In this document: one piece after another, positions 1 through 64,000 of the stretch
How the letters are laid out: each line of letters starts with the position of its first letter
How positions within the stretch are numbered: the stretch's first letter is position 1
IMG/VR virus record: IMGVR_UViG_3300019927_000008
Span: 2,888-66,887 of that record
Strand: one strand, 5' to 3'
Length of the DNA stretch: 64,000 bases
Source of the DNA: a virus
Position numbers and translations under genes: made by a program
Notes under the pieces: model-generated
The model's input: the letters and a program-made list of their open reading frames with translations, nothing else
The model's database searches: none
What the model was told of the DNA's origin: nothing

Positions 1-1
1 G

Positions 2-1555
2 AAGCTCCTTCACGCCTACTTCTACGGCGGCGCGACGATCACGAACGTCTACAAGGGTCGTCGTATTGGGGTTTCGTTCATTTTCTGTGTGGCGTTGGCG
101 ATTGACGCTTTTACAACGCCAGACGCGAACTTCGCTATTGTTTCACGCACGAAGGGGCAGTCCGAGGAACGGATTGGCGACATTCGTGACCTTCTGAAGC
201 AGGCGAGGTTCGTGGATGAGCCAGTTGAAGATTGGCTCCAAAAAGACAACAACGCGAAGCTGATTTTCCCGAACGGCGCGACGATTCGAGCCTTCTCCGG
301 TGATCCGAAGTCGGCTCGTGGGATGGACTCCGCGAAGACAGTCTTCGTGGACGAGATGGCGTGGCTTGAGGATCAGGCCGCGACCATGCAGGCGTTCATG
401 CCCTTCATCAACCTCGGCAGTCACCGGCAGATGCTTCAGGTGTCTACCCCGAGGGCGAACAACGACCGCTTCCTGAAGACGCACGAACGCGGGACGCCGA
501 AGGGAGACGATGGGGTTATCTCGGTGAAACAGCCGAGCTTTAAGAACCCCGAAGAAATCGACATCAACGAGCCGCTTTACGATCAGGATGTCGAGCCGGT
601 TCGACCAGACATGGACGTTCAGTCCGTCGAGGTCGAACGAGCGCAAGACCCGCAAGGGTTCGCACAGGAGTACCTGTGTCGGCCTATCGCTGACGAGTAC
701 CGCTTCTTCACTACAGAAGGAATCTATCGAGCCGCAGAACGCGGAGCGGCCCGTGTTGGTGAGAACGGCGACCTTCTCGGTGAATACAGCGGATGGTCCC
801 CGATGACGCACTCCCGAGAGGGAGGAAAGATGGTCATGGGCGTGGACATCGGGATCGACAGGGACGACACCGCAATTGCGGTGTTCGAACACGTCGGAGC
901 GTACCGTTATCTCAGATTCCACACACTTCTTAACCATCAGGACCTCCACGCGGTCGGGATAGAAGGTACACGGGTCAACGACCCGTCCAACGTTGCGGAA
1001 TACATCTCACGCCTATGCGGTCAGATGAGCGTGGATCACGTCTTCTTGGACAAGACGGGTCCGGGTAAGGGTTTCCAGAAGGAAGTCGAAGCCCGACTCG
1101 GGAAGAAGGCGAACGGCTTCAATTTCAGCGACAAAGACGAGATCGCCCGGATGATGGGCGACTTCAACTACGCGCTTCACAACGATCTGATGACGTTGGT
1201 TCCGGACGATCCGGTCCAGAACCAGCTTGAGGCGATTGTGAAGGAACAACGTCACGAGACTTCGAAGCCCCGTTTCTCGGGGAAGAAGCACGCCCCACAG
1301 GGCAAAGACGACATGGCGATGGCGTTGGTCTTGGGTGCGTATCCCCCTGACTTCGACGCAGATCGCAACACGACTCCCAAACAGCGAGAAGGCGTGGCTA
1401 CTGACCGAGAGGATAGTGTCCGCGCTCAACGTAAGAATAAGAGTCGGGAAGATGGAGACTTTGCGGGAATCGTGAGTAGAACGAGTCAACGAGGCGGTAC
1501 TTCTGACAGAAGTTGGGATCGGGGACGGTCCTACACCCGACGACACAAACACTAA
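2..1555 (+). CDS. terL: Terminase large subunit (5'-truncated by window edge)
   Basis: Frame is open from nt 2. Walker A-like KGRRIGVS, Walker B VFVDE, motif III VSTP, RNase H-like GVDIG and C-terminal DDMAMA; directly upstream of the portal. Confidence 0.92.
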   Translation, partial: KLLHAYFYGGATITNVYKGRRIGVSFIFCVALAIDAFTTPDANFAIVSRTKGQSEERIGDIRDLLKQARFVDEPVEDWLQKDNNAKLIFPNGATIRAFSGDPKSARGMDSAKTVFVDEMAWLEDQAATMQAFMPFINLGSHRQMLQVSTPRANNDRFLKTHERGTPKGDDGVISVKQPSFKNPEEIDINEPLYDQDVEPVRPDMDVQSVEVERAQDPQGFAQEYLCRPIADEYRFFTTEGIYRAAERGAARVGENGDLLGEYSGWSPMTHSREGGKMVMGVDIGIDRDDTAIAVFEHVGAYRYLRFHTLLNHQDLHAVGIEGTRVNDPSNVAEYISRLCGQMSVDHVFLDKTGPGKGFQKEVEARLGKKANGFNFSDKDEIARMMGDFNYALHNDLMTLVPDDPVQNQLEAIVKEQRHETSKPRFSGKKHAPQGKDDMAMALVLGAYPPDFDADRNTTPKQREGVATDREDSVRAQRKNKSREDGDFAGIVSRTSQRGGTSDRSWDRGRSYTRRHKH

Positions 1556-3111
1556 TGAGTCAACCACTTGGAGAATTTCGGGAGCCTGAAATTCCCGAAG
1601 GGGAGGATGCAGACTTCTATACTGATTCCCCGAAGGGCGTCATCCGTAGCAGTACGGGTGGGGGATCGTCGTCGGTCGGCGGTCAGCGAGCTACCGAAGC
1701 TCCAGAGAACACGATTCAGGAACACCGTCAGATAGCGTACACAGACCCTCACGTTCGAGAGGCTGTGATGACGTTAGTGGACTGGATCGTTGGTGATGGT
1801 TGGAACATCGCTTCTCGCTCTTACAGCGCGGCTCAAGAAGATGGCGTCGGGGCTAACCCTGACGGTCAGACTTCTGAAGAAGGTTCCAGCAACCTTCCGG
1901 ATCAGACCGGAGGGGACGGCCAAGGGCAGATGTCCGACGTTGCGAAGCTTCGCCGCCTTCTCGAAGCCTCCTCCTTTTGGAAAGTCTTCGTGGATTGGGT
2001 CATCTACGCGGCCATTGACGGGCACGCTTTCATGGAACTGGTCGTCGAGGAAGGCCAGTTCAAGCCGAAACTTCTCCCGACTAAGCGGATGAGTCGGAAG
2101 GAAGACAAATACGGCGAGCTTCAATTCTACGAGCTTGAAACTCCCGAAGGTGGGAGTGCTTCTGGTGGTAGTAGCGGCGCGAGCGGAACTAACGGTATTC
2201 GATACAAACCACACGAAGTTGCGGAGCTAACCTTCCTCAAACATCCGAGGGACGACTTCGGACGATCTCTGATCGAGCCGATCTCGGAGCAGGCCGATAT
2301 GCTTCGAGACATGGAGATCGACTACGCTCGCTTCATTGCGACGAAGGCGTACCCTCCGATCCTCTGGAAGCTCGGTGACGAGGATCACAACTGGACGGAA
2401 GATCAGGTCGAAGGTTGGATGGATAACGTGGAGAGCATCGGTCCTGACACCATGCTCGCCGCGCCTCACGACGTTGAGACAGACATCGTAGGCACTACTT
2501 CGACCAACTCTACGGCAGGCGCAATGCGTCTGGAAGAGACGTTCCAACACTTCCAGAATCGTGTCGTCACCGGCCTCGGCGTTCCTCGTGTTCTGATGAA
2601 CATGGACGCTGGTGGGCAGGGAGAGACGACGACTGCGATGCCTTCGTTCAAGCGGCGTGTGAGTCGGCTTCAGACTCGCGTGAAGAACGCCGTCGAATCC
2701 CAAATCATCATGAGTCTCCTGACGGGGACTGCTGGTTTGGATGCGGATTTCCAAGGTACTGTTCCCGAGTTTCAGTTCGGGGAACACAGTTCGGCGGAAA
2801 AGCGGCTGGAGATCGACAAGCTCCTCAATCTGTTCAACAACGGCCTGCTGACACCTGAAGCGTTCGCGGAGCGGGCTGGAATTGACCCTGAAGAGGTTCC
2901 TGATCTATGGAACGCAGGAAATCACCTTGAGAACCTGCGAGCGTTGGCGAACAAAGGTGATGAAGTTCAGAATCCCTCTGGTGGTAGGCCCACCGACACC
3001 GAAGGTGGCTCGGAGTCTGCTGGCGGCGAAGTAACTTCGCGGCAATCTCCGGATTCCGACTCAAGCAATGGTCGGAATAGGCGTTCGGTAACAGAGGAAG
3101 AAGCGGGCTAA
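1555..3111 (+). CDS. Portal protein
   Basis: ATG overlaps the terL stop (TAATG). About 518 aa, position after terL, portal-like segments (DGHAFMELV, FGRSLIEP, GLGVP). Confidence 0.85.
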   Translation: MSQPLGEFREPEIPEGEDADFYTDSPKGVIRSSTGGGSSSVGGQRATEAPENTIQEHRQIAYTDPHVREAVMTLVDWIVGDGWNIASRSYSAAQEDGVGANPDGQTSEEGSSNLPDQTGGDGQGQMSDVAKLRRLLEASSFWKVFVDWVIYAAIDGHAFMELVVEEGQFKPKLLPTKRMSRKEDKYGELQFYELETPEGGSASGGSSGASGTNGIRYKPHEVAELTFLKHPRDDFGRSLIEPISEQADMLRDMEIDYARFIATKAYPPILWKLGDEDHNWTEDQVEGWMDNVESIGPDTMLAAPHDVETDIVGTTSTNSTAGAMRLEETFQHFQNRVVTGLGVPRVLMNMDAGGQGETTTAMPSFKRRVSRLQTRVKNAVESQIIMSLLTGTAGLDADFQGTVPEFQFGEHSSAEKRLEIDKLLNLFNNGLLTPEAFAERAGIDPEEVPDLWNAGNHLENLRALANKGDEVQNPSGGRPTDTEGGSESAGGEVTSRQSPDSDSSNGRNRRSVTEEEAG

Positions 3112-3117
3112 TTACTC

Positions 3118-3387
3118 ATGGACGATTCTAAACACAAACAACTTGACGACATTCACGAGGAGGTCAAGGGGTCGCACGCACAGTTAGGTGCAATCAACGA
3201 GCGAACCCGAAACATCGAATCTCATCTCGAAGCAATTTCTGACGACGTTTCTTCGAACGCAGATGACATTAATGACCTCGAAGCGAAGGTCAAGCGAAAC
3301 ACGACTATCATCAACGCGGTGACAGTCGGCCTCGGTTCCATCATCATCTGGATTTCTGACAAACTCACACGACTCAAACTATGGTGA
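3118..3387 (+). CDS. Small coiled-coil protein with C-terminal transmembrane helix
   Basis: Heptad pattern followed by hydrophobic AVTVGLGSIIIWI. Confidence 0.6.
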   Translation: MDDSKHKQLDDIHEEVKGSHAQLGAINERTRNIESHLEAISDDVSSNADDINDLEAKVKRNTTIINAVTVGLGSIIIWISDKLTRLKLW

Positions 3388-4139
3388 ACGAACTACAAAT
3401 CGACGAGAAGCTTGCCTTCAGCGCCTCTACTGCTGAAGAGGTTGACTTCAGCCACGAAGAGTTTCAGGCCCGAGTTGGGACTGGCTTCAACGAGCATGGC
3501 GTTCGAGAGAACCGCGAGAACGGTGATCTCCAGAGCGTCGATGTTATCTTCAAGGCGATGGAGCCGGGACCTCCGGAGCGACGTAATGGGGTTCGGATCA
3601 CCGGGGATTTCCTCGGGAAGGTGGCCGCAAAGGACTACGACCCGAATCCGCCTCACCTGAAGGATCACGACGCGGAGAACACATTCGCTCGTATTGGCGA
3701 AGTGAAGGATGCGTGGTTCTCTGATCGGTTGGATAATCTGATGCTGATGGTCCGGACTCCGAACGTTGAGGGGTCGCAAAACCATCAGGAGGCAATCGCT
3801 CGCTACACTCACGACCCGCCCGAAATTCGTGATGGTTCGCTTGGCTTCGGACGCAACTACGAAGCCGCAATCAACGACGACGGCGAACCGGAGATGCAAG
3901 ACGGGAAGTTCCGCGAGTTTTCGACTGTCAATTTCCCCGGCGGTTACGATGAAGGCGGCGTTGCTACCGCCTTCGCTGAAGCGGTCGATGAAGCGGCTGA
4001 AGACTTCGCTGAGGAAGTGGAGGAAGAGGCCGACGACTTCGAGATCGACACGTCCGTTCTCACGTTCGATGACCCATCGAGTGAAGGCGAGAACTTGGCG
4101 ACGGACTCTGCGGTAGAAACCAACAACATCACGTTCTAA
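3381..4139 (+). CDS. Putative prohead maturation protease
   Basis: Between portal and capsid genes; His (LKDH) and Ser (GSLG, EFSTV) in HK97-protease-like spacing; acidic tail. Confidence 0.6.
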   Translation: MVNELQIDEKLAFSASTAEEVDFSHEEFQARVGTGFNEHGVRENRENGDLQSVDVIFKAMEPGPPERRNGVRITGDFLGKVAAKDYDPNPPHLKDHDAENTFARIGEVKDAWFSDRLDNLMLMVRTPNVEGSQNHQEAIARYTHDPPEIRDGSLGFGRNYEAAINDDGEPEMQDGKFREFSTVNFPGGYDEGGVATAFAEAVDEAAEDFAEEVEEEADDFEIDTSVLTFDDPSSEGENLATDSAVETNNITF

Positions 4140-4141
4140 AC

Positions 4142-4597
4142 ATGGACCTGAATTTCACACAAGTTACCTACGACGGTGAGCTGGCGGACTTCGAGGCCGA
4201 ACGGCTTCGAGAGATCATCCGCGAGTTCGAAAATGCACAGGAGTCCAACGTCGCTGAGTTCGAGGACGCGGCTGACGCACTCGACGGCGTTGATGAAAAG
4301 ATCGAAGACTTCGCGGAGGCGCGACAGGCCCTTCTCGATGACATCACCGAGGCGGAAGCCTTCGATGAAGTCCCGCTGACTGAAGAGGCTCTGGAGGAGC
4401 AGTCCTTCGGCCAGCTTCAGGAGTGGCATGATTTCGTTGCCGATCATGGCGTCGAAACCGGCGACGAGACAGACGAAGCTGACGAGTCCGGTTCGGACTT
4501 CGATGACTTCGGTACGAAGTCTCCCACCCCCGACGATGAGGATGACGAAGACTTCGCGGAAGATGCCCTGAGCGAGATGCAGGGTGTCAACTTCTAA
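4142..4597 (+). CDS. Putative scaffolding protein
   Basis: Very acidic, helical, upstream of the capsid genes. Confidence 0.55.
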   Translation: MDLNFTQVTYDGELADFEAERLREIIREFENAQESNVAEFEDAADALDGVDEKIEDFAEARQALLDDITEAEAFDEVPLTEEALEEQSFGQLQEWHDFVADHGVETGDETDEADESGSDFDDFGTKSPTPDDEDDEDFAEDALSEMQGVNF

Positions 4598-4615
4598 AAC
4601 GGGATTCAATCATAA

Positions 4616-5155
4616 ATGACTGATTTCAACATTGCGACTGGTGAGGAACAGCCTCTCAACCGAACCGGCTTCTCGAACGTTCAGGTTGAGGGTAAGAATC
4701 AGGGCGTTCCTGTCGGCGTTGACAACTCGGGCGCAGAGCCTCAGCTTGTCCGCGCTGATGCAGACAGCGGGACTGCGATCCAAGCTGTCGGCGTTCTGTT
4801 CCCTCGTGAAGTCCTTCCTGCCGGTCAGTACGGCGGCGTCAACGCCCATCCGTGGGACGACGTGGAGGCCCAAATCTACGAGGAGAACCGCACGAAGGCG
4901 GGCGACCGCGCTACGGTCGTTCGTAGCGGGATCGAGATGGTCAACGACGACGGCGACACGGACTTCGAGCCGAGTGAGCCGGTCTATCTGGCTCCCGGTG
5001 GTGGCTTCACACAGACGAAGCCTTCGGGTTCGGGCGACATTGTTCAGGTTCTCGGCGTTGCGACGACCGAGGTCGAGAACGAACTGGACCCCGGTAACGA
5101 CGCGAAGGACCGGCTGTTCCTTGAGGTTGACGCCGACTACGAGGTTCTGGCGTAA
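4616..5155 (+). CDS. Putative head decoration/cement protein
   Basis: Immediately before the MCP; beta-rich with VYLAPGGGFTQTKP and VQVLGVA pattern typical of cement proteins. Confidence 0.55.
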   Translation: MTDFNIATGEEQPLNRTGFSNVQVEGKNQGVPVGVDNSGAEPQLVRADADSGTAIQAVGVLFPREVLPAGQYGGVNAHPWDDVEAQIYEENRTKAGDRATVVRSGIEMVNDDGDTDFEPSEPVYLAPGGGFTQTKPSGSGDIVQVLGVATTEVENELDPGNDAKDRLFLEVDADYEVLA

Positions 5156-5183
5156 GACTCTGAACACGGCTAATTAACTCTTA
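5153..5183 (+). promoter_or_regulatory. Bipartite viral promoter upstream of MCP
   Basis: TAAGACT-N17-ACTCTTA, ending 8 nt before the ATG at 5192; same motif recurs genome-wide. Confidence 0.7.
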
Positions 5184-5191
5184 ATCTAATA

Positions 5192-6163
5192 ATGGCACGC
5201 CGACACGAAGTTCACACGGCTGACGGAAAGAATATCGAAGACCTGTTGGAGATGGCGCGGACCCTCTTCGACCGCTACAACGAGGCTGACAAGCCCTTCT
5301 CGGAGATGTTCGCTGAAACGGTCAGCGAGCAGACGTTCTACCAAGAGCCTCGTCGTGACGACATCTATTGGGACAAGATCGCGGAGGGCGAACAGCCCCG
5401 TTCCATGCGCGAAGAGGACTACGAAGACGAGTGGATGACCATTCGGTCGGACACCTACTCGAAGTCCCTCGGGATGACGCAGAAGTACATCCGGCGTACT
5501 TCTTCGTCCAAGATTCTCAACAAGCTTCGTCGCCTCCTGACTGGTGCGAAGAACACCGAGGAACAGCTCATCTACAACACGCTGACCAACGGCATCATCG
5601 ACGGTTCGGGTGCATGGTATGACATCCGTGACTTCGGTGAGTACAGCTTCGACAATTCCCACAACCACGTCTTCGGAGACACCGACGCGCTCTTCGACGA
5701 CGACGGCAACGACGACACGGCCTACGATCCGCACGAACACATCGAAGAGGCGAAGCGAGAGCTGACCCATCACGGCATGGAGGGTCCGTTCGTGGCTCTC
5801 GTCTCGAACAGCTTCAAGCGAAGTCTTCGTGACGAACTGTCGTGGGACGCTCAGTACCACATCCCGATGGCGACCGGGATGCGTTCGTCCGACGTGCGCG
5901 ATCTCGACATCGTGATCGACAACGTTGCCCTCACGGAGTCTCCGTGGATGGCGGGCGACAAGTTCTACGTCACACAGGCGCAGAACGACTCTCCGGTCAA
6001 GTTCCTCGAAGACCGCCCTGTTCAGGTCACGCGACCGAACGGCGCGGTCGTTCGGAGTCCGGGCGACCTTCTCGGTGCAAACGCGACGGCAGACTACGGG
6101 TGTCGCATGGCGGACCCGCTCGCGGCGGTTGAGGTCAACGCGACGAACCTCACCGACAACTAA
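5192..6163 (+). CDS. Major capsid protein (HK97 fold)
   Basis: 323 aa, synteny in the head module, own promoter, highly biased codons. Confidence 0.8.
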   Translation: MARRHEVHTADGKNIEDLLEMARTLFDRYNEADKPFSEMFAETVSEQTFYQEPRRDDIYWDKIAEGEQPRSMREEDYEDEWMTIRSDTYSKSLGMTQKYIRRTSSSKILNKLRRLLTGAKNTEEQLIYNTLTNGIIDGSGAWYDIRDFGEYSFDNSHNHVFGDTDALFDDDGNDDTAYDPHEHIEEAKRELTHHGMEGPFVALVSNSFKRSLRDELSWDAQYHIPMATGMRSSDVRDLDIVIDNVALTESPWMAGDKFYVTQAQNDSPVKFLEDRPVQVTRPNGAVVRSPGDLLGANATADYGCRMADPLAAVEVNATNLTDN

Positions 6164-6192
6164 TCGGCCTAACGAGGCCGTTTGACTGATTT

Positions 6193-6669
6193 ATGTTCAA
6201 CGATAAAACCGAACTACAGTCGGACGTTCGAGAGTTTACTGGCTACACCAGTACGATGGTCCTTTCGGACGACGGCCTCGATACTGCCTACGAGACTGCG
6301 AAACGTCACATTCGCATCGAGAAGGCGCTGGAGCCGAGCTACGATTTCTACGACCCGGAGCGGGAACCCTTGGCGGCTCAAGACGCTCTGTTTTGGTACA
6401 CCTGCCTCTTCGCCAAGACCGAAACTGGAGAGCTTGATGCTCAAGACCTTCAGGCTGGCGCGGTCAATCAGGACGCTCTTCTTGCTAAATCGGACAACGA
6501 CGTTACGACGTGGTTCCGTAAAGCAGAGAGCGCCCTTAATTCGATCAAGCCGAGCAACATCATGCGATCCACGGCTCCCGCCCGTGATCGAGAATACGAA
6601 GCTCCGGCGTTCACAGCGGCCCGTGACGACAGCGCGGTCGGTGGGAGTAGTGGGGACTTCGAACTGTGA
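6193..6669 (+). CDS. Head-tail adaptor
   Basis: Synteny directly after MCP; helical. Confidence 0.55.
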   Translation: MFNDKTELQSDVREFTGYTSTMVLSDDGLDTAYETAKRHIRIEKALEPSYDFYDPEREPLAAQDALFWYTCLFAKTETGELDAQDLQAGAVNQDALLAKSDNDVTTWFRKAESALNSIKPSNIMRSTAPARDREYEAPAFTAARDDSAVGGSSGDFEL

Positions 6670-7037
6670 GTTACTTCCGCTCACTTGCGGCGCAGATTCA
6701 CCGCGTTGGGCGTGAAGTTCCAGTTTACCTCTACGTCGAAGATGGTGAGGATCGCTTCGGAAACCCCACAGAAGATTACGTAGAAGATAGAACCGTCCTC
6801 GCCTTCCGGACGTACCCAAACCGAAATACAGGGATCATAAGCGATTCTGGAACAAGGTACGAAGACGAACCAGTCTTCCTTGTTCCAACCGGGCCTAACC
6901 AACCCGATCCTCCTCCTGAAGGAAGTCGTCTCGATTACGGTGACGAAACCTACGAAGTAGAAGCTCACACGGTCTATGACACGCACGTTGAGTTTTTCGG
7001 TCAACTCGTTCTGAACGAAGAAACTGGAGAACAGTAA
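6666..7037 (+). CDS. Head closure/stopper protein
   Basis: Synteny; DRFGNP and YEVEA patterns typical of SPP1 gp16-like proteins. Confidence 0.55.
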   Translation: MSYFRSLAAQIHRVGREVPVYLYVEDGEDRFGNPTEDYVEDRTVLAFRTYPNRNTGIISDSGTRYEDEPVFLVPTGPNQPDPPPEGSRLDYGDETYEVEAHTVYDTHVEFFGQLVLNEETGEQ

Positions 7038-7038
7038 C

Positions 7039-7644
7039 GTGAGTGACATAGACATAGACATCGACGTTAAAAGAGCGGATCAGGTTCAACCAGCGTTGAG
7101 TAAAGGTCTGATGGAAGGCCTCGAAGATACTGGTAACTGGATGCTCGATGAGGGCGTCGATAAGGCGAAGGACGGCATCATGTCCGAGCCGAATCGTCGA
7201 GTCTGGAAGGGTGAAGTCAAAAACAGCTTCGTCAAAAACGAGTGGGAATTTAATCGGAGCTATTTCTGGAAAGGGAGCATCACGAACACAGCGCCTCACG
7301 CTGAATCCGTTGAAAACGGACTTCCTCCGGGGACTAACCCCACGATTCAGACACTCATTCCTTGGGTAGACGATCAGCTCGAACCGAATAGCGAAACGAA
7401 GGACTTGGCGAGGCAGTCTCACATCGAAAACTGGCAAGCGCCGCTTCGCGCACTTGCTAAAGAATACGGGACTGCTGAAGTTCTCACGACGTTCGCGGTG
7501 AAGGGCAAACTGGAGGATGAAGGGTATCAAGGGATTCACTTCATGCGCGAAGCGGAATCCTACCTTGAGCAGATGGGTAAGACCATCGTAAAAGGGAAGA
7601 TCGAGAAGCATATGCAAAATGAGCTTCGGAAGAGGGGAGTCTAA
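7039..7644 (+). CDS. Neck/tail completion protein (HK97 gp10-like)
   Basis: Synteny; HAESVENG and QGIHFMREA motifs. Confidence 0.6.
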   Translation: MSDIDIDIDVKRADQVQPALSKGLMEGLEDTGNWMLDEGVDKAKDGIMSEPNRRVWKGEVKNSFVKNEWEFNRSYFWKGSITNTAPHAESVENGLPPGTNPTIQTLIPWVDDQLEPNSETKDLARQSHIENWQAPLRALAKEYGTAEVLTTFAVKGKLEDEGYQGIHFMREAESYLEQMGKTIVKGKIEKHMQNELRKRGV

Positions 7645-8153
7645 TGAATCTGACAGAATTAATCGAGGTTCTTTCTGCTCGATTCGACTCCGATCTTTCA
7701 GCTCCATTTCGAACCGCCGGAGGTCCAGACGATCATCCGGTCCCCCTCGTCCTTCTCGAAGACTGGTCTACGACTGACCACAACTGGCAAAACAGTAATT
7801 TTGCCGGACAAGTAGTTGATCCCGAAGACGATACTGAAAAGCGGTATTTCCGCTTTTACTACACGATTCGGATTGAAGTGCTTGTCAAACATCACGACGA
7901 CGTGCAGGCTCACGTTCTGCTCGATCAACTTCGAAATACGCTGTTCGATCTGAAGCGCGATCCACTCTCGCTTCACAATGACGTGAACAGCGTGAAACCC
8001 GGAGGTTCAACGGGTATTAACCACAACTTCGTTGAATCTGACGAGACTGAACTTCGTCAGTCCTTCCGGATCACTTCTTTCCACGAAGTGAAAGACGACA
8101 GCTACGACACTCTCGAAGAGATTGTCAACGACTTCACCGTCAAGGAAATTTAA
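7644..8153 (+). CDS. Tail terminator
   Basis: Synteny just before the sheath gene. Confidence 0.5.
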   Translation: MNLTELIEVLSARFDSDLSAPFRTAGGPDDHPVPLVLLEDWSTTDHNWQNSNFAGQVVDPEDDTEKRYFRFYYTIRIEVLVKHHDDVQAHVLLDQLRNTLFDLKRDPLSLHNDVNSVKPGGSTGINHNFVESDETELRQSFRITSFHEVKDDSYDTLEEIVNDFTVKEI

Positions 8154-8156
8154 CAC

Positions 8157-9470
8157 ATGGTAAACAACTACGGCGACGAAACCGAACCCGGCATCATCAC
8201 AGAAGAGTCTTCCAGCAATTCCATCGAGACTTCGGGGACATCCCCGAACGACATCCTCATGGTCGGCCCTGCTGACCTCAACAACGCAAACAACCCCGCC
8301 GAAGAGGGCATGGTCTACGAGGTCGGTCGAGACACAACTGCGGAGTCTCGATTCGGTCCCCCGGAGACGAGCCTCATTACTACGGCAATTCTGGACCAAC
8401 TGCGAGAAGGCGCGGCTCCTGTCTTCGCGGTTGCTCCCCCGTCTACTGACGTTACAGGGGAAGATCACAGCGGAGAAACGACCACGACAATCGACCTTCA
8501 GAACGCTCCGGCTTCGGAGATCGAAGCGGACTACACGCTCACCCTTGACGGGACTGAGCTGACACCGATCTTCGTCGAGGGCGACGTTTCGACGAAGACT
8601 CCCGAAGCGGGTGAAGCCTACGTCAATCCTGTTCAGGCTCAAGTCGAGCTTCCGGAAAGTGCGGATACGGGGACTGGCCTCACGGCTGATTACACCCACT
8701 TCGACTACGCTTCGGCCTTCGACACCCTCGCCGGTAATCAGGAGGCCGCCGAAGCTTCGGACTTCCTGATCGGTCTTCAGGAGGAAGCGACGGTTCAGCA
8801 GGATGTTGTGGACACCGCGAAGGAGATGTCCACGGAGCAGAACTACACAATCGCTCTGGTCACTCCCGATGGTGGTCGGCTCGATGTGGACAGCTTCGAG
8901 AATCCCTACGACTCGTCCCGTGTTCAGGTAGAGTATCCGCCCCGGTACGAAGATCGTTCGTCTGCTCTGGCCGCCTACGCCGGAACGCGAGCAAGTCTCG
9001 GCCTGAATCGTGCGCCCATCAGTCAGCCGCTTCAAACTGACAAGCGCCTGTCTGTCTCGCTTTCGAAGAGCGAGCGTGGTTCGCTGATTCAGAAGAACGT
9101 GGTTCCGCTTGAGAACCGCACCGGCGGTGCTGTCATCAAGGACGATCCGACGACAGTCACCGACGAAAACACAGACGAGTCGAACATCAAGTACGGCTTC
9201 CAGCGACTCGCGCTTGACTACACCTACGAAGTGGCCGAAGAGAACGAACAGCCGTTCATCGGTCGTCTTCACGATCCCGCTGTTCGTAACGCTCTGGCTG
9301 ACCTCATCGGGGATCAGCTTACTGCCATGAAGCAGTCCGACATCATTGATGCGTTCAATGTTCGGGTCTTCGAAGAGTCGGCTACTCGGGCGCGGCTGGA
9401 ACTGGACCTCGATGCTCCGGACCCGCTCCGGTTCATCGAGAACAAGGTCCGGATTGGAGAGATCAACTAA
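8157..9470 (+). CDS. Tail sheath protein
   Basis: 437 aa; N-terminal PGIITEE, C-terminal sheath-like region (FIGR...VRNAL...LRFIENKV); followed by a tube gene. Confidence 0.85.
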   Translation: MVNNYGDETEPGIITEESSSNSIETSGTSPNDILMVGPADLNNANNPAEEGMVYEVGRDTTAESRFGPPETSLITTAILDQLREGAAPVFAVAPPSTDVTGEDHSGETTTTIDLQNAPASEIEADYTLTLDGTELTPIFVEGDVSTKTPEAGEAYVNPVQAQVELPESADTGTGLTADYTHFDYASAFDTLAGNQEAAEASDFLIGLQEEATVQQDVVDTAKEMSTEQNYTIALVTPDGGRLDVDSFENPYDSSRVQVEYPPRYEDRSSALAAYAGTRASLGLNRAPISQPLQTDKRLSVSLSKSERGSLIQKNVVPLENRTGGAVIKDDPTTVTDENTDESNIKYGFQRLALDYTYEVAEENEQPFIGRLHDPAVRNALADLIGDQLTAMKQSDIIDAFNVRVFEESATRARLELDLDAPDPLRFIENKVRIGEIN

Positions 9471-9475
9471 CTCTC

Positions 9476-9506
9476 CAAGACTTAACTCACACTAACTTAA
9501 TTCATG
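9476..9506 (+). promoter_or_regulatory. Viral promoter upstream of tail tube (probably leaderless mRNA)
   Basis: CAAGACTTAACTC motif; the ATG at 9504 lies at the expected start position. Confidence 0.6.
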
Positions 9507-9992
9507 CCTGACGCACCCCAAGGAGTTGACCGTATCGAGTCTGCGGCGCAGATCACTCTCGTCGTTACACGAGGAGCCGAGCAGGACGCTTCTCGTGCCG
9601 CTGAGGTTGAGGAGGTTCCGATCTCCCGCCTCGACACCACGAAGGAAGTTGACATCACGGAAGTCCGTGAGTCGAGCCTGAAGGCTACCGGCTACAGCAT
9701 CACCGCGATCTCCTATTCGGGGACGATGATGTTCAAGGGTTCGACGCTTACTCGGCTGTTCCGTGGAGAAACGACTTCGCTGAACGACATTCTCTACGAC
9801 GAGTCCGGCGCTCCGGTCCCTGTCAGTATCAGCATCACCCACGACATCAACGGCGAGGGTGAGACGTACACGACAGTTCTGGTCAACTCGGAGTCCTACC
9901 AAGTTCGGTCGGGAGAAGTCACCGAGACTGCCTTCGACTGGATGGCGATGAATCGTTCGACGGACAACGCGGACCTCGCTGGCGCACGCTAA
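9504..9992 (+). CDS. Tail tube protein
   Basis: 162 aa directly after the sheath gene. Confidence 0.75.
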   Translation: MPDAPQGVDRIESAAQITLVVTRGAEQDASRAAEVEEVPISRLDTTKEVDITEVRESSLKATGYSITAISYSGTMMFKGSTLTRLFRGETTSLNDILYDESGAPVPVSISITHDINGEGETYTTVLVNSESYQVRSGEVTETAFDWMAMNRSTDNADLAGAR

Positions 9993-10030
9993 CTGCGGTT
10001 CTGCTTTTCTTTCACCGAAACAAACTAACC

Positions 10031-10531
10031 ATGACAGAGAACACCGAAGCTGTTGCTGAAGAAGAGCCTGAAGAAGATAGTGCGAACATCAGCCGTCTCC
10101 GAGAGATGGCACTCCGTGGTGACGACTATCGTGAAGTCATCGAGGACTTCACGTACTACGGGTTGGAGGGCGACCTCTACGTCCGTCCGCTGACAGACCC
10201 CGAGTTCCTTCCCATCGCTTCCTTCCTCGAAGAGCGCCTTGGCCTCGATCCCGAGGAAGCTCAGGAAGCGATGGAGGAAGAGAAGGACGGTCAGGGCAAC
10301 ATCAGCGCCGAGCAGTTCGACAAGGAATTTGTCGCCATCATGCACCAAGCGGCGGCAACGGGGATCGACACAACCCAAGGCATCGCAGAGGGCGAAGACG
10401 AAGAGGGTGTCGCTGAAATTCTGAAAATGCTTCAGGGTGGCAAGTCCCTCGTGATCGCAGAACGGGTGTTGGAAATCTCGTCTGACGCCGAGAAGGCCGA
10501 GCAGTTTCGCAGAGATGGGGGCGGCGAGTAG
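10031..10531 (+). CDS. Tail assembly chaperone (gpG-like)
   Basis: Between tube and tape measure; ends in GGG GGC GGC GAG TAG. Confidence 0.7.
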   Translation: MTENTEAVAEEEPEEDSANISRLREMALRGDDYREVIEDFTYYGLEGDLYVRPLTDPEFLPIASFLEERLGLDPEEAQEAMEEEKDGQGNISAEQFDKEFVAIMHQAAATGIDTTQGIAEGEDEEGVAEILKMLQGGKSLVIAERVLEISSDAEKAEQFRRDGGGE

Positions 10532-10823
10532 TTTCAAAAACAGGATAGAGAACCATTCGAATGGAATCACCGACCTTCCCGGTGTAGACCACATGGGGGA
10601 CCTGACTCCGTTTCAGAATCAGGTTCTCGACGCCGCTCAACGGAAGGAAGCTGAAGAGAAAGAGCGGAAACGCGAAGAAGCGAGGAACAACAGCGGCGGT
10701 GGTGGACAGCCGAGCCGACCTCGCAACTCTCGCGCTGGTGGTGGCGATGGAATGGGCGGTGAAGAAACCGTCCGGTACGTCAACGAATCCGAACAACCCG
10801 ATCACGAAATCCACGATAACTAA
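10515..10823 (+). CDS. Frameshift extension of tail assembly chaperone (gpT-like)
   Basis: Overlaps the chaperone 3' end in the +1/-2 frame and stops exactly at the tape measure start (TAATG). Confidence 0.6.
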   Translation: MGAASSFKNRIENHSNGITDLPGVDHMGDLTPFQNQVLDAAQRKEAEEKERKREEARNNSGGGGQPSRPRNSRAGGGDGMGGEETVRYVNESEQPDHEIHDN

Positions 10824-13240
10824 TGGCAGTCGATATTGACATTAACCTTGACGCTGAGGGTGTCCAATCCCGAATTAACGGGATTGCCGGATCACTTGAA
10901 GCTCTGCAACGTGCGGCTGATGATCTGGATATTGACGCCGATGCAGACTTCAGCGAGATCACCGACGAGATCGCTGAAGCGATGGATGCACTCGGGGACA
11001 TCGACTTCGATAAGAAGCTTGATGGGATCGCACAGAGTCTCAGCCAAGCGGCTGACGATCTCGAAGACGCCCTGAACGCTGAGATCGAAGTCAGCCACGT
11101 TGACGCGGAAACTAACGACGGGGAAAGTAGTGGGGACGATCCTCCCCGTGACCGCAGTCCGAAAGTCAGCGAGATTAGCGGCCTCAACAACATTCTGGAA
11201 GAAATGCTTGAGGGGCCGGTCGCTGGTGAAATGTCGTCGAGTTTCGACGAAGAAAAATTCAAGGCTAACCTCGCTTCTGCGTCTGGATTTAACGAAGATC
11301 AGTTCAAAATCCTTGGTGATTACGACCAAGATCAACTGAAAGAGATTTCGAAGAAACTCGATACGACGACACAGCGTCTCACGAGCGAAGAATACGATCA
11401 CATCTCCGCACCTCAGGAAGCGAACTTCGGACCCGGAGATAACTTCCATACTGAAGAGAAGGACTTCAGTTCGATGGATTGGCAACAGGTGCAACAACAC
11501 GCATCTGATGCCGGAGTCTACACCCAAAACGCTGATAGGGAAACTCTGGAGCGTCGTCTTCGGAGCCAACTTCAGCGAGACGGGTTAGAAATTCGTGTAG
11601 ACACCGAGAAGCTCGGAAAGGTCAGCCTCAAACAGGCGATGGACCGAAATCCGGACATCAATGCTCCGGAAACTGGTGGAGGTTTCGGTGACTTCAACAA
11701 CAACGATCCTCTCGTCGAGTTACTCGCAGACTCTCTCGCTGAAGCGAAGCTCGATGCTCTGAAAAATACCCAAAGCTTCGGTCTTGGTCGAGACGGTCTT
11801 CATCAGTTTGACGATGCGGGACTGAACGACGATATTCGTCGTTCCGAACTTTCTGATGGGGAACTATTGGACATCTACAACGAAGACCGTGGTGGGATGC
11901 CTGAAGGAGACTTCAGACCTCCCATCCCCGACATGGACACTCCCGATACTGACATGAGGGAGGTCTATGACGGGGAGATGGACACGGACTTCTTCAAGGC
12001 CTTCCAGAAGGACGATCACTCTCAGGTCTTCAAAGGGTTCGGTTCACGGCTCGACGGCCTGAAGCCGACGATGGGTAAGTATATGCAGGTCCTCGCGGCC
12101 CTCATTCCCATCGCCGTGGCGTTGGCCCCCGCCCTTCTCGGTGTCGCAAGCGCGATGGGGGCCGTGGCCGGTGCTGGTGTTGCGATGATCGGGATTGGTC
12201 TAATCGGCCATGCCGAATCCATGAGTGGTGCGTTCGCTTCAGCAGAAGAGCGTGTCCGTGGCTTGAAACGTCAAATCTTCCAAACGATTCAGCCTACTGC
12301 ACGGCTCTTCGCTCCAATCCAAGCTGAAGCGTTCGAACGTATTCCCGGTGCGATCAGGCCGATCTCTGAAGAGCTTCAAAAACTAACTTCGTTCAAAGAT
12401 ACAGTCTTCGCGGCTGGTGGCTCTCTGTCTTCGGGTCTTCAGAGTTTCATCTCTCTGATCGCTTCGAACGAAGACAAGATCACACAACTCACACTTCGCT
12501 TCTTGGAGTTGACGCAAGTTGGAATCCTGAACTTCTTCAGGTTCCTCTTCAACGAAGCGTATCGTAGTCAGGACCTCTTCATCAAGGTCGGTAGGGTTCT
12601 CAAGAGCCTGATCGTTACGTTCTTCAACGTCTCGAAGGCTATCGCTCGGGTTCTCTCAACCCTCGGTCCTGTGATTCGACTGTTCGCAGGATTCAGTTCC
12701 TTGCTGAATAACAAGATCGTCGTTGCGATCTTGGGCTTCGTTTCGGTCGCTTACCTCACCATCGGAGTCCTCTCGAAGCTCGGCCTCGCCGCTTACGGAG
12801 CGTTCTCCGCGCTCGGTATGTTCGGAAGTGCTGGCTTCATTGGCTCGATGATTGCGGGACTGACAACGGTGATGGCCCACGTCACAGCTCTCATCATGGA
12901 GCTTACCGCCCTTCAATTTCAGGCGGCAACGACGGCGGCGGCCTTGGCCCTTACCGGAGTCGGAGCAATCGCAGTCGGTGCTGGTGCGCTCGCCGCAGGT
13001 TCGATCATGGCTGGAAATGATGGAATCAGAGAAGGCGGCCCCGGAGCAGGTGGCTTCCCGCGAGAGGGAGACACCATCAACAACGAGTACAACTTCACGA
13101 ACTACGGAGACATGGACTCCGCTTCTGAAGAGCGGTTCCGAACCGAGTTCAGTCGATTGGAGGGAGAAAACAAAGCGATGCAAGCTCCTGATCCTGAAGT
13201 TGGTTCAAGCTCTTCGACAACCAGCGGGCCTTCAGCTTAA
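10823..13240 (+). CDS. Tape measure protein
   Basis: 805 aa, helical, Ala/Gly-rich hydrophobic C-terminal half, canonical position. Confidence 0.85.
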   Translation: MAVDIDINLDAEGVQSRINGIAGSLEALQRAADDLDIDADADFSEITDEIAEAMDALGDIDFDKKLDGIAQSLSQAADDLEDALNAEIEVSHVDAETNDGESSGDDPPRDRSPKVSEISGLNNILEEMLEGPVAGEMSSSFDEEKFKANLASASGFNEDQFKILGDYDQDQLKEISKKLDTTTQRLTSEEYDHISAPQEANFGPGDNFHTEEKDFSSMDWQQVQQHASDAGVYTQNADRETLERRLRSQLQRDGLEIRVDTEKLGKVSLKQAMDRNPDINAPETGGGFGDFNNNDPLVELLADSLAEAKLDALKNTQSFGLGRDGLHQFDDAGLNDDIRRSELSDGELLDIYNEDRGGMPEGDFRPPIPDMDTPDTDMREVYDGEMDTDFFKAFQKDDHSQVFKGFGSRLDGLKPTMGKYMQVLAALIPIAVALAPALLGVASAMGAVAGAGVAMIGIGLIGHAESMSGAFASAEERVRGLKRQIFQTIQPTARLFAPIQAEAFERIPGAIRPISEELQKLTSFKDTVFAAGGSLSSGLQSFISLIASNEDKITQLTLRFLELTQVGILNFFRFLFNEAYRSQDLFIKVGRVLKSLIVTFFNVSKAIARVLSTLGPVIRLFAGFSSLLNNKIVVAILGFVSVAYLTIGVLSKLGLAAYGAFSALGMFGSAGFIGSMIAGLTTVMAHVTALIMELTALQFQAATTAAALALTGVGAIAVGAGALAAGSIMAGNDGIREGGPGAGGFPREGDTINNEYNFTNYGDMDSASEERFRTEFSRLEGENKAMQAPDPEVGSSSSTTSGPSA

Positions 13241-13252
13241 CGGATCATAAAA

Positions 13253-13789
13253 ATGAAAGAAGCACTCTACGAACTGGACATCCCTGATGATCCGACTGAA
13301 ACTCTTCCGTTCGAAGTAGAAGCGGAAGACGCTGATTTCTCCTTCGCTCCATACTACTACCCTGACCGCTTCCCACAGAAGAAGGAGCGGGAACTGAACC
13401 GAAACGGTCAGCAGAGCGGTGGTGAAGGAGTAACAATCAAGAAGACGAAGAATCCTGATTTCCACGTCGCGGGGATCGTCCTCGCAGAGCAAGTCGGGAC
13501 TCTCAAACGACTTCTCGATTACAACGATACGGTTTCAGTCTACTCTCCGTTGAATCCTACAGGTGGTATTCAGTCCATCGTGAAGGGTGGAGAGGTAGAC
13601 GCGAATCCCGAGGGTTACGACCCTCTGAAAGAACAATGGCAGTTCAAATATACGATAGATATTGTTAGTACCGGCTTCGACGAGAACGACCGGACTAACA
13701 ACCAGATCGTTTCTGCCATCGTGAACGACGAAAACACGATAGACAACGGTCAGCTTCCTAACTCCGACAACACCCAACCCTTCCAATAA
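13253..13789 (+). CDS. Baseplate/tail tube initiator-like protein
   Basis: Synteny after tape measure. Confidence 0.45.
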   Translation: MKEALYELDIPDDPTETLPFEVEAEDADFSFAPYYYPDRFPQKKERELNRNGQQSGGEGVTIKKTKNPDFHVAGIVLAEQVGTLKRLLDYNDTVSVYSPLNPTGGIQSIVKGGEVDANPEGYDPLKEQWQFKYTIDIVSTGFDENDRTNNQIVSAIVNDENTIDNGQLPNSDNTQPFQ

Positions 13790-15351
13790 TGTCATCTTCG
13801 AGAAACCGCTGGACGTTCCACTTTCCGAAAACCTCCGGCACGCATGGCGGTTTTGAAATCGCTCCTTACGAGATGACATTCAAAATGAGGCGTGGGGAGT
13901 TTGACTTCGCACGCGCTCAGTTCAATAACCAAGTCGGGGATATGATTCAGAAACACACCGATCCGAAGAACGATGATGCTCAACTCGTCGAGGCACAGCC
14001 TGTTGAGATCATGTTCAACGGTGAGCGTCTTCACACACTTTATTTCGCACCCGACTACGTAACCTACGGTGACGACGCTACGCATATCGAGCTTCACGAT
14101 ATGCAGGAATCTCTGGACACAGGGATTGTTGACAAAAAATGGGGAGAAGTAAGTCTTCAAGACGCTTACAAATACGTTTTCGAAAAACGCAACAACAATC
14201 TCCTGAAGGACATCAAATTCAGCATCCCCGAACAGGTTGATACTCAACTCACCCCTTCACGGATCAACACCGGCCCGGTTCCGATCATCAGGGTTCCCGT
14301 TGACACGATTATAGAGCGAGAAGGTGGGGAGAATGAACGTGTTATAAAGGGCAAATACACTCTCGACTTCGACAACATCAGCCCTGCGAAGGCGATCTGG
14401 AAGATGAACAAGCAGTTTGGTCTTCTCACTTGGACTGATGAAGACCACAACTTGTGGGTCGGGACTCCGGAGACGATGATGACGCCTCACATCGCCGCTC
14501 CTGACGACACTCGGGTCTGGCGCTACGATAGCGATGCTGTCAACGTAAGCCATCCGAAAGACCCGATTTACGCGGTCATCATTGAGGGAAGGTGGATGGA
14601 CGAAGAGGGGATCGGGAGTACCGATGACATCTTAGATTGGTTCACCCAAACAGGAGAGAGCGAAGCTATCGGAAACTCGGATGACGACGAAAACGAACGT
14701 GGTTTCGGGGATTATCGAGCAGAAGGAGTTGCTGTTCGACCTAATGTTGATAAGCGAGAAGGCCGGGTTATCAAAAAGAAAGACGTAGACGCCAAGAAGG
14801 ATTCTCTTGATGATCTTGCTCTGAAACAACTTCGGGAAGAGAGTCGAAGTCAAAACAACGGTTCGGTAGACATCGTTCCCGAGCTTTCGGGAGAAGAAGT
14901 CAGCCGACTTGTTGATCTGGACATTGGTGACGTTCTTCAGTTAGTTCCGAATGACGATTGGTTCAAAATCCCACAACAAGATTCGGGAAGCCTGAATGGT
15001 CCCGATCCTGATATTGAACCTCCGTTCGGTGGTCACGTTCATAATGAAGCTTACAATGTGAACGGGATCACGCACGAACTAAGTCAAGGAAACTGGACTA
15101 TGAACGTCCAAATTTCGATGTTTCAAGATATGCAGGTCGGAAGTTTCCTTCGCTTCTTCGACCCACGGTCGGGGAAATTCCTCAAAGAGGAAGACGTGTA
15201 CCTCGACGCAGATGGCATCATTCCCGACTTCTTGGATCACCCCTTCGAGAGGTCTTCTATCATGAACCAACCCAATACAAGAATTAATGAAGACGGTGAA
15301 GTCGTCGAAGTAGATGAAGACGATGAACTGTCTGTCCGAACCAGAGATTAA
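13789..15351 (+). CDS. Baseplate hub protein (gpD/gp27-like)
   Basis: 520 aa; synteny before spike and PAAR-like genes. Confidence 0.6.
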   Translation: MSSSRNRWTFHFPKTSGTHGGFEIAPYEMTFKMRRGEFDFARAQFNNQVGDMIQKHTDPKNDDAQLVEAQPVEIMFNGERLHTLYFAPDYVTYGDDATHIELHDMQESLDTGIVDKKWGEVSLQDAYKYVFEKRNNNLLKDIKFSIPEQVDTQLTPSRINTGPVPIIRVPVDTIIEREGGENERVIKGKYTLDFDNISPAKAIWKMNKQFGLLTWTDEDHNLWVGTPETMMTPHIAAPDDTRVWRYDSDAVNVSHPKDPIYAVIIEGRWMDEEGIGSTDDILDWFTQTGESEAIGNSDDDENERGFGDYRAEGVAVRPNVDKREGRVIKKKDVDAKKDSLDDLALKQLREESRSQNNGSVDIVPELSGEEVSRLVDLDIGDVLQLVPNDDWFKIPQQDSGSLNGPDPDIEPPFGGHVHNEAYNVNGITHELSQGNWTMNVQISMFQDMQVGSFLRFFDPRSGKFLKEEDVYLDADGIIPDFLDHPFERSSIMNQPNTRINEDGEVVEVDEDDELSVRTRD

Positions 15352-15734
15352 TGGAACACGGAATCATCACAGCAGTTCGATACAAAAAGGGGGTGGTACT
15401 CTGTGACGTTCAGCCTATTCGGGTAAACACACAGTACGACAATGTTCCCGTGACGAAATCCTTTGATGGATTTCATGCAATGCCGAAGCTCGGTCAGAAA
15501 GTCGGGATGATTAAACTTTCTGACGATGAACGGTTCATCACCGAAGTCATCGCTCGAAATCCGGATGGAAATTTCCCTGACTCGATGAAAAAGGGGGAAG
15601 TCGTCCTTCAGCTCGATAGCGAAACGAAACTCGCCTTCAGGAAAAACGAGAATGACAATTACGACGTGACTCTGGAAGCTTCTGGACATCTTCAGCTAAC
15701 CGGAGATACAGTTGACGTGAAGGTCAAAAATTAA
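15351..15734 (+). CDS. Baseplate spike protein (gpV-like)
   Basis: N-terminal OB-fold-like region with MPKLGQKV motif. Confidence 0.6.
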   Translation: MEHGIITAVRYKKGVVLCDVQPIRVNTQYDNVPVTKSFDGFHAMPKLGQKVGMIKLSDDERFITEVIARNPDGNFPDSMKKGEVVLQLDSETKLAFRKNENDNYDVTLEASGHLQLTGDTVDVKVKN

Positions 15735-15735
15735 A

Positions 15736-16104
15736 ATGCCAACTAAAAAAGTCGCAGTCGTTAGCGCGAACTGTGAAGCGACTGGACACCCCGGAGAGTG
15801 CCAAGAGCCGGTTCCCGGTGAAGTCCAAGACGCTGATGGAGATACTGACTTCACAGTCAATGGCGTTCCTGTAGCAGATCACTCTGATGTGATGCACTTC
15901 GATAGCCACGCGCACTCCTATTCCGGCGATCCTCCGAAGTGTGGAGGCTACACAGACCACGATCTCACTCCCGATCAGGACCACGGTTTCACGGTTAACG
16001 GCGAGCCTGTAATGCGAGAAGGTGACAGTACCACCGACCCAAGTAGCGGTGGAACAGCAGAAATTCTGGATTCTGGTGGTAGCGATCTCACAATCACAAC
16101 ATGA
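15736..16104 (+). CDS. PAAR-like spike tip protein
   Basis: Repeated VNGVPVA/VNGEPVMREGD segments with Cys/His metal ligands. Confidence 0.75.
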   Translation: MPTKKVAVVSANCEATGHPGECQEPVPGEVQDADGDTDFTVNGVPVADHSDVMHFDSHAHSYSGDPPKCGGYTDHDLTPDQDHGFTVNGEPVMREGDSTTDPSSGGTAEILDSGGSDLTITT

Positions 16105-16424
16105 AGGATGTTAGCCTAAATCAATTCTTTTCGATCCATTCCGATGACAACACCGGAGACATTGGAACAGTCGAAGGTCGAGAAGCCTTCGAACAGGCTG
16201 TTGTGGTGCTTCTGAATAGACTTCAGCTACAGGACTTAGGAGAGTCTTCTCAAACAGTTCCGGAGAAAGTTCGTCAGAAGGTCACTCGGGTCGCGGCTTA
16301 CTTCGACGAAATAGAATCGGTTTCCGATCTTTCAGTACACAGATCGAATCAGAATCAAACGACAATCGTTGTGGAAATCGTCTACGACACAGGCGGTTAT
16401 TTCCAAGAACAAACTAATCTCTAA
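16101..16424 (+). CDS. Baseplate wedge protein (gp25/gpW-like)
   Basis: GDIGTVEGREAFEQ pattern; synteny before gpJ. Confidence 0.6.
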   Translation: MKDVSLNQFFSIHSDDNTGDIGTVEGREAFEQAVVVLLNRLQLQDLGESSQTVPEKVRQKVTRVAAYFDEIESVSDLSVHRSNQNQTTIVVEIVYDTGGYFQEQTNL

Positions 16425-17710
16425 TGGGTGACATCGTAGACGGGCGGTTCCAAGAAGATACAGTTGACGCGATCCTCGACGTGATGATCGCTGACCTCGA
16501 AGCTGAGTGGGACGAAGACCTTCCACCGGGGAAATCATCGGCTGTTCGAGAACTGTACCGTCCGATAGCTACACGGCTGGCACAGACGCAGAGAGACATC
16601 GGGCTTATCCTCGATGCCTCTCAAGTTGAATACGCCACAGGGACCGCTCTCGACCTTCTCGTAGCTCTCATCGGAGTGACCCGAGACGGAGCGATCCGAG
16701 CGGAGGGGACGGCGACCTTCTCGCGGTCAGACCCGGCAACTGTGGACTATCCAGTTCCGCAAGGAACGGTTGTCCAGACTGTCAGCAACACTCCACTTCG
16801 ATACGTGACAACAGAACAAGTCACTTTGACTGAAGGCACAACTTCGGTTGATGCAAAAATCGAGGCCGAATATCCCGGCGCAAAATGGAACGTCGGAGCC
16901 GGGATGATTGACGCTCTCGATTCTTCTGTAAGTGGAATTGAATCTGTAGACAACGCAGAAGCTATCATCGGAGGTGTTGACCCCGAGACTGACGACGAAT
17001 TGCGCGAACGAGCGCAAGAAGAATTGGCTAACGGCGCGAAGGCGACGGGTCCGGCCCTCGTTTCTGGCGTGAGGTCTGTCGAAGGTGTAACCAATGTCAC
17101 AGTCCTCATCAACGACACCCCTGACGAGAATGGTCGGGGATACGGACTCCCGGCTAACTCCTTCGAACTGATCGTTACGAGCGATGGTCAACAGGATACT
17201 CGGGAAGCCGCCGCGCAAGCGGTAATGGATACGAAAGCTGTCGGGGACCCCTCGATTTCAGGAGTCAACGGCCAAGCTCTCGATGATTCTCTCAGCTACG
17301 TAGTTGAGGGTGAAATCGAAACCGAACTTCCGAACGGCCAGACACACCCCGTTGGCTTCTCGGAGTCCGTGAAGGTGGAAATATTCGTGGACGCTTCCTT
17401 CACCTACGATCCGGAAGAGTACCCCGGAGACGAGGCCGCCCAAGACTCCATCGTAGACTACATCGGAGGGTACACTAACTCCGGCTTCGAGCAGGACGGT
17501 CAGCTCTTCACGAACGACGACGTTCTGTACGGGGAAGTCGAATACGCCCTCCGCTCCGTTCCCGGCGTTTACGACGTATCGAGTCTTGAAATCGGACTCT
17601 CTGACGATCCTACTGGAACTTCCAACATCGACATCGGAGCTTTCGAACAAGCCATTACAGACGCACGAGATGGCGCACCGAACCTCACACTAACTTCAAC
17701 TGAAAAGTAA
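16424..17710 (+). CDS. Baseplate J-like protein
   Basis: ATGTALD...GVTR, GGVDPETDDELRER and VRSVEGV motifs. Confidence 0.9.
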   Translation: MGDIVDGRFQEDTVDAILDVMIADLEAEWDEDLPPGKSSAVRELYRPIATRLAQTQRDIGLILDASQVEYATGTALDLLVALIGVTRDGAIRAEGTATFSRSDPATVDYPVPQGTVVQTVSNTPLRYVTTEQVTLTEGTTSVDAKIEAEYPGAKWNVGAGMIDALDSSVSGIESVDNAEAIIGGVDPETDDELRERAQEELANGAKATGPALVSGVRSVEGVTNVTVLINDTPDENGRGYGLPANSFELIVTSDGQQDTREAAAQAVMDTKAVGDPSISGVNGQALDDSLSYVVEGEIETELPNGQTHPVGFSESVKVEIFVDASFTYDPEEYPGDEAAQDSIVDYIGGYTNSGFEQDGQLFTNDDVLYGEVEYALRSVPGVYDVSSLEIGLSDDPTGTSNIDIGAFEQAITDARDGAPNLTLTSTEK

Positions 17711-17713
17711 CTC

Positions 17714-18382
17714 ATGACTGTTGATACCAGCCCACCCGGAGACTACGACGACAACCTTGAGTGGTTGATCGACTCTCTCCCGGCTTATCTGAACAAAGAA
17801 GAGGGAAGGGGTAACGAAGACTTCCTCCGGGCAGTTGCGAACCAACTCGATGGAATTGAGGATAGCCTCAACGAAGTCGATGACGCGCAAAACGTCCAGA
17901 ACGCCCGGACAAAGGAACAGATCGACCGTCTCGCAACTCTGGTTGGTGTCAGTAAGAAAGCGAATGAATCGGTTGAACACTACCGCGCTCGAACGATTGC
18001 TCGGTATCAACTAAACACATCCTCGGGGACCGTAGGCGACCTTCTCGCTTCTTTCTCCGCGACGTTCAGTATCGACCAAGATCAGGTGTGGTACGCTGAT
18101 TGGTCGAAGCTCTACGACATGAACCGAGATGTGTTCTTCCTTCCTTATGAAGACGTGAAGGCCCATCCCCTGAACGACAGCGACATCCCTGACTTAGTAG
18201 GACGGCAGAGCGCGGCAGGGAAGACAGTACAAGCGATGTACGATGGGCCGCTTCGCCCGATCTCCGAAACAAACTACCAATCGACAGCGAACTGGACTGG
18301 CTACGAAATTACGCCGGTCGAACTAAACGACGATGGGAGCATCCCCGATGGACCAACTCCCGGCGGCCTTCTCGATACATAA
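17714..18382 (+). CDS. Baseplate wedge protein (gpI-like)
   Basis: Follows gpJ; IDRLATLVGV...YRAR pattern. Confidence 0.6.
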   Translation: MTVDTSPPGDYDDNLEWLIDSLPAYLNKEEGRGNEDFLRAVANQLDGIEDSLNEVDDAQNVQNARTKEQIDRLATLVGVSKKANESVEHYRARTIARYQLNTSSGTVGDLLASFSATFSIDQDQVWYADWSKLYDMNRDVFFLPYEDVKAHPLNDSDIPDLVGRQSAAGKTVQAMYDGPLRPISETNYQSTANWTGYEITPVELNDDGSIPDGPTPGGLLDT

Positions 18383-18385
18383 CCC

Positions 18386-19771
18386 ATGGCATACGATAGT
18401 GAACTGACAACCTTCGAGGCTCCGTCTGAGAAACGGGCGGACCCCGGAGGGTGGTACTGGAGCAAAGAAGAACCGCTCGTTGCGGAGTACATGAACTTCC
18501 TAATCTACCATGCTTCGAAGGACATCCTTCATCTGGTAGATGTTACGGAAGGGAATAACGGCGAGAAGGTCGCTAATGCTGACAAGGTGGACGGCTTCGA
18601 AGCCGACGAACTTGGTGGCTTCTCTTACGTTCAATCGAGTACACCGACTGATCTCGCAAACGGAGGTTCGTGGTATAAAGACTCGAACGGCCTGCTCTAC
18701 ATCTCTGATGGTTCGGAGTACGATGTTCAGCCTGATGTAAACTATCAGGAGGAGACTGACTTCAATAGTTCTACTATCTACCCGGTTACGCACGAAGTTC
18801 CTCCTCGAACTTTCGTTGATCCCAACGGAAACATCAGGCTGATCGAGGAGCAGACAGTCGTTAACTTCGAGGACGGAATCAAGCCCAACCACCTTGAGTG
18901 GAGTTGGCCTACTCCGGCGACTCTGACTCAACAGACTGGAACTATCATCAGCGGAACTGCTTCTGGTGAACTTCCGTCCTCGGGGGCGACCGAGATAGCC
19001 ACACTAACTCGGAAAGTAGGAATCATCCAAGACTTCGAGGCAACGGTTCAGATGGACCTCGACGTAGCAACAAGTGGTGATTACGTCCGCGTTTCCTTCT
19101 CGGATGACGGGGGAACGCGAATCGGATTCATCCGGTTCAACGACAACTCCGGTCCTGTGGTCTGGACAGAACCCGGCGGCGGAACAACGACGGAACTACT
19201 CGCCGGATGGGACCCCAACACGAACTACGTGATGGAGGTCGATTGGGACTTCCCGAACGATCAAGCAGATGTTACCATTAACGGTACTACTGTCACGGTC
19301 CCTCTGAACACGAACGCAAACTCGAACTACAAGGACGTGGAGTTCACGAACGAAACCAGCAATTCTGGTTCTGCACGTTCGGTCTTCATTGACGATCTCC
19401 ACACCGGGGCGCGTGAAGCAGGAGAGGTTGTACTTTCTCCTGCTATTCCCGATCACAACCAAGGATGGGACATCTTCGACGTAGATCGAACCTTCGCAGG
19501 TGAAACAATCACCATCGACGTAGAAGACCCCGCCGGAAATGTCCTTATCTCGGACATTTCACCACGAGAAGACCTCTCGACAGCAATCAACGAAAGCGAT
19601 AACTTCCAACTTCGTTGTAAGTTCTCGCGCTCGAACAACGCAAACCAACCACAAATTTCCCGCATTTTCCGTCGCTGGACGCTTCGTGCTGGTAAGCACG
19701 GATTGACGGAATCTGAAAAGAACAAACTTCGCCGCAATCAGTTCGTCATCAGCAACCTCAACTCACGATAA
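18386..19771 (+). CDS. Tail fibre protein
   Basis: Follows the baseplate; NADKVDG fibre repeat and beta-rich lectin-like C-terminal part. Confidence 0.65.
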   Translation: MAYDSELTTFEAPSEKRADPGGWYWSKEEPLVAEYMNFLIYHASKDILHLVDVTEGNNGEKVANADKVDGFEADELGGFSYVQSSTPTDLANGGSWYKDSNGLLYISDGSEYDVQPDVNYQEETDFNSSTIYPVTHEVPPRTFVDPNGNIRLIEEQTVVNFEDGIKPNHLEWSWPTPATLTQQTGTIISGTASGELPSSGATEIATLTRKVGIIQDFEATVQMDLDVATSGDYVRVSFSDDGGTRIGFIRFNDNSGPVVWTEPGGGTTTELLAGWDPNTNYVMEVDWDFPNDQADVTINGTTVTVPLNTNANSNYKDVEFTNETSNSGSARSVFIDDLHTGAREAGEVVLSPAIPDHNQGWDIFDVDRTFAGETITIDVEDPAGNVLISDISPREDLSTAINESDNFQLRCKFSRSNNANQPQISRIFRRWTLRAGKHGLTESEKNKLRRNQFVISNLNSR

Positions 19772-19773
19772 TC

Positions 19774-20784
19774 ATGCCTGTTAACTACGGAGCCGCAATA
19801 GATGGAGACGTAACGTTTTCTTCCAATACGACACTCAAAACGATGGGTTCGTATCGGAATCTTACCGTTGAATCTGGAGTAACCGTAACTGTACCCCACG
19901 GTTCTGTTCTCCAAGTTACTGATACTCTAACCATTGAAGGAACAATAACCGTAAACAAACGGGCAGGTTCAAGTGGTTATCCAAAAGCCGGAGATGGCGC
20001 TGGTTGTTTCTTTGTGATGGCAAAAGAAATAGTGGGTAGCGGGACTATTAAATCCAATGGAGAAAGCGGTGGAAACATTGGGGGATACGATAGGTTTAAT
20101 AACTTAAATAGTTACGGAGAAAAGGGTCTTCCCCCTGCTCTTGCTGGATCATCAGATAACATCATAAAATCTGGTTCTGGTGGCGGTAATGACGCTGTTC
20201 AAAATAGTAGTTACTCAACTGCGGTCGGAAATGGAGGAGTCTCTGCTGGTAGCGTAACTTCACGCGATCTCCTTTCAGTCTGGATTGACGAGTGGATCGT
20301 TCCATCCGCATCCGTTTCTTCACTTCCGATGGCGAAAATTCTACCCGGAGGTGGCGGTGGTGGTGGGAAGCCTGCAAATACAAACGACGGAAATAGCGAA
20401 GATTCTTCTGGAGGAGGTGGCGCTGGAGGTTCCTGTGGTGGTCTTGGCGGTCAAGGTGCATCGGGGGGAAAATCCGCTAACACTCCGATAGTTGCAGGAG
20501 TTGGTGGTGGTGGCGCTGGAGGTGTTATCGCCATAATTTGTGAAAACATTTCTAACAGTCTACTTGTTGAAGCAACTGGAGGCCAAGGTGGTATATGTGC
20601 AACAGATAACTACCTTGATGGCGGTGGCGGTGGCGGCGGCGGTGGTGGTTTGGTTTTAGTCATTTCGACTAACAAACAACTTCCACAAACAAATCTTTCT
20701 GGAGGACCCCCCGGCGAACCCCGAAGCCCGCAACCCGGTGATGATGGTGTCCTTCAGCACATCGACATGAGTCTAATCCAATAA
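19774..20784 (+). CDS. Glycine-rich adhesin / receptor-binding protein
   Basis: Many poly-Gly tracts; visibly AT-richer codon usage than its neighbours; end of tail module. Confidence 0.7.
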   Translation: MPVNYGAAIDGDVTFSSNTTLKTMGSYRNLTVESGVTVTVPHGSVLQVTDTLTIEGTITVNKRAGSSGYPKAGDGAGCFFVMAKEIVGSGTIKSNGESGGNIGGYDRFNNLNSYGEKGLPPALAGSSDNIIKSGSGGGNDAVQNSSYSTAVGNGGVSAGSVTSRDLLSVWIDEWIVPSASVSSLPMAKILPGGGGGGGKPANTNDGNSEDSSGGGGAGGSCGGLGGQGASGGKSANTPIVAGVGGGGAGGVIAIICENISNSLLVEATGGQGGICATDNYLDGGGGGGGGGGLVLVISTNKQLPQTNLSGGPPGEPRSPQPGDDGVLQHIDMSLIQ

Positions 20785-21107
20785 TGGCTGAAAAAAACAT
20801 TTTGGTAGTTCCGCAAGGCTACCAAGGTCCAATCGACCCCGTAGTTGATGAAGTAAGAACTGATCCTGAAGCAGAGTACCCTCATACAATTCAGGAGTAC
20901 GTGTCAGATGCAGGAGAAGGCGTTTTGGACCGGAATCTTGTTACAGAAAGCAAGGTTTCTGAAATCAACTCTGCTATCTTCGATTACGAAGAAGCAAAAT
21001 CTAACTCTGACACTCAAGGTCAACTCGATGCTCTTGAAATTGCCGTCTCTCACATGTGGGACGTAATCAGCGGCCAAGACATCGGTTCTGCCTCTGAAAC
21101 TCAATAA
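20784..21107 (+). CDS. Putative fibre/adhesin assembly chaperone
   Basis: Small gene coupled to the adhesin (TAATG). Confidence 0.35.
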   Translation: MAEKNILVVPQGYQGPIDPVVDEVRTDPEAEYPHTIQEYVSDAGEGVLDRNLVTESKVSEINSAIFDYEEAKSNSDTQGQLDALEIAVSHMWDVISGQDIGSASETQ

Positions 21108-21292
21108 TGGTCAAAGAAAACGACGACATGGTAGACACATCTCTCCCGTGGCTCTCTCACCTCACCTACCGAGAGTGGCACGCCTTCGTTGAGGGTGTCT
21201 ACTGCGGCGCAGAAGACGTAGAGCGCGAAGACTACAATCAAGAGAAGCACTACTGGCGTGTAGGCTATCTCATCGGAAAGAAACTACTCTGA
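21107..21292 (+). CDS. Small hypothetical protein
   Basis: Translationally coupled on both sides. Confidence 0.5.
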   Translation: MVKENDDMVDTSLPWLSHLTYREWHAFVEGVYCGAEDVEREDYNQEKHYWRVGYLIGKKLL

Positions 21293-21459
21293 TGTTCGGA
21301 ATCGACTTCATCACGAACGTAGCGATGAACAACCCCGTGGAAATCCTACTCTGGACCCACGGGTTCTTCGTGGCGCTGGCACTCCGCCGGGGTCGCATCA
21401 AAACGATCCTCGACAAGACACTCCCCGGACAGTCCGACAGCGAGAAGGGTGGGGATTGA
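21292..21459 (+). CDS. 55-aa membrane protein (holin-like candidate), not in ORF track
   Basis: TGATG coupling; MFGIDFITNVAMNNPVEILLWTHGFFVALALRRGRIK..., hydrophobic segment followed by basic residues. Confidence 0.5.
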   Translation: MFGIDFITNVAMNNPVEILLWTHGFFVALALRRGRIKTILDKTLPGQSDSEKGGD

Positions 21460-21572
21460 TGGGAGAGTACGTTCAATGCCCAAATCCTAATCAACCTGCC
21501 TGCTCCGGTGTGGTCTTCATGGGCGGTAGTTGTCCAGTCTGTCCAGAGTGCGGTTGGTCGAAGTGTGGATAG
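21459..21572 (+). CDS. 37-aa zinc-ribbon peptide, not in ORF track
   Basis: TGATG coupling; MGEYVQCPNPNQPACSGVVFMGGSCPVCPECGWSKCG. Confidence 0.5.
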   Translation: MGEYVQCPNPNQPACSGVVFMGGSCPVCPECGWSKCG

Positions 21573-21719
21573 CGGAAGAGCCGGGATTCGAACCCGGAAT
21601 CCGGAGTGTACGGGGACTTACTGAAAGAGCGATTAGATAGCACTCGATCATCAGCACTCCCTACTCCGATGAACTTCAGTTTAACCCGAAGCGCCTTTGT
21701 CCAATTTGGCTACTCATCC
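21573..21719 (-). ncRNA. tRNA-like RNA (147 nt) with about 76-nt variable region and 8-nt anticodon loop
   Basis: Acceptor GGATGAG/CTCTTCC, Leu/Ser-type D arm, anticodon stem CTTCG/TGAAG with loop GGTTAAAC, T arm CCGGG-TTCGAAT-CCCGG; promoter at 21725-21755. Confidence 0.8.
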
Positions 21720-21724
21720 TTGCT

Positions 21725-21755
21725 GAAGAAATATTCAGGGGGGAGTTAAGTCTTT
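21725..21755 (-). promoter_or_regulatory. Viral promoter for the tRNA-like RNA
   Basis: AAAGACTTAACTC-N-TTTCTTC, ending 5 nt before the RNA. Confidence 0.65.
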
Positions 21756-21759
21756 ATTA

Positions 21760-22581
21760 CTAACGGTGGAACGGACAGGCTGAATCAGATGAATCAATAT
21801 CTTCGGTTGATGGAATGTTTCGTGTTCCCGTTTTACTAACCCACATTTCATCTCGGTAAACAGATGAATGTGAAGTGATTTTGGTCTGTGTAGTTTCTTG
21901 ATCCATTTTTTCTTTTTCAGTCATGGATCGTACATTTGCATCTGTTATCATTGAATCTCTTTTAAACGGAATTACCTGAACGAGAGGAGTCCCGACATCT
22001 AAAACACCTCGCCATTCACCTCCAGTCCAGAGGAATGGGGCATTTATTGTATTGAAGTATTGGTCCACATCAACTACTCCCGAAAAGGTCTGGAACAATT
22101 GATTCTGTCGGTTCATCGGAGAGGTGATAATAGCCGAATACCCATCCGGTGCTTTTATCGACCAATAATTGAGGAACTTGTAAATAGACCAATCATCGAG
22201 CGGGAACGAGTCCCCTCCAATTTGATCTGGACTATGGGAATCAATGAGGTCTTTTTTAAACCCCCAATCAAATCGAACATTGCTATCTTCATCTGATTCC
22301 ACGTTTACTTCCCCGGCAAGTGGAATGATCCACCCCATCGTCATGGCTTCCATGAAAGGGGCGCAACGCTTTACAGAGGAATCTGATGCTCGGTTCTTAT
22401 CGAGTTTGCCTTCGAGTTTTTTGTACCATTCGGGCAATACCTTGTTTGCAGGTATTGGCTCAGGGATAGCACCATAGAGTTCCTTTGGACAGACAAACTC
22501 GATGATCTCATCATCACCAGAAAGGTGTTTGTAGCCCGACAGGTCTTTGACTCGATCAGTAACGCTGGAGAAATCAAGCAT
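21760..22581 (-). CDS. DUF6065-like protein (dUTPase-like fold)
   Basis: KRCAPFMEAM-GWIIP, YKFLNYWSIKAPDGYS, SGVVDVD and GTPLVQVIPFKR motifs recalled from this phage family; own promoter at 22586-22616. Confidence 0.55.
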   Translation of the reverse strand: MLDFSSVTDRVKDLSGYKHLSGDDEIIEFVCPKELYGAIPEPIPANKVLPEWYKKLEGKLDKNRASDSSVKRCAPFMEAMTMGWIIPLAGEVNVESDEDSNVRFDWGFKKDLIDSHSPDQIGGDSFPLDDWSIYKFLNYWSIKAPDGYSAIITSPMNRQNQLFQTFSGVVDVDQYFNTINAPFLWTGGEWRGVLDVGTPLVQVIPFKRDSMITDANVRSMTEKEKMDQETTQTKITSHSSVYRDEMWVSKTGTRNIPSTEDIDSSDSACPFHR

Positions 22582-22623
22582 GAATAAACAATCAAGCTCC
22601 GGAGAGTTAAGTCTTACGTAACG

Positions 22624-22878
22624 ATGACGAAATTACGTGCTGTACTTGGAATCGCAGACTTCTTTGTTCCCGCAGATGTTCTAAGTAGCGTTCTTCTCGT
22701 CTTCACGATGGAGAACATCCTCGATCAACTGTTTTCAACTTACGTTCCGGCTGGACTGCAAACCGAAGCGTGGGTAGCGATCTATCTAATTGGCGCGTTA
22801 GTGGTATCAGGATTTAATTACGCAACTGCTGGCGAAGAAGAGCTGGAAGAACTTAGCGACGACTTCGACGATCTATAG
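22624..22878 (+). CDS. Small membrane protein (2-3 TM segments)
   Basis: Hydrophobic segments followed by an acidic tail. Confidence 0.5.
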   Translation: MTKLRAVLGIADFFVPADVLSSVLLVFTMENILDQLFSTYVPAGLQTEAWVAIYLIGALVVSGFNYATAGEEELEELSDDFDDL

Positions 22879-23370
22879 ATTACACCGGGTGGGTTCGGGG
22901 CGGGAGTTTGGCTTCACAGCAATGGTTACTCGGTGATCGCGGCTTCGGCTTGTTCTCTGATCCTGCCAGCTTCAACTTTCTCTGTCGGCTGGCGGGACTC
23001 ATCCTTTTCGATACGTTCCATTTCGGACATTACAAACGCAACTTGCCGAGGCCCTAACTCCATAACTTCATATTCTTTTCCAGACACAAAAGCTTCACCC
23101 CGTTACCCCTTGGGTTAACCCCTGAGGGGTAGCGGGGCTTTTTTGCTTTCCCTGTGTTGACCCCGATATGTTGACCCCACACCCTTCTCGCTGTAGAACT
23201 TCTTTGAGGGACTTGGGAAGTCATCCTTATTCTAACTGAAGAAGGATATATACGACCATTCAAGGAAATGTCCCCGGCTCCTATCCTCGTCCCCTATACG
23301 ACCTGAACGAGGTTCGGCACGCAACCACCCGAAGATGGTCGCTTCCGTTTGCGGTGGGGTGTACTCAACC

Positions 23371-23401
23371 TAAGAAAAGAGTCTCCGCACCTTAAGTCTT
23401 A
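23371..23401 (-). promoter_or_regulatory. Viral promoter driving a non-coding structured region
   Basis: TAAGACT-N17-TTTCTTA. Confidence 0.65.
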
Positions 23402-23403
23402 CC

Positions 23404-24102
23404 TTATGGCGCTCGGAGACTGTTGTTGTTCAGTACGTCTTTGTACGCCGAGAAGGTCAGCGGGGACCAGTCCATCGCTTCCGAGACGACAGCCTTTGCG
23501 AAAGCTTGCGCCTCGGGTTGGGCCTTGGCGTTGTCGCGGAGATCGAGGAAGTGCATCAGGCTCCGAGCATTGGCCGAGAACGAGAGGTTGACCTTGGTCC
23601 CGAGCGGGAGGACGTAGCGGGCCTTCTGCGGCTCTACGCCCTTCTCTTCGACGAGGTGATCGTAGGCATCGAAGGCGGCCTTGTAGTGACTATCGAAGGT
23701 CGTTTCGGCAGAGTAGTGCAGATCGGCTTCGTTCTCGTCAGGGTTCATATCGGGAAGGGTCGCGGCGGCCTCGTCGAAGTCCACGTAGCGCATGGACTGC
23801 ACGTCCCAACTCATGTGACGGTGGCGCGTGATCTGACGCTCGACGACCACCGAAAGTCCCTCTACAGCGAAGAAGGCCTGCGGGTGTTCGAAGGGACCGA
23901 AGTGGCCTCGGTAGAGCAGGTCTTCGATTAGCGCCGGGAGGTCTTTGTCGGTTTCCTCCATGGCCTTCTCGAAGTCAGCCCCGGCGAGACTGTCGTTCAT
24001 GTAGTCTCCCCTCGCCGCCATCGCCGCTGTCTCGTCCGGGTTCTGCGTACTTCGGTCAGTCTTCAGTTCAACGGTGAAGCCGTAGGTGTCGTTTTCGTAC
24101 AT
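23404..24102 (-). CDS. thyX: Flavin-dependent thymidylate synthase
   Basis: ThyX signature RHRHMSWDVQSMRY and GHFGPFEH; start moved to the ATG at 24102 (TAATG coupling). Confidence 0.95.
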   Translation of the reverse strand: MYENDTYGFTVELKTDRSTQNPDETAAMAARGDYMNDSLAGADFEKAMEETDKDLPALIEDLLYRGHFGPFEHPQAFFAVEGLSVVVERQITRHRHMSWDVQSMRYVDFDEAAATLPDMNPDENEADLHYSAETTFDSHYKAAFDAYDHLVEEKGVEPQKARYVLPLGTKVNLSFSANARSLMHFLDLRDNAKAQPEAQAFAKAVVSEAMDWSPLTFSAYKDVLNNNSLRAP

Positions 24103-25143
24103 TAGTAGTCCTCGTGGATGATTGCTCGGTTGTAGTTCGGGGCGATGCAAATGCACTCAGAGTCGGAAATATTGAGTGTCATTCCAGCGCCAGTCCCGTA
24201 GTTAACTTCTCGCTTCACTTCTCTCGAACATTGCGGACAGGGTTTCGTTCCCATTACGCGAACAGGAGTCCGAGGATGAAGCCGACGACGAGCGAGACGA
24301 CGTGGAAAGTCTGTTCTGCGATGACGAAGGTTTCGTTCATGATTGGGTTTCTTCGAAGCTGTGTTCGTCGCAACGGTGCGCCTTGAACGTTCGACTGTGG
24401 GTTCGGTCCCACCAGTCGTCTCGTTCTTCAACTACGGTGTGGAAGCCGACTCTCGCAACGTGAGTAGCTTCGTTGCCGCAGTAGCAGTCTCTCCGGATCG
24501 AGAGGTCCGGTGGTAGATCGGAGTGGCGATCTTTGTAGTAGCTAACCGAGACGACGTTGTAGCGGTCGCACTCGATGTAGCTACCTTCACCGTGAACGTG
24601 ATCGGTCACTCTATGCTATTCCGAAATCGGTCGAACAGCTCCATCCAACCGTATTTCTCGACGAGCGGTTCCATCGGTTCTATTTTGTCCGTTTCGAAAG
24701 CGTGCATGAACTTCATCAGCTCTTTTTCCGAAAGGACATCTTCCTCTTCACCTTCGACTATCTTTTCAGCCGCTTCTTCGCTGAAGCCGATGGCTTTCAG
24801 TCGTTGGACTCTGACGCTAATGTCGCTCATGTGCTTGCCTCGCAGAACGGACAGATGAACGTTCCAACTGCGTTCTTCACGAAGAACATATCGTGTTCTT
24901 CGCAATACTTTTCGAGCATCTGATCTTCGTAGTTGCTTACGTCTACCATGAAATTTATTTGAATGTTTCCAGCGTAACCTGTCGTGAGTCTGGTTCGAAT
25001 TTCTTACACCGACCACCACAGGCCGGGCACTTCACATCCTCCGGGCCGTGAGAGTAGATGTGCGCTCGTTCTCCTCTCAACAAACTGGCGCTGAGGAAGA
25101 GAACGAGAAAGATGGTGAGCGCCATAAGGTAGAGAAGAGGCAT

Positions 25144-25560
25144 CTACATGAACGCCCCCAACTCTTCGTTGCCTCCGGAGAGGGTTGATGGGTTTTGCTC
25201 TCCGGCAATGTAATCATGGAGATTAACCCCGTGATCTAAGCTAATTTCTCTCCACTTGCAGTCTCGTTTTTTGCTTGGGCCTTCAGACTCTTCGGCTTCT
25301 GCCCTTAGATAATCTCCATCAAAGACAGTATATTTTTCATCGTCATTATTGTAGAAAATATAGTCTATTTTTGAAGGCATATCAACTACAAGTTTCGCTA
25401 TAAACGAAGCAAGATTATTGTAGGCGTACTCTTTCGCAACGAGAATGTACGGATTATCCATGAATTTTAATCCATAGCCAATAGTCCCGTACCCATCTTC
25501 GAATTTTCTAACTTGAGTAAACCCCATTTTGGTCAATTGTTTGCAGGCTTGATGTATCAT
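25144..25560 (-). CDS. Hypothetical protein, AT-rich, possibly nuclease-fold
   Basis: Clean ORF just downstream of PolB; atypical composition; no decisive motif. Confidence 0.4.
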   Translation of the reverse strand: MIHQACKQLTKMGFTQVRKFEDGYGTIGYGLKFMDNPYILVAKEYAYNNLASFIAKLVVDMPSKIDYIFYNNDDEKYTVFDGDYLRAEAEESEGPSKKRDCKWREISLDHGVNLHDYIAGEQNPSTLSGGNEELGAFM

Positions 25561-25561
25561 T

Positions 25562-28300
25562 TTACATGAACGCCTCCAGACCGCTTTGGCTTTGTGTCTG
25601 ACCCATCATCGCCGCCTTGGGTTCGACCCCGAAGGAGTCGAGGATGTCTTCCATCGGATTTTCGAGGCACTTTCTCTGCATCTCCTGAACGTCAACCCGA
25701 AGACCATCCTCGGGAAGGTCACGGTGGGAGTCGAAGGCGATCACGTCAACTTCCTCACCCTCAACGGTGAGGCCGGGTTTGACCTTCGCACGCTTCGGCT
25801 TGTCTCCTTTCGCAAACTCTACGTCGAGGAGGTGGTTGGCGAACCATGCCGCTCGCGGCGCTTCGCCCCGAGGATGGTCGCCGGTCTTCGACCACGAATA
25901 GTAGTCGTCCTTCCCGGCCTTCTCGCGGTCGATCTTCTGACCAAGACCCTGCGGGATTCCGATGTAGTCCCAATCAGGATCAGCGGCGTCGATGGAACAC
26001 GCCGCGTTGTGGACCGTCTCGACGACATCTTCTTTCGAAGCTCCACGAACGATCTGCTCAAGAGCCTGCTCCTGAGTCTCCTTCGTGAGCATCGAGAAGT
26101 TCGACTTCACGCATTGGTAGCCAGTCACGTCGAACTTGCCCTTTCCGTCAGCGACTTTCTGGTCGTGGTCGTCTCCCTCGTCCCACATCTTCAGGTAGGC
26201 GTAGTTCTTCTTCGAACCCGACATGAAGAACCGCTTGGCCCTCATCTCGACCTCGATCTCCCACCGATTGTCCGACCGTGGGATGTTGTAGTCATCGCAC
26301 AACGGCGGGTAGACTTCGTTGGTCAGATCATCACAGGAATCCTTGGCGTAGTCCAGAGTTTCCTCCTGTGACCAATCATCGGGGAACTGAACGTAATTTG
26401 AGTCCGTGTCCCCGTAGACCACTTTCACGCCATCTGCGGCCTGATTTCGGAAGTATTCCGCCGTGGCCTTGATAACGTCTTGGCCGGTGAGGGTGATCGC
26501 GGCGGCATCGTCCGGGTTGTAAAGCGGGGACCGCGCCCACCCCGAGTAGCCGTAGAAGCTGTTGTAGATCGTCTTCGTGACGTTGTAGGCTTCTGCGGCT
26601 TCGGCCCACTCAGAAGTACCGTAGGTCGCGGCGTTCCGCTCGGCCTTAAACTCGGCCTTCACTTCGTGGTACTCGTCCACAAGCTCTCGGATGATGCCGT
26701 CTACGTCGGTACGGAAGCATTGGCCGTTTGCGGCTTCCACGTAGTCCCACGAACCATCCTCCCGCTTCCCGACTTCTTCCATCATCGCCCACCACTCTTC
26801 GGAGCCTTTCTCTGCCTCGATCCGGGTGTCCGGAGAGGCGTTGAGCATCCATTGAGTCATGGGGTAGAGGCTGGCGAGGTCCACGCCACAGACGTTCCTC
26901 TTGACCCCGGAGAACGCACTCTCAACGTGAGCGCCTTCGTAGTTCACATCGTCACCGCCACTCTCCATCGCCTCGATGACGTGGGGATTATCGTAGGCGG
27001 TTATCATCGCAATGTCGTGTTCCCGGCACTTCCGGCGAACAGACATCTCGATGTACTCGTTGTTCTGATGGGTCCGACGCCAATCGACCCCCACCATGTC
27101 CTTCAGCCGCTTCTTGAAGCCGAGGACGTTCTCTTCTTCGTTGATCTCGACCGTGAGGCGTGTGTCCTTGACGTTGTAGTTCACGAAGCGTACCGGATCG
27201 TCTCGGTACATCTCGAAGTACCCCATATCGGGATGCTCGATCTTCGTGTCGTCCAGCTTCTCTTCCGCAACGTCGTCGAGTTTGAACGAACGAGGTTCGG
27301 TGAACTTCGTGTCACCCCACCCGTTCATCAGATCGTATAGCGCCCTTCCCTTTATCGAGGGGAGGAAGTCGTCACCACGGCGGTCGATCTCAACCTCTGA
27401 CTCCCGACTCAGACGCTCCGGAGAGCAACTGAGGTTCTTCATCCGCTGGATGATGTGCGGGATGTCGAAGCCGTCGTTAGCCTCGTCCCCGCTGTTCCAG
27501 CCAGAGATGATGTCGGGGTTGGACTCTCGGACCCACGCCGAGAAGGTGCGGAGCATCGCCTCTTCGCTCTGCTTCGTGACGAGCTTGTCCGGTTCGTCCA
27601 ACCCGAGGTCGGACAGGCCGAGCTTCCCGTCTTCCCACGCCGAACGAGCGATTTCAGGAAGGTCGAAGAAGTCCGGAATACTCTCGCCATCGAGATCGAG
27701 GAAAACGATCTGCTCCTGTTCGTAGGAGTCGTAGGCCGCGATGCTCAGTATCCTTGCCTCACCGGGGTCGGGGAACCCTGCATCTCGGTCGTCCGTCTCG
27801 ATGTCAAGAGTCAAGACGCGAGGAGTTACGTCTTTCACCTCAACAGGTTCGATCTCTTCTTTTTCGACCACGACATGACCGTCGCGTTCGGGCTTCGGGA
27901 CTCGAACGCCGGTCTTCACTCCGGAGTCAACACGGAACTGTTCGGTGAAGATCGCGTCGGCTCCCCACGTTCGATCAAACTCCTGACGGAGGTTGCGAAC
28001 CGAATGTGGATACTTGGCGATAACCTTCACCAAGTCTTCCGGAGAGTCGTCGAAGCGTTCAGAGAGCGGATCAGTCTCTACCTCTTGGTACTCGATCAGC
28101 TCTTCGTAGTCGGCAGGGCGCACCTTCTCGCGTTCTTCCGCTCGGGCGAGGAAGTACGGAGGGAAGTTCCGAACGGTGATCGTTCGGGTTTCGTGGTCGC
28201 GGGTTCGACCGTAGAGTCGGACAACTACTTCATCGTAGCGAGTGTCGCCGGGGTAGAGCGTTTCGGTCGTCGTGATGTAGACATCTTCTCTTTCAGTCAT
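25562..28300 (-). CDS. polB: Family B DNA polymerase with 3'-5' exonuclease
   Basis: ExoI DIETD, ExoII SGWNS...FD, polymerase motifs DLASLYP, KTIYNSFYG and YGDTDS; no intein. Confidence 0.97.
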   Translation of the reverse strand: MTEREDVYITTTETLYPGDTRYDEVVVRLYGRTRDHETRTITVRNFPPYFLARAEEREKVRPADYEELIEYQEVETDPLSERFDDSPEDLVKVIAKYPHSVRNLRQEFDRTWGADAIFTEQFRVDSGVKTGVRVPKPERDGHVVVEKEEIEPVEVKDVTPRVLTLDIETDDRDAGFPDPGEARILSIAAYDSYEQEQIVFLDLDGESIPDFFDLPEIARSAWEDGKLGLSDLGLDEPDKLVTKQSEEAMLRTFSAWVRESNPDIISGWNSGDEANDGFDIPHIIQRMKNLSCSPERLSRESEVEIDRRGDDFLPSIKGRALYDLMNGWGDTKFTEPRSFKLDDVAEEKLDDTKIEHPDMGYFEMYRDDPVRFVNYNVKDTRLTVEINEEENVLGFKKRLKDMVGVDWRRTHQNNEYIEMSVRRKCREHDIAMITAYDNPHVIEAMESGGDDVNYEGAHVESAFSGVKRNVCGVDLASLYPMTQWMLNASPDTRIEAEKGSEEWWAMMEEVGKREDGSWDYVEAANGQCFRTDVDGIIRELVDEYHEVKAEFKAERNAATYGTSEWAEAAEAYNVTKTIYNSFYGYSGWARSPLYNPDDAAAITLTGQDVIKATAEYFRNQAADGVKVVYGDTDSNYVQFPDDWSQEETLDYAKDSCDDLTNEVYPPLCDDYNIPRSDNRWEIEVEMRAKRFFMSGSKKNYAYLKMWDEGDDHDQKVADGKGKFDVTGYQCVKSNFSMLTKETQEQALEQIVRGASKEDVVETVHNAACSIDAADPDWDYIGIPQGLGQKIDREKAGKDDYYSWSKTGDHPRGEAPRAAWFANHLLDVEFAKGDKPKRAKVKPGLTVEGEEVDVIAFDSHRDLPEDGLRVDVQEMQRKCLENPMEDILDSFGVEPKAAMMGQTQSQSGLEAFM

Positions 28301-28498
28301 CGCCCATGTCTCCGATGATGAGGCCAGCGCCGTACTGGATCACACCGTTACGGACGATCCCACAGTCCCCACACTCGATTTTCCCGTTTCCTTGTTTTCG
28401 AGACACCCGAATCTCTGCTTGACCGTTGCACTCCGGACAGAGGACGATGGCGTCGAACTTTAGCGTCTCTTTCTGAGCGGCTACGTCTCCGAGCATGA

Positions 28499-28873
28499 TT
28501 AGTTTGAGATTTTGACCCGATCTTTGTCGAACGTCCGGAACGGGGCGGTGTCCATGTCCACTTCTGCGATGTACTGTTCTTCTCCATTTTCGGCAACGCG
28601 AACCTCGCGGTACTGCTCTTCGAAGTCTTCCGGCTTCAGCATCTTCACCGAATTTCCGACCAGAACCGCAAGCTCCGCATCTCCACTTTCGATCTGTTCT
28701 GCGTAGTCCATCGGAATCTTCACCGTGTTGTCATCGACGATGATTTCTTTCATCACGATGGTACTCTTGCCGAGTCGTTTGTTTCGACCTTCGAACCCAA
28801 CGACCATCGCGGGATCGAACGGCCAACTGATCGTCTTCCGCAGTTCCAGCAGGGGAGTGACTTGGGGGTACAT
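28499..28873 (-). CDS. Hypothetical protein
   Basis: Typical codon bias; preceded by a promoter (28951-28981) and a structured leader. Confidence 0.55.
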   Translation of the reverse strand: MYPQVTPLLELRKTISWPFDPAMVVGFEGRNKRLGKSTIVMKEIIVDDNTVKIPMDYAEQIESGDAELAVLVGNSVKMLKPEDFEEQYREVRVAENGEEQYIAEVDMDTAPFRTFDKDRVKISN

Positions 28874-28950
28874 GATTGATTGTTGTGTCCCGCCGCCACG
28901 GTGCGCTCACCGGGGGCGGTTTCGAGACACAGGAGGTAGGGCCTCCTTCT

Positions 28951-28981
28951 AAAGACTATACTCGCGTAGAGTTAAGTCTTA
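28951..28981 (-). promoter_or_regulatory. Bipartite viral promoter for the polymerase operon
   Basis: TAAGACT-N17-AGTCTTT; the TAA is the stop codon of the upstream kinase gene. Confidence 0.7.
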
Positions 28982-29803
28982 TCCTTCTATCACACCGGGC
29001 ATATTCTCGATTATTACCGACCCGAACGGTTCGTAGCTGACTGCATCGAATGGGAGGTTGTTGCTGATGATGTTGGTCAGGTTGATCTCCAACATCTGCT
29101 CTCCCGTACCGTTCTCTACCACGATGTCGATGTAGTCTCCATCAACAAGCTCACGGAAGCCGAGATTGTCGATCTCGTTCATGTCTCGCTCCGCGAGTTG
29201 CACCGGATTGAAGTTCTCTTCACCGTCGCGTCCGCGCTCTTGCACACGGTGAAGACGTTCGTAGAAGTTCGACTTCACTTCGAGGAGGTAGAAGTTATCG
29301 AAGTAGTCGTTGAGAACTTCGAAGTCGGTGACAGAACGAACGCCGTCGATGATGATGAGGTCGCTCTGGTTCGCTTTGTACTTGCCAACGCCACGGTAGT
29401 AGCGATCAGCCAACTCGACGACCTTCTCGGGGATTTCTTCGGGGGCATCGTCCCGCCACGACCCCGCGAAGTTACCGAGGTCTTCCGAAGTGTAGTTACC
29501 ACCTCGTTTCATTTCGTATTCCTCTCGGATTGCATCACCCATGCTCACGGTCGGAGCATCGTACACCTCGGAGAACATCTTCGAGACGTGCGTCTTTCCT
29601 GCACCGGGAAGGCCGCAGAGGGCAATTGCATCGGGCGCTGTGACCTGCTCTTCGAGTCGGTCGGCTACGGCTTTCCGCCGGTCAGTTGGCATCGGTGGGT
29701 TGTGACCGTTGAACGCTCCGGGGTCTTTCAGCAGATCGACCAGCTCTTCAACGGTGTCTCGGCGCAGTTCTATGTCAACGATCTCGGGGTTTGGTTCAGC
29801 CAT
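28979..29803 (-). CDS. P-loop nucleotide kinase (adenylate/dephospho-CoA kinase-like; likely dNMP kinase)
   Basis: GLPGAGKT, SMGDAIREE, IIIDGVRS and lid RGRDGE. Confidence 0.8.
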   Translation of the reverse strand: MAEPNPEIVDIELRRDTVEELVDLLKDPGAFNGHNPPMPTDRRKAVADRLEEQVTAPDAIALCGLPGAGKTHVSKMFSEVYDAPTVSMGDAIREEYEMKRGGNYTSEDLGNFAGSWRDDAPEEIPEKVVELADRYYRGVGKYKANQSDLIIIDGVRSVTDFEVLNDYFDNFYLLEVKSNFYERLHRVQERGRDGEENFNPVQLAERDMNEIDNLGFRELVDGDYIDIVVENGTGEQMLEINLTNIISNNLPFDAVSYEPFGSVIIENMPGVIEG

Positions 29804-47511: not shown

Positions 47512-48487
47512 TTACTGCCCTGTTAGCTCTTCCATCTCCTCGATACCATGGACGAGGATGGTCGGAGCCGTTGGTGTTCTCTGACCGAGGTCCACCGAAT
47601 CATTACCACAGTCGGGACATCCGAACGTCACTTCTTTCCCTTCTTCATCGACCCGATCTTCTCGGTTGAGGTAGAGTGCGAACGGCTCTTCGAAGTCACA
47701 CTCCGGACAGGTGATGAACGCTTTCACCATCTCGGCCTTCGTCTTGAGGTCATCAACTGTTGTCATGGTTTTTCCGAAGTGATCCGTAGCTCGTCCGACG
47801 TAGCCTCAACCTCTACCCACTCATCTTCGTCGTCAGGCTCCAACTGAATTGCGTCGAACGTCGCCCGAAGTCGAAGACCACCGACGAGGACTTGACTCTG
47901 ATCGCACTCGAAGTGGGTCAAATCTCCATCGTAAGTCCCGATGACAACTACTGTCGTAGTGTCTTCTTTCGGAGCGATTTCTACGTAGTCGAATGTCATT
48001 ACTCCACTAACCGTACCGTCGATTGTTTCAACCATGTAGTGTTTTCTCCTTTAGCACGAATTGCCATTTGTCTTGCTGTACCACGTTTTCATCCCACTCT
48101 ACTTGGTGGGAAACGTAGGGATGATAGTCTTCAAGGTAGTCGAGAACGGCTTCTTTTGCCGCCTCTTTCGTTTCTCCGATCTTCGTACAGAAGACAGCCT
48201 TCGACTCATCTACCGGCATCGCCATCGCCAGATAGACATTACTCATGGACCATCCTCTGTTCAGCATCGTAGGTTCCGACGAACGCTCCGAGTCCAACCG
48301 TGAACAGGAACCCACCGACGTTCGTGAAGAACGGTTTCCATGGGTTCGGCTCGAAGCTCGTTGACTCTTGGCAGGTCCCTCCTGCGAAGTTACAGTCCAT
48401 CTCTGTCGAAGTAGTGCCAGCACTCATCAGGAGGCCGACACCGATCAATACCAGACCGACGATTGCGATTTTAGTTCCAAGTTTCAT
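47512..48487 (-). other. Cluster of small accessory ORFs (Zn-ribbon, membrane, hypothetical)
   Basis: Overlapping start/stop chain, e.g. 47512-47766, 47763-48035, 48239-48487. Confidence 0.55.
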
Positions 48488-48491
48488 TTGC

Positions 48492-50306
48492 CTACTGTCT
48501 CCACGGAGCCGCCTTCGGGAAGTCCCAATGGGTCGGAGCTTCGTCGGTGATCGCCTCGACGAAGTAGTCCGGAGGGTTCGTCCGGCTCATCACCGTGTCG
48601 AACTTCTTGTCGATCACGTAGAAGCTCGCGGCTTCTTCAGGCTCCGGACCCCGAACCGCCCGTCCGACAGCTTGGATGATGTTCGTCGCCGCCTTCTCCA
48701 TGTACCATTGCCACTCGTTCTGCTCGTTGAGCAGATAGGAGACACGACTGTCCCCCATGTAAGCGTAGGGGACTTTGACGAGGACTTGCCACCGACACCG
48801 ATCTTCGTAGAGGTCTGTCCCCTGCATCATGGTCGGAGAGATCAGGATGTCTTTGTCGCTGTTCTGCCAGCGGTCGATGATGGCGTCCTGATCGAAGTCT
48901 TCTTCGTGAACGATGCAGTTCTCTTCACCGAGGGATTCTCCTATCTTCTCCGCTCGGCTGTAGGACACCGAATGGATCAGACCCTTCTCTCCCTTGTGAT
49001 GGGAGTGAATCTCACGGATCATGTCCATCGCTTCGGGCCAGTTCTTCTCTTCATCATCGCCGGACATCTCACCGACCATCGTGTTGAGGTGAATCCGACG
49101 ATGATCCACCGGGAAGGGCGTGGGTTTCGAGATGAACTTTGTACGCCCCGGAAGGCCGAGCCGTCGCGCCCACTTCTTGACGTTACCCCGGAAGGGGATC
49201 GTCGCTGAAGTGATGAGCCGACGCCGACCACGGGACCACACGAAGTCAGCGAGGAAGTCGTCAACCCGAACCGGCTTGACTTCGATTCCCTTCGTTGTTT
49301 CTCTGGACCCCGGAATCCGCACTTCGTTGATGTTGACGACCCAACCACGCCCCGCTTCGTAGGTCTTGAGACAGTAGTCGAGCTTCCGGAGGATGTCTTC
49401 ACACTCTTCGACTTGGCTCTGCTTTTCCTCGATGTCTTCGTACTGATCGACGAAGTTCGAAGCTCGCCCTCTGATCTCCATGAGAAGGTCTTCGACGTGT
49501 TCGAGGCGATCAGCGTTCCAGTCTGCGCGATCACCAGCATCACCGTAGACTTCTTCGGGAAGCGACCACGGCGAGAGAGTGAAGCCAGCGAAGAGGCTCG
49601 ATGCCTGTCCTTCGGAGTTGTGACCCTCGTCTACCGTGACGAGATCACGCCGGTCGAAGGAAATCTGCTCGCCACTCTCGATCCGAACCGGAACGTAGTT
49701 GTCTACGATCAGCATTGCGAAGGTGAGAACACCGATCCCATCCTCCATCGCTTCGGCTTTTGCTCTCCAGTAATTACACCCGGCCTTCTCGCGGCAAGAC
49801 TCGTCGGGAGAAGAACGAACAGGACAGTCAGCACAGTTCGTCCCACCTTCTTCGCAGTAGTAGTCTCGCCGCGACTTCAACATCGAGACGTAATCCTGAA
49901 GGTCGTCGTCTTCAGCGAGTTGGTTACGGAGTTGCTTCTGCGGTGTCGTGTAGAACGACTTCCCTGATTGAAGCCCGTCGATGCTGACGCCGAAGTGATC
50001 CCGAAGCTCGTCCTGTCGCTGGTTCAGCGCCGTGATGACACGGCCAACAGCGACGTTGAACGGCGACTTCCCGATCCCGGTCGGCCCCTCGATGATTACG
50101 TTGTCGTAAGAGTCGAGGAAGAAGGCATCGAGTGTTTCGTACAGGATTTCATCCTGATAGTCTCGAAAGCCGGGGAACGGGAACAGTTCATCACCGATGT
50201 CGTGAAGGTACGACTTGAAGCCCTCCCGCGTTTCGGGGTAGTCCGAGTATTTGGTTTCGAGCGATACCACAGGGTCCGTATCGAGCATCATTGAGAATGG
50301 ATTCAT
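48492..50306 (-). CDS. DinG/XPD-family SF2 helicase with Fe-S cluster
   Basis: GPTGIGKS, four-Cys cluster, VDEGH, TSAT, QGTDL and QAVGRAVR motifs. Confidence 0.9.
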   Translation of the reverse strand: MNPFSMMLDTDPVVSLETKYSDYPETREGFKSYLHDIGDELFPFPGFRDYQDEILYETLDAFFLDSYDNVIIEGPTGIGKSPFNVAVGRVITALNQRQDELRDHFGVSIDGLQSGKSFYTTPQKQLRNQLAEDDDLQDYVSMLKSRRDYYCEEGGTNCADCPVRSSPDESCREKAGCNYWRAKAEAMEDGIGVLTFAMLIVDNYVPVRIESGEQISFDRRDLVTVDEGHNSEGQASSLFAGFTLSPWSLPEEVYGDAGDRADWNADRLEHVEDLLMEIRGRASNFVDQYEDIEEKQSQVEECEDILRKLDYCLKTYEAGRGWVVNINEVRIPGSRETTKGIEVKPVRVDDFLADFVWSRGRRRLITSATIPFRGNVKKWARRLGLPGRTKFISKPTPFPVDHRRIHLNTMVGEMSGDDEEKNWPEAMDMIREIHSHHKGEKGLIHSVSYSRAEKIGESLGEENCIVHEEDFDQDAIIDRWQNSDKDILISPTMMQGTDLYEDRCRWQVLVKVPYAYMGDSRVSYLLNEQNEWQWYMEKAATNIIQAVGRAVRGPEPEEAASFYVIDKKFDTVMSRTNPPDYFVEAITDEAPTHWDFPKAAPWRQ

Positions 50307-52501
50307 TAGTCGTCAGCCGCCTTGAAGTCAGCATCGAGCGTTTTGTAGTGCGTCTTCTCTACTTCGATCTTCTCGGCTCGCTCTCGAAGCTCCGCTTTCA
50401 CAGCGTTCGAAGAGACACCCGCTCCGGTCGAGAGCTTCTGAAGTAGCCGTTCCGCCTCTCGATCATCGAGGGTGATCGTTTCTTCTCTCTTCGTCTGAAC
50501 GTCTTTGTCTGTTTCTTCGCTGTTCTCGTGCGTCTCCCAACCGACTGTGATTTGACTCATGTTATTTTTGAGGTGCGATCAGAATTATTCCAAGGATCGC
50601 CGCCGACAGCGACCCGACCATCGCTCCGAAGGATATTGCTGTGAAGACACCCCCACCATAGCCTGTCACATCGAGGAGGGCCATGGTTATGACTGCGGTT
50701 AGGGCTGTCCAACACGACGCTAAGATCATTTCGTGGTCTGTCATGGAGTGAATCGAAGTACCCACTTTTTCCAAGAGATCACTACTTCGCCGCTGTCGGG
50801 ATCGGGGTCAACACTAACAAGCTCCGATTCTTCGTCACCGGAGACGAATCTTTCTTCGACTTCGATCACGGCCTTCTCGATGTAGTCGTCGAGTTGATCC
50901 CACTCACCTCCTATCTCGGGAAGGTCGTGTTCCGTTCCGGAGAGATCGGTCAGAGTGTCGTACTCGAAGCGGTACGTCTTCGTCTCTTCGCACTCCCACC
51001 CTTCACCGTAGCGCCCTTCGACGTAGCGACATTGGAGGTGGAAGATCGCCGCTCCATCCTCGATGATGGGGTCGGCTCGGTGGTCATCCATCTCCCACTC
51101 GTGTTCGTGGTGATGGGGTTCGATGATGCCTCCCCGGATGAGGTCGCGTCGGGAAGTACCGGGTGGGTAGCCCCCCATCTACAACCCTCCGTTAAGGCTA
51201 CTGTTCTGACACTCGGTACAGACATCGCCTATGTTCAGAACGGCGTTGCTACACCCTATTTTACGACACTTGATTACACTCATTACAGGATTTCCTTCCC
51301 ACAGTCTTCGCACCGCGCTTTCTGCACCGGAGGCTCGTCCGGGTGGCGTTGCACTTTACCACTCTCGATGTTCACCGATCCACAGTACGGGCAATCACCG
51401 AGGCCATTGATTTCCAGAAGTGCCCCCGTTGAGTTGATCTGGATTCGGTCATCATCGAGAATCCATTTCAGGGCTTTCGCTTCACCAACAGCACGTTTCC
51501 CTCCACGTTCTTCTGGAATGTATTCACCGTCCAGTTCAGCCAGCTTGTCTCGAACTTCTTTTTCTGATTTCATGACTTATGTCTCCGAAGTTGCGTCTTA
51601 CCGAACGAAGTCCCGAAGGTTCGACAGCCCGGCCTTCCCGAGGCCATCAACATCCAGAAGCTCACCATCATCCGCTTGCTGAATGTCCAGAGTGGTACTG
51701 TAGCCGTCATCGTGGAGATTATCAGCCGTCTTCTCCCCGATGTAATCGACTTCGGACCAGTCCATCTCATCGAGGTCCATCATGTCGATGCCGGAGTCGG
51801 GTTTGTGTTCGAAGTGCCCCGCTTCGATCTCGTTGTTGAAGGACACTCTTCGCTCCATCCGGTGTGTGTTGTCCTTGTTCCGACCCGGAGTGTCACTCCG
51901 TAGCAGAACGATCTCTTCGTCGATGTAGAGAATCTGAACGTGTTCGTTGTGTCGCGTTTCGTAGACCTGTCCAGCTTCGGGTTCGACTTGAGTGATCTCT
52001 TTCATCATGTATCGTGGTATGCCGCGATCCAGTCTTCGTAGCCTCGCTCTTCTGCCTCGTCGTTCAGTAGACTGACGAGGAACGTTCGGTGGTGATCCTT
52101 CAGCGGCCACGGATCACTAACCATCATCAATTCGAGGAGTGTACGAAACTCCCAATAGCTCAGATCAGGGTTCGCATCTCTCGGGGTTTTCATGAATCAG
52201 GCTCGTTGAGGTCCACGTCCTCCCACTCGTCTTGAAGTTCTTGCTTCGTGATGCTGTTCTCGACTACATCAGCTAACTCTCGGATGTAGTTCGCCAACGG
52301 CGTCGGGTCTTCCTCGAAGCCATCTTCTTCCTCGATGGCGTCAGCAAGTTCCCGAGCTTGGTCAGCTTCGTAAGCCGCTTCTTCACCACCTGCGGTGATG
52401 ATAACCGTGAATCCACTCTCGGTCGTTGTCGCTTTGATTTGGCCCGTCTCTTGGTTCAGAATACTTTTCGTCACGTACTGCTGTCGTTCTGTTTCTTTCA
52501 T
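50306..52501 (-). other. Cluster of small accessory ORFs, including an HhH-motif protein (51598 region)
   Basis: Coupled ORFs; VDYIGEKTA and VDGLGKAGL helix-hairpin-helix repeats. Confidence 0.6.
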
Positions 52502-52535
52502 GTAGCGTGGTTTTCGGTTCCCATTATAAGGACTT

Positions 52536-52598
52536 GGGCATCGTCAGGGCAACAGCGTCCATCTCGTTGCCAACACCGGGAAGCCCGGTGTTTCGCCC
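52536..52598 (-). ncRNA. Type II hammerhead ribozyme HHR1
   Basis: GGGC-GAAA-C[ACCGG/CCGGU]GUU^[GGCAAC/GUUGCC]-CUGACGA-U-GCCC; loop I GGAC can pair with tail GUCC. Confidence 0.9.
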
Positions 52599-52738
52599 GT
52601 CAGAAGTCTCGCGCCGTTCGCTCTTCGAGGTGATCCGGACAGAGTTTGTCTCCATCGTAGTCATGGAGATTGTCTGTCGCGGTGCAATGCTCACAGGTTT
52701 CCTCACTTTCATTCCCCCAAGGGGTTATTCCGGGGATT

Positions 52739-53068
52739 CTATCCATCATCTTGAACCACATCGGTTGCCGCTCGTTCAGCGGCGTCAGCAGGCTGTTCAG
52801 CGAGGGCCGCGTGTTCTTCCACCACGTCGATGAAGGTGTTGATGATCGTCTCCGAAGTCGCTCGCTTAGAGACGCTTGTGCCTTGCTTGGCGTGCGTCTC
52901 TTTGACGAGTCGGTCGAAGGCGAGGGAATCATTCTCACGAAGCTCCTGTGCTTCGTCAGCGAACGAAGCGCAGGCCGCCGCCGCTCGGAACGCCGCCGTG
53001 TTCCGAACCAGATCAGCCAGTTCGTCGTTGCTCATACTGCCGAGAGCTTGTGGGTTGTCGTCAGCCAT
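52739..53068 (-). CDS. Hypothetical protein
   Basis: First gene after the promoter and mini-tRNA; strong codon bias. Confidence 0.6.
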   Translation of the reverse strand: MADDNPQALGSMSNDELADLVRNTAAFRAAAACASFADEAQELRENDSLAFDRLVKETHAKQGTSVSKRATSETIINTFIDVVEEHAALAEQPADAAERAATDVVQDDG

Positions 53069-53080
53069 TGTAACCTCAAG

Positions 53081-53118
53081 GGGTAGCGGGGAGTCGAACC
53101 CCGCGCCGCCACTTACCC
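53081..53118 (-). ncRNA. Mini-tRNA (acceptor plus T arm) at transcript start
   Basis: GGGUA-AGUGGCGGC-GCGGGG-UUCGACU-CCCCGC-UACCC directly after the promoter at 53119-53149. Confidence 0.75.
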
Positions 53119-53139
53119 TAAGACTCTACTGCTTTAGAG

Positions 53140-53829
53140 TTAAGACTTACGGTCCCACAACACCTCCGGAAGAACTTCTCGATAGAAGGCTGTATGCCGA
53201 GCGTGTTCCTCTCGCTGGTAGTCGTAGATGGCCCATTGGATCAGGAATGGAGGCATCCCGAGAGGGTTCGGAATCTCACCGATTATCTCTTCGCAGGTTT
53301 CGAAGTAGTCTTTCGAAGAGGTGAAGTTGAGAGCGTTTCCGGTTGACTCTTCAAGACCTGCGAAGTTAGCGACGTTCGAATCAACGCAGATGTATTCATA
53401 GAGTCCGGACATCGCCAGCATGAACGAAGCCTTCCGATAAGAAACTCCTTTCAGCTCATCGACGACGACTTCGAGAAGTTCTTCGAAGCGACCTTCCCGA
53501 GCATGGCATCGAACTGCCTCTGCCAGTAAGTCCCACTCCGTGTTTTCGAAGCCGTTCGTGATCCACTCTGTCTTTTGGTTCCCGTAGACAGTCCCGGCGG
53601 CGGCCTTCCCGAGGTCGCTCCCCGAAGCCCACTCTGTAAAGGAACGCTCGTGACGTTCCAGTCCGGTTTGGATAGAGAAGACAGCGAAGACATAGCCGTT
53701 CCGTAGTATCTCTTCGGCCTTCTCTACGGTTCCGGAAAGGAGAAGTGTTCGGGTCTTTTCTGCGCGAGTCAACGACTGAACGTAATCTGGATGGTGGTCA
53801 CTCATCCAGCCTTCGAGTGTTTCATACAT
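53140..53829 (-). CDS. OGG-like HhH DNA glycosylase/AP lyase
   Basis: LKGVSYRKASF...ICVDSNV parallels the archaeal Ogg GxGxKEASHF...IIDRHI motif, with catalytic Lys and Asp. Confidence 0.55.
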   Translation of the reverse strand: MYETLEGWMSDHHPDYVQSLTRAEKTRTLLLSGTVEKAEEILRNGYVFAVFSIQTGLERHERSFTEWASGSDLGKAAAGTVYGNQKTEWITNGFENTEWDLLAEAVRCHAREGRFEELLEVVVDELKGVSYRKASFMLAMSGLYEYICVDSNVANFAGLEESTGNALNFTSSKDYFETCEEIIGEIPNPLGMPPFLIQWAIYDYQREEHARHTAFYREVLPEVLWDRKS

Positions 53830-53845
53830 AAGGGATGGTTGTGCC

Positions 53846-54331
53846 CTACGGGAGAACCGAACGAGTCCCGTCGAGCTTCTTCTGACTGCCGCAACGCCGG
53901 TCAGGTTCGTTCTGCTGAAGCCACTCATCGTACTCGGGATAGTGGTCAGCGAAGCGAGTCTGATACTGTTCGTTCAATGCTTCGATGGCGTCAAGTTCGG
54001 TTGGCGACCAAAGGCCAGAATTGAGAGCCGGTTCTCGGTGGTGGAGATGAGGCCACGCTGTAACGTAGACGAGATGCCCTTCTTCGTGGAAGCCGACTAT
54101 GAGGTAGTATGCCACACCAGCACCCCATACCTTCCGAAAGCAAGCACATCCATCACCGTTGTCTCGTAAGTCCCCCTTCGTAACTGCATCGTAGATCACC
54201 TTCCCGTTCAGGAACCGCTTCCGTTCCTTGAACCGCTGAAGGAAGTGCGGGAGCGGTGAGTAGCGAGAAGGGCGGCGGGGGTAATTCGATGGGTCGAACG
54301 CCCGGCTTCGGTCGAGGGGGAGGGTCTTCAT
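53846..54331 (-). CDS. Hypothetical protein
   Basis: Clean ORF in an operon chain. Confidence 0.5.
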   Translation of the reverse strand: MKTLPLDRSRAFDPSNYPRRPSRYSPLPHFLQRFKERKRFLNGKVIYDAVTKGDLRDNGDGCACFRKVWGAGVAYYLIVGFHEEGHLVYVTAWPHLHHREPALNSGLWSPTELDAIEALNEQYQTRFADHYPEYDEWLQQNEPDRRCGSQKKLDGTRSVLP

Positions 54332-54771
54332 GCTGGCCGAACGAAGGCGTCAGGATCGAGCATGGCACGTTCGATGATGAACTGTGCCGTCTCGTATCCC
54401 TTCCCTTCGGGAGCCTCAAACTCGGCAGAGTCGATCTCCCGAGTCGGTCCATCTTGGTAGTCGATCTCCGCCGCTTCCGGACTCTCCGTAAGTTCCGTGT
54501 TCGGAGAGTTTGACGGAGCGGAGTTTTGTACGAAGACGGAACTTCGTGTTTCGTAGAACAGCGAGAGGTGTGTAACGTCGCTCATTGGTCGTTCCTCCAC
54601 GTCATCGCTTCAGCGAAGCGGCCCATGATCGCGCCGAGGCTGGTCGTGTCGTACTGTTCTTGAATGTTCACGTCGCTGTAACTATAGCCGCCGGATGTAG
54701 ACTGCGTGTTTTTGTGTTCCATTAGGGATTTAGACTGCGTGTCACACTTTCCAACCCCCCTCAAGGGTTGA

Positions 54772-54838
54772 TGGCCTTCCTCTTCATGGGGAACGCGGCC
54801 AGTCGTTCCCGACGCCGGGAAGCCCGGCGTTTCGTCAT
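54772..54838 (-). ncRNA. Variant type II hammerhead ribozyme HHR2
   Basis: C-GAAA-C[GCCGG/CCGGC]GUC^[GGGAACG/CGUUCCC]-C(A)UGAAGA-G; loop UGGCC pairs with tail GGCCA; directly after the promoter at 54838-54868. Confidence 0.65.
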
Positions 54839-54870
54839 TAAGATCGAAGCCCGTCGCTCCGAGTCTTAGC

Positions 54871-56034
54871 CTACTGCGAGGTGGCTTCCTCCAGACGTTC
54901 TTCGGCGTCGTTGATCCGGCTCCGAGTTTCCTGCGGGATCGGTGCGCCGTTCGCCGCGTTCTGGATGTCCTGACGGCGGCGGAAGAAGGCCCGAAGGTCG
55001 TCGTAGACATCTCGGGGAGCGACCTGTGCCTGCCGAAGGCCACGCTCCTTGGCGACCTGTCGGACGGCGGCTTCCACCGAAGGAAGCTCGCTGTAGCTCC
55101 GGTACACCTCTTCGAGAAGGTCCGGGTCCACCTCGAAGACGCCTTCGAACTGCTCCTGATCGGTGAAGACCGGCTCCGTGATGTAGCTGAAGAACCGCAT
55201 CAGCATCGCCAGCTCGTTCACCGAGCAATGGCAGTACGGGTTGAAGAGAAGCCCGTCAGCGAAGTCCGGCTCGACGTTGAACGCCGACCGAATGTCGTGC
55301 TTGTCGTCGGAGTGGGAGTGCTGAAGGCCACACTCATCGACCGGACACTCGAAGGATCGAACCGAAGAAGAACCACCACCGATCATGGACTGAGCGTCCT
55401 GAAGAACGCCCATCACTTCGCCGTCCACGTCGGAGTCCATGTCGGACATGAACTGTTCGAGGGTGTTACTCATGCTCTCACTTCGACCCTCATCGAGCGT
55501 GCTGTGGTTCCCGAGGCTCCACATCCGAACTTCGTAGCTCTCTTCGTCGTCTTCAGTCGCGGTCTGTTCCTCGTCGTTGCCGTCGCCGTTCTGCATGAAG
55601 TCGTACATGGTGGTGTTGTCTTCGTCGTCGTCGGTTTCTGCACTTTCCGTCTCGTCGTCGCTGAAGAGGACGGGTTCGATCTCGGGGTCTTCGTCGGTTG
55701 CCTCACTTTCCGACTCGTCGCCTTCGAACAGTTCGGGGTTGATCTCTACGACTTCGTAGTCGTTGAAGAGGTCCCGAGAGTTTCTGACCGAGGCGAAGTA
55801 GTGAGCTTTCTCTTCGTCGTCGTAGACACTATCATTGTCTATCGCTTCTTGAACGTCACCAGTTTCCACGTTGACGATTGCGAACTTCGTTTCACTACTC
55901 CGTTCTTCTACGTGGTAGGAACCATCTCGGACGATGGATCGAGTCATCCGAGACGCCCTACCCTTTGCATCACCTTTGTCGTCGTAGGTTTGGTACTCTG
56001 TACCGTCTTCGCCAACTACTACGTATTCCGTCAT
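54871..56034 (-). CDS. Hypothetical acidic protein with C/H metal-binding cluster
   Basis: CPVDECGLQH and CHC motifs; follows a mini-tRNA leader. Confidence 0.6.
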   Translation of the reverse strand: MTEYVVVGEDGTEYQTYDDKGDAKGRASRMTRSIVRDGSYHVEERSSETKFAIVNVETGDVQEAIDNDSVYDDEEKAHYFASVRNSRDLFNDYEVVEINPELFEGDESESEATDEDPEIEPVLFSDDETESAETDDDEDNTTMYDFMQNGDGNDEEQTATEDDEESYEVRMWSLGNHSTLDEGRSESMSNTLEQFMSDMDSDVDGEVMGVLQDAQSMIGGGSSSVRSFECPVDECGLQHSHSDDKHDIRSAFNVEPDFADGLLFNPYCHCSVNELAMLMRFFSYITEPVFTDQEQFEGVFEVDPDLLEEVYRSYSELPSVEAAVRQVAKERGLRQAQVAPRDVYDDLRAFFRRRQDIQNAANGAPIPQETRSRINDAEERLEEATSQ

Positions 56035-56080
56035 GGGTTGTGTCCCGTCTATTTCTGCCGCGCCTCGGGGTGGCGCAAAG

Positions 56081-56119
56081 CCCGTCCCCGGAGTCGAACC
56101 GGGGGAAGACCATCACGGG
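56081..56119 (-). ncRNA. Mini-tRNA (acceptor plus T arm) at transcript start
   Basis: CCCGU-GAUGGUCUUC-CCCCGG-UUCGACU-CCGGGG-ACGGG directly after the promoter at 56121-56151. Confidence 0.75.
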
Positions 56120-56148
56120 TTAAGACTCGGGTTGCAGGGAGTTAAGTC

Positions 56149-56820
56149 TTATCTTCTATCCGGAGTGTTTTCGATGGCCCACAACGCCTTCGCCACGAAT
56201 TGAAGCTCCGAGATGGTAAGTCGATACTCACCAACCTCCCGTTTGACGTGATCTTCGGGAGACTCGATTTCTACGTCGTAGGCTTCGACCTTCGAACCAG
56301 CCCCGATGATCGAACCGTCACGGTTCTTGCTGATGACATCGGGATGGTAGAAGTCACCTTCGTAGGTCAACAGAACGTGACCGTTGATGAACCACCCACC
56401 TTCCCGCTCTTCGATCCGCTCCGACAGCGGCTCGACGAAGGCTTCGAGAGCTTCGACCCTCACCATGTCTTCCCGCACCTTCTCGAAGAGATTGATGATG
56501 GGTTGAACGCTCTTTCCATCCCCCTCTTCGTACATCTCTGCCATCGCCTCGATCAGGTCGGTCTTGTGATGAGCGCCGAGGGTCAGATCAGTATTTCCAA
56601 CCCGAAGGGTGTAGGCCTCATCATTTGAAGGGATGATGGTTACTCTCGGCTCTTCTTCGGCTCCTTGAGACTGCCAGACTTCGTTTCCTGCATCGAGAAG
56701 CCCGGCAAGGCCATGACCGTAGATCAGCTTGTTGTAGTCCGAAGACTTCGTTCTGGTTACTGTGCTTCCATCATCCGTCATAACGAGGTAGTTAGTCCCG
56801 TTATCGTCTAAGACTTGCAT
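56149..56820 (-). CDS. Hypothetical protein
   Basis: Clean ORF downstream of the GHKL ATPase. Confidence 0.55.
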   Translation of the reverse strand: MQVLDDNGTNYLVMTDDGSTVTRTKSSDYNKLIYGHGLAGLLDAGNEVWQSQGAEEEPRVTIIPSNDEAYTLRVGNTDLTLGAHHKTDLIEAMAEMYEEGDGKSVQPIINLFEKVREDMVRVEALEAFVEPLSERIEEREGGWFINGHVLLTYEGDFYHPDVISKNRDGSIIGAGSKVEAYDVEIESPEDHVKREVGEYRLTISELQFVAKALWAIENTPDRR

Positions 56821-57015
56821 TGTTACGTTTGCTGTTTCGTTTGTGGGGGATTCTCATTTTGTCCGGTTTGGTCGTACAATTCCATTGCATCGAAGCACTC
56901 GTTGCATGAGAAGCAACGGAATGTGTATCCAGACTTATCTCGGTTCACTTGCCCTTCGCACTTCGGGCAAACCCAACGCCACGGTTCATTAGGATCGGGT
57001 TTTCCCCGATCTGCA

Positions 57016-59856
57016 CTACTGATTTGAGAGGGTTTCACGTAGCTCTTCGCCGCTCTTCTTTGCCGGGTCGATCCCGAGATCGTGGAAGCCGAGGTACAAC
57101 TGCGCCTTCTTGTCGTCCAACGACGAAGGCATCATGTCGTAGATTTTGCTACCGTCTTCCCACTTCGGAGTGCTGTCCATCAGCTTGTACGTCGAGAGGG
57201 AACCGGAGAGTTTGTACCACTTCGAAGGGTTACGACGTTCGTACTTGCTCCGACTAAGCCGAAGGCAAGTGAAGTTCGGACGCCGAAGACTCTCTCCGTT
57301 ACGACTCAAGTAATTGAAGACCCATTGCGCTCGGTCCAAGACCTCCTTTCCAGCGACGGCGTAGAGGGTGTCTCGCTTCTCCGCTTCGTCAACATCGCTC
57401 GGATCATCGTCGCTGTGATAACCACCATCGTAGTTATCGAGGACTTTCAGCCAGTCGATCTGATCCCGAACGTCGTCGAGAACACGTTCTCGAACCCCTT
57501 CCATGTCGTCACCGAGGAGCTTCGTCGAAGTCGCGTGACCCCTTACTTTAGGCTGGTAGGTCAGAACCACCAACCGATCATCCGTCACCAACTCTTCGGG
57601 CGTCATCGCTCCGTCTTCGGTGGCGATCAGAGTGGACCGTGACCACTCTTTGTATTCCTCGATGGTGACGACGTTATCGACTCCTTCGAACTGCTCACGC
57701 TCTTTCTTGCTGACGCAAGCGATGGCGGCGTAGTCAGCCATGCCGTAGTGATCGCTGATGTTAGGCCCCTTGCCCTTCCCGAAGAGAATCAGCTTGTCGT
57801 GACCACCGATCCGCTTCCCTTTGTTGAGTCGATCTCGAACCCGCTTGATCGAGGTTCGCTGGTCGATGGAAGACGAATCTCCGTCGCTTCGAATCTTGAG
57901 GTTTCGTTCCTCGACCTTCTCGGCCTTCGACTTTCGACCGAACTTCTTGCCCTTCTCAACACGATCCCGGTGAATGGAGTCAGGAACGTCGTAGTCGTGA
58001 TCGTCGTCCTGCTTCAGCGGGACATTCTTCAGCTTCTTGAAGCCGAAGTTCTCTTTGAACGGAGTGTACTTCGAAGAAGACACCACGATGATTTCTACGT
58101 CATCATGGGTGTTCTTCGCAACCTTCCAGTATTTCGTGAAGTTCCCTCCGGTTGAAGCCGCCATGTAGACTTCTCCGGGGTCGTTCTTCAGAAGCTCACC
58201 GAGCATCATCTCCCGTCGCCGTCGCTTCTTCGTCGAAGAAGACGCGCTTCGATGACAATGCTCGATCTTATTGAACAGCCCGTAAAGCTGATCGAGACTT
58301 TCGTCGTCGAAGTCCGGAAGTTCATCTCGCTGGTTCATGAAGCCCTCGAACTTCCGACGCTTCTTGAGAACACGACGATGGCCGTGGTAGTTGACCATCT
58401 TCTTGAAGAGGTTCCAGTCTTCGGGCTTGCCTCGAATAGCTTCAGCGGGATGGTCAGCCTCTTCCATCCGCTCTGCGATCTTGCTGACCTTGCTCACTTC
58501 TTTGGACTTCACCGTTTCCTGAACGTGAGCGAAGAACCGCTTCGTCTCCGAAGACTTCTTGAGTCGGTCCCGGTCCCCGGTGGGTTGAGGCATCGGAACG
58601 TCGTCGTCGTGAAGTTTGGCGATCTGATCTTCGTGCTTCGTCGTTCGGTACACCTTGTTGTTGTAGTGGTAGAAGCCACGGTGGGGACCGGCGACGATCC
58701 GACTCTGTTCGTCGTGAAGCTGAATCGCACAGTCCCAAAACGTCTTGATGTTGTACCGGGTGTTTCGGTCGATGGCGATGGAGACGAGGAAGGTGTCTTC
58801 ATCATCGCTACTTCCGTATCCCGAAGTGTCTATCACATCAGGACCGGCAACCACCGAAAACTCACCGGGGCGATCCACCACTACTTCAGGATCGTCGTAG
58901 CTCTCGATGAAGTTCGAGGCTTCATACTCTTCTTCGACCGGGGTAGCTCCGGCATCGTGTTCCCGGTACAGCACCGGGATACGAAGCTGTTCGGTGTAGT
59001 CTTCGATCCAACTCTGAAGGTTGGATAGGTCGAAGCTATCCTGAACAGGGAGCTTGAAGCGAGTCCCGAAGAACCCATCTTCGACTTCACCGGGAAGGGC
59101 GTTGGCTCCGCCGAGGTAGCTGTAAGCCCGGAAGCCTTCTCTGGTTCCGCCGTTTTCGCTTGGCTGGATGCTCCGAGTCTCTACTTCCATCCCGCCATCC
59201 TTTCCGTGAACCAGAGCCGACGACTCGGAACCGACACCGAACATCCCGCCGGTTTCTTCGTCGTCACCATTGCCACCTTGGAAGATTGTGTTGAAGTCTC
59301 CCGCAAATTCGACGGGAGTCATGCCGATCCCGTTGTCTTCGGTGATGATCCGCCGAGCGTCGAGGAACACATCGAAGGTGATCGTCGGATCGTAACCGAG
59401 GGTTCTGGCCGCCTCAACCACCTCACTAATGGGTCGAGGGACTTCCATGACTCGAACGTCAGAGGGATTATCCATGTCGTCTTTCGACGCCACGGTTTCT
59501 CCGGTTTCAGCATCGACGAACTTCGTGATGGTGAGCCACCCTTCGGGGTACTCCGGGGAGTGCCGGATCAGGTCTTTACAGCGTCGAATACAGGCCGTCT
59601 CGTGGTTCTGGAGCCATTCCCGAGGCCATGCCTTGTCGCTTTCGTAGATGAAGTCCGAGAGAAATTCTCCTGCTCCCTTCGCTGACTGCGTTTCGAGAGC
59701 CGACCGTCCGATCTCCTGAACGAGCTGATGATCCTCACCAACCGCTCCGATGTCCTTCACTTGAGTCGAACCCCACGACTTCGACTCGTCGATAACCGGG
59801 GCTTCAGTTTCCGCTTCTTTCTGCTCCATCGTCGTAAGTTCGGTGTTGTCACTCAT
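57016..59856 (-). CDS. Large GHKL (Hsp90/MORC-like) ATPase, rIIA-like architecture
   Basis: REWLQN, EDNGIGM, GMFGVG and GTRF Bergerat-fold motifs in the N-terminal third; 946 aa. Confidence 0.8.
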   Translation of the reverse strand: MSDNTELTTMEQKEAETEAPVIDESKSWGSTQVKDIGAVGEDHQLVQEIGRSALETQSAKGAGEFLSDFIYESDKAWPREWLQNHETACIRRCKDLIRHSPEYPEGWLTITKFVDAETGETVASKDDMDNPSDVRVMEVPRPISEVVEAARTLGYDPTITFDVFLDARRIITEDNGIGMTPVEFAGDFNTIFQGGNGDDEETGGMFGVGSESSALVHGKDGGMEVETRSIQPSENGGTREGFRAYSYLGGANALPGEVEDGFFGTRFKLPVQDSFDLSNLQSWIEDYTEQLRIPVLYREHDAGATPVEEEYEASNFIESYDDPEVVVDRPGEFSVVAGPDVIDTSGYGSSDDEDTFLVSIAIDRNTRYNIKTFWDCAIQLHDEQSRIVAGPHRGFYHYNNKVYRTTKHEDQIAKLHDDDVPMPQPTGDRDRLKKSSETKRFFAHVQETVKSKEVSKVSKIAERMEEADHPAEAIRGKPEDWNLFKKMVNYHGHRRVLKKRRKFEGFMNQRDELPDFDDESLDQLYGLFNKIEHCHRSASSSTKKRRRREMMLGELLKNDPGEVYMAASTGGNFTKYWKVAKNTHDDVEIIVVSSSKYTPFKENFGFKKLKNVPLKQDDDHDYDVPDSIHRDRVEKGKKFGRKSKAEKVEERNLKIRSDGDSSSIDQRTSIKRVRDRLNKGKRIGGHDKLILFGKGKGPNISDHYGMADYAAIACVSKKEREQFEGVDNVVTIEEYKEWSRSTLIATEDGAMTPEELVTDDRLVVLTYQPKVRGHATSTKLLGDDMEGVRERVLDDVRDQIDWLKVLDNYDGGYHSDDDPSDVDEAEKRDTLYAVAGKEVLDRAQWVFNYLSRNGESLRRPNFTCLRLSRSKYERRNPSKWYKLSGSLSTYKLMDSTPKWEDGSKIYDMMPSSLDDKKAQLYLGFHDLGIDPAKKSGEELRETLSNQ

Positions 59857-60053
59857 TTTCGTAGAGGGGGGTAACGTCGATTGCTTTCACGCCATCCATT
59901 CCTTCGAACCGCTCATCGGGGTGTTCAAAAGTGACACTCCAATGGGGATCGAACGCCGGTGATTGCTTACTCCAATCAGGATTATCCGGAACGACCTGAT
60001 AGACGTAGGCAACTGGTTCTTTGTCTTTCATTCGAGATTAGTCCCTAAGTCAT

Positions 60054-60114
60054 GGGCATCATCAGGGGAAGGGCGACTAACTCCCTCCCAACAGGGACGA
60101 TCCCTGTTTCACCC
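60054..60114 (-). ncRNA. Type II hammerhead ribozyme HHR3
   Basis: GGGU-GAAA-C[AGGGA/UCCCU]GUU^[GGGAGGG/CCUUCCC]-CUGAUGA-U-GCCC; loop AGUC pairs with tail GACU; starts right after the promoter at 60115-60145. Confidence 0.9.
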
Positions 60115-60145
60115 TAAGACTCTACTCCTAAGAACTTGAGTCTTT
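60115..60145 (-). promoter_or_regulatory. Bipartite viral promoter
   Basis: AAAGACT-N17-AGTCTTA. Confidence 0.7.
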
Positions 60146-62676
60146 CTAATAGAATAGAGTCTTAACCCAAGCGATAACCCTGTCTTTCAACCCCGCGCCC
60201 TTCTCGCTGTTACCGCTACAGTTAGAATTAGGGTTAACCCCTGTAGGGTCAACACTATAGGGAACACCCTCTGACTGTTCTTCCTCTTCTTCATCATCAT
60301 CGACGAGGAAACGCGACGTGTCCCCTTCGAGAAGCTTCGAAGTTCCTTCGACTGTCGCTTGTTCTTCATCCGGTTCATCCTCGGGAAGGTCGGGGTCGAT
60401 GAAATCGTAATCCTTCATGAATCAAGTCCGTAGTCGATGGAGTTGTTGTTGGTTATCATCCACTCTGTTCCAGATGGGAAGAAGCCCTTATCTTCTCCAT
60501 CGAAAGCGAAGTGACCTTTCACCACTTCACCATCTTCCCAACAGACAGCGAAGCTCCATCCTTCGTGGTAGATGAAACCCACTTCGTCACCATGTTCGTA
60601 GTCTTCTCTTGCAGTTATTCGGTACAGAACTTCGGCGTCTTCTGCCCTCAATGCCGCCTCGAATCTGTCAATCGGTTCGTTGTCGAAGGGATTACTCATG
60701 TCGGAACCAAATCCTGTTACCCTGTTGGTAGTCTTCTTCCCACCCCAACTGCTCCATCTCTCTTCGGAGATGCTTCACGTCAGTCTCTCGAACCTCCAAC
60801 ACGGCTGTTTCAAGCCCGTTGGAACTGTTGTAACGTTTCACCACCAACGCTCCGCTGATGAAGTCTCCGACGCTGACATCCTGTGCTTCGAGCATCATTC
60901 TACGAACCTCCGGAGAACTTCATCATCAGCGAGAGCCATGATCGACCATGCTTCGGGGTACTCTTCTCGAAGCTCCATCACTTTCTTTGCACATTCTTCA
61001 GCTTCTTCGAGAGTGAAATCACCATCTTCGAGATGCTGTTTCATCTGAAGAGCAACGAGACTCATTCTTCACCTCCAAGGGGTTCGAAGCCAGCGATCTG
61101 ATGCGTCGGGGAAGTGTAGGTACTGTTGATCGTTGCCTCACGTTCATCGTTACCGTAAGCGTTGTACCGAATGTAGAGTGACTCTTCACCCATACTTCGG
61201 TTCTCGAACATCCCCTTTCCGTTGTCTTCGTAGTAGGTCAGCCGAAGGCTCTCCCCTTGTTCGAGGATGTAGGACCGAAGAGCCATCATGAGGGTTCGAG
61301 CTTCACAGGAAGTGAGGTAGAAGCTCCGAACTTTGTCGTGATCTCCGACGAGGTTGTTAGCGATGAAGCGAACGTCTTCGATGGTGGTCTTCACTCGAAC
61401 GTTGGGATACCCTTCGCTGACTGTCCGGTAGATGTGAAGCCGTCGTTCTTCGGGGACCGGGATCATGTGAAGGTACTCCTCGAAGGGGGAGTTGTTGGTG
61501 TCGTAGTTCAGAAGCTCCATCAGGCCGACTTCTTCGGTGACGGTGAAGCCGTATTCGTCCTGAAAGACACCGAACGTTTCGTCTTCATCAGTTTCGATCT
61601 GTTCCGTCGTCTGCGAGAGGGTTGCTTGGGTTGTCATAGTCGGTTAAGGACTGCCGAGTCGATTTCGTGTTGATCCGGTACGATTCTCGTCGCCGCTTCG
61701 AAGACATCGGACGCTTCACCAGTCTTCTGAACGCGGATTTCTTTCATGTCGCTCTGTTCGTTGCGCCGGTATCGGATGACTACTTCATACATTGTAAGTC
61801 TCCTATCCCCCCACTAAGAGACTTAAGCGGGAAGGTCGGGGCGTCTACGCCGTTCGTAGTTCTCGTTGAGATCACGAAGGGTCATTGTGGTAGTGTACCA
61901 CGGAACTTCGCCCCGTTCGATCCGCACTTTCACCTTCTCGTCACCATCCCTCGGAACTACCACTTCACCGAGAGGGAGCTGTTTGTCGATCACTTCGAGG
62001 CCTTCGATGGTAGCGATTTCATCGCTATCTTTGCTTTCCCATGTGTTGCCGATCTCCAGTTTCATTCAGCACCACCTCTGAACTCTTCGGTGGTTGCATC
62101 ACCGGGAGGGTTGATGCAGTTCTGCCTTCCTCGTTCGAAGGCTCGATGGAAGTCTCGGGCTACTCTGTCCGAAACATGATCGTTGTTCGAAGCGAGGTAC
62201 GTCCAGTTTCCTAAGATGTAGAGGAAGTGAGTTGAGTCTTCCTTCGCTCGCTGTCTCGAAGCTCGAATGACTTCTTCCAGAACGAGGTCCATCTCGATGG
62301 TGGCTTTGTTGAGATCAGGGAAGAACGACCCTTCTCTCATCTCTATCTCTTCCGGAATCTCGATGGTTTCCAGCCAATGACCGTGAAGCCAAGCCTCTAC
62401 GTTGATGATGCTGGCTTCGAGGTCTTCGTTGAAGGTCATCTCCGTCTTGGCGAAGCTCATCATCTTCCCATCGTAGGCATCCCTTCGGGGAAGCTCTTCG
62501 CAGGGAACGTCCTTTTTGATCTCTCCCGGTACGAAGTACCTCACTCGGCTTCGGAAGGATTCGAAGTCGTGATCGTCTTCGGTGAGGTAGTCAGGAAGGT
62601 CGCCGCCGTCCGTCATGATTCGCTGGTTGTTCATCAGTTCGTCCTTCGCCGCTTCGAGGGTTCCTTTGTCGAACAT
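60146..62676 (-). other. Cluster of small acidic accessory ORFs
   Basis: Coupled chain: 60146-60418, 60415-60699, 60692-60898, 61062-61637, 61823-62065, 62062-62676. Confidence 0.6.
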
Positions 62677-62678
62677 GG

Positions 62679-63296
62679 TTACAGGTTCTCCGAATACAGC
62701 TTCGCTTTACAGCACTTCGACCGATACTGCTCGGGGTTTCTCGTCGTTTTACACTCCCGATACCGACCACCGATCATCTCTTCGCACTCCGAACAGAACA
62801 GGCCGATTTCGTAGTCTGTGAACTTCTGGCAATGAACTTCACATCCCAACTTGTCGGCCATTCGTTTGAAGCCGAAGCCGTGATCGCCGGTCCCTTTGTC
62901 TTGGTACTGGACGATGTGGATTAGTTCATGGCGGATGGTGCTTTGCATCTGATCGTTCCATCCCCACTTATCGTAAGCTCCCATCGCAAAGCGCATCATG
63001 AAGTCGGTCGGCATCCGACTCGGAGCTTTGCCAGCCTTTCCAGCCGTTCGAACCATCTTTCCCGACACTTCGATGGTGACGTTGCTAAGGTCAACGTCGT
63101 TCAGAGTGTCGTAGTGTTGAACAGCCCACTTTGAATACTCTTCACAGGCATCTCGGAACTGTCGTTGACTCATGTCATCACCGAAGGTCGGCGCACCTTC
63201 TGGCTCTTCGTGGGTATCTTCCGAAAGGGTTTCATCGAGAAGTTCTTCGTCGGATTTACCATCTCCTTCGAAGTCAATATCGAAGTCGAAGCTCAT
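62679..63296 (-). CDS. SprT-like zinc metalloprotease
   Basis: RTAGKA, TIRHELIH, GDHGFGF and C-terminal CxxC...C motifs. Confidence 0.8.
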   Translation of the reverse strand: MSFDFDIDFEGDGKSDEELLDETLSEDTHEEPEGAPTFGDDMSQRQFRDACEEYSKWAVQHYDTLNDVDLSNVTIEVSGKMVRTAGKAGKAPSRMPTDFMMRFAMGAYDKWGWNDQMQSTIRHELIHIVQYQDKGTGDHGFGFKRMADKLGCEVHCQKFTDYEIGLFCSECEEMIGGRYRECKTTRNPEQYRSKCCKAKLYSENL

Positions 63297-63884
63297 CAGA
63301 TACCCTCGGGGATTCCGTCTCGGTCGAAGCCAGTTCCTTCGTTTCGATCCTTCGCTTCGTGATCGTCGCTCGGTTCGGGGTAGCTCACTTCGCCATGACG
63401 CCGAGCCTTTGTCGCCGCCGTCGTTCCATGTCGCTGAACTGTGTCTACTTCGTACTTCCAGTAGTCACCGTTGTTCGAAGGGTCTTCACTCATCGTTGAT
63501 CTTACCTCCCCACTTCGTGTTTTCTCGCTTCTCTTCGAGCCGTTGCTGTTCCTTCTGCTTTTCGTGTTCTTCGATACGTTCTTCGATCTCTTCGCTGTTG
63601 TCGATGTTGTCTTTCAGAGTCATGCTTCGTACCTCGTCGATCCGACTTCTGCCTCGAAGCCCGGTTCCGAAGCAGGGTCTTTTCCACCGAAGCCGGTGTT
63701 AGTGCAGGACAGCTCCTTCTGCACTTCGAAGTCAGGATTCGCTTCGTCTCGGTCGTCGATGATTCGACTTGCGTCTTCCATCTCGATTTCTCGTTCCATG
63801 GTCGAAGTGGGAAGCTGATCTTCCCGAAGGCCGAAGCCAGCCATGACGCTGATGGAACCCCGAAGGTTCACTTCGGCTACGTCC

Positions 63885-63915
63885 TAAGCCTCAAAGCCCT
63901 TCGACTTGAGTCTTA
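63885..63915 (-). promoter_or_regulatory. Bipartite viral promoter
   Basis: TAAGACT-N17-AGGCTTA. Confidence 0.7.
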
Positions 63916-64000
63916 CGCCAAGTCGAGGGACTTCACAGCCTCTTCGTAGGAGTCGAAGTCGCCCTTCTTGTCGGTTCGGAACTGAACGGCGTCCTTCTCG

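Follow-up and report, generated by a model that had tools for sequence, protein, structure and literature searches.

The window analysed here, a 64,000-nucleotide stretch of a 71.8-kb genome, belongs to an uncultured Hafunaviridae-like halovirus of salt-loving archaeal hosts, whose PolB is 57% identical to that of HSTV-2. Hammerhead ribozymes, mini-tRNAs and one bulge-helix-bulge (BHB) motif head its early operons or lie between them, in every case oriented along the coding strand and beginning either 0-6 nt past the end of a conserved promoter motif (...GTCTTA) or 1 nt past a stop codon. These devices had been proposed in a first-pass annotation; their folds, compensatory changes in relatives and positional regularity confirm that they exist and run along the coding strand.

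The promoter motif

The window contains 14 copies of the motif AAGACTYAAS, compared with 0.6 expected, and all 14 are co-oriented with local transcription; extended by a second half-site (...TCTTW), the motif has six exact matches in the window, with 0 expected. That most copies are followed by a device, as originally claimed, is overstated: a recognised device follows 5 of the 14, a strong hairpin without a recognised device follows three further copies, and nothing special follows the remaining ones. At 28889..28980 (minus strand), the motif is followed by a leader that folds strongly (z = -5.0) and fits no recognised class, ending in GGGACACAAC, 8 nt before an ATG. More generally, a module of a hairpin, GACACAAC and 2-8 nt to the AUG is found after many devices as well as in device-less leaders.

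The motif resembles the class I intergenic repeats of HF2 in their TATA and initiator portions. The intergenic repeats of this virus are proven promoters (Russ et al. 2021, PMC8707807), those of class I having their mapped start at the G after TTA and a TATA box at -26 (PMC8707807), and there are indications that long transcripts of HF2 undergo processing (PMC8707807). Both are repeated motifs with a TATA-like core (CTTTAAGTC in HF2, ACTTAACTC in the window) and a conserved initiator (..GTCT..TTAG) about 26 bp downstream of it, and both occur in early and middle regions, co-oriented with the genes. The window motif differs in being shorter and in its inverted-repeat half-sites (AAGACT/AGTCTT), and its promoter activity is predicted.

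Type II hammerheads

When the complete 71.8-kb genome was scanned with a descriptor, exactly two type II hammerheads were found (60114-60054 and 52598-52536), both intergenic and on the minus strand; shuffled genomes gave a mean of 0.03 matches, and two or more matches were seen in 0 of 100 shuffles. The first (60040..60114) scores 84.4 bits with R1, our clade-specific hammerhead model, and is canonical, with a GUU site, a 7-bp stem I, CUGAUGA, stem II GGGU/GCCC with an extra U after A9, GAAA, a 6-bp stem III and the pseudoknot AGUC/GACU; an Rfam search did not match it. It begins at the base following a promoter-like motif (AAGACTCAAGTT-N-AGAGTCTTA, 60115..60144, minus strand), where, by likeness to the HF2 class I promoters (PMC8707807), transcription would start at the G after TTA. 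The predicted cut falls between 60090 and 60089, ahead of an ATG at 60031, and orthologs lie upstream of an HSP90-like gene in four relatives (L015, L017, L018 and L021). The second (52522..52598), canonical as well (core CUGACGA, pseudoknot GGAC/GUCC; R1 67.7 bits), is intercistronic: it has no promoter in front and begins 1 nt after the upstream stop codon, with a predicted cut between 52572 and 52571 and an ATG at 52501. It is also found with Rfam Hammerhead_II (RF02276), at 31.3 bits over the full model and so below the gathering score of 37. All catalytic core residues and the activity-enhancing pseudoknot are kept in both.

Of the three hammerhead loci originally proposed, those at 60.1 and 52.6 kb are thus canonical, whereas the one at 54.8 kb (54764..54837, minus strand; R1 27.8 bits), directly preceded by a weak copy of the promoter motif (about 54839-54868, minus strand), is degenerate. 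It retains stem III, GUC, stem I and the pseudoknot UGGCC/GGCCA, but is mismatched at C3 and stem II: the core reads C-A-UGAAGA, with an A at or inserted beside C3, and stem II is unpaired. Judging from these changes it looks inactive, and the cut between 54811 and 54810 is notional. At the orthologous site, seven relatives have canonical hammerheads.

In an alignment of 19 hammerhead sequences, 94% of the cells are paired and compensatory changes occur at 14 of 21 pairs. The loop I/3'-tail pseudoknot, which was not part of the descriptor that selected the sequences, covaries. R1 detects seven further copies beyond its training set, including the published HF2 hammerhead at 31 bits, and the clade relatives carry 2-5 hammerheads per 22 kb.

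The earlier statement that no such system had been described in archaeal viruses is wrong in part, as a hammerhead at the 5' end of an early HF1/HF2 transcript was published in 2011 (PMC3088659). It precedes the helicase gene by 13 nt (Perreault et al. 2011, PMC3088659), a mapped HF2 transcript 5' end is at most 3 nt from its cleavage site (PMC3088659), and GenBank AF222060.2 annotates it as the type II hammerhead 'HHphage' at 10292-10359. Virus family (Hafunaviridae), type II topology, loop I/tail pseudoknot and location just upstream of an early operon's first gene are shared with the window, the HF2 transcript having its 5' end at the cut. The window virus extends this single case: the one hammerhead of HF2 has an insertion near C3, whereas the window has two with a canonical core and one degenerate copy, and in its clade many hammerheads abut the promoter motif and alternate along the genome with mini-tRNAs.

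Mini-tRNAs and other tRNA-shaped elements

Two minus-strand leaders contain a mini-tRNA, an acceptor-plus-T-arm minihelix in which CCA is not encoded. At 56081..56119 (38.8 bits with R2, our clade mini-tRNA model), behind the promoter-like motif AAGACTTAACTC-N-GAGTCTTA (56121..56150), a 5-bp acceptor (CCCGU/ACGGG) is combined with a 10-nt linker and a 6-bp T stem with the loop UUCGACU; a hairpin (GCGCC..GGCGC), GGGACACAAC and an ATG at 56034 follow on the 3' side. At 53081..53118 (R2 41.6 bits), behind AAGTCTTAACTC-N-AGAGTCTTA (53119..53148), the acceptor is GGGUA/UACCC, the linker AGUGGCGGC and the T arm GCGGGG-UUCGACU-CCCCGC, ending 12 nt before an ATG at 53068. The two have a single architecture, and within the window R2 matches these two sites and no others. 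Syntenic copies of the former are present in 7 of 7 clade relatives, and the L017 ortholog of the latter precedes an 81%-identical 109-aa gene. Each relative has the mini-tRNA twice, at syntenic junctions. Beyond the clade, the element is found in HSTV-2, HRTV-7 and HCTV-6 as well as in HF2, which has two unannotated copies. In the alignment, 97% of the cells are paired, with compensatory changes at 10 of 11 pairs, and both helices covary. The sequence of the linker, RAAGGGCGGC, is conserved beyond structural need. The acceptor/T stack measures 11 bp as compared with 12 bp in tRNA, and we assume that it is a fit substrate for tRNase Z or RNase P.

tRNA-shaped signals in haloarchaeal non-tRNA transcripts have a precedent in Haloferax, where tRNA-like elements are cut in vivo by RNase P and tRNase Z (PMC4946936). 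The t-elements of Haloferax volcanii, from which these host enzymes produce exact ends, lie upstream of 5S rRNA and have been used for crRNA release (PMC4946936; Holzle et al. cited there). In comparison, the viral mini-tRNAs are a distinct 38-39-nt family with a 5-bp acceptor, a 9-10-nt linker and a 6-bp T stem, located at +1 of predicted viral promoters before protein genes, and their cleavage is predicted.

While the mini-tRNAs proposed at 56.1 and 53.1 kb hold up as one family, the third, at 41.3 kb, is a weaker call. This D-armless tRNA-like element (41255..41304, minus strand) has a T-loop motif, with an acceptor CCGAGU/ACUCGG, a hairpin with the loop AAUCAG and a T arm with UUCAACU; it is matched by neither Rfam nor R2, and the tRNA-like fold is not the MFE fold. 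It lies upstream of its tandem promoter copies (41243 and 41209, minus strand), and its block GGTAATCAGGCC is common to the HSTV-2 group and the syntenic locus L024:1219. The tRNA-like RNAs annotated at 21.6 and 42-43 kb are present, but the latter are mostly ordinary tRNA genes and the former stands alone, leading no operon. The 21.6-kb gene (21573..21719, minus strand) combines the acceptor, D and T arms of a tRNA with an unusual anticodon loop and a ~70-nt insertion; it scores 31.4 bits with the Rfam tRNA model (cut-off 29), ARAGORN called no tRNA there, and a promoter copy at 21754 (minus strand) has its predicted start ~3-5 nt before the gene. The minus-strand cluster of five tRNA genes (42278..43499) comprises Gln-UUG, one with a short anticodon loop, Tyr-GUA, one with an AUC anticodon and a long variable arm, and Thr-UGU.

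A bulge-helix-bulge between cistrons

The BHB annotated at 39.5 kb (39476..39550, minus strand) is canonical. An outer helix of 14-17 bp, the central helix CGCU/GGCG, the bulges UUU and UCA and an inner helix of 11-12 bp fold as an exact hBHBh' of 3-4-3 geometry (MFE z = -4.65), with flanking helices that sum to 29 bp, a total that does not exceed 17 bp in shuffles or elsewhere in the genome. EndA is predicted to cut at 39528/39527 and 39494/39493, yielding a 34-nt intron; GACACAACC follows on the 3' side, then an ATG at 39463. The motif sits between cistrons, without a promoter. Where the relatives L022, L024 and L027 have the orthologous 486-aa gene, the BHB precedes it, conserved and covarying; it is relaxed in L025 and present in four of six loci selected solely by downstream-protein homology. 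Compensatory changes are found at 14 of 29 pairs, and the 3-4-3 geometry remains exact across relatives as the helix sequences change.

In Haloferax, a BHB in the 5' UTR of HVO_1309 is cut by EndA (Schwarz et al. 2020, PMC7714728); the HVO_1309 intron and the crenarchaeal cbf5 mRNA intron resemble the window motif, a predicted EndA substrate, as canonical BHBs in an mRNA, and the former also in its haloarchaeal setting and its position in a non-coding region. The window BHB differs from both in being viral and intercistronic and in forming a compact 75-nt rod, of which 34 nt are the predicted intron. In the literature searched, we found no description of a BHB in a viral mRNA.

Conservation and exchange between genera

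Hammerheads, mini-tRNAs and the BHB recur at the same gene junctions in related metagenomic viruses, where structural conservation is accompanied by covariation and compensatory changes for all three. At two orthologous junctions, after the homolog of a 387-aa gene and upstream of the HSP90-like operon, a hammerhead in the window clade corresponds to a tRNA-like element in HSTV-2, HRTV-7 and HCTV-6 (Mincapvirus). Unrelated devices therefore fill the same slot between genera, a swapping at orthologous positions in related haloviruses that the first-pass annotation had suggested looking for. Its broader claim of interchangeable devices applies at these two junctions between genera, whereas within the clade the device type is fixed per slot.

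Discussion

What can be concluded about the role of these devices? Their folds, conservation and covariation, positions and exchange between genera are directly apparent, and we regard it as probable that they are processing signals defining the ends of early and middle viral mRNAs; the messages of the window virus are thus likely to be trimmed post-transcriptionally at the predicted leader devices. That cleavage takes place in vivo, which enzymes perform it, where transcription starts and how the virus benefits are put forward here as predictions. The conserved promoter motif would drive minus-strand transcription, and the earliest bases of the transcript, or the base that directly follows an upstream stop codon, would already be part of a device. 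A type II hammerhead would cut itself and shed a ~25-nt 5' piece with a 2',3'-cyclic phosphate end, leaving an mRNA that carries a 5'-OH and is headed by the stem I hairpin. A mini-tRNA would be removed by host tRNase Z cutting on its 3' side, with RNase P cutting on the 5' side in read-through transcripts, and the BHB would be cut by the host splicing endonuclease EndA, with or without ligation by RtcB. Because the promoters sit within long co-directional gene arrays, one cut could do two jobs, trimming promoter-initiated RNA and detaching read-through RNA from the upstream cistron, such that every copy of a message would receive an identical short leader of a hairpin, GGGAC(AC)AACC and 2-12 nt before the AUG. 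The 52.6-kb hammerhead and the BHB, which occupy cistron junctions lacking a promoter, fit plain transcript punctuation as well as they fit selection for removing the 5'-triphosphate.

Cutting signals that divide polycistronic RNA are also seen in the clustered hammerheads flanking bacterial prophage genes (Perreault et al. 2011), and the mitochondrial tRNA punctuation model and synthetic ribozyme/tRNA insulators likewise employ interchangeable cutting signals or uncouple the leader from the promoter. The window differs from all of these in its archaeal host, in the use of three mechanistically unrelated signals by a single genome and in that many signals lie at the transcription start, not between genes alone.

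It is rather unlikely, in our view, that the devices exist to swap the 5'-triphosphate of the mRNA for a 5'-OH or 5'-monophosphate, for stability, translation or escape from sensors, with intercistronic cutting being secondary. The promoter-proximal devices, 0-6 nt from the motif end, would shed only ~25-40 nt, a trimming of no evident use as punctuation where the RNA starts at the promoter, and this position is filled by unrelated devices exchanged between genera. However, the 5' ends would differ by device type (OH or monophosphate), so that selection is not for any one end chemistry, no promoter precedes the 52.6-kb hammerhead or the BHB, and, as in-operon promoters imply read-through RNA cut at the same sites, the placement is explained without end chemistry. 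Quite unlikely is a timing or insulation switch in which promoter-initiated RNAs start inside the devices and escape cutting, so that only read-through RNA is cut. The published HF2 primer-extension end T-4384 falls 9 nt inside a homologous mini-tRNA (4375-4414), in the linker, suggesting that promoter-initiated RNA might be without the 5' acceptor strand, and at 54.8 kb any partner for stem II would be upstream of the predicted start. T-4384 could, however, be a reverse-transcriptase stop at a modified base or structure, and the HF2 class I start (PMC8707807), when transferred, places +1 at the first base of the devices.

We find it distinctly improbable that the folds act uncut, as protein binding sites, translation or stability elements or attenuators, or that the released pieces are functional small RNAs. 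The conserved leader module before the AUG, the conserved mini-tRNA linker and the retention of the degenerate 54.8-kb hammerhead would accord with this, but the intact catalytic cores and pseudoknots of the canonical hammerheads and the exact 3-4-3 geometry of the BHB are what cleavage requires. For the tRNA-shaped pieces, an origin as integration relics (att sites) or decayed tRNA genes with no RNA role is already disfavoured and extremely improbable. A genuine att-like tRNA 3' half does adjoin the integrase gene (plus strand, about 47.3 kb), and the partial tRNA-Thr of HF2 is its attP (PMC8707807). In the mini-tRNAs, however, the 5' acceptor strand is joined straight to the T arm, as in no tRNA fragment, both helices covary, and in three genera the elements are found at syntenic junctions and invariably along the coding strand.

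Results

The source record is a 71.8-kb IMG/VR virus rated 96% complete, of which the window takes in bases 2888-66887, with late genes on the plus strand up to ~21.3 kb; between 21.5 and 64 kb, the minus strand codes for the early, middle and replication genes. The virus's PolB shares 57% identity with its counterparts in the Mincapvirus members HSTV-2, HRTV-7 and HCTV-6 (Hafunaviridae) and 43% with those in the HF1 group, and the gene order of HSTV-2 is syntenic; a megablast search of an 8-kb stretch against the phage collection found no nucleotide-level match to deposited phages. A related-locus search with the single HSP90-like protein gave zero results, and relatives were obtained instead via a homologous-protein search and the contigs encoding those proteins. 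Seven were fetched in this way around homologs of the 946-aa HSP90-like protein (49-58% identity, tblastn), and together with the window virus these metagenomic relatives are referred to here as the clade.

The motif AAGACTYAAS occurs 14 times in the window against 0.6 copies expected by chance, co-oriented with the genes throughout (12 minus-strand copies in the minus-coded region, 2 plus-strand copies in plus-coded regions), and a second half-site, (A)GTCTTAGG, lies ~12 bp downstream. This layout, ..GACTTAACTC..N..AGTCTTAGGG.., resembles that of HF2's class I intergenic repeats, which in our sequence comparison read ..TCTTTAAGTC..N..CGTCTATTAGAG.. and which are promoters according to reporter assays and primer extension, with a TATA box from -26 and a G as start (PMC8707807); activity and a mapped start are proven for HF2, and the window motif is a predicted promoter. 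The window copies share with the HF2 promoters a TATA-like box ~26 bp upstream of a conserved initiator, besides their over-representation and orientation, and by analogy we infer that +1 is the G after TTA. The analogy calls for caution, as the published HF2 primer-extension end T-4384 falls 9 nt inside a homologous mini-tRNA (4375-4414), in its linker. The first-pass annotation had most promoter copies leading directly into an RNA device, which overstates the case: a recognised device follows only 5 of the 14 (60144, 56150, ~54868, 53148 and 21754), three others (28980, 63914 and 41209) precede stable hairpins of no known class, and the remaining six are followed by nothing notable.

Two further places touch on this motif or on leader structure. 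The leader of an AAA-kinase-like gene (28889-28950, minus strand) has a very strong fold (z = -5.0) of two hairpins, one with a 3-nt AAA bulge beside a 5-bp helix, like half a bulge-helix-bulge (BHB), and matches no known RNA class. At 44937-45170 (plus strand), a motif copy precedes five or six iteron-like repeats, CTGTAGGG(N)ACnC, at spacings of 14-92 bp, within a small plus-strand island that holds an ERCC4 nuclease gene; these repeats could serve as an origin or for the binding of a regulator.

For hammerheads, we scanned the whole genome with a descriptor consisting of GAAA, hairpin III, UH, hairpin I, CUGANGA, 0-1 nt and stem II. It matches exactly twice, at 60114-60054 and 52598-52536, both intergenic and on the minus strand, while shuffled sequences gave a mean of 0.03 matches and never two or more (0 of 100 shuffles). 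Both copies have the complete type II core (CUGANGA, GAAA and a UH site after stem III) with an extra U after A9, and the three-helix layout of loop-closed stems I and III with an open stem II. An alignment of 19 such sequences has 94% of its helix cells paired, against 39-55% in slid controls, and compensatory changes in 14 of 21 pairs, to be read with the caveat that the selecting descriptor itself demanded minimal stems. Absent from that descriptor is a further 4-bp pairing, in which the bases of loop I (AGUC, GGAC, AGCC, GGUC, GGCU) covary with the four bases 3' of stem II; with 85% of its cells paired and compensatory changes, it corresponds to the pseudoknot that Perreault et al. described for type II (PMC3088659).

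Rfam recovers these elements poorly. The 52.6-kb copy matches RF02276 over the full model length at 31.3 bits, below the gathering threshold of 37 and only when a short stretch is searched, and the 60.1- and 54.8-kb copies yield no Hammerhead_II report. At the gathering threshold the whole window returns only tRNAs, and the E-value mode missed all hammerheads owing to its filters; the score suffers from the extra U and from a short stem II. A clade-specific model built from the alignment (R1) gives 84 bits at 60.1 kb, 68 at 52.6 kb and 28 at 54.8 kb, and finds seven copies beyond its training set, including the 54.8-kb element and the published HF2 hammerhead (31 bits). With its matches included in the count, all seven relatives carry two to five hammerheads within 22 kb, all on the coding strand, and the 52.6-kb copy starts 1 nt past a stop codon, as do its orthologs. 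No hammerhead was found by R1 in the searched stretches of HSTV-2, HRTV-7 and HCTV-6, in whose full records Rfam Hammerhead_II gave only noise. Across IMG/VR, a first exact pattern returned only chance matches in coding regions, and a second returned 23 stretches, only one of which R1 confirms as a family member.

Of the three hammerheads originally proposed, those at 60.1 and 52.6 kb are thus borne out by core, covariation and descriptor, and the one at 54.8 kb is not: it carries an A at or next to C3 and lacks stem II. Seven relatives have canonical hammerheads at the orthologous place, and we regard the 54.8-kb element as a putative decaying copy. Since activity at high Mg2+ has been reported for HF1/HF2-type variants that carry insertions close to C3 (PMC3088659), some activity is conceivable. 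Separately, the locus of one relative (L021, 3076-3146, plus strand) holds an additional type II hammerhead of another sub-design, with stem II GGUC/GACU and a 5-bp pseudoknot GAGCA/UGCUC; its place is in the early region, far upstream.

The second kind of device is a mini-tRNA. The two copies at 56119-56081 and 53118-53081 (minus strand) share one design on unrelated stem sequences: a 5-bp acceptor, a 9-10-nt linker and a 6-bp T stem closed by the loop UUCGACU, so that acceptor and T arm stack contiguously on the 3' strand under a loop (UUCGAYU in the family) of the UUCRANY form. Across 18 aligned sequences 97% of cells are paired, with compensatory changes in 10 of 11 pairs, and the model derived from them matches no window site other than these two, leaving out the true tRNAs. 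Each clade relative has two mini-tRNAs at syntenic junctions, one before the homolog of the 387-aa gene and one heading the next operon, and most copies lie directly after ...AGTCTTA. The family reaches Mincapvirus (37120-37158 in the fetched locus L002; 35487-35525 in HRTV-7), where loop variants UUCACGA also occur, and HF2 (AF222060.2), in whose early region two unannotated mini-tRNA leaders (~2906-2944 and 4375-4414, plus strand) each follow an AAAGACT motif and precede a hairpin and GACACCG-AUG. The mini-tRNAs have no encoded 3' CCA, their 3' flanks being CUUU, CUUG, CGUU, ACUG and similar; an encoded CCA blocks tRNase Z. An exact mini-tRNA pattern run across IMG/VR retrieved mostly unrelated sequences.

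A third proposed mini-tRNA, at 41.3 kb (41304-41255), is less secure than those at 56.1 and 53.1 kb. It belongs to a looser, D-armless class, whose parts are an acceptor, a small hairpin that contains the block GGUAAUCAGGCC, and a T arm. This class recurs at the syntenic place in a relative (L024) and, in Mincapvirus, upstream of the HSP90-like operon. A reading of the mini-tRNAs as att relics was considered and rejected. A sequence resembling a tRNA 3' half (T arm GGTTCAAATCC plus acceptor strand) does occur at 47270-47330 (plus strand), at the 5' edge of the integrase ORF (46186-47349, minus strand), and probably represents attP; such a sequence is placed likewise in HSTV-2 and HRTV-7, immediately upstream of their integrase.

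The tRNA-like RNAs, likewise put forward as gating operons, fare less well in that role. The 147-nt gene at 21573-21719 (minus strand), situated at the strand switch, has its own promoter copy, scores 31.4 bits with the Rfam tRNA model (RF00005, cut-off 29) and has normal acceptor, D and T arms, with a ~70-nt insertion and an anticodon loop that is not 7 nt long; ARAGORN makes no call. This tRNA-like gene is solitary and heads no operon. Five tRNA genes lie at 42278-43499 (minus strand), some with odd anticodon loops. Two of them, at 42485-42557 and 43286-43371, look non-standard, one having a 5-6-nt anticodon loop and the other a long variable arm together with an AUC anticodon that looks unmodifiable; they may not decode.

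The BHB noted at 39.5 kb is confirmed as a fold. The intercistronic hairpin at 39550-39476 (minus strand; fold z = -4.65) has in its minimum free energy fold the hBHBh' geometry expected of an archaeal EndA substrate, with a 4-bp CGCU/GGCG helix between two 3-nt bulges, UUU on one strand and UCA on the other, and flanking helices of 14-17 and 11-12 bp; canonical archaeal introns have this anticodon-stem/intron topology. A loose descriptor finds ~600 chance matches per genome, and the one feature that sets the real motif apart is how long its flanking helices are in sum: 29 bp, against at most 17 bp elsewhere in the genome and maxima of 14-17 bp in ten shuffled genomes. Among six comparison loci, picked solely by homology to the downstream 486-aa protein, the exact 3-4-3 geometry is kept in three (L022, L024 and L027) with differing helix sequences and in relaxed form in L025, and is absent from L023 and HSTV-2; 14 of the 29 helix pairs are compensatory. 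No promoter precedes this BHB. The whole genome encodes no RtcB, whereas that of HF2 does. If BHB or hammerhead ends are ligated, this would rely on the host enzyme.

The order of the devices is fixed in the clade: a hammerhead and the HSP90-like operon, a mini-tRNA and a gene of ~300-390 aa, a hammerhead, a mini-tRNA and the next operon, and a hammerhead. Device type is thus conserved slot by slot, and the expectation that devices swap at orthologous positions in related haloviruses holds only between genera. In Mincapvirus, a mini-tRNA follows the homolog of the 387-aa gene (HSTV-2 gene 90) and a tRNA-like element precedes gene 94 and the HSP90-like gene, in both cases where the clade has a hammerhead. 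In HF2, full tRNAs sit directly behind the repeats IR2 and IR3, heading long transcripts.

Discussion

What do these elements do? The simplest account is that they are predicted processing signals which fix mRNA ends. The activities are established ones: self-cleavage, tRNase Z and RNase P, and EndA have all been documented on non-tRNA substrates in Haloferax (PMC4946936, PMC7714728). In HF2 there are hints of hammerhead action in vivo (PMC3088659) and of long transcripts being processed (PMC8707807). Since the promoters are embedded in co-directional arrays, promoter-initiated and read-through RNA would both be cut to one and the same leader by a device just past +1.

The first-pass annotation went further, in proposing selection for the loss of the 5'-triphosphate; such selection may have acted. 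Two of the device types leave differing 5' ends. More far-reaching still, and in our judgment improbable, would be an obligatory remodelling of 5' ends in Hafunaviridae-type haloviruses, in which early and middle mRNAs would be born with a disposable device at +1, be it a hammerhead, a mini-tRNA or a full tRNA, whose removal is needed. The resulting non-triphosphate, hairpin-capped leader (..GGGACACAACC-AUG) would then be the form that is translated or protected in the infected cell; alternatively, the device would serve to conceal viral RNA from a host surveillance system. If only the cut mattered, one type of device could be exchanged for another.

Every component has a published precedent, in the HF1/HF2 hammerhead, the t-elements of Haloferax and a BHB intron in a Haloferax 5' UTR, so that the earlier statement that no such system had been described in archaeal viruses needs to be narrowed. 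Our literature search found nothing on a mini-tRNA leader family, a BHB in a viral mRNA or the combined layout. The searched papers have no account of a conserved family of mini-tRNA leaders directly behind halovirus promoters in three genera, including the cultured HF2, HSTV-2, HRTV-7 and HCTV-6; a BHB within a viral mRNA; three cutting principles in one genome, in fixed order along the operons; and the exchange of hammerheads and tRNA-like elements at the same junctions between genera. For archaeal virology and RNA biology, this would offer a natural test system for the linkage of 5' ends, processing and translation in haloarchaea, and the devices would be ready-made insulator parts for Haloferax genetics. 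Cutting by such devices may also account for long HF2 transcripts appearing as short RNAs on Northern blots. With the elements present in cultured relatives, the processing hypothesis is directly testable.

A last feature of the leaders is the octamer GACACAAC at 56044, 41137, 39476 and 28889 (minus strand), 2-8 nt upstream of four operon start codons, which at all four sites abuts the 3' strand of a helix. The same place is taken by GGGAC/UACAACCUUCC in relatives and by GUGACACCG-AUG in HF2, and the octamer may be a shared translation or processing signal.

Follow-up and report, generated by a model that had tools for sequence, protein, structure and literature searches.

What kind of RNA does a virus encode when it keeps the acceptor, D, and T arms of a tRNA, places an over-long hairpin at the anticodon position, and carries a variable arm of 67 nt? 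The question is raised by a 147-nt gene in a haloarchaeal tailed virus whose genes resemble those of HRTV, HCTV, and Serpecor1. The gene lies in the window (the whole 64,000-nt stretch of DNA that was analysed), which makes up most of a 71.8-kb viral contig from IMG/VR that is 96% complete. The usual class II variable arm is 13–20 nt long, and to our knowledge the variable arms of known tRNAs end at about two dozen nucleotides. The first-pass annotation had proposed a giant tRNA-like RNA that stands alone and bears a long nested variable arm, and direct reading, Rfam, and covariation among homologues support that description.

Setting and architecture of the RNA gene

The late (structural) genes of this virus are on the plus strand and stop at 21572, and the replication genes (PolB, ThyX, and others) head towards them on the minus strand. 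The RNA gene, also on the minus strand, sits exactly where the two modules converge, and its position at the 21572/21573 junction bears out the earlier statement that it is antisense-convergent to the end of the late operon. CCA is not encoded at its 3' end. The features that matter for the analysis are as follows (coordinates are those of the window).

21573–21719, minus strand: tRNA-shaped RNA gene, 147 nt (G1 at 21719, discriminator G73 at 21573)
21713–21719, minus strand: 5' strand of the acceptor stem, GGAUGAG, pairing with 21574–21580
21693–21710, minus strand: D arm, GCC-AAAUUGGACAAA-GGC, with a 3-bp stem and a 12-nt loop that holds the conserved GG
21673–21692, minus strand: hairpin at the anticodon position, GCUUCGG-GUUAAA-CUGAAGU, with a 6-bp stem plus a G26·U44 pair
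21602–21668, minus strand: hypertrophied variable arm, 67 nt (76 nt with linkers)
21581–21597, minus strand: T arm, CCGGG-UUCGAAU-CCCGG, invariant in all four known copies except for one loop base
21574–21580, minus strand: 3' strand of the acceptor stem, CUCUUCC, followed by the discriminator G at 21573
21746–21757, minus strand: A/T-rich box ATAAAGACTTAA, a candidate archaeal TATA/BRE element that begins 38 nt upstream of G1
21459–21572, plus strand: zinc-ribbon microprotein of 37 aa, MGEYVQCPNPNQPACSGVVFMGGSCPVCPECGWSKCG, with the motif C-x2-C-x-ECGWS-x-CG

The body of the molecule is that of a canonical tRNA: a 7-bp acceptor stem, a D arm bearing GG, and a T arm with a T-psi-C loop are found in the four homologues. 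In the window copy the acceptor stem consists of six pairs and a U4·U69 mismatch, and every copy has one such mismatch (U·C in the relative G002, introduced below). The linkers are short, with UA between the acceptor stem and the D arm, a single G between the D arm and the anticodon-type hairpin, UUCAU between that hairpin and the long arm, and GAUU between the long arm and the T arm.

The other two parts depart from the standard plan. In a canonical anticodon arm, a 5-bp stem carries a loop of 7 nt in which residue 33 is U and residue 37 a purine; here the stem is 6–7 bp and the loop 6 nt. The same hairpin can also be read as CUUCG-GGUUAAAC-UGAAG, and its loop is 8 or 10 nt if inner pairs open. 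The 8-nt anticodon loop described earlier therefore holds with the G-C pair open and shrinks to 6 nt if that closing pair forms. Canonical variable regions are 4–5 nt (class I) or ∼10–24 nt (class II) long, compared to 76 nt here and 76–80 nt in the homologues. Read from its 5' side, the arm runs CGGAGU, A, GGGA ... GAGUG-CUAUCUAAU-CGCUC ... UCCC, CGUAC, ACUCCG, which gives a base helix (CGGAGU/ACUCCG), a middle helix (GGGA/UCCC), and a distal part (UGA/UCA plus GAGUG/CGCUC) whose last helix closes a 9-nt tip loop. All four arm helices listed in the first pass are present in the window copy, but one of them (CUGA/UCAG) is not maintained in G002, and its extended six-pair form, UGCUGA/UCAGUA, has three mismatches there. 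A UGA/UCA pairing that extends the tip hairpin suits all four sequences better.

The Rfam tRNA model (RF00005) spans the entire 147 nt and scores 31.4 bits against a gathering cut-off of 29, in focused searches and in searches of the virus' own genome; the match is absent from a whole-window gathering scan run with fast filters. Default ARAGORN makes no call at 21573–21719. No Rfam family other than tRNA matches the RNA, and the ribozyme models (hammerhead and other small ribozymes) gave no match at E values up to 10 in 21450–21850. Elsewhere in the window there is a tRNA cluster (42278–43499, minus strand) with odd members, including a tRNA with a 2-base anticodon at 42485–42557 and an 86-nt "tRNA-Asp(AUC)" at 43286–43371 (both ARAGORN calls); a tRNA-Tyr call at 42875–42950 was not recovered by the whole-window Rfam scan.

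Several origins and motifs were considered for the arm itself. Its comparison with the rest of the virus and with 401 sampled host genomes gave only chance matches of 12–27 nt, on which grounds we reject the arm as a copy of, or antisense to, a host or viral sequence; it is neither a repeat nor a mobile element in these genomes. A K-turn is not supported on direct reading. The string UUUCAGAC followed by CCC resembles the 5' portion of the type I-B CRISPR repeat in haloarchaea, a likeness that does not extend to the Cas6-binding part and is not conserved in the window copy.

Homologues, covariation, and neighborhood

A BLAST search over related viral records recovered one further copy, at 73% identity, in the complete 71.4-kb relative G002. 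From this sequence and the window copy we built a covariance model (R1) and used it to search metagenome contigs reached via the neighboring thyX gene, where it found two more distinct copies, in contigs L298 (161 bits) and L294 (62 bits). R1 scores 181 bits on the window copy and 179, 161, and 62 bits on the homologues. The check by homologues and covariation that had been suggested for the first-pass reading yielded three further distinct homologues and compensatory changes. The family as known comprises only four distinct sequences, three of which are close relatives. In L298, the arm is nearly identical to that of the window copy and the acceptor stem is different; the sequence in L294, which is identical to that in L296, has a divergent arm. 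Among near-complete related viruses, two of eight carry the RNA.

Other searches extended the family no further. Exact and degenerate DNA patterns of the element, compared with the viral contig collection, found only G002, and in BLAST searches of phage and plasmid collections the element matched through its T arm only. No homologue of the RNA was found in 151 sampled Halobacteria genomes, in which the best matches are ordinary tRNAs (≤43 bits).

Some other tRNA-like sequences came to light as well. The string AGTCCCCGTA, with GGGTTCRAATCCC 8–20 nt on, is a conserved tRNA feature of Microbacteriaceae (Microbacterium, Agromyces, and Leifsonia; L165–L244), and apart from that string this tRNA is unrelated to the viral RNA. 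On the Halobaculum halophilum plasmid NZ_CP058532.1 (W01), many T-arm-like matches crowd into 13 kb, at ∼45–58 kb, suggesting that this haloarchaeal plasmid has a dense array of tRNAs or tRNA-like elements. At a similar map position in a related virus that is without the giant-arm RNA lies a truncated, tRNA-like stretch of ∼61 nt (L043; G003:24044–24104, minus strand); it scores 27.6 bits with the Rfam tRNA model, which is below the cut-off.

The substitutions that separate the copies respect the fold. When the two sequences of R1 are compared, 95.8% of cells are paired and nine pairs show double changes, as opposed to zero to three in slid controls; the observed value was reached by 2 of 500 shuffles. 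For all four sequences, the RNAalifold structure is the cloverleaf together with the long arm; of its 40 pairs, 15 show double changes. Across the four homologues, double compensatory changes occur in three of seven columns of the acceptor stem, in five of six columns of the anticodon-type hairpin (100% of whose cells are paired in the two-sequence comparison), and in four of five columns in both the base helix and the tip helix of the arm. The D and T stems are invariant (with G-U allowed in the D stem, in all four copies), and UGG/CGG is kept in the D loop. The L294 arm is unrelated in sequence to that of the window copy and follows the same plan of three helices, with 5 bp at the base, 3 bp of G/C in the middle, and 10 bp at the distal end, capped by an 11-nt loop; each helix is separated from the next by an internal loop, and the loop nearer the base is asymmetric. 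Because compensatory changes fall in both the acceptor stem and the anticodon-type hairpin, and in the helices at either end of the long arm, the tRNA-shaped RNA is, on this comparative evidence, a selected RNA and not a decaying gene. Given that the sequence of the arm is not conserved across the family, any sequence-specific cargo role would have to be specific to a lineage.

These results bear directly on whether the locus could be a decaying tRNA pseudogene, or a tRNA broken by an inert insertion. Each copy does have one mismatch in its acceptor stem, default tRNA finders miss the gene, and its distribution among relatives is sporadic. However, the random, uncompensated decay that the first-pass annotation named as the mark of a pseudogene was not seen in the homologues. 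Instead, there are 9–15 double compensatory changes across the helices, those of the insertion included, and the architecture is kept at 73% identity and beyond, with an arm that is no repeat or mobile element in these genomes. We therefore regard decay as very improbable.

The gene has kept its place at the end of a transcription unit rather than a fixed slot. In the window, L298, and L294, it is co-oriented with the replication genes and forms the final feature ahead of the late genes that run towards it. The G002 copy is found 1.3 kb further along, on the opposite strand, where it again closes its unit. We count this difference in slot and strand in favor of an independent gene. The adjoining genes also vary; the window has a DUF6065-like ORF, and L298 an SNase-like one. 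As a separate observation, the late/replication junction (window 21573–24600 compared with L044, L294, L298, and L299) is a hotspot of gene swapping, in which the DUF6065-like ORF at 21760–22581, the SNase-like ORF, thyX, and several small ORFs are gained or lost between close relatives, and within which the RNA gene switches slot and strand.

Two neighbors of the gene deserve attention. The A/T-rich box upstream of G1 is identical in L298 despite diverged flanks and a different upstream gene, and L294 has a similar box, AATTATTCTTAA, at the same distance. This conservation plausibly reflects an independent archaeal promoter; the earlier claim that the RNA has its own promoter gains a candidate element from it, though it stops short of proof. 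On the other side, the late operon ends with the gene of the zinc-ribbon microprotein, whose stop codon directly adjoins the 3' end of the RNA gene. The microprotein is encoded in all four RNA-carrying contigs and is absent from four relatives that lack the RNA, but five further viruses have the microprotein with the RNA nowhere in the record, so the link between the two is probably positional. A protein-database search with the microprotein found nothing; the L294 version shows a weak resemblance to the zinc ribbon of the RNA polymerase subunit RPAB4 (E = 0.007).

Splicing, amino-acid identity, and decoding

A tRNA gene with a long insert may simply be a gene with an intron, and an atypically placed intron was among the options raised in the first pass. 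Run in intron mode, ARAGORN calls a tRNA-Leu(UAA) with a 65-nt intron at 37/38 and the anticodon stem UUCGG/CCGUA; removal of the intron after position 37 would leave an 83-nt tRNA. The position of the 3' partner, CCG(UA/AG), is homologous across the homologues, and the spliced stem has four of five pairs in the window copy and five of five in L294, one of them changed on both sides from U-A to C-G (L294 forms a perfect CUCGG/CCGAG stem once ∼70 nt are deleted). Euryarchaeal splicing endonucleases require a strict bulge-helix-bulge (BHB) motif, and a scan that allowed 2–4-nt bulges and one mismatch found none at homologous positions in the four sequences, which confirms the earlier statement that no canonical BHB motif is present. 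The window copy has a relaxed version only (three of four central pairs and one 2-nt bulge), and G002 and L294 are without even that.

The proposed anticodon stem fares no better when the copies are compared. It has three of five pairs in G002 and likewise in L298. In G002, UU in the 5' strand of the anticodon stem has become CC and the partner inside the supposed intron has changed in step, from CUGAAG to CCGGGC, with the supposed exon partner CCGUA unchanged. The 5' strand thus covaries perfectly with the supposed intron rather than with the supposed exon. Moreover, splicing would yield a tRNA with G73, one additional base separating positions 26 and 27, and an unstructured variable region of 11 nt that is neither class I nor class II. 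When every segment was deleted in turn and the product passed to ARAGORN, no excision gave the same canonical tRNA in all four copies. An intron-bearing tRNA gene has been reported in the halovirus HGTV-1 (PMC13532342), which counts in favor of this reading. HF1-group viruses encode the ligase RtcB (PMC7230728). No RtcB gene was found in this virus, which is neutral for the intron reading because the host has RtcB. Altogether, with an unconserved BHB and a covarying unspliced fold, we disfavor an intron and consider it improbable, keeping it on the list on account of the perfect L294 stem and the homologously placed CCG partner.

If the RNA is not spliced, could it be charged? The discriminator is G73 in all four copies. 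Serine identity is set by G73 and the long variable arm, independently of the anticodon, and a change from A73 to G73 converts leucine tRNAs to serine; archaeal LeuRS requires A73 along with specific bases of the arm (PMC9976931). The viral RNA has G73 and a long variable arm, the latter much exaggerated, and it has neither a serine anticodon nor the minor determinant G30-C40 (the loop reads UUAA, and pair 30-40 is C-G). It also lacks the A73 of tRNA-Leu(UAA). In Halorubrum depositum, the serine tRNAs have G73 and all five leucine tRNAs read have A73. The best-scoring host tRNAs are mostly tRNA-Ser(GGA/UGA) (34–43 bits): of the ten best host loci examined, seven carry these tRNAs and two carry tRNA-Arg, including the single highest match. 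Judged from these determinants, the RNA would most likely carry serine, should it be charged at all.

Whether such an RNA could decode is a question of its anticodon-type hairpin. In three copies this has 6 bp and a GUUAAA or AUUAAA loop, and in L294 it has 7 bp and a UUAAUC loop. UUAA is present in the loop of all four, with a register that shifts between copies, and position 37 would be U in L294. When the arm was shortened, ARAGORN reported a loop of 8 nt in which the anticodon has four bases (ttaa or taat). The geometry of the hairpin argues against decoding, and we judge that, over-long and with a 6-nt loop, it is probably unfit for the normal process. The conserved UUAA equals U33 plus the UAA anticodon of tRNA-Leu, so decoding could still matter.

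Codon use in the virus does not support a decoding role. TTA is the rarest leucine codon (1.3 per 1000), and its use in viruses that carry the RNA is 1.6–1.7 per 1000 versus 3.9–4.3 in those that do not, a comparison confounded by GC content. Supplementation for a rare codon is not supported, TTA being rare and rarer still in the carriers. In relatives, the residues aligned with TTA and TTG codons are Leu, Ile, Val, or Met and in no case Ser, for which reason reassignment of UUA to serine is rejected. There are no in-frame TTA-A sites with an open +1 continuation on the coding strand, and the tail-chaperone shift site is without TTAA; quadruplet UUAA frameshifting has no candidate sites. The earlier alternative of reading the loop as UUA, that is, as an ochre suppressor, is unlikely because TAA is the commonest stop in the virus (29 of 63 ORFs).

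Two observations made along the way concern sequence composition and frameshifting. TTAA is under-represented in the whole window, with 68 sites compared to 105 ± 9 in dinucleotide-preserving shuffles, a shortage that might come from avoiding either TAA stops on both strands or a restriction site. At 10505–10532 (plus strand), TTT-CGC stands directly before the stop of the tail-chaperone ORF; this motif is described as a conserved candidate for +1 frameshifting in the HF1 group of haloviruses (PMC7230728).

It is nevertheless conceivable that the RNA works as a tRNA, can be charged, and reads UUA/UUG with an anticodon loop enlarged to 8 nt, through UAA or the quadruplet UUAA, its arm being tolerated on the ribosome. 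With G73 and the long arm, it would most likely carry serine, whose identity elements disregard the anticodon (PMC9976931). The retention of UUAA in every copy, the fully intact body (elbow elements included), and the 4-base anticodon reported after arm shortening are all in keeping with this. Nonetheless, stem and loop geometry varies between copies and U37 appears in L294, the codons in question align with leucine and other hydrophobic residues and never with serine, and TTA is scarcest in the very viruses that have the RNA. Neither an in-frame TTA-A site with an open +1 continuation on a coding strand nor the A73 needed for archaeal leucine identity is present. On balance we think a working tRNA unlikely.

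Relation to known RNAs and candidate roles

Much of the viral RNA is shared with the class II tRNAs of haloarchaea: the 7-bp acceptor stem, the 3-bp D stem and large GG-containing loop, the UUCGAAU T loop, and the origin of the arm between the anticodon and T stems. With host tRNA-Ser it shares G73, and with host tRNA-Leu(UAA) it shares U-UAA in the loop (CUUAAGA in the host). In contrast, its arm is 67–76 nt compared to 14–16 nt in the host tRNAs read, its anticodon-type stem and loop are 6–7 bp and 6 nt rather than 5 bp and 7 nt, and its discriminator and anticodon indicate different amino acids. tRNA-Sec and the allo-tRNAs are serine-identity tRNAs with unusual stems (9/4, 8/5, and 8/4) and non-serine anticodons. 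The viral RNA is, we presume, like them in its G73, long variable arm, 6-bp anticodon stem, and non-serine anticodon, and presumably unlike them in its ordinary 7/5 acceptor/T layout, its 6-nt loop, and an arm that is several times longer.

Comparison may also be made with RNAs in which a tRNA form carries or borders something else. Archaeal pre-tRNAs with BHB introns likewise have a long structured insert within a tRNA gene, and ARAGORN models the viral insert in that way (65 nt at 37/38); the viral RNA differs in having no conserved 3-4-3 motif and in covariation that favors the unspliced fold. The BHB intron of Haloferax tRNA-Trp carries a box C/D guide RNA, and the window copy does hold a box C-like UGAUGA. 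A box C/D guide was nevertheless rejected, in that UGAUGA occurs only in the window copy and L298 (G002 has CGAUGA) and there is no downstream box D (CUGA). Haloferax t-elements, mascRNA, and the YrlA RNAs of bacteria and phages are also tRNA-shaped modules that should suit tRNA-processing enzymes, and they are non-decoding, as we infer for the viral RNA. The t-elements and mascRNA have an incomplete cloverleaf without a proper anticodon arm, and YrlA is circularly permuted, whereas the viral RNA retains all four arms and adds a giant fifth.

The reading we favor, with a probability of roughly one half, is that the locus is a stand-alone, selected viral gene built on a class II (Ser/Leu-type) scaffold, the product of which would act as a tRNA-processed, non-decoding mimic or scaffold. 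The RNA would be transcribed from its own A/T-rich promoter box. It would then be trimmed by RNase P and tRNase Z and receive CCA as a tRNA does, making it stable; the intact acceptor stem and elbow imply maturation by these tRNA-processing enzymes. It would not decode codons. As a tRNA mimic, it may present the long arm as a stable scaffold, or it may soak up a host factor that recognizes tRNA shape. Such a factor might be a defense nuclease that targets tRNAs, or else seryl-tRNA synthetase, for which the long variable arm and G73 matter and the anticodon does not.

The mimic might also be a viral weapon or shield that can be charged with serine, acting as a decoy or competitor for a tRNA-targeting defense enzyme or SerRS, or as a poison tRNA. 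In the poison version, it would bind the very rare UUA codons and the giant arm would prevent normal use. We hold this to be possible and rather doubtful. Still less probable, in our estimation, is a role as a tRNA-like 3'-end element of a transcription unit, with cleavage by RNase P and tRNase Z setting or stabilizing the end of the upstream mRNA and insulating the convergent operons. It would fit the position of the RNA, which is last in its transcription unit at the late/early convergence in all four contigs, even where inverted (G002). However, the conserved A/T-rich box directly upstream suggests a promoter of its own, a processing signal has no need of a covarying 70-nt arm or of a conserved UUAA hairpin, and six of the eight near-complete relatives manage without the RNA.

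For annotation, the favored reading, that of a processed non-decoding mimic or scaffold, carries a caution, in that tRNA finders used in intron mode would label this RNA as an intron-containing tRNA-Leu. The family indicates that the tRNA scaffold accommodates a large natural insert at the variable position. A covariation-backed arm of ∼70 nt on an otherwise complete cloverleaf, found in several archaeal virus lineages, is a tRNA-like RNA of a new form. Should the tRNA enzymes of the host charge or bind it, it would be a new route by which archaeal viruses disturb translation or evade tRNA-directed immunity.

Follow-up and report, generated by a model that had tools for sequence, protein, structure and literature searches.

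What a hammerhead ribozyme does within the mRNAs of phages and archaeal viruses has been asked since 2011, and the locus described here, HHR1, adds a canonical-core halovirus example to that question. The locus lies on the minus strand of a 64-kb window, which is the whole stretch of DNA that was analysed and belongs to a 71,835-bp IMG/VR virus record. HHR1 is real and, as judged from its sequence and that of its relatives, almost certainly functional, and it is probably a genuine, selectively maintained element that self-cleaves a long early/middle polycistronic RNA and thereby splits the transcript into blocks with hairpin ends.

The virus and its gene neighbourhood

The HSP90-like protein of this virus (946 aa) shares ~40% identity with its counterparts in HSTV-2, HRTV-7, and HCTV-6 (Mincapvirus, Hafunaviridae) and, by this protein comparison, the source is an uncultured haloarchaeal tailed virus, a distant relative of Mincapvirus. 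The minus strand from ~64 kb to 47.5 kb is a tight co-directional array of small acidic ORFs ending in a Rad3-type helicase (48492-50306), and Pfam and PHROGs name almost none of these ORFs. The dense packing of the genes around HHR1 is consistent with long transcripts. HHR1 itself occupies a 98-nt gap in the array between a mini-ORF of 49 aa and an ORF of 103 aa; seven small ORFs, or ~2.2 kb, separate it from the helicase that lies downstream. The first-pass annotation had placed the beginning of the ribozyme at the stop codon of the upstream ORF (52600), and the TGA is indeed found 2 nt before stem II (Table 1); the leader of ~70 nt that it expected on ORF 52190-52501 likewise agrees with the distance from the predicted cut at 52571 to the ATG at 52501, which is 70 nt.

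Architecture of HHR1

In the order of the RNA, HHR1 is composed of a first strand of stem II, the GAAA segment, the stem III hairpin, H17, the stem I hairpin, the CUGACGA segment, an extra U, and the second strand of stem II, which is the type II permutation, with loops closing stems I and III and with stem II open. All the elements that had been noticed from the letters are present, namely the full core (CUGACGA, GAAA, GUU), stems I, II, and III (7, 4, and 8 bp, respectively), the additional U between A9 and stem II at 52540, and the pseudoknot GGAC/GUCC between loop I and the 3' tail, in which 52560-52557 face 52533-52530. H17 is U52572, a non-G residue as the NUH triplet needs (here GUU), and the cut is therefore predicted between 52572 and 52571, the same position that was proposed at first and the one that the core numbering indicates. 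Within stem III, A52591 pairs with U52573 (A15.1-U16.1), and this pair is A-U in 13/13 homologues.

HHR1 is devoid of the short core insertion beside C3/stem I that is typical of the HHmeta and HHphage variants and is a canonical-core relative of the saltern and halovirus variant hammerheads that lies outside that variant subgroup. Of the 13 relatives that were aligned, 10 likewise have the extra U after A9 and the remaining three deviate at or beside A9; this U is also seen in unrelated phage copies, most of which were retrieved with patterns requiring that U.

Table 1. Coordinates of HHR1 and its parts, of its neighbouring genes, and of further hammerheads (positions in the window unless an accession is given)
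Feature	Position	Strand	Basis or remark
HHR1, complete type II hammerhead ribozyme, 63 nt	52536..52598	(-)	sequence, Rfam RF02276, descriptor scan, own covariance model R1
Stem II, 5'-proximal strand GGGC	52595..52598	(-)	pairs with 52536-52539; 100% paired in 13 homologues
Core G12 A13 A14 plus A15.1 (GAAA)	52591..52594	(-)	invariant in the alignments
Hairpin of stem III, 8 bp with the A15.1-U16.1 pair counted, CUU loop	52573..52591	(-)	52591-52584 with 52580-52573; sequence and fold
Predicted cleavage site, triplet GUU, after U17 (52572) and before G1.1 (52571)	52571..52572	(-)	core numbering
Stem I hairpin, 7 bp, 10-nt loop AGAUGGACGC	52548..52571	(-)	52571-52565 with 52554-52548
Core C3-A9 CUGACGA (52547-52541) and one extra U (52540) ahead of stem II	52540..52547	(-)	sequence
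Stem II, 3'-proximal strand GCCC	52536..52539	(-)	sequence, fold, descriptor, alignment
Pseudoknot, loop I side GGAC	52557..52560	(-)	partner 52530-52533
Pseudoknot, 3'-tail side GUCC	52530..52533	(-)	alignment; AA between stem II GCCC and GUCC
Upstream mini-ORF, 49 aa, CxxC...CPDH	52600..52749	(-)	TGA 52602-52600, 2 nt before stem II
Downstream acidic ORF, 103 aa	52190..52501	(-)	ATG at 52501; predicted 70-nt leader after cleavage
HHR2, canonical type II hammerhead	60054..60114	(-)	descriptor; own model 89.3 bits; predicted cut 60090/60089
Variant hammerhead copy	54767..54839	(-)	own model 26.8 bits, E ~9e-6; syntenic with the G002 64.0k copy
Serpecor1 ncRNA, annotated Hammerhead II	MN901521.1 63562-63629		Halorubrum virus Serpecor1 (HF1 group)

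Detection and chance controls

The Hammerhead_II model of Rfam (RF02276), with which a search had been suggested, supports HHR1 in one respect and falls short in another: it aligns to the ribozyme over its full length with 31.3 bits and remains under the gathering score of 37, which is an operational curated threshold and reflects no structural feature. The corresponding E-values are 1.2e-4 in a 351-nt search and 5.6e-6 in a 71.8-kb genome search, and the alignment attributes the shortfall in score to the inserted U and to the 2-nt gap ahead of the pseudoknot. Whole-window Rfam searches, run both with the gathering threshold and by E-value, missed HHR1, which was lost to the search filters.

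The matches of a first DNA pattern scan were mostly due to chance. When the 64-kb window is scanned with a descriptor of our own, which calls for the core, the GAAA segment, three helices, and a residue other than G at H17, exactly two type II hammerheads emerge, HHR1 and a second copy at 60114-60054, named HHR2. Conversely, 200 dinucleotide-preserving shuffles of the window yield a mean of 0.125 loose descriptor matches, and no match with stems of at least 5/4/5 bp occurs in any of the 200 shuffled windows. Moreover, HHR1 scores 72.9 bits with our own covariance model R1. HHR1 is not a chance motif. As to its folding, the minimum free energy (MFE) structure of 93 nt includes all three stems, while that of 221 nt keeps stems I and III and loses stem II to long-range pairing with the upstream ORF, which suggests that the folding of HHR1 may depend on kinetics or on ribosomes translating the abutting mini-ORF.

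Relatives, synteny, and covariation

Pattern scans and an alignment-based search led to one complete related virus, three to four further uncultured virus contigs, and one short metagenome contig. Specifically, the genome G002 (71,444 bp, with terminal repeats) carries four canonical hammerheads, and the contigs L214, L216, L217, and L220 carry one to three each; the metagenome pattern scan added just one further close copy, on a single metagenome sequence that was recovered twice (L129 and L154). Single-protein searches for relatives of the genes flanking HHR1 found none, and the relatives were reached with an alignment query. Likewise, blastn of HHR1 and HHR2 against cultured phages returned no relevant match, and a genome scan, in which 2 of 66 loci satisfy the descriptor, revealed no haloarchaeal provirus. 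Neither the Rfam model nor our own detects a hammerhead in the cultured HSTV-2 and HCTV-6, so that viruses of this type can do without the element.

Two related uncultured viruses have HHR1-type copies at the corresponding place among their genes. The G002 copy at 59.8k is flanked by homologues of both neighbours of HHR1 (79% and 32% identity), the lower value being that between ORF 52190-52501 and the gene downstream of the G002 hammerhead. This copy and those at L214:18147 and on L129 likewise abut the stop codon of a small mini-ORF with a Cys motif, which is CxxC...CxxC in G002 and L214 and CxxC...CxxxH in L129.

A covariance model built from six copies was used to align 13 copies from 6 loci, and 96.8% of the alignment cells of the three stems and the pseudoknot are paired. 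Changes on both sides of a pair, i.e., compensatory ones, occur in 55 cells, compared with a mean of 15.8 in shuffled alignments, and none of 500 shuffles reaches four of the five covariation measures; when the partner strands are slid out of register, pairing falls to 39-53%. Covarying pairs amount to 5 of 7 in stem I and 5 of the 6 modelled in stem III, and two of the four pseudoknot pairs, all of them standard in 13/13 sequences, covary as well. Stem II is always paired and barely varies, so that covariation neither supports nor contradicts it. Fitting the 13 copies to the model biases their alignment towards the structure; a hand-checked MAFFT alignment of an 8-sequence version gives the same compensatory changes. 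That the uncultured clade as a whole retains its hammerheads at the same gene boundaries while their stems covary speaks for a role in mRNA processing that is under selection.

Some of the related contigs harbour hammerheads of unusual build. Just upstream of the HSP90-like gene, the copies at L214:8660-8736, L216:7366-7467, and L220:8633-8726 (all on the plus strand) contain a hairpin of 6-7 bp inserted in the core between position 4 and G5, the remainder being canonical; the flanks of the insert (CGAAG...CGG) are conserved and its stems differ among the three contigs. A targeted scan of IMG/VR for such core-hairpin hammerheads found none beyond these three. At L216:14970-15085 (+), an otherwise canonical hammerhead has its stem III enlarged by an AT-rich insert of ~55 nt.

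Further hammerheads in the window

HHR2 shares with HHR1 the GUU site, the extra U, and a pseudoknot, in this case AGUC/GACU, and its stem sequences are unrelated to those of HHR1. It follows directly on a 31-nt palindrome, and downstream of it come an ORF of 60 aa and the HSP90-like gene. The G002 copy at 68.7k is its syntenic counterpart, and Rfam gave HHR2 no score.

The variant copy at 54.8 kb retains an intact stem I (7 bp), stem III, and pseudoknot (UGGCC/GGCCA). Its stem III is near-identical to that of HHR1, with one compensatory change from A-U to G-C. The core of this copy has the sequence C-A-UGAAGA, and neither strand of stem II is present; in their place, GGAA opposite UGAC could form a stem II remnant of G-C, tandem G.A, and A-U pairs. 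The copies found at the same gene position in relatives deviate at A9, with CUGAUGC at L216:13689 and CUGACG-U at L214:14266.

Comparison with known hammerheads

Descriptions of type II hammerheads with a pseudoknot, examples from salterns and haloviruses among them, go back to 2011 (Perreault et al., PMC3088659). The first-pass annotation had called such ribozymes known from phage and saltern metagenomes and their role unclear, in agreement with that paper, and the precedent is closer than was stated, as it extends to HF1/HF2 and to Serpecor1. The family of HHR1 is a described one and is already annotated in this virus group. It has in common with Rfam RF02276 the core, the permutation, the pseudoknot, and an intergenic site in a phage-type gene array, and it differs from the consensus of that family by the one extra U after A9 and by a shorter spacer before the pseudoknot.

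The nearest known counterparts are the HHphage ribozymes of HF1/HF2 and the Serpecor1 element, which have the same pseudoknotted type II architecture and belong to the Hafunaviridae, the family of the window virus or one close to it. The Serpecor1 hammerhead is located in the early region, follows immediately on the stop codon of the CDS upstream, and stops 12 nt short of the helicase gene, the distance to the Rad3 helicase start being 12-13 nt for the HF1-group copy, whereas HHR1 is distant from the helicase and is one of several copies per genome. The core of the HF1 group is the variant C-UA-UUGACGA, with inserted bases next to C3, in contrast to the canonical core of HHR1; moreover, the Serpecor1 loop I (AGUUGGUCGC) is close to that of HHR2 (AGUUAGUCGC) and less so to that of HHR1 (AGAUGGACGC). 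The canonical core, set against the Serpecor1 variant in a comparable place of the early region, indicates that HHR1 is a canonical-core relative in a neighbouring lineage. As regards the extra core residue, an additional nucleotide in the core has been described for the (+) hammerhead of CChMVd (De la Pena and Flores 2001, J Biol Chem, pmid 11454858). This viroid ribozyme is of type III and of unrelated origin, and the one extra core residue is what it shares with HHR1. In the viroid the residue reportedly stands between A9 and G10.1, a place at which U is well tolerated.

Several hammerheads between co-directional small genes, as in the window, also occur in prophages of Clostridium scindens, Azorhizobium caulinodans, and Agrobacterium tumefaciens (PMC3088659); those clusters belong to bacterial prophages, whereas HHR1 belongs to a virus of an archaeal host living at high salt. 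A comparable clustering is seen in two phage contigs that are apparently bacterial (GC 0.58), with four type II hammerheads each, 260-400 nt apart (L039:7279-8261 and L061:10862-11936, both on the minus strand). Each of these hammerheads stands just upstream of a GAGG-type ribosome site and, in most copies, the 3' tail AUCAG could pair with the complementary core CUGAU, a hint at a second, inactive fold.

Proposed role and alternative readings

From the motif, its non-randomness, its covariation, and its synteny we infer that HHR1 cleaves and that cleavage has consequences for the mRNA. Once the 63-nt motif is transcribed, the three stems would form, as would the pseudoknot of loop I with the tail, and the 2'-OH of U52572 would attack the neighbouring phosphate, so that the polycistronic RNA is severed downstream of the CxxC mini-ORF and upstream of ORF 52190-52501. 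The GC-rich hairpin of stem III, with a 2',3'-cyclic phosphate, would form the 3' end of the upstream product, and the downstream product would begin with a 5'-OH at the stem I hairpin, at the head of the 70-nt leader. HHR1 and the copies at 60.1 kb and, if active, at 54.8 kb would divide one long transcript into blocks whose ends are no longer tied to promoters or terminators, so that the stability and the translation of the blocks could differ. There are precedents for such processing: hammerhead clusters of prophages cut native polycistronic RNAs of ~2 kb in vitro, and the 5' end of a major early transcript of HF2 maps within 3 nt of the hammerhead cut (PMC3088659); in addition, three type II hammerheads are active in vivo in D. 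vulgaris (PMC8782182). For the window virus itself, a search for RNA runs listed none.

Cleavage might instead be conditional, i.e., tuned by intracellular Mg2+/K+ or by translation of the mini-ORF, and serve to regulate the downstream block rather than to process the RNA constitutively. In one form of this reading, a ribosome terminating at the stop codon of the mini-ORF would mask stem II together with a portion of stem III, and in the HHR1-type copies the stop codon does either precede stem II by 2 nt or fall within it; the predicted long-range pairing that removes stem II would provide an alternative state, and control by salt is proposed for the saltern and halovirus variants in PMC3088659. 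The same paper reports, however, that a saltern variant relieved of its core insertion, and hence with a consensus core, cleaves co-transcriptionally and nearly quantitatively, and the core of HHR1 is fully canonical. Moreover, the abutment of the stop codon may merely reflect genome compaction, and a helix between the 5' flank and the tail that would compete with the pseudoknot, possible in HHR1 and HHR2, was rejected as a switch because it is not conserved in G002. On balance, conditional cleavage appears unlikely. It is decidedly improbable, in turn, that the tail contains an independent promoter giving rise to a leaderless mRNA, with the hammerhead only trimming or insulating read-through from the upstream transcript. 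The sequence CTTATA (52530-52525) fits the haloarchaeal TATA consensus, YTTAWA, and its centre is ~26 nt upstream of the ATG at 52501, a suitable spacing, but this reading was devised post hoc, when the sequence had already been seen, and CUUA follows directly on the pseudoknot in several copies (CUUAGG, CUUAAG, CUUAUG) in which the next ATG is ~15 to >40 nt away. Since these distances vary among the copies, CUUA looks like a feature of the RNA, and the TATA box was rejected as the main reading.

The ends left by hammerheads, a 5'-OH and a 2',3'-cyclic phosphate, are substrates of the RtcB ligase. Segments bounded by two hammerheads could accordingly be meant for circularisation or re-joining by the archaeal enzyme, a reading that fits the presence of two or three hammerheads on one strand of a single gene array; we consider it very improbable, as such segments are 2.2-7.5 kb long and as alternative RNA products, for which the clustered prophage hammerheads were tested, went undetected according to PMC3088659. 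Lastly, HHR1 might be a chance motif or a decaying relic without present function, with the degenerate copy at 54.8 kb and the cultured relatives HSTV-2 and HCTV-6 that have no hammerhead as points in favour. This is hardly credible in view of the shuffle controls and of a position that is conserved across viruses whose neighbouring proteins are merely 32-79% identical, and the compensatory changes in every variable helix already contradict it.

Self-cleavage that divides a long transcript is thus the preferred reading, and it can be extended to the whole clade. In the extended form, the hammerheads, three or four in number, which occupy fixed gene positions and of which some adjoin a repeated TAAGACT-type motif and some have a core hairpin, would make up a virus-encoded system of RNA punctuation: every block of the early transcript would receive hairpin ends with a 5'-OH or a cyclic phosphate that evade host 5'-end-dependent decay or sensing, or that are re-joined or circularised by the host RtcB, and the part of HHR1, as a member independent of a promoter, would be to release the block with the helicase. 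So broad a scheme is quite unlikely to hold. HHR1 alone leaves current knowledge unchanged and, because the window virus cannot be grown, the cultured HF1/HF2/Serpecor1 system is better suited to functional study.

Repeated motifs and other structured elements

A 31-bp palindrome, TAAGACTC-N15-GAGTCTTA, is found in gaps between minus-strand genes near 63.9, 61.8, 60.1, 56.1, 53.1, and 41.2 kb, with half-sites at 54.8 and 43.6 kb, and exact copies of TAAGACTC number 12 in the window against ~2 expected. The palindrome could be a viral promoter, an operator, or an RNA hairpin. A TAAGACTC-type motif ends where HHR2 begins at 60.1 kb, and the related TAAGACTYAAC stands 31-34 nt upstream of three of the four G002 hammerheads, while motifs of this type are absent upstream of the HHR1-type copies.

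Downstream of the pseudoknot, at a distance of 3-7 nt, a conserved GGGA(C/A) is seen in HHR1 (52522-52519), in HHR2, and in the G002, L214, and L129 copies; in G002 it is part of an 18-nt repeat, GGGACACAACCUUCCGAA, that precedes two start codons. Pairing of GGGA(C/A) with the CCC at the end of stem I plus C3 is a possibility. An upstream ORF starting from the AUG of AUGGGA was rejected, as the frames differ between copies.

Elsewhere on the minus strand, tRNA genes and tRNA-like elements cluster at 42278-43499 of the window, four of which pass the Rfam gathering score, and weak tRNA-like Rfam matches are given by 42875-42950 and by a 147-nt element at 21573-21719 (-).

Follow-up and report, generated by a model that had tools for sequence, protein, structure and literature searches.

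A minimal tRNA-like element in haloarchaeal tailed viruses is a candidate RNA-processing signal

Results

A conserved 38-nt RNA element with the shape of the top half (acceptor/T-arm) of a tRNA lies between two co-directional genes of a virus, and its comparison across related viruses suggests that it belongs to a family of minimal viral t-elements. The window, by which we mean the whole 64,000-nt stretch of DNA that was analyzed, is part of a 71.8-kb virus record whose proteins are ~40% identical to those of HSTV-2, HRTV-7, and HCTV-6 (Hafunaviridae, genus Mincapvirus), and it carries a tRNA cluster. We are nearly certain that the fold of the element on which this study centers (copy 1, minus strand, 53118–53081) is real and that its RNA is under selection. 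Our preferred reading, to which we give an even chance of being right, is that copy 1 serves as a minimal viral t-element, at which RNase P and tRNase Z of the host cut read-through polycistronic RNA. The family as a whole appears, from the comparisons below, to be a viral and minimal version of the known t-element kind that was not previously annotated or described in the records and literature searched.

Copy 1 retains the acceptor-like and T-arm parts of a tRNA and little else. Read directly from the minus strand, on which its parts, its upstream boxes, and both flanking genes lie, it consists of GGGUA, AGUGGCGGC, GCGGGG-UUCGACU-CCCCGC, and UACCC. The 5′ strand of the acceptor-like stem, GGGUA (DNA GGGTA, 53114–53118), pairs with the 3′ strand, UACCC (DNA TACCC, 53081–53085). 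A 9-nt linker, AGUGGCGGC (DNA AGTGGCGGC, 53105–53113), substitutes for the D and anticodon arms and for the variable region, and it is 9–10 nt long across members (alignment A5). In copy 1 the linker contains TGG, and its GG at 53110–53109 is a candidate mimic of G18–G19. The T arm (53086–53104) is made of a 6-bp stem, GCGGGG (53104–53099) with CCCCGC (53091–53086), and a 7-nt loop, UUCGACU (DNA TTCGACT, 53098–53092). Next comes an unpaired, discriminator-like C at 53080, a position that is C in 17 of the 20 distinct members and 3′ of which we predict a tRNase Z cut, and then TTGAGGTTACA and the ATG at 53068–53066. The short leader UUGAGGUUACA (53069–53079) includes GAGG at 53077–53074, a putative Shine–Dalgarno-like motif. 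The 5-bp acceptor, the 9-nt linker with UGG, the 6-bp T stem with UUCGACU, and the 12-nt gap between the end of the element and the ATG at 53068, all put forward in an earlier note on this DNA, agree exactly with our reading. The structural marks of a t-element are thus present, namely an acceptor-like helix continuous with the T arm, a UUCRANY loop closed by G-C, and no anticodon arm. The element keeps features by which enzymes acting on tRNA ends recognize their substrates: acceptor/T-arm helix, elbow, and discriminator.

The element abuts repeated promoter-like boxes between a glycosylase-like gene and a conserved gene of unknown function. As the earlier note had it, copy 1 begins directly 3′ of a promoter-like box, GAGTCTTA (53126–53119). 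This box occurs 12 times against 1.8 expected, and a box of its type immediately precedes copy 1, copy 2, and a hammerhead (60122). The reverse complement, TAAGACTC, looks like this box on the opposite strand. A further promoter-like, TATA-like box, AAGTCTTAAC (53139–53148), is a repeated intergenic motif located 22 bp further upstream. It embeds the stop codon (TAA, 53142–53140) of the 262-aa upstream open reading frame and, being of the AAGACT[TC]AA type, resembles the alpha motif of HF2 promoters, CTAAAGACTTAGAA (PMC8707807). Boxes of the AAGWCTTAAC type were observed 16 times in the window against 5.4 expected, at intergenic positions. The upstream gene (262 aa, 53140–53928) is endonuclease III/HhH-glycosylase-like, as judged from a weak Ogg-HhH match and from tblastn matches to genes annotated as endonuclease III in HATV-2 and HGTV-1. 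Because the product of the downstream gene (109 aa, 52739–53068) has 56 homologs, several of them on contigs of about 72 kb, we take that gene to be real. One homolog lies in the Haloplanus rubicundus chromosome, at a locus that also has an integrase-like gene. Copy 1 sits on the sense strand between these two co-directional early genes, and the sequence between the 262-aa gene and the element contains no T-run terminator.

The placement of copy 1 appears to be particular to this lineage. At six loci in relatives, the gene upstream of the 109-aa homolog is adjacent or overlapping and no mini-tRNA element lies upstream, which suggests that the module of promoter box and mini-tRNA before the 109-aa gene is lineage-specific and accompanies the glycosylase-like gene. 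With strict orthologs absent from these six loci, copy 1 is testable only as a family member and through its same-spacing counterparts in two relatives. Searches of phage collections with the DNA and its flanks gave no match, nor did single-protein searches for the locus in viral and genome collections. A link to a viral RNA ligase was also considered and dropped, RtcB being absent from this genome.

The sequence motifs that define the element are overrepresented in the window. The T-arm core GGTTCRAHTCC occurs 10 times in the window against 0.54 expected in a composition-controlled comparison, and a strict descriptor of acceptor, linker, and T arm finds four loci (two of which are copies 1 and 2) against 0.36 expected in shuffles. 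The tRNA-like fold of copy 1 (−16.1 kcal/mol) ties with its minimum-energy fold (−16.2), and that of copy 2 is its minimum-energy fold. Against shuffles, the folding energies of such short, GC-rich sequences do not reach significance (z = −0.5 and −0.3), and they were not used as support. In our judgment, the decisive support for the element is comparative.

Covariation across viruses supports the same fold in every member. Alignment A5 contains 25 covariance-model hits, 20 of them distinct. Among the distinct members, standard pairs fill all 219 pair cells of the 5 + 6 bp helix (11 pairs), a percentage inflated by the choice and alignment of hits with a structure model. Both sides change in 10 of the 11 pairs: compensatory changes occur at all five acceptor pairs and at five T-stem pairs, and the eleventh pair is the invariant loop-closing G-C. 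The loop-closing G-C is invariant in tRNAs as well. When partners are slid by 1–3 columns, pairing is 42–59% (alignment A4; 45–59% on A5), and RNAalifold independently predicts the same fold. Two further observations are independent of the structure model. At the junction between the 223-aa and 387-aa homologs, three viruses carry three unrelated stem sets as positional equivalents (copy 2; 4294–4331 of L082; and HSTV-2 L001, 2617–2659). Among orthologs in the HF2 group identified by BLAST, the acceptor CTCCG/CGGAG is changed to CTCTG/CAGAG and to CCCCG/CGGGG.

Outside the stems, it is the tRNA-like positions that are conserved, and several features suggest that the element acts as RNA on the sense strand. 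All 20 distinct members have the loop UUCGA-N-U, and in every member a GG stands near the 5′ part of the linker. This combination of canonical T loop, GG-bearing linker, and pairs that covary across the 20 distinct members bears out the proposal in the earlier note of a tRNA mimic. Three G·U/U·G pairs in the alignment would be A·C mismatches on the opposite strand, and the T-loop consensus is found on one strand only; both point to action as sense-strand RNA. The element is also co-oriented with its neighbor genes wherever those are annotated or supported by homology.

Members of the family recur in two or three copies per genome, in early-gene regions. A pattern scan of viral contigs yielded a 71.4-kb relative (L082), and protein searches yielded HSTV-2 and HCTV-6. 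A covariance model was built from three members and rebuilt after the addition of eight HF1/HF2-group regions found by BLAST; the three-member model recovered copy 1 and other non-seed members, including HF2 2906–2944 and 4376–4413. The 20 distinct members come from this virus, three uncultured relatives, HSTV-2/HCTV-6, eight HF1/HF2-group viruses, and two other viral contigs. There are two members in this virus, three in relative G001, two in relative G002, one in a JGI contig, one covariance-model hit each in HSTV-2 and HCTV-6, and two in each haloferacalesvirus examined, with single members elsewhere in viral contig L264 and in phage contig L164 (40% GC; found again in L178). The two main copies are ~3 kb apart in this virus, G001, and G002. 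Only four further model hits were found in ~1.5 Mb of unrelated viral loci, all of which had been picked for a tRNA-like T-arm motif, so the model is not simply catching tRNAs.

Copy 2 illustrates how freely the stems vary and what usually follows the element. Located 3 kb from copy 1 (56081–56119, minus strand) and identified by both the descriptor and the covariance model (46.6 bits), it reads CCCGU, GAUGGUCUUC, CCCCGG-UUCGACU-CCGGGG, and ACGGG, with the architecture and T loop of copy 1 and wholly different stems. Its trailer (56037–56076, minus strand) comprises a hairpin, GCGCC-N7-GGCGC (56076–56060), and a leader, GGGACACAAC (56046–56037), ahead of an ATG at 56034. Hairpin and leader of this type recur in relatives, the hairpin with compensatory changes. 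Most members are followed by a second hairpin, then a conserved leader (GGGACACAAC or GTGACACC), and then an ATG; variants of the second hairpin in HF2-group viruses include CAGTAGC/GCTACTG, CGGTAGC/GCTACCG, and CGATAGC/GCTATCG. Copy 1 is the exception, with neither the second hairpin nor the GGGACACAAC leader and only UUGAGGUUACA before its ATG.

The element does not fall into a catalogued RNA family. No Rfam family matched at gathering thresholds, and permissive thresholds returned chance-level matches only. The best sub-threshold match of copy 1 was mascRNA-menRNA (RF01684; 18.3 bits, E = 0.28), and membership in that family was rejected against its gathering score of 42.5. The tRNA model RF00005 had no match at 53081–53118 or 56081–56119 even at E up to 10. 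A decoding tRNA was likewise rejected, as there is no D or anticodon arm and neither ARAGORN nor the Rfam tRNA model makes a call. The GenBank record of HF2 has no feature at 4347–4445 or 2876–2978, and the other GenBank records examined likewise leave the element unannotated; in the literature searched, tRNA-like sequences in these viruses are mentioned only for attP and for a tRNA-Pro-like gene. Several GenBank hafunavirus records extend a CDS start over the element, and recognition of the element corrects the annotation of those starts.

The position of the transcription start bears on which RNA could contain the complete fold. The only experimental 5′ end near any homologous element is the HF2 start T-4384, mapped by primer extension on infected-cell RNA downstream of an alpha-type box (PMC8707807; Russ, Pfeiffer, Dyall-Smith 2021). 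The HF2 element at 4376–4413 is the homolog of copy 1, and the paper, whose class I intergenic-repeat promoters have an alpha motif resembling the box upstream of copy 1, describes only a promoter there and no tRNA-like fold. The mapped base, G4384, opens the GG of the linker; it lies 8 nt into the element, 3′ of the acceptor 5′ strand, and is homologous to G53110 of copy 1. HF2 and copy 1 have the same distance, 38 nt, from the box AAG to the linker G, and the local GAGT/G is similar to the initiator found in the HF2 class I repeats. In this virus, two genes have their ATG only 27–28 nt after the start of the box, and both mini-tRNAs and one hammerhead begin at the base after GAGTCTTA(R), which would fit a start near 53118–53121. 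Weighing these sequence features, we put the probability of a promoter start inside the linker (G53110-type) at roughly even and consider initiation at the element's first base somewhat less probable. The earlier description of copy 1 as a promoter-proximal leader therefore stands as regards the adjoining box and is weakened as regards a start at the first base, given the T-4384 homolog inside the linker. A start inside the acceptor stem had been named in advance as evidence against that description; the HF2 homolog starts in the linker, beyond the acceptor 5′ strand, which places in doubt the version in which RNA from the element's own promoter is cut.

Read-through RNA from the upstream gene could carry the complete fold. 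If transcription starts inside the linker, the acceptor stem cannot form in RNA made from the element's own promoter, and, given that the acceptor covaries, the fold must then act in RNA that reads through from the upstream gene. Such read-through RNA exists in HF2. A cDNA primer at 2937–2924, inside the element at 2906–2944, gave a product that extended back to within gene 005. The start of transcript F2 lies between that gene and position 3073, within the spacer containing the element at 2906, and by RT-PCR the transcript spans the element at 4376. Furthermore, the HSTV-2 positional equivalent of copy 2 and the member on L264 have no promoter-like box upstream, and the HSTV-2 case means that proximity to a promoter does not define the family. 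Together with the missing T-run terminator and the HF2 read-through, these box-less members fit action in read-through RNA.

Discussion

Given the observed fold, conservation, strand, and position of copy 1, its recognition by enzymes, its cutting, and the fate of the released piece might run as follows. The 5 + 6 bp helix would stack coaxially and carry the T loop, on which the linker GG could dock, rebuilding a tRNA elbow. Host RNase P would recognize the mini-tRNA within the polycistronic RNA and cut at its 5′ edge near 53119/53118, and host tRNase Z would cut after C53080. With these cuts, the glycosylase-like cistron and the 109-aa gene would come to lie on separate RNAs; the 109-aa mRNA would keep an 11-nt 5′-monophosphate leader that carries the GAGG ribosome-binding-like motif, and a mini-tRNA of about 39 nt would be released. 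If transcription starts inside the linker, promoter-initiated RNA would escape cutting and only read-through RNA would be processed.

Published work on archaeal tRNA processing makes cutting of such a mini-tRNA plausible. In vivo, both RNase P and tRNase Z of Haloferax cleave t-elements that flank a cargo RNA (PMC4326828, PMC4946936), and the precedent cited in the earlier note, cleavage by tRNase Z of a tRNA-like structure upstream of Haloferax 5S rRNA, holds in the account that these papers give of it. Two archaeal RNase Z enzymes, when supplied with Co2+, cut pre-tRNAs that were without a D or an anticodon arm but needed the acceptor stem; with Mg2+, the loss of either arm was tolerated by only one of the two (PMC7479834). 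In a bacterial RNase Z–tRNA structure, contacts are made to the T arm as well as to the acceptor stem (PMC7479834). The arm deletions in these papers are single, whereas the viral element is without D and anticodon arms together and has a helix of 11 bp versus the canonical 12. In HF2, G4384 matches neither the RNase P site (4376) nor the tRNase Z site (about 4415), and, because HF2 RNA spans the element at 4376, cutting is incomplete if it occurs.

What may be the best argument for a cutting signal is that three kinds of cleavable RNA (tRNA, hammerhead, and mini-tRNA) appear to fill equivalent slots. HF2 has true tRNAs 3′ of its IR2 and IR3 promoters. In three relatives (L257, L258, and L259), the spacer 3′ of the 109-aa homolog contains core motifs of hammerheads, after which comes a GGGACACAA-like leader, and in this virus a hammerhead with core motifs read from the sequence starts right after the GAGTCTTAG box at 60122. 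The hammerhead calls rest on these core motifs, a permissive Rfam run over 52300–60300 having returned no hammerhead match. Type II hammerhead ribozymes have been reported in haloviruses, in the portion of the study drawn on here (Perreault et al. 2011, PMC3088659), and one is annotated in HF2 at 10292–10359. Hammerheads share with the mini-tRNAs their equivalent intercistronic or promoter-adjacent slots and, in relatives, a similar GGGACACAA-like leader, and both would cut the message. They differ in that they are self-cleaving, have an unrelated fold, and need no host enzyme.

An alternative that the HF2 start makes worth weighing, though we consider it unlikely, is that the element works uncut as part of a 5′ UTR. 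Transcription would begin at the linker G (G53110), the RNA would open with GGCGGC and continue into the T-arm hairpin, and this hairpin would protect the 5′ end or recruit a tRNA-binding translation factor, with no cut by RNase P or tRNase Z. The HF2 primer extension places a start within the element at G4384, with the box spacing and initiator resemblance described above, and the second covarying hairpin and conserved leader that follow most members suggest an organized UTR. However, a transcript of this kind would be without the acceptor 5′ strand, yet all five acceptor pairs covary in 20 members; the HSTV-2 equivalent of copy 2 and the L264 member lack a promoter-like box from which to start it; and primer extension cannot tell primary from processed ends.

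Starts inside the element and cutting could also be combined, a distinctly unlikely arrangement in our estimate, with promoter and mini-tRNA forming a two-state device. RNA started inside the element would stay uncut with a capped-off 5′ hairpin, read-through RNA would be cut by host tRNA enzymes, and the virus would thereby switch the gene between operon-coupled and autonomous expression. The excised mini-tRNAs, possibly as small RNAs with a CCA tail, would in addition occupy or divert host tRNA-processing or tRNA-sensing machinery.

Diversion could also be the sole function, with a released or embedded mini-tRNA acting as a decoy or sponge for a host protein that binds the tRNA elbow or acceptor (RNase P, tRNase Z, the CCA-adding enzyme, a modification enzyme, or a tRNA-directed defense factor) instead of shaping mRNA. 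What the element retains is precisely what such proteins recognize (acceptor/T-arm helix, T loop, GG, and conserved 3′ base), and it is present in two or three copies per genome in early-gene regions. We nevertheless find this improbable: two or three copies embedded in mRNA amount to a low sponge dose, the stems vary freely so that no particular tRNA identity is kept, and interchange with hammerheads in equivalent slots points to cutting over binding.

That the inverted repeats act at the DNA level, as promoter architecture or as the binding site of a regulator, with the likeness to tRNA incidental, seems very improbable. Such a reading would explain the fixed distance between the element and the repeated promoter-like boxes that adjoin it, as well as the HF2 start mapped inside it. 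A protein site would, however, conserve sequence, whereas the stems here change freely and keep their pairing; the loop fits the T-loop consensus on the sense strand only and three G·U pairs are tolerated; and there are members without any promoter-like box.

A decayed tRNA gene or an attachment-site remnant of integration or recombination, with no present function, is scarcely credible even in a virus that carries a tRNA cluster and several truncated tRNA-like pieces, since virus genera that differ by many compensatory changes have all kept perfect pairing, the 5′ strand has a precise position 9–10 nt ahead of the T stem, the HF2 attP is a different element (PMC8707807), and the integrase gene (46186–47349) with its own separate truncated tRNA-like piece (47283–47340) about 6 kb from copy 1 makes attP unlikely here. 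Positional equivalents, and also the copies, have entirely different stems, which would be unexpected for an attP.

The preferred reading, a processing signal cut by host tRNA enzymes, places the viral element beside several cellular tRNA-like modules. The t-element of Haloferax volcanii is a tRNA-like structure upstream of 5S rRNA (Hoelzle et al. 2008, 2012, as presented in PMC4326828 and PMC4946936); there, ordinary tRNA end-processing enzymes define the end of a neighboring RNA, in a cellular setting and with cleavage demonstrated. Common to both are a non-decoding tRNA-like fold and a haloarchaeal setting, a likeness drawn through the citing papers, with cleavage of the viral element predicted. 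In contrast to the Haloferax t-element, this one is viral, 38–40 nt long, without D or anticodon arm, situated before protein genes, and present in 2–3 copies per genome. Plant mitochondrial t-elements are tRNA-like structures that contribute to mRNA 5′ and 3′ ends (Forner et al. 2007, PMC1920247); as far as the material used from that report goes, they differ in being organellar and generally larger cloverleaf-like remnants with no sequence relation to the viral element.

The sub-threshold match noted above invites comparison with a third such module. In mascRNA/MEN-beta, a tRNA-like module lies within a longer transcript, and RNase P and RNase Z create the flanking ends and release a small RNA. 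The viral element and mascRNA (RF01684) are alike in this proposed working outline, which is a resemblance and not membership. They differ in that mascRNA is a vertebrate nuclear RNA, and its D and anticodon region is deleted in the alignment to copy 1.

If the cut is real, the 38-nt element would be the smallest natural substrate of its kind. It is also a potential part for archaeal RNA-processing tools, and a handy one because the existing t-element-flanked crRNA system could accept it directly for testing. For the viruses themselves, the idea of processing joins the true tRNAs after HF2 promoters, the hammerheads, and the mini-tRNAs under one logic of leader removal. Haloarchaeal tailed viruses would then use minimal tRNA mimics as punctuation in their long early transcripts, much the part that tRNAs play in mitochondria, and expression of the viral genes would depend on RNase P and tRNase Z of the host.

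Leader organization

Downstream of most mini-tRNAs come a hairpin, then a conserved leader (GGGACACAAC or GTGACACC) and finally the ATG. At copy 2 of this virus, the hairpin lies 3′ of the element at 56060-56076 (-) and the leader 3′ of the hairpin at 56037-56046 (-), with counterparts of both at 4419-4445 and 2948-2978 of the HF2 locus L003. Because comparison between HF2-group viruses reveals compensatory changes in the trailing hairpin, the sequences suggest that mini-tRNA, hairpin and leader make the entire 5′ UTR one composite structured unit.

In several GenBank hafunavirus records, the annotated start of the CDS downstream of the mini-tRNA extends across the element. These include HRTV-10 gp119 (L131:2632-2988), HJTV-1 gp118 (L132:2623-2991) and HRTV-5 116 (L133:2623-2991), each with its element at 2626-2665, as well as CDSs at L135:2532-2897 (element 2535-2574) and L136:2503-2871 (element 2506-2545). 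The same gene begins ~70 nt later in the curated HF2, Serpecor1 and Hardygib1 records, and the extended starts are probably incorrect.

In this virus (60040-60122, -) and in three relatives with a homologue of the 109-aa gene downstream of copy 1 (L257:1849-2066, L258:1831-2065 and L259:2156-2280), the core motifs of a hammerhead (GAAA, a GUH site and CUGAUGA or CUGACGA) occur in slots that correspond to those of mini-tRNAs. A GGGACACAA-like leader follows the motifs in the spacers of these relatives; in this virus, a GAGTCTTAG box like that at mini-tRNAs is followed directly by the hammerhead start. Rfam returned no hits over 52300-60300 at E up to 1, the hammerhead at 60040-60122 included.

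The promoter-like box AAGACT[TC]AA[CG] occurs at 15 intergenic sites within the window and one just past its edge, for example at 9477 (+) and at 21754, 22615, 28980, 33992, 41209, 41243 and 62240 (-). Boxes are often paired, ~22 bp apart. Because of this near-palindromic sequence, GAGTCTTA, the second box, is read as TAAGACTC from the opposite strand, where it could promote antisense transcription; such transcription has been reported for the HF2 repeats.

Other tRNA-like elements

Another kind of tRNA mimic without an anticodon has a longer linker containing a GGTAATCAGGCC-like motif; in this virus it lies at 41253-41305 (-), immediately before promoter-like boxes. HSTV-2 (L115, record positions 61212-61250) and HCTV-6 (L116) carry it with an AT-rich promoter-like motif ~35 nt downstream. 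At the 5′ end of the tyrosine-integrase ORF (46186-47349, -) lies a 58-nt truncated tRNA-like piece (47283-47340, +) that has an acceptor and T arm (GGTTCAAATCC) without proper D or anticodon arms; it is probably the attP of this virus, comparable to HrrHF2_450 in HF2. An isolated T-arm-like hairpin (CCGGG-TTCGAAT-CCCGG) at 21560-21600 (-) has no convincing acceptor partner.

The mini-tRNA-type fold also occurs in two viral contigs of ~40% GC with no relation to haloviruses (L164:3601-3639 and L178:4565-4603, both -), reading GCAAG, GGCGGCTTTT, CCGGGG-TTCGATT-CCCCGG, CTTGC and then C. The acceptor/linker/T-arm design may be widespread or have arisen more than once.

Follow-up and report, generated by a model that had tools for sequence, protein, structure and literature searches.

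A candidate hammerhead ribozyme with an adenosine inserted between C3 and U4 in the leader of a hypersaline virus gene

An RNA element on the minus strand of a viral genome, here called HHR2, is, to judge from its sequence, a relative of the hammerhead ribozyme that shares common descent with bona fide hammerheads. Its core is interrupted by one adenosine between C3 and U4. It is probably a working variant of the kind first described in haloviruses in 2011 and not a decayed copy, since the closest relative found carries the same insertion, with core and pseudoknot unchanged and stems altered by compensatory changes.

The analysed DNA (64,000 nucleotides, hereafter the window) comes from an IMG/VR virus record of 71.8 kb (positions 2,888 to 66,887 of IMGVR_UViG_3300019927_000008). 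Its DNA matches among cultured phages were restricted to Halorubrum and Haloarcula tailed viruses of Hafunaviridae, which supports a hypersaline-virus origin. Genes from about 22 kb to 64 kb of the window are on the minus strand. HHR2 is found there between the gene of protein P0001 and an ORF of 46 aa, both on the same strand (Table 1). About 4.5 kb beyond this locus, a gene for a Rad3-like helicase is found; this arrangement resembles the early-gene arm of HF2. One reading frame (54582..55043) is open through HHR2 and was considered as coding, but this was rejected because the indels separating HHR2 from its counterpart in the closest relative, contig L004, break the frame. As they are not multiples of three, the stretch is taken to be non-coding despite its open frame.

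Architecture and detection of HHR2

HHR2 displays a series of features characteristic of type II hammerheads. The nucleotides GAAA (54833-54830) directly follow AUGAC, so that G12, A13 and A14 are in place, as are the A15.1-U16.1 pair and an NUH triplet (GUC). Stems I and III each end in a loop and stem II is open, forming the three-way junction of this type. Loop I can pair with the 3' tail in a pseudoknot, and the same columns covary across 11 relatives. The role of such a pseudoknot is to bring stems I and II into alignment for catalysis. The strand C3 U4 G5 A6 N7 G8 A9 is not contiguous, an A being placed between C3 and U4, and no other register of stem I removes this A54787.

The original prediction, made from the letters of the window, had described a GUC site, a 7-bp stem I, a 5-bp pseudoknot UGGCC/GGCCA and a core reading C-A-UGAAGA. 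All were located on the minus strand, the core at 54788-54781, and the position of C17 of the GUC triplet agrees with the cut that had been predicted. Likewise, stem III had been called nearly identical to that of the paralogue HHR1, and the 13-mer CCGGGCTTCCCGG is indeed exactly common to both (52576-52588 in HHR1), the observed number of matches being reached by none of 100 shuffles.

Table 1. Features of the HHR2 locus and of hammerheads compared with it. Positions are those of the window unless another record is named; R1 is the covariance model described in the text.
Feature	Coordinates	Strand	Remarks
Upstream gene P0001	54871..56034	-	387 aa, phrog_30610; orthology anchor
Promoter-like palindrome TAAGACTC-N14-GATCTTA	54839..54868	-	30 bp, directly abuts the ribozyme; putative promoter
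HHR2 hammerhead	54838-54772	-	Predicted cut 54811/54810
3' strand of open stem II, AUGAC	54834..54838	-	C11.1 = 54834
Core G12 A13 A14	54831..54833	-	Invariant in 11/11 aligned hammerheads
Stem III hairpin, A15.1 to U16.1	54812..54830	-	8 bp, loop CUU; U16.1 = 54812
C17 of GUC triplet	54811	-	Predicted scissile bond 54811/54810
Stem I hairpin	54789..54810	-	7 bp, GGGAACG/CGUUCCC, 54810-54804 with 54795-54789; family-wide covariation
Loop I	54803-54796	-	Holds pseudoknot strand UGGCC (54801-54797)
Core C3-A-U4 G5 A6 A7 G8 A9	54781..54788	-	Extra A at 54787
5' strand of stem II, GGAA	54777..54780	-	G10.1 = 54780
3' pseudoknot strand GGCCA	54772..54776	-	5 bp with loop I UGGCC
13-nt block ACCCUUGAGGGGG	54756..54768	-	Identical in L004
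Downstream ORF	54582..54722	-	46 aa, conserved ..LGAIMGRF.. motif; gene behind this leader in all relatives
HHR1	52528..52599	-	Near-consensus paralogue; RF02276 31.3 bits; R1 82.8 bits, E 1.5e-25
HHR3	60046..60115	-	Near-consensus paralogue directly after palindrome copy; R1 76 bits, E 3.1e-23
L004 orthologue of HHR2			R1 36 bits, E 1.7e-09
HF2 HHphage			R1 27.7 bits, E 1.3e-06
22-nt hairpin carrier	L157:1501-1593	-	IMGVR_UViG_3300010222_000002, 36606-36698
22-nt hairpin carrier	L152:1501-1589	-	IMGVR_UViG_3300010232_000001, 15814-15902

HHR1, HHR3 and the canonical orthologues described below resemble HHR2 in belonging to the same clade and in occupying a leader position after a palindromic promoter-like motif. 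They differ from it in sequence and spacing: their motif is CUGAYGA-U-GCCC, stem II has 4 bp and a linker of 2 nt leads to the pseudoknot, whereas in HHR2 the pseudoknot strand comes immediately after C-A-UGAAGA-GGAA. The sole Watson-Crick pair of its stem II is G10.1-C11.1 (54780 with 54834), beyond which GGAA opposite UGAC could form G.A, A.G and A-U pairs. The nearest-neighbour energy of this stem was +1.5 kcal/mol versus -8.0 kcal/mol in the L004 orthologue, where stem II is GCC(G)/(C)GGC (3-4 bp) and the minimum free energy (MFE) structure is a textbook three-way junction. A stem II of about one pair, as originally predicted, is thus a property of the window copy but not a general trait of the variant. 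Tandem G.A/A.G pairs were considered as a stand-in for stem II and set aside, as no stable helix is expected at +1.5 kcal/mol; they are conceivable at most.

Folded in isolation, the 67-mer of HHR2 has an MFE of -27.7 kcal/mol in a competing fold, compared with -26.5 kcal/mol for stems III and I with the pseudoknot left out. Owing to the pseudoknot duplex (5 bp, GC), estimated at about -7.5 kcal/mol, the balance would tip towards the hammerhead fold. An alternative fold pairing GGCUUCC with GGAAGCC was examined as a possible switch and dropped because L004 is unable to form this pairing. The minimal stem II is not disqualifying in itself, since fast cleavage is known for a pseudoknotted type II hammerhead whose stem II has one pair, an active precedent (Perreault et al. 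2011, PMC3088659, Fig. 4).

The original prediction had also anticipated that standard models would miss this element. Rfam reported no hammerhead at HHR2 at the gathering score, and none at E<=10 either, whether the whole window or 300 nt was searched. HHR2 shares with the pseudoknotted type II model (RF02276) GAAA, the A15.1-U16.1 pair, the GUC cut site and the loop I/3'-tail pseudoknot, but the CUGANGA consensus of this model is broken by the inserted A, and no match was obtained at the thresholds tried. RF02276 found the HF2 HHphage ribozyme at 41.1 bits but neither HHR2 nor its L004 orthologue; HHR1 was found once the search space was small, with a score below the gathering threshold of 37 bits. 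Rfam likewise missed the C-UU-UGACGA and 22-nt hairpin variants described below.

Six canonical hammerheads from related haloviruses, none of them from the window or carrying an insertion, served to build a covariance model (R1). It reported HHR2 at 54771-54838(-) with 41.4 bits (E 2.4e-11, 264 kb searched), and in its alignment the A falls between C3 and U4 as an insert. Among 11 aligned hammerheads, 99.2% of the cells were paired and 12 pairs were double-changed, pseudoknot columns included, which was equalled by none of 500 shuffles. The E-value of HHR2, together with the occurrence of canonical hammerheads at the orthologous slot, argues for common descent.

The R1 search of the window gave no hammerhead copy beyond HHR1, HHR2 and HHR3. 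Weak R1 matches in HSTV-2 (8523-8590 and 8673-8760) and at 842-888 of the window were judged to be due to chance, as they lack GAAA and CUGANGA. A loose pattern scan pointed to a hammerhead-like layout at 7989-8064(+) of the window, with 5-bp stems and a core AUC-UGACGA; it is probably a chance occurrence too, since R1 reports none there.

Attempts to extend the group by pattern were largely unproductive. Scanning viral contigs with the exact pattern of the stem III that HHR1 and HHR2 share gave nothing outside the window's own record, and a viral-contig scan for GAAAC..GTCGG..CCCATGAAGAG found nothing. After the stem filter, a looser metagenome scan, with at least 120 places, left none of 120 fetched loci hammerhead-like. 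When the 81-nt element was compared with cultured phages by blastn, only chance matches came up, and P0001 as the single query protein led to no related loci. One distant locus was obtained by a genome-contig scan, in a MAG labelled Halomonas sp.

The leader in related haloviruses

Orthologous loci were anchored by a P0001-family protein upstream and protein P0033 downstream. The slot between the P0001-family gene and the ORF with the ..LGAIMGRF.. motif was occupied by a canonical CUGAYGA hammerhead in contigs L005, L007, L009, L134, L135, L141, L143 and L145, stem I of L009 being nearly identical to that of HHR2. In L006:2455-2524(+), which is the same as L133:3302-3371(+), the hammerhead of this slot reads CUGACG-UGCCC; either A9 is missing, or it has changed to U and the usual extra U is absent. 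In HSTV-2 (L002:3618-3660(-)) and in L136:3320-3385(+), a similar palindrome is followed in this slot by a tRNA-like acceptor/T-arm element. From these comparisons, a ribozyme and a tRNA mimic seem able to replace one another as modules for leader processing. The alternation of two unrelated RNA-processing signals in one slot argues that the function of the slot is an RNA cut.

Several observations on neighbouring elements can be added. The same kind of tRNA-like element occurs in HF2 (L003:2900-2945(+)) after HrrHF2_005, the first annotated gene, without homology of this gene to P0001 being implied. In L004, an orthologue of HHR1 (L004:3520-3620(+)) directly follows the palindrome which in the window precedes a mini-tRNA at 53119; about 0.5 kb with this mini-tRNA and small ORFs is present in the window (52528-53149(-)) and absent in L004. 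Most of the other clade hammerheads that were read have a GGGA or GGGG run within about 2-20 nt after the pseudoknot, which might pair with the GCCC/UCCC strand freed after cleavage.

L004, from a JGI hypersaline metagenome, is the closest relative, its upstream protein being 72% identical to P0001. The original prediction had proposed to look for the same insertion in homologues, and it is present here: the L004 core is C-A-UGAAGA, an 8-mer identical to that of HHR2. In the neighbouring gene, the window and L004 agree at 75% of the four-fold degenerate sites, which sets the neutral divergence at about 25%. Against this background, none of the 14 core and 10 pseudoknot bases has changed, and the chance of 24 unchanged bases at the neutral rate is 0.75^24, or about 0.001 by our own calculation. 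Stem I displays three compensatory double changes (G-C to A-U, A-U to G-C and C-G to U-A) and stem III one (G-C to A-U); in loop I, the two bases not engaged in the pseudoknot have both changed. Unchanged core and pseudoknot, combined with compensatory stem changes, point to a selected variant and not to a decaying copy, and it thus appears that the fold and the core bases have been kept by selection since the insertion of the A; this argument consists of one pairwise comparison, the exact +A variant having been found in two lineages. The view of HHR2 as a natural core variant, which had been put forward together with the reservation that a copy both inactive and lacking conservation would rather be decayed, is therefore strengthened, the core being fully conserved in L004.

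Insertions in this part of the core are not limited to the +A variant. In the same slot, L147:1004-1075(+) and L146:167-238(+) read C-UU-UGACGA, with two extra U in an otherwise canonical architecture. In the upstream-protein tree, the window and L004 form one clade (support 96/97) and L147 falls within the other clade, beside a canonical copy, so that the +UU and +A insertions are considered independent. Additionally, the promoter-adjacent type II hammerheads of genomes G001 and G004 carry a 22-nt hairpin (CGAAGAC..GUCG) exactly between U4 and G5. The stems of this hairpin covary between the two carriers, and an exact-pattern scan of viral contigs found the module in those two only. The copy of G003 (L156) has identical stem I and loop I with a canonical CUGACGA core. 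The +A, +UU and 22-nt hairpin insertions indicate that the segment from C3 to G5 is an insertion hot spot in halovirus hammerheads.

Such insertions have precedents in halophilic viruses. Short insertions next to C3 and stem I have been reported only for hammerheads of saltern viromes and of HF1/HF2 (Perreault et al. 2011, PMC3088659). The HHmeta and HHphage ribozymes of that report share with HHR2 an origin in hypersaline viruses; their otherwise intact cores carry extra nucleotides where stem I meets C3, which the insertion of HHR2 may resemble. HHmeta has two extra bases (G2a C2b) 5' of C3, with C3 and U4 adjacent, whereas HHR2 has a single A 3' of C3; according to the HHmeta primer sequences (supplement), both insertions fall in the same 3-nt neighbourhood, on either side of C3. 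HHmeta was nearly inactive at 15 mM Mg2+ and cleaved at about 0.13 per min at 300 mM, useful rates needing at least 75 mM, and removal of the insert restored fast cleavage (PMC3088659). For the original suggestion that HHR2 is perhaps slow or salt-tuned, such saltern and halovirus ribozymes with inserts beside C3 provide a direct experimental precedent. HHphage (HF1/HF2; ncRNA HrrHF2_135) is a type II hammerhead with a loop I/3'-tail pseudoknot directly abutting a 3-bp stem II and no U after A9, as in the L004 orthologue. In HF2 it has UGU in place of C3, whereas HHR2 keeps C3, followed by A. Like HHR2, it lies just upstream of an early gene, but this is the helicase gene and hence a different locus. 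Its cut site is no more than 3 nt away from a 5' end that was mapped in infected cells (PMC3088659). A C3/U4 insertion is not among the variants of that study (A6a, U13a, 2a/2b and U3-A8) or of its supplements, and nothing closer was found in the literature.

Palindrome and transcript start

A motif scan showed that the palindrome TAAGACTC..GAGTCTTA is repeated through the genome; the spacer of the copy at HHR2 is one base shorter than usual, and the copy of the L004 orthologue is 31 bp long. HHR2 begins at the first base after the palindrome, and the distance from palindrome to hammerhead among orthologues ranges from 0 to 13 nt.

One start site has been mapped for this motif type, T-4384 of HF2 (PMC8707807). 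It is located 10 nt beyond an AAAGACT..CTCTTT palindrome, 39 nt from the first base of the latter, and inside a tRNA-like element (L003:4345-4410(+)), between the 5' acceptor strand and the T arm. Transferred to HHR2, this spacing would place the RNA start near 54829, after GAAA. With a start about 10 nt past the palindrome, the promoter's own transcript would be devoid of G12-A14 and only read-through RNA could cleave. The original statement that HHR2 starts at the promoter consequently holds for its adjacency to the palindrome but is called into question by T-4384 as regards the RNA start. If the T-4384 spacing is general, HHR2, HHR3 and the mini-tRNAs at 53119 and 56121 would all be incomplete in the promoter's own transcripts.

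Competing explanations and significance

On balance, we favour the interpretation of HHR2 as a working but ion-demanding hammerhead, whose cleavage at 54811/54810 would trim, or split off, the mRNA of the small genes that follow. It would be a type II hammerhead by descent, residing in a slot that mostly holds a canonical pseudoknotted type II hammerhead, and the A would have been inserted between C3 and U4 in the lineage of the window virus and L004. Self-cutting would take place 3' of C54811 in the Mg2+- and K+-rich haloarchaeal cytoplasm, probably more slowly, or with a higher demand for Mg2+, than in HHR1 and HHR3. With stem II nearly lost, the 5-bp GC pseudoknot would keep stems I and II positioned. 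By the cut, the mRNA of the small downstream genes would be detached either from upstream read-through RNA or from its own leader, and its new 5' end would bear a hydroxyl and begin with the hairpin of stem I.

Few RNA motifs are as tightly conserved as the hammerhead core, in which the C3-G8 pair and the uridine turn are regarded as essential. A C3/U4 insertion disturbs this very region, and this speaks against a working HHR2, as do the modelled MFE of the isolated 67-mer, which is not the hammerhead fold, the single Watson-Crick pair of stem II and, by analogy, the near inactivity of HHmeta at 15 mM Mg2+ (PMC3088659). The main competing view, which we regard as rather unlikely, is that the insertion abolished catalysis and that HHR2 persists as a structured leader, its two hairpins and pseudoknot being kept for some other role, for instance to stabilise the 5' end, bind a protein or space the promoter. 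The compensatory changes fall in hairpins, as expected of such a leader, stem II has almost vanished in the window, and core insertions near C3 were expected to destabilise the site and to be strongly deleterious (PMC3088659, section 9). However, single-stranded GAAA, C17 and C-A-UGAAGA would have no role in a plain hairpin leader, and yet they are 100% conserved in the face of a neutral divergence of 25%; the pseudoknot that would align the stems for catalysis is intact as well. Neutral drift of a recently inactivated copy, or a chance look-alike, would agree with the silence of Rfam and with the degradation of stem II relative to L004. This is highly improbable in view of the R1 E-value of 2.4e-11, the conserved orthologous position, and the fact that 0 of 24 core and pseudoknot bases changed while four pairs underwent compensatory change since the split from L004. 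Recent recombination that would have shared the HHR2 segment with L004 is made less likely by 9 changed stem bases.

Another explanation can be based on regulation. The insertion and the weak stem II of the window may have been selected to tie cleavage to Mg2+/K+ or to a factor, so that early-mRNA processing would follow the salt state of the host. The very high Mg2+ requirement established for HHmeta (at least 75 mM) and the salt-responsive control proposed by its authors are in line with such a scheme (PMC3088659, section 9 and discussion). So is the repeated occurrence of C3-G5 insertions among these viruses, namely +A, +UU, the 22-nt hairpin and the variant of HF2. As the consensus core is retained by HHR1 and HHR3, which belong to the same genome, the variant of HHR2 is locus-specific. 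However, the alternative pairing GGCUUCC/GGAAGCC of the window MFE is not conserved in L004, and high cytoplasmic salt may merely relax constraint, with no regulatory meaning; we therefore consider this conditional use unlikely. The same doubt applies to the broader proposal, suggested by sequence comparison, that the inserts between C3 and G5 (+A, +UU in L146/L147, UG(U) in HF1/HF2 and the 22-nt hairpin) are adaptive and tie cutting to cytoplasmic Mg2+/K+ or to an insert-bound factor, which appears improbable at present. If true, adaptive inserts would give the virus salt-responsive control over early-gene mRNA processing.

The practical impact of a working HHR2 would be modest, since the phenomenon was first shown in 2011. 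If HHR2 cleaves, the accepted consensus would nevertheless be too narrow for hypersaline hosts, and models of the Rfam type would miss real ribozymes there. The consensus paralogue and the +A, +UU and +hairpin variants would then represent a natural series for the ionic rescue of a perturbed active site, and a further question would be the regulatory use of this rescue by these viruses.

Follow-up and report, generated by a model that had tools for sequence, protein, structure and literature searches.

The closest described counterpart of the element analyzed here is the t-element in the leader of haloarchaeal 5S rRNA. In H. volcanii, tRNase Z cuts 3′ of this t-element and makes the 5′ end of the 5S rRNA (Hoelzle et al. 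2008 and 2012, as cited in PMC4326828 and PMC3296008), and t-elements flanking an engineered crRNA were cut in vivo by RNase P and tRNase Z (PMC4326828, PMC3296008, PMC4946936). tRNA-like structures at the 5′ or 3′ ends of plant mitochondrial mRNAs are believed to act in cis as signals for RNase Z and/or RNase P (Forner et al. 2007, PMC1920247). Haloviruses themselves contain type II hammerheads (HHphage; Perreault et al. 2011, PMC3088659), and the 5′ end of the HF2 helicase transcript lies within 3 nt of the hammerhead cleavage site (PMC3088659). Promoter activity has been shown experimentally for HF2 repeats with CTAAAGACTTA (Russ et al. 2021, PMC8707807). The host 5S t-element, the plant mitochondrial t-elements, the HF2 promoters, and the halovirus hammerheads were thus known already. 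No report of t-elements in halovirus mRNA leaders was found in the literature searched, the HF2 feature table (first 50 kb), or the HSTV-2 and HCTV-6 regions.

The window analyzed in this study comprises 64,000 nucleotides and corresponds to bases 2888–66887 of a 71.8-kb IMG/VR virus record. At 56.1 kb it contains a mini-tRNA, referred to as copy 2, which is located between two viral protein genes and not in an rRNA operon 5′ of 5S rRNA. The genes around copy 2 are all on the minus strand, and the features of the site are listed here in the 5′ to 3′ direction of that strand.

56149-56820, minus strand: upstream ORF, whose TAA stop codon (56151-56149) overlaps motif 1
56139-56150, minus strand: motif 1, AAGACTTAACTC, six exact copies in the genome versus 0 for the control pattern
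56121-56128, minus strand: motif 2, GAGTCTTA, 12 exact sites versus 1.8 expected
56080-56119, minus strand: mini-tRNA (t-element) copy 2, 40 nt, geometry 5/10/6/7/6/5/1
56119-56115, minus strand: acceptor 5′ strand CCCGT (RNA CCCGU), 5 bp with ACGGG
56114-56105, minus strand: linker GATGGTCTTC (RNA GAUGGUCUUC), 10 nt
56104-56099, minus strand: T stem 5′ strand CCCCGG, 6 bp
56098-56092, minus strand: T loop TTCGACT (RNA UUCGACU)
56091-56086, minus strand: T stem 3′ strand CCGGGG
56085-56081, minus strand: acceptor 3′ strand ACGGG
56080, minus strand: discriminator C; predicted tRNase Z cut at 56080/56079
56060-56076, minus strand: hairpin GCGCC-ACCCCGA-GGCGC, beginning 3 nt past the discriminator
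56037-56046, minus strand: motif GGGACACAAC, 2 nt ahead of the start codon
54871-56034, minus strand: downstream ORF, 387 aa, phrog_30610, with its ATG at 56034

A sequence-only reading of this site had described the stems, the loop, and a linker with UGG, and this description proved exact when the minus strand was read again. The 3′ foot that it had placed at about 56079 agrees in position with the discriminator and the predicted cut. As it had also claimed, the T loop is identical to that of a copy at 53.1 kb and the stems of the two copies are different.

The minimum-energy fold of copy 2 is the proposed minihelix. However, its folding energy did not differ significantly from shuffled sequences and was ordinary for GC-rich RNA (z between −0.5 and −0.8 for the elements; −0.5 for copy 2). 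Within this genome, matches to a loose structural descriptor were not above chance (~3.5 matches per shuffled genome), and the T-loop word GTTCGACTC was not enriched. ARAGORN and the Rfam tRNA model reported nothing at 56.1 or 53.1 kb, and a tRNA gene was rejected as the identity of the element, a cloverleaf with anticodon and D arms being absent by both methods. The Rfam scan of the whole window returned no family at the site at the gathering threshold, and with E up to 5 the sole match was that of the copy 1 T arm to the tmRNA model (13 bits). A megablast search with 5.5 kb against phages gave no match. When the full leader was folded, CCCGU could alternatively pair with an ACGGG beside GGGACACAAC; this pairing was set aside because it is not conserved in HSTV-2. 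Comparative evidence, and not single-genome counts or energy, decides that the fold is a selected one.

The 387-aa protein and an HSP90-like protein of 946 aa are ~40% identical to proteins of HSTV-2, HRTV-7, and HCTV-6, which are members of the genus Mincapvirus in the Hafunaviridae. Orthologues of the 387-aa gene (38–52% amino acid identity) occur in G001, G002, L066 (G003), HSTV-2, and HCTV-6, and in all five of these relatives a minihelix with other stem sequences occupies the same leader position. The acceptor and T-stem pairs in these leaders are GGGUA+GGUCGG, GGAUG+GAAGGG, CCCCG+GGGAGG, and CGCAG+UCGGGG, the leader of HCTV-6 being the same as that of HSTV-2. Each orthologous leader continues after the minihelix with a hairpin and then GGGACACAAC. 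RNAalifold, applied to a plain MAFFT alignment of the five distinct orthologous leaders, recovered exactly the acceptor and T helices, with changes in both partners of nine pairs and all 10 core pairs intact. Across 15 elements, standard pairs fill all 165 pair cells and 10 of the 11 pairs vary on both sides, whereas a slid-partner control gave 36–58% pairing as compared with 100%. The 15-row alignment had been fitted to the model, and the RNAalifold result on the plain alignment therefore serves as an independent check. The loop-closing G-C pair, which is the equivalent of G53:C61, is invariant in 15/15 elements and the adjacent pair is G-C in 14/15. Further tRNA-type features are the T loop UUCRAYU, a GG in the linker (often within AGUGG or UGGUCU), and the discriminator C; no CCA is encoded. 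All copies are on the coding strand and between genes.

A covariance model (R1) was built from six viral copies of equal 40-nt length, a choice made because MAFFT, when run on all 14 elements, misplaced the acceptor strands of the long-linker copies. R1 scored copy 2 at 44.4 bits. Outside the training set it retrieved copy 1 at 53.1 kb (43.4 bits, E 9e-8), a match at 64999 in G001 (41.6 bits), and two matches in HF2 (L067, AF222060.2), at 4376–4414 (37.9 bits) and 2906–2945 (32.4 bits). A model of this kind had been proposed earlier, and it did find further examples in haloviruses, namely in HF2. The retrieval of copy 1 by a model built without it also bears out the claim that copies 1 and 2 form one family. 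As for the claim that covariation supports a selected fold, the compensatory changes are real, but it is the relatives that show them and not the two copies alone. Judged by these changes, the fold is a selected tRNA-like minihelix. L066 also contains a longer tRNA-like leader element (2034–1968, minus strand) with a 7-bp acceptor and a 36-nt insert able to form an extra arm, which appears intermediate in form between a complete tRNA and the 40-nt minihelix.

Relatives were also sought by other routes. A protein search of IMG/VR for relatives of the 387-aa gene found none. Among public sequencing runs, none was listed for the window, and no RNA data set was listed for this virus or for HSTV-2. 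An IMG/VR scan with the two promoter motifs gave 40 stretches, and only those of G001 and G002 appeared related; the remaining ones were judged to be chance matches from the expected count. Metagenome and genome scans for the hairpin with GGGACACAAC yielded, among the matches listed, mostly unrelated GC-rich bacteria, the only real match being L120, a near copy of G002.

Two other copies were located in the window.

53080-53118, minus strand: copy 1, GGGUA / AGUGGCGGC / GCGGGG-UUCGACU-CCCCGC / UACCC / C
41254-41304, minus strand: third copy, acceptor CCGAG/CUCGG, 20-nt linker, T stem UGGUGG/CCACCA, 8-nt loop UUCAACUC

Copy 1 is preceded by the same two motifs as copy 2 (53148–53137 and 53126–53119), and an ATG follows at 53068, 11 nt past its discriminator. 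Its linker is identical to HF2 4381–4389. Orthologues of the copy 1 gene in G001 and G002 lack any element. The third copy sits upstream of promoter motifs; its linker holds the stop codon of a 50-aa CxxC ORF (41293–41445), and a part of this linker, GGUAAUCAGGCC, is common to the HSTV-2 element L007:7271–7317. Two other HSTV-2 elements (L007 11310–11320 and 14205–14215) have an odd loop, UUCACGA, and their linker contains UAAGAC, the core of the promoter/alpha motif. Several mini-tRNAs are followed by a trailer CUUGAG(G), as seen at 53069–53079 and 41245–41253 (minus strand) of the window, in G001 (L015:10449–10455), and in G002 (L017:17937–17943). The same trailer also follows genuine viral tRNAs, which suggests a shared 3′ processing or termination context.

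R1 was then run, with E up to 0.001, over 151 genomes sampled from the class that holds G081, and 36 of these 151 cellular genomes had matches. The element was directly upstream of 5S rRNA at 19 of 31 inspected loci. At the other 12 loci it did not adjoin 5S rRNA, and location may therefore not define the t-element family. The 5S-adjacent host elements scored 34–43 bits, compared with 32–43 bits for viral copies outside the training set and 44–55 bits for the training copies; one profile thus recognises the viral elements and the genuine 5S-adjacent elements. Host 5S elements show the geometry 5/10/6/7/6/5/1, and a linker such as CGUGGUCUGA has UGGUCU in common with the linker of copy 2 (GAUGGUCUUC). 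Like copy 2, the haloarchaeal 5S t-element consists of an acceptor-like helix stacked on a T arm, has no D stem and no anticodon arm, and combines a 5-bp acceptor, a 10-nt UGG(UCU) linker, a 6-bp T stem, the loop UUCGAYU, and the discriminator C. Because the geometry is the same, the linkers nearly match, and R1 hits both, copy 2 is, by its structure, a member of the haloarchaeal t-element family in a new setting. Sequence comparison establishes three points here, namely the fold, the compensatory changes with which it is conserved, and the structural family that it shares with the host 5S-leader t-element.

The viral copies differ from the 5S t-element in that they occur in protein-gene leaders or between cistrons and not in the 23S-5S spacer. 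They are also present in several copies per genome, in many cases joined to a viral promoter motif, with the hairpin and GGGACACAAC after them. Plant mitochondrial t-elements (Forner et al. 2007, PMC1920247) follow the same logic as that proposed below for the viral mRNAs. However, they have no sequence relationship to the viral elements and belong to another domain of life, which makes this an analogy of mechanism and not family membership. The R1 matches away from 5S rRNA in the Halobacteria L335, L338, L333, L311, L315, and L317 include several located between a stop codon and an ATG 2–28 nt downstream. Two proteins encoded downstream of such host elements match PHROG families, and these loci may be proviral. 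A tRNase Z cut at non-5S elements before an ATG would generate leaderless or near-leaderless mRNAs.

The two R1 matches in HF2 (2906–2945 and 4376–4414) are intergenic mini-tRNAs that are unannotated in AF222060.2, and no mention of them was found in the searched text of PMC8707807. Downstream of each come a GUAGC/GCUAC hairpin and GUGACACCG-AUG. The hairpin always begins 2–5 nt after the discriminator (five orthologous leaders, HF2, and host locus L311), and its stem covaries, with GCGCC in copy 2, GUAGC/GCUAC in HF2, and GGCGGG/CCCGCC in L311. Other RNAs occupy the slot of the mini-tRNA. A type II hammerhead, whose three stems and GAAA and CUGAUGA cores were recognised by direct reading, is located at 60040–60145 (minus strand) of the window, and further type II hammerheads follow directly after the same promoter motifs in G001 and G002. 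The hammerhead at 60.1 kb was not reported by Rfam in the whole-window scan at the gathering threshold or in a looser scan of 51–61 kb. Like the mini-tRNA, these hammerheads of the halovirus type II kind (PMC3088659) lie after promoter motifs and before a start codon, and both RNAs would yield a processed 5′ end, but a hammerhead cuts itself whereas the mini-tRNA would need host enzymes. Real tRNAs are found in HF2 between the promoters IR2/IR3 and the first CDS, and the leader at 28.9 kb of the window, which has the same promoter, starts with a plain hairpin. A swap of hammerhead and t-element at one orthologous gene was not found; the genes after hammerheads have few orthologues in the set, all without an element. 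The presence of other cut RNAs, hammerheads and tRNAs, in the same slot is circumstantial support for a role in processing.

These comparisons lead us to favor, with moderate confidence, the interpretation that copy 2 is a viral t-element through which viral transcripts are cut by the tRNase Z of the host and perhaps also by its RNase P. Most likely the virus exploits the tRNA-trimming enzymes of its host, given that the design is that of the 5S element cut by tRNase Z. The copy 2 minihelix would imitate one half of a tRNA, that of the acceptor stem and T arm, together with the elbow, with the GG of the linker standing in for G18-G19 of the D loop. Host tRNase Z would recognise the element in the viral transcript and cut between 56080 and 56079, and RNase P may cut at 56119 where the RNA extends 5′ of the element. 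The cut would separate the mRNA of the 387-aa gene from upstream RNA, and the new 5′ end would start 3 nt before the hairpin at 56076–56060, which could act as a protective 5′ hairpin on the cut mRNA. We infer that cleavage takes place, which enzyme performs it, and that the hairpin is protective. At the 41.3 kb copy and at the HSTV-2 element L007:14200, the stop codon of an upstream small CxxC ORF lies within the element linker, so that an RNase P cut would remove the stop and only the 3′ cut would be harmless to the upstream gene. Against this interpretation speak the length of the coaxial stack, which is 11 bp as compared with 12 bp in tRNA, the ordinary folding energy, the lack of an element at the copy 1 gene in G001 and G002, and the mapped HF2 5′ end T-4384, which lies away from the predicted cut. 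Other computationally found tRNA-like elements of H. volcanii are said not to have been cut in vitro.

The promoter region bears on which RNAs would contain the element. With up to two mismatches, motif 1 occurs at 27 sites versus 9.2 expected. Motif 2 follows the motif 1 core AAGACTTAAC at a fixed spacing of 13 nt, which is the same in G000, G001, and G002, and it is either the promoter-proximal (−10) element or the second of two regulator sites. Motif 1 is similar to the alpha motif found in class I intergenic-repeat promoters of HF2, as is the word AAGACTTA. These repeats combine alpha, beta (TATA, TCTTTAAGTC), and gamma (CGTCTNNTAGAG, holding the transcription start site) within 56–58 bp, whereas the copy 2 site has only the alpha-like word and a beta-like AGTCTTA and no gamma motif. 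The mini-tRNA occupies the place of gamma, and the site does not qualify as an HF2 class I repeat. Mini-tRNAs, hammerhead, and plain hairpin all start 31–33 nt after the motif. In HSTV-2, HCTV-6, and L066, the orthologous element comes directly after the upstream stop codon and has no promoter motif. The earlier designation of the element as a promoter-proximal leader hence fits copies 1 and 2, which follow promoter motifs, but neither these three relatives nor the 41.3 kb copy, which precedes its motifs. As the defining feature, proximity to a promoter is only partly supported also because a mapped HF2 start, T-4384, falls inside an element linker. By all these arrangements, the conserved unit does not include the promoter.

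Transcription at copy 2 would start at the first acceptor base if the 26-nt TATA-to-start distance of the HF2 repeats is applied, and the common distance of 31–33 nt from the motif to mini-tRNAs, hammerhead, and plain hairpin argues for the same base. The HF2 element at 4376–4414 matches copy 1 in spacing, with its acceptor at +31 from AAGAC, and in its linker (AGUGGCGGC). T-4384 is the start site of a non-IR promoter, and the cloned promoter fragment ended at 4385 (PMC8707807). This position is the G of UGG in the HF2 linker and does not coincide with the predicted HF2 tRNase Z site 4414/4415; no other 5′ end is mapped near a homologous element in HF2. If the HF2 start holds at copy 2, transcription would begin at G56111/56110, inside the linker. 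Since the HF2 5′ end is inside the linker, RNAs born at the promoter may lack the 5′ acceptor strand, and only read-through RNAs would then carry an element that can be cut.

The mapped HF2 end is also an argument for the strongest rival explanation, according to which the minihelix is not cut and is a 5′-terminal or internal mRNA structure that stabilises the transcript, adjusts its translation, or serves as the binding site of an elbow-recognising protein of the host or virus. T-4384 precedes the T arm, and PMC8707807 reports no end at 4415. Other leaders with the same promoter start with a plain hairpin, as at 28.9 kb of the window, and the combination of GGGACACAAC and hairpin suggests a larger leader unit. 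However, a plain hairpin would be enough for stability, and the tRNA-specific features as well as the identity with the tRNase Z-cut 5S design would be left unexplained. Elements are found, moreover, at the 3′ ends of ORFs and without promoters. We regard an uncut minihelix as unlikely, though worth keeping in view.

The number of copies raises the question of whether the released 40-nt mini-tRNA could itself be the product, which would act on a tRNA-binding factor of the host (a CCA-adding or modification enzyme, or a defence nuclease) as decoy or competitor, with the cut of the mRNA as a side effect. This would be in line with the several copies in each genome, all of which keep the elbow mimic intact, and with the cluster of tRNAs and tRNA mimics carried by the virus. 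However, the stem sequences vary freely and only the fold is kept, the place before the same gene is conserved in six viruses and fits a cis-acting role, and there is no anticodon arm as a target for anticodon nucleases. A decoy function thus appears improbable. The GC-rich hairpin followed by CUUUG and the location of the 41.3 kb copy at a gene end, ahead of a promoter, could be taken to indicate a transcription terminator or attenuator for the upstream gene, but only two to three U follow the element and they are not conserved, the T-loop consensus and the acceptor helix would have no explanation, and the HF2 RT-PCR transcript F2 runs through both HF2 elements (PMC8707807 supplement). We rejected this very improbable explanation on that evidence. 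A remnant that now lacks a function, either a decayed tRNA gene or an attP-like piece of a tRNA, for which the truncated tRNA-Thr that serves as attP in HF2 (PMC8707807) and the real tRNAs in HF2 leader positions could be cited, is hardly credible and was likewise rejected, given the conserved position and compensatory stem changes across viruses at 38–52% protein identity and the several copies with unrelated stems and both acceptor strands present.

Haloarchaeal mRNAs are mostly leaderless, and the source of usable 5′ ends for genes inside long operons is poorly understood. If the viral t-elements are cut, tailed haloviruses of at least two named genera (HF2; HSTV-2/HCTV-6) and an uncultured group would recruit host tRNA-maturation enzymes for mRNA processing. 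This would be a parallel to mitochondrial tRNA punctuation and t-elements, and the haloarchaeal t-element would be extended from a single rRNA case to a general mRNA processing signal. A wider proposal, which we put forward as possible but short of probable, is that Hafunaviridae punctuate long transcripts with interchangeable cutting modules (t-elements, hammerheads, and tRNAs), each followed by a protective hairpin, and that internal cistrons thereby become separate, stabilised or near-leaderless mRNAs. RNAs started in the linker by the promoter would escape, whereas read-through RNAs would be cut, giving two differently regulated mRNA populations per gene; host or proviral operons with t-elements 2–10 nt before start codons might use the same trick. 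HF2 is cultivable and its elements are unannotated in its reference genome, which makes the idea directly testable. The viral t-elements could also serve as compact natural processing cassettes in haloarchaeal genetics.

The motif GGGACACAAC was observed beyond the leaders with mini-tRNAs. It is found (GUGACACCG in HF2) 2–10 nt before many ATGs in G000, G001, G002, HSTV-2, and HF2, and it is present whatever the leader type, be it t-element, hammerhead, or hairpin. Within the window it also occurs at 28882–28891 (minus strand) and 43555–43564 (plus strand). One copy, on the plus strand beside the tRNA cluster, has no ATG after it. In leaders of the hairpin type, GGGACACAAC can pair with an upstream GUGUCYC.

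Follow-up and report, generated by a model that had tools for sequence, protein, structure and literature searches.

A type II hammerhead ribozyme adjoining a promoter-like repeat in a Hafunaviridae-like haloarchaeal virus

Upstream of an HSP90-like ATPase gene of a Hafunaviridae-like haloarchaeal tailed virus, the minus strand at 60114-60048 contains a complete type II hammerhead, all elements of which can be read from the sequence. The stretch analysed (64,000 nt, referred to as the window) comes from a single virus record of 71.8 kb, in which three hammerheads of one family are present. The best explanation for the 60.1-kb element, and one that we consider probable, is an active type II hammerhead, of a ribozyme family carried by Hafunaviridae-like viruses, that is located next to a promoter-like motif, with transcripts most probably starting from or next to G60114.

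Genomic context

The hammerhead sits in a 114-nt spacer upstream of a 60-aa ORF and the HSP90-like ATPase gene. On its upstream side, an ORF at 60418-60146 (minus strand) ends with a TAG stopcodon at 60148-60146. On the downstream side, the 60-aa ORF (59849-60031, minus strand) starts with the ATG at 60031, which would give a leader of 58 nt on the cleaved RNA, and the tail between the GCCC strand of the ribozyme and this ATG reads AUGACUUAGGGACUAAUCUCGA. The 60-aa ORF overlaps the gene for the 946-aa HSP90/GHKL-like ATPase (57016-59856, minus strand), the main cargo of the proposed transcript, and an ORF of 60 aa is also found at the corresponding position in a related metagenomic contig (L009). 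The 946-aa protein is ~40% identical to the annotated 'HSP90 chaperone protein' of HSTV-2, HRTV-7 and HCTV-6 (Hafunaviridae, Mincapvirus), and PF13589 was found in some of its homologues, with no Pfam domains detected in the small flanking ORFs. The helicase encoded at 48492-50306 has 55-57% identity to the helicases of HF1, HF2 and other haloferacalesviruses. A megablast comparison of the locus with phage records gave no match, and a search of sequencing runs for the virus returned one DNA metagenome, with a word share of 6%, and no RNA runs.

Structure of the 60.1-kb hammerhead

The order of the elements along the RNA is that of a type II hammerhead, with stems I and III capped by loops and stem II open, and the three-way junction is the minimum-free-energy fold (ViennaRNA). 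The 5′ strand of stem II (GGGU, 60114-60111, minus strand as for all elements of the ribozyme), which is predicted to form nucleotides +1 to +4 of the transcript, pairs with GCCC at 60057-60054. It is followed by G12, A13 and A14 of the core together with A15.1 (GAAA, 60110-60107), and these four nucleotides are invariant in 20/20 members of the family described below. Stem III is a 7-bp hairpin (ACAGGGA/UCCCUGU, 60107-60091) with a UCG loop, and includes the A15.1-U16.1 pair between A60107 and U60091, which is AU in 25 of the 26 rows of the family alignment. Scission is predicted between U60090 and G60089, directly behind the cleavage triplet GUU (60092-60090); the triplets across the family are GUC, GUU, GUA, CUC and UUU, which all conform to NUH, with C, U or A at position 17. 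Stem I is again a hairpin of 7 bp (GGGAGGG/CCUUCCC, 60089-60066), with a 10-nt loop (AGUUAGUCGC, 60082-60073), and leads into core positions C3-A9 (CUGAUGA, 60065-60059), of which CUGA-GA is invariant in the family with U, C or A at position 7. In the 3′ tail behind stem II, GACU (60051-60048) can form a 4-bp pseudoknot with AGUC of loop I (60078-60075).

The core of the 60.1-kb copy is consensus, and lacks the insertion near C3 (positions 2a and 2b) that is typical of saltern variants. Two features are less usual. The 10.1-11.1 pair is a G.U instead of the usual G-C, as it is in the orthologue on contig L008, and G10.1 is kept. There is also an extra U (60058) between A9 and G10.1, a place which holds a U in 14 members of the family of 20, an A in one and no nucleotide in five. 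One additional nucleotide at this place of the core is known from nature in the CChMVd (+) hammerhead, with its extra A10 (De la Pena and Flores 2001, as cited in PMC1636495). This hammerhead is however a type III viroid ribozyme, has an A instead of a U and relies on a loop-loop contact, not on a pseudoknot.

Read together, A9, the extra U and G10.1 spell AUG. On contig L012 (18118-18147), the downstream ORF can be read in frame from this AUG, which had been taken as the start of the gene by the gene caller, and in the window copy the same AUG reaches a stopcodon after four codons.

Detection and covariation of the hammerhead family

A search of the window with Rfam returned four tRNAs only and left the 60.1-kb site unmatched at the gathering score, and a 401-nt slice of the site gave nothing even at E ≤10. 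When RF02276 (Hammerhead_II) was run on the whole genome, the 60.1-kb site was not reported and the only match was the copy at 52.6 kb, with 31.3 bits versus a cut-off of 37. The elements described here share with RF02276, which covers type II hammerheads of bacteria, phages and metagenomes (Perreault et al. 2011), a pseudoknot of at least 4 bp between loop I and the sequence behind stem II, and the location of several copies next to viral genes, but the copies in the window fall below its threshold or are not reported by it. This is a limit of the curated model and not of the core features of the hammerhead.

The silence of Rfam at this site would fit an intergenic sequence that resembles the hammerhead consensus by chance, a reading that we regard as hardly credible in view of three results. 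A strict descriptor for type II hammerheads matched the window twice, at 60110-60059 and at 52594-52541, and gave no match in 100 shuffles. A covariance model (R2), built independently of the window from 19 homologues in related metagenomic halovirus contigs, matched the window at 60116-60043 with 82.3 bits (E about 5e-22). Finally, an orthologous, covarying element is present in relatives, and the family alignment refutes the chance reading. The original prediction of a hammerhead within 60040-60145 is thus borne out, with all of the elements that it described being present. R2 also matched at 52600-52525 (65.3 bits) and at 54839-54768 (33.6 bits, E about 1e-7).

Covariation was assessed in an alignment of 26 rows with 17 modelled pairs, the pseudoknot not included. 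Standard pairs occupied 96.4% of the cells, compared to 71% in shuffles and 45-58% in controls with slid partners, and changes on both sides were seen in 13/17 pairs. Stem I had compensatory changes in 7/7 pairs (98.3% of cells paired) and stem III in 5/6 modelled pairs (98.6% paired), with 90% of cells paired in the stem II helix. For the pseudoknot, which connects positions 5-8 of loop I with the tail 2-3 nt after stem II, 82% of cells were paired and two of the four pairs were compensatory, with AU, GC, GU and CG at one and CG and UA at the other. An alignment-free check found a Watson-Crick run of at least 4 at the place of the pseudoknot in 20/20 members. Since AGUC/GACU is supported by this covariation and by a Watson-Crick run in all 20 members, this half of the original proposal for the pseudoknot stands. 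The distal pairing that had been offered beside it, UUAGUC/GACUAA (60080-60075 with 60043-60038), is possible only in the 60.1-kb copy and was rejected as it is not conserved, being absent from the 72%-identical orthologue on L008 and from the other members.

Members of the family in related viruses

A protein search with the 946-aa protein gave 75 metagenomic homologues, and eight of the contigs encoding these (L008-L015) were examined. The descriptor identified 18 further hammerheads in these eight contigs, all on the coding strand in short intergenic spacers and all of the same build. Three further copies were added by the first covariance model, one of which is the window copy at 54839-54768, and 28 additional model matches were found in IMG/VR loci. 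A family member is located upstream of the HSP90-like gene in L008, L009, L010, L011 and L012. The complete records of HSTV-2 and HCTV-6, the closest named relatives as judged by the HSP90-like gene, contained no member of this hammerhead family. A search of IMG/VR for related loci with the 946-aa protein returned nothing, and a narrow DNA pattern scan of IMG/VR returned only false positives in coding sequences.

The two sister copies in the window are both on the minus strand. The first (HHR1, 52525-52600, R2 65.3 bits) lies 5 nt after the stopcodon TGA at 52602-52600. It shares its architecture, the GUU triplet, the extra U and the GCCC strand with the 60.1-kb copy, and the stems of the two are unrelated in sequence, so that the match in CUGAUGA/GAAA core, cleavage site and extra U that was originally noted between them was confirmed as one architecture on different stems. 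HHR1 is followed by TTATAA at 52529-52524, located 25 nt before the ATG at 52501, which resembles a leaderless-type promoter. The second sister copy (HHR2, 54768-54839) is preceded by the promoter-like motif, which here starts at 54867. Its core, C-A-UGAAGA, has one base inserted behind C3, and its stem II comprises ~1 bp, with an intact 5-bp pseudoknot (UGGCC/GGCCA). This copy recalls the saltern variants with core insertions that need high Mg2+ (Perreault et al. 2011).

Approximately one third of the family starts 1-5 nt past a stopcodon and lacks a promoter motif, including HHR1, the HF2 hammerhead, L010:17823 and L012:18068. The position relative to a transcript start therefore does not define the family, and these stop-codon copies must act on polycistronic RNA.

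Some further variation was observed in the collection. Two copies, L011:9660-9732 and L012:8648-8721, share an odd core, CUCGAAG(A/U), with a C inserted between U4 and G5, and have intact stems I and III and an intact loop I sequence; these could represent a recurrent functional variant or parallel decay. In an unrelated contig of high GC-content (L034, IMGVR_UViG_3300047320_000035), the hammerhead model matched 11 times over a stretch of about 8 kb, and contigs L027 and L032 had four such matches each, which look like dense intergenic arrays of type II hammerheads.

Comparison with the HF2 hammerhead

Type II hammerheads with a pseudoknot between loop I and the 3′ tail were described by Perreault et al. 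in 2011 (PMC3088659), who found hammerheads in viral metagenomes of salterns and in HF1 and HF2, where 13 nt separate the hammerhead from the start codon of the helicase gene downstream of it. For the major early HF2 transcript, the mapped 5′ end is no more than 3 nt away from the cleavage site of this hammerhead (PMC3088659). It is annotated in GenBank record AF222060.2 as ncRNA HrrHF2_135 (10292-10359, 'predicted hammerhead ribozyme (type II) by RFAM'), and was listed by Dyall-Smith and colleagues among the conserved non-coding features of the HF1 group, with a function that is not understood (PMC7230728). R2 matches HF2 at 10290-10364 with 35.2 bits (E about 3e-9). Since this published hammerhead is in the same family, the 60.1-kb element belongs to a known kind and is, on sequence grounds, an added member of the Hafunaviridae type II hammerheads.

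The two copies have in common that they come from a Hafunaviridae-like virus, have the type II topology with the loop I/3′-tail pseudoknot and related loop I sequences (GUUGGUC in HF2, GUUAGUC in the 60.1-kb copy), and lie among the early/middle genes, with a start codon following after a few tens of nt. They differ in that the HF2 hammerhead carries an insertion where stem I meets the core and lacks the extra U behind A9, whereas the core of the 60.1-kb copy is consensus, with the extra U and the G.U at 10.1-11.1. Furthermore, the HF2 copy comes directly after a stopcodon and has no promoter repeat, while the 60.1-kb copy abuts a promoter-like repeat.

Alternatively, the element could be a conserved structured leader with inefficient cleavage, either decayed or dependent on salt or Mg2+, and serve for protein binding or RNA stability instead of cutting constitutively. 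The G.U closing pair of stem II and the extra U beside A9 are compatible with this, as are the core insertions in the sister copies HHR2, L011:9660 and L012:8648, and the saltern variants tested by Perreault et al. required very high Mg2+ concentrations (PMC3088659). However, the core of the 60.1-kb copy matches the consensus throughout, and none of the positions that are known to be essential varies among the family members. A natural viroid hammerhead tolerates an additional base behind A9, and the G.U is common to the L008 orthologue and retains G10.1. The mapped 5′ end in HF2 also argues for cleavage in vivo within the family, and we consider an inefficient leader improbable.

A promoter-like motif adjoins the hammerhead

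The ribozyme directly adjoins a 30-bp promoter-like inverted-repeat motif on the minus strand (60115-60144, AAGACTCAAG...GAGTCTTA), with block 1 as putative TATA region and block 2 as putative initiator. The consensus of the motif is AAGACTYRA-N15-GAGTCTTA, also written as AAGACTYRA-N15-(G)AGTCTTA, with a fixed spacing. It is present at a minimum of 15 intergenic sites of the genome, and many copies occur in the relatives. Copies on the minus strand are located at 63914, 62240, 56150, 43677, 41243/41209, 35153, 28980, 23400, 22615 and 21754, and on the plus strand at 44937 and 9477, with two more on the minus strand beyond the end of the window at 64000 (65667 and 68057, in the same numbering). 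An RNA hairpin between the two arms of the motif (60144-60116) was judged less likely than an element acting at the DNA level, because the spacing of the arms is fixed and the sequence of the loop is free.

The motif is followed by a hammerhead (at 60.1 kb, 54.8 kb and in several relatives), by a tRNA-like minihelix or by another folded sequence. The copy at 56150 is followed flush by such a minihelix, consisting of an acceptor and a T arm (GGTTCGACTCC; GGTTCGAYTCC). Whatever element comes next, most copies of the motif have a G after the final TTA, and this G, directly behind block 2, is 25-26 nt away from the T of block 1. In the hammerheads that are preceded by the motif, 0-8 nt separate the motif from stem II, without overlap in any case.

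The motif with a tRNA-like minihelix was also seen at L009:13777, L010:13879, L011:14199 and 17095, L012:13742 and L013:13412. The four tRNA matches in the window (42278-43499, minus strand, two strong and two weak) are downstream of the motif copy at 43677, and a 334-aa 'ORF' at 42700-43704, which shares sequence with three of these matches, is probably not a real gene.

In HF2, the class I intergenic repeats were demonstrated to be promoters using reporter assays and primer extension (Russ, Pfeiffer and Dyall-Smith 2021, PMC8707807). Their TATA box begins at position -26, and the first transcribed nucleotide is a G within the gamma motif, for which conservation extends over -7 to +2, with mutations in the TATA box or initiator abolishing activity (PMC8707807). 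Mutagenesis of IR4 (AAAGACTTAAAC..GAGTCTTTAAGTC..CGTCTATTAGAG) showed that the alpha motif is dispensable for basal promoter activity (PMC8707807). The HF2 repeats and the window motif share AAAGACTTAA and (G)AGTCTT..TTAG; block 1 is almost the same as the alpha motif of HF2, and block 2 with the following G (GAGTCTTA and G) resembles the class I initiator (GTCTATTA and G), and also resembles the HF2 beta/TATA motif GAGTCTTTAAG. The class I repeats are however 56-58 bp long with three blocks (alpha, beta and gamma), compared to 30 bp and two blocks here, which makes the assignment of the blocks ambiguous, and they are not followed by hammerheads.

Position of the transcript start

By analogy with the HF2 class I motif, with a TATA box at -26 and a start at the G after TTA, transcription may start at G60114 (± 2 nt), and we give this position an even chance. 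The likeness of block 1 to the alpha motif, which HF2 IR4 can do without for basal activity, speaks against this position. The predicted cut between 60090 and 60089 then removes 25 nt, in agreement with the size of the fragment in the original prediction, provided that the RNA does start at 60114. Folding of an RNA starting at 60114 gave the active junction as the minimum-free-energy structure. For a read-through RNA from 60160 the minimum-free-energy structure was not the active junction and the ensemble was diffuse, although this is weak evidence.

Alternatively, the ribozyme may be real and act only on read-through polycistronic RNA, with the local promoter starting at about 60110-60089. 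RNA from the promoter would then never hold a complete hammerhead, and the ribozyme would give the read-through RNA nearly the same 5′ end. We consider this rather unlikely, but it has several observations on its side. For one HF2 transcript (T-4384), the mapped 5′ end is 8 nt downstream of the same kind of motif and inside the structured element that follows, and applying this geometry here would put the start at about 60106-60110, giving a promoter-initiated RNA without the stem II strand and the GAAA. Block 2 resembles the TATA-bearing beta motif of HF2, and if it is taken as TATA box then the start, 26 nt past its TTA, would be near 60091, only 1-2 nt from the cleavage site. HHR1, the HF2 hammerhead, L010:17823 and L012:18068 all abut stopcodons without a promoter, and inspection of the sequence upstream of the 60.1-kb motif revealed no oligo-T run that could act as terminator, so that read-through RNA should also reach the ribozyme.

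Four features of the motif argue for a start at its end instead. The conserved spacing of 25-26 nt between block 1 and the G equals the distance from TATA box to start in HF2, and the G after TTA is conserved regardless of the element that follows. The spacer between motif and hammerhead varies from 0 to 8 nt without overlap, and a coincidence of start site and cleavage site can therefore not hold throughout the family. The tRNA-like elements likewise begin at the end of the motif.

The region of HF2 with T-4384 (AF222060.2, 4343-4414, locus L037) contains an alpha-like motif, TCTTTG and a flush minihelix (GCTCCG..GGTTCGACTCC..CGGAGC), and the published start, which was determined by primer extension, falls in the linker of the minihelix. 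Either this start truncates the minihelix, or the 5′ end is a processing product.

Proposed processing of the transcript

With initiation at or next to G60114 as the preferred reading, the RNA would fold into a three-way junction consisting of stem II (GGGU/GCCC) and the hairpins of stems III and I, and the 4-bp pseudoknot between loop I and the tail 3′ of stem II would lock this fold. Self-cleavage after U60090 would then shed a 25-nt triphosphorylated leader, an upstream piece ending in the stem III hairpin with a 2′,3′-cyclic phosphate. The downstream mRNA would have a 5′-OH on G60089, which is paired in stem I, and would thus begin with a flush hairpin-pseudoknot end, followed by the leader of 58 nt. 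RNA that reads through from the genes upstream would be cleaved at this position as well, and the mRNA would have one and the same 5′ end by either route. The hammerheads next to promoter-like motifs and those next to stopcodons share the predicted outcome, an mRNA beginning with the first pair of stem I and a 5′-OH, with the hairpin-pseudoknot at its end only a few tens of nt ahead of the start codon. This is consistent with a role in providing a uniform, structured 5′ end and in uncoupling the downstream message from what lies upstream. The exchange of the 5′-triphosphate for a 5′-OH, which was originally put forward as the apparent purpose of the cut, may itself be the selected effect.

After cleavage, the GCCC strand could, as judged by folding, re-pair with the downstream GGG at 60045-60043, which would be expected to disfavour religation. 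In approximately half of the family, GGGA(C/A/U) is found 13-18 nt past the GCCC strand of the hammerhead, and a motif GGGAC(A)CAACC occurs 1-10 nt before start codons on the minus strand of the window, upstream of the ATGs at 56034, 41123, 39463 and 28873. These sequences could function in translation initiation, or in refolding after cleavage.

The position of a self-cleaving ribozyme between promoter and coding region is also found in synthetic insulators of the RiboJ type and in the leader with the glmS ribozyme, where cleavage gives a standardised 5′ end of the mRNA with a 5′-OH that alters RNA degradation. RiboJ-type insulators are engineered and glmS is a bacterial ribozyme controlled by a metabolite, and unlike glmS, nothing at the 60.1-kb copy suggests control by a ligand. 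Circularisation of the cleaved RNA by a viral ligase was also considered, and found to be unsupported since a search of the virus genome revealed no RtcB, a ligase that could rejoin the products of a hammerhead, with the control haloarchaeon Haloferax volcanii carrying one.

Conclusions

The curated Rfam model misses most copies of this hammerhead family, and an alignment of the 20 descriptor hits, the three copies added by the covariance model and the 28 IMG/VR matches would extend detection. Type II hammerheads are common in the genomes of phages and archaeal viruses. The viruses described here provide a natural comparison within single genomes, as members of the same ribozyme family are either flush with a promoter-like repeat or placed after a stopcodon, and tRNA-like elements fill the slot of the ribozyme at other copies of the motif. 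This makes it a testable question whether ribozymes of archaeal viruses set the chemistry and structure of mRNA 5′ ends, and genetic systems for Haloferax and Halorubrum as well as the HF2 reporter system exist for such experiments. We tentatively propose, as a broader possibility, that the early/middle promoters of this clade fire into RNA that is self-processing from +1, be it a hammerhead, a tRNA-like minihelix or another fold, and that the mRNAs shed their triphosphate within seconds. If so, then the 60.1-kb hammerhead would be one instance of a general remodelling of 5′ ends, which could stabilise viral mRNAs through a flush 5′ hairpin with a 5′-OH, or could allow them to escape from a host reader of 5′-triphosphates.
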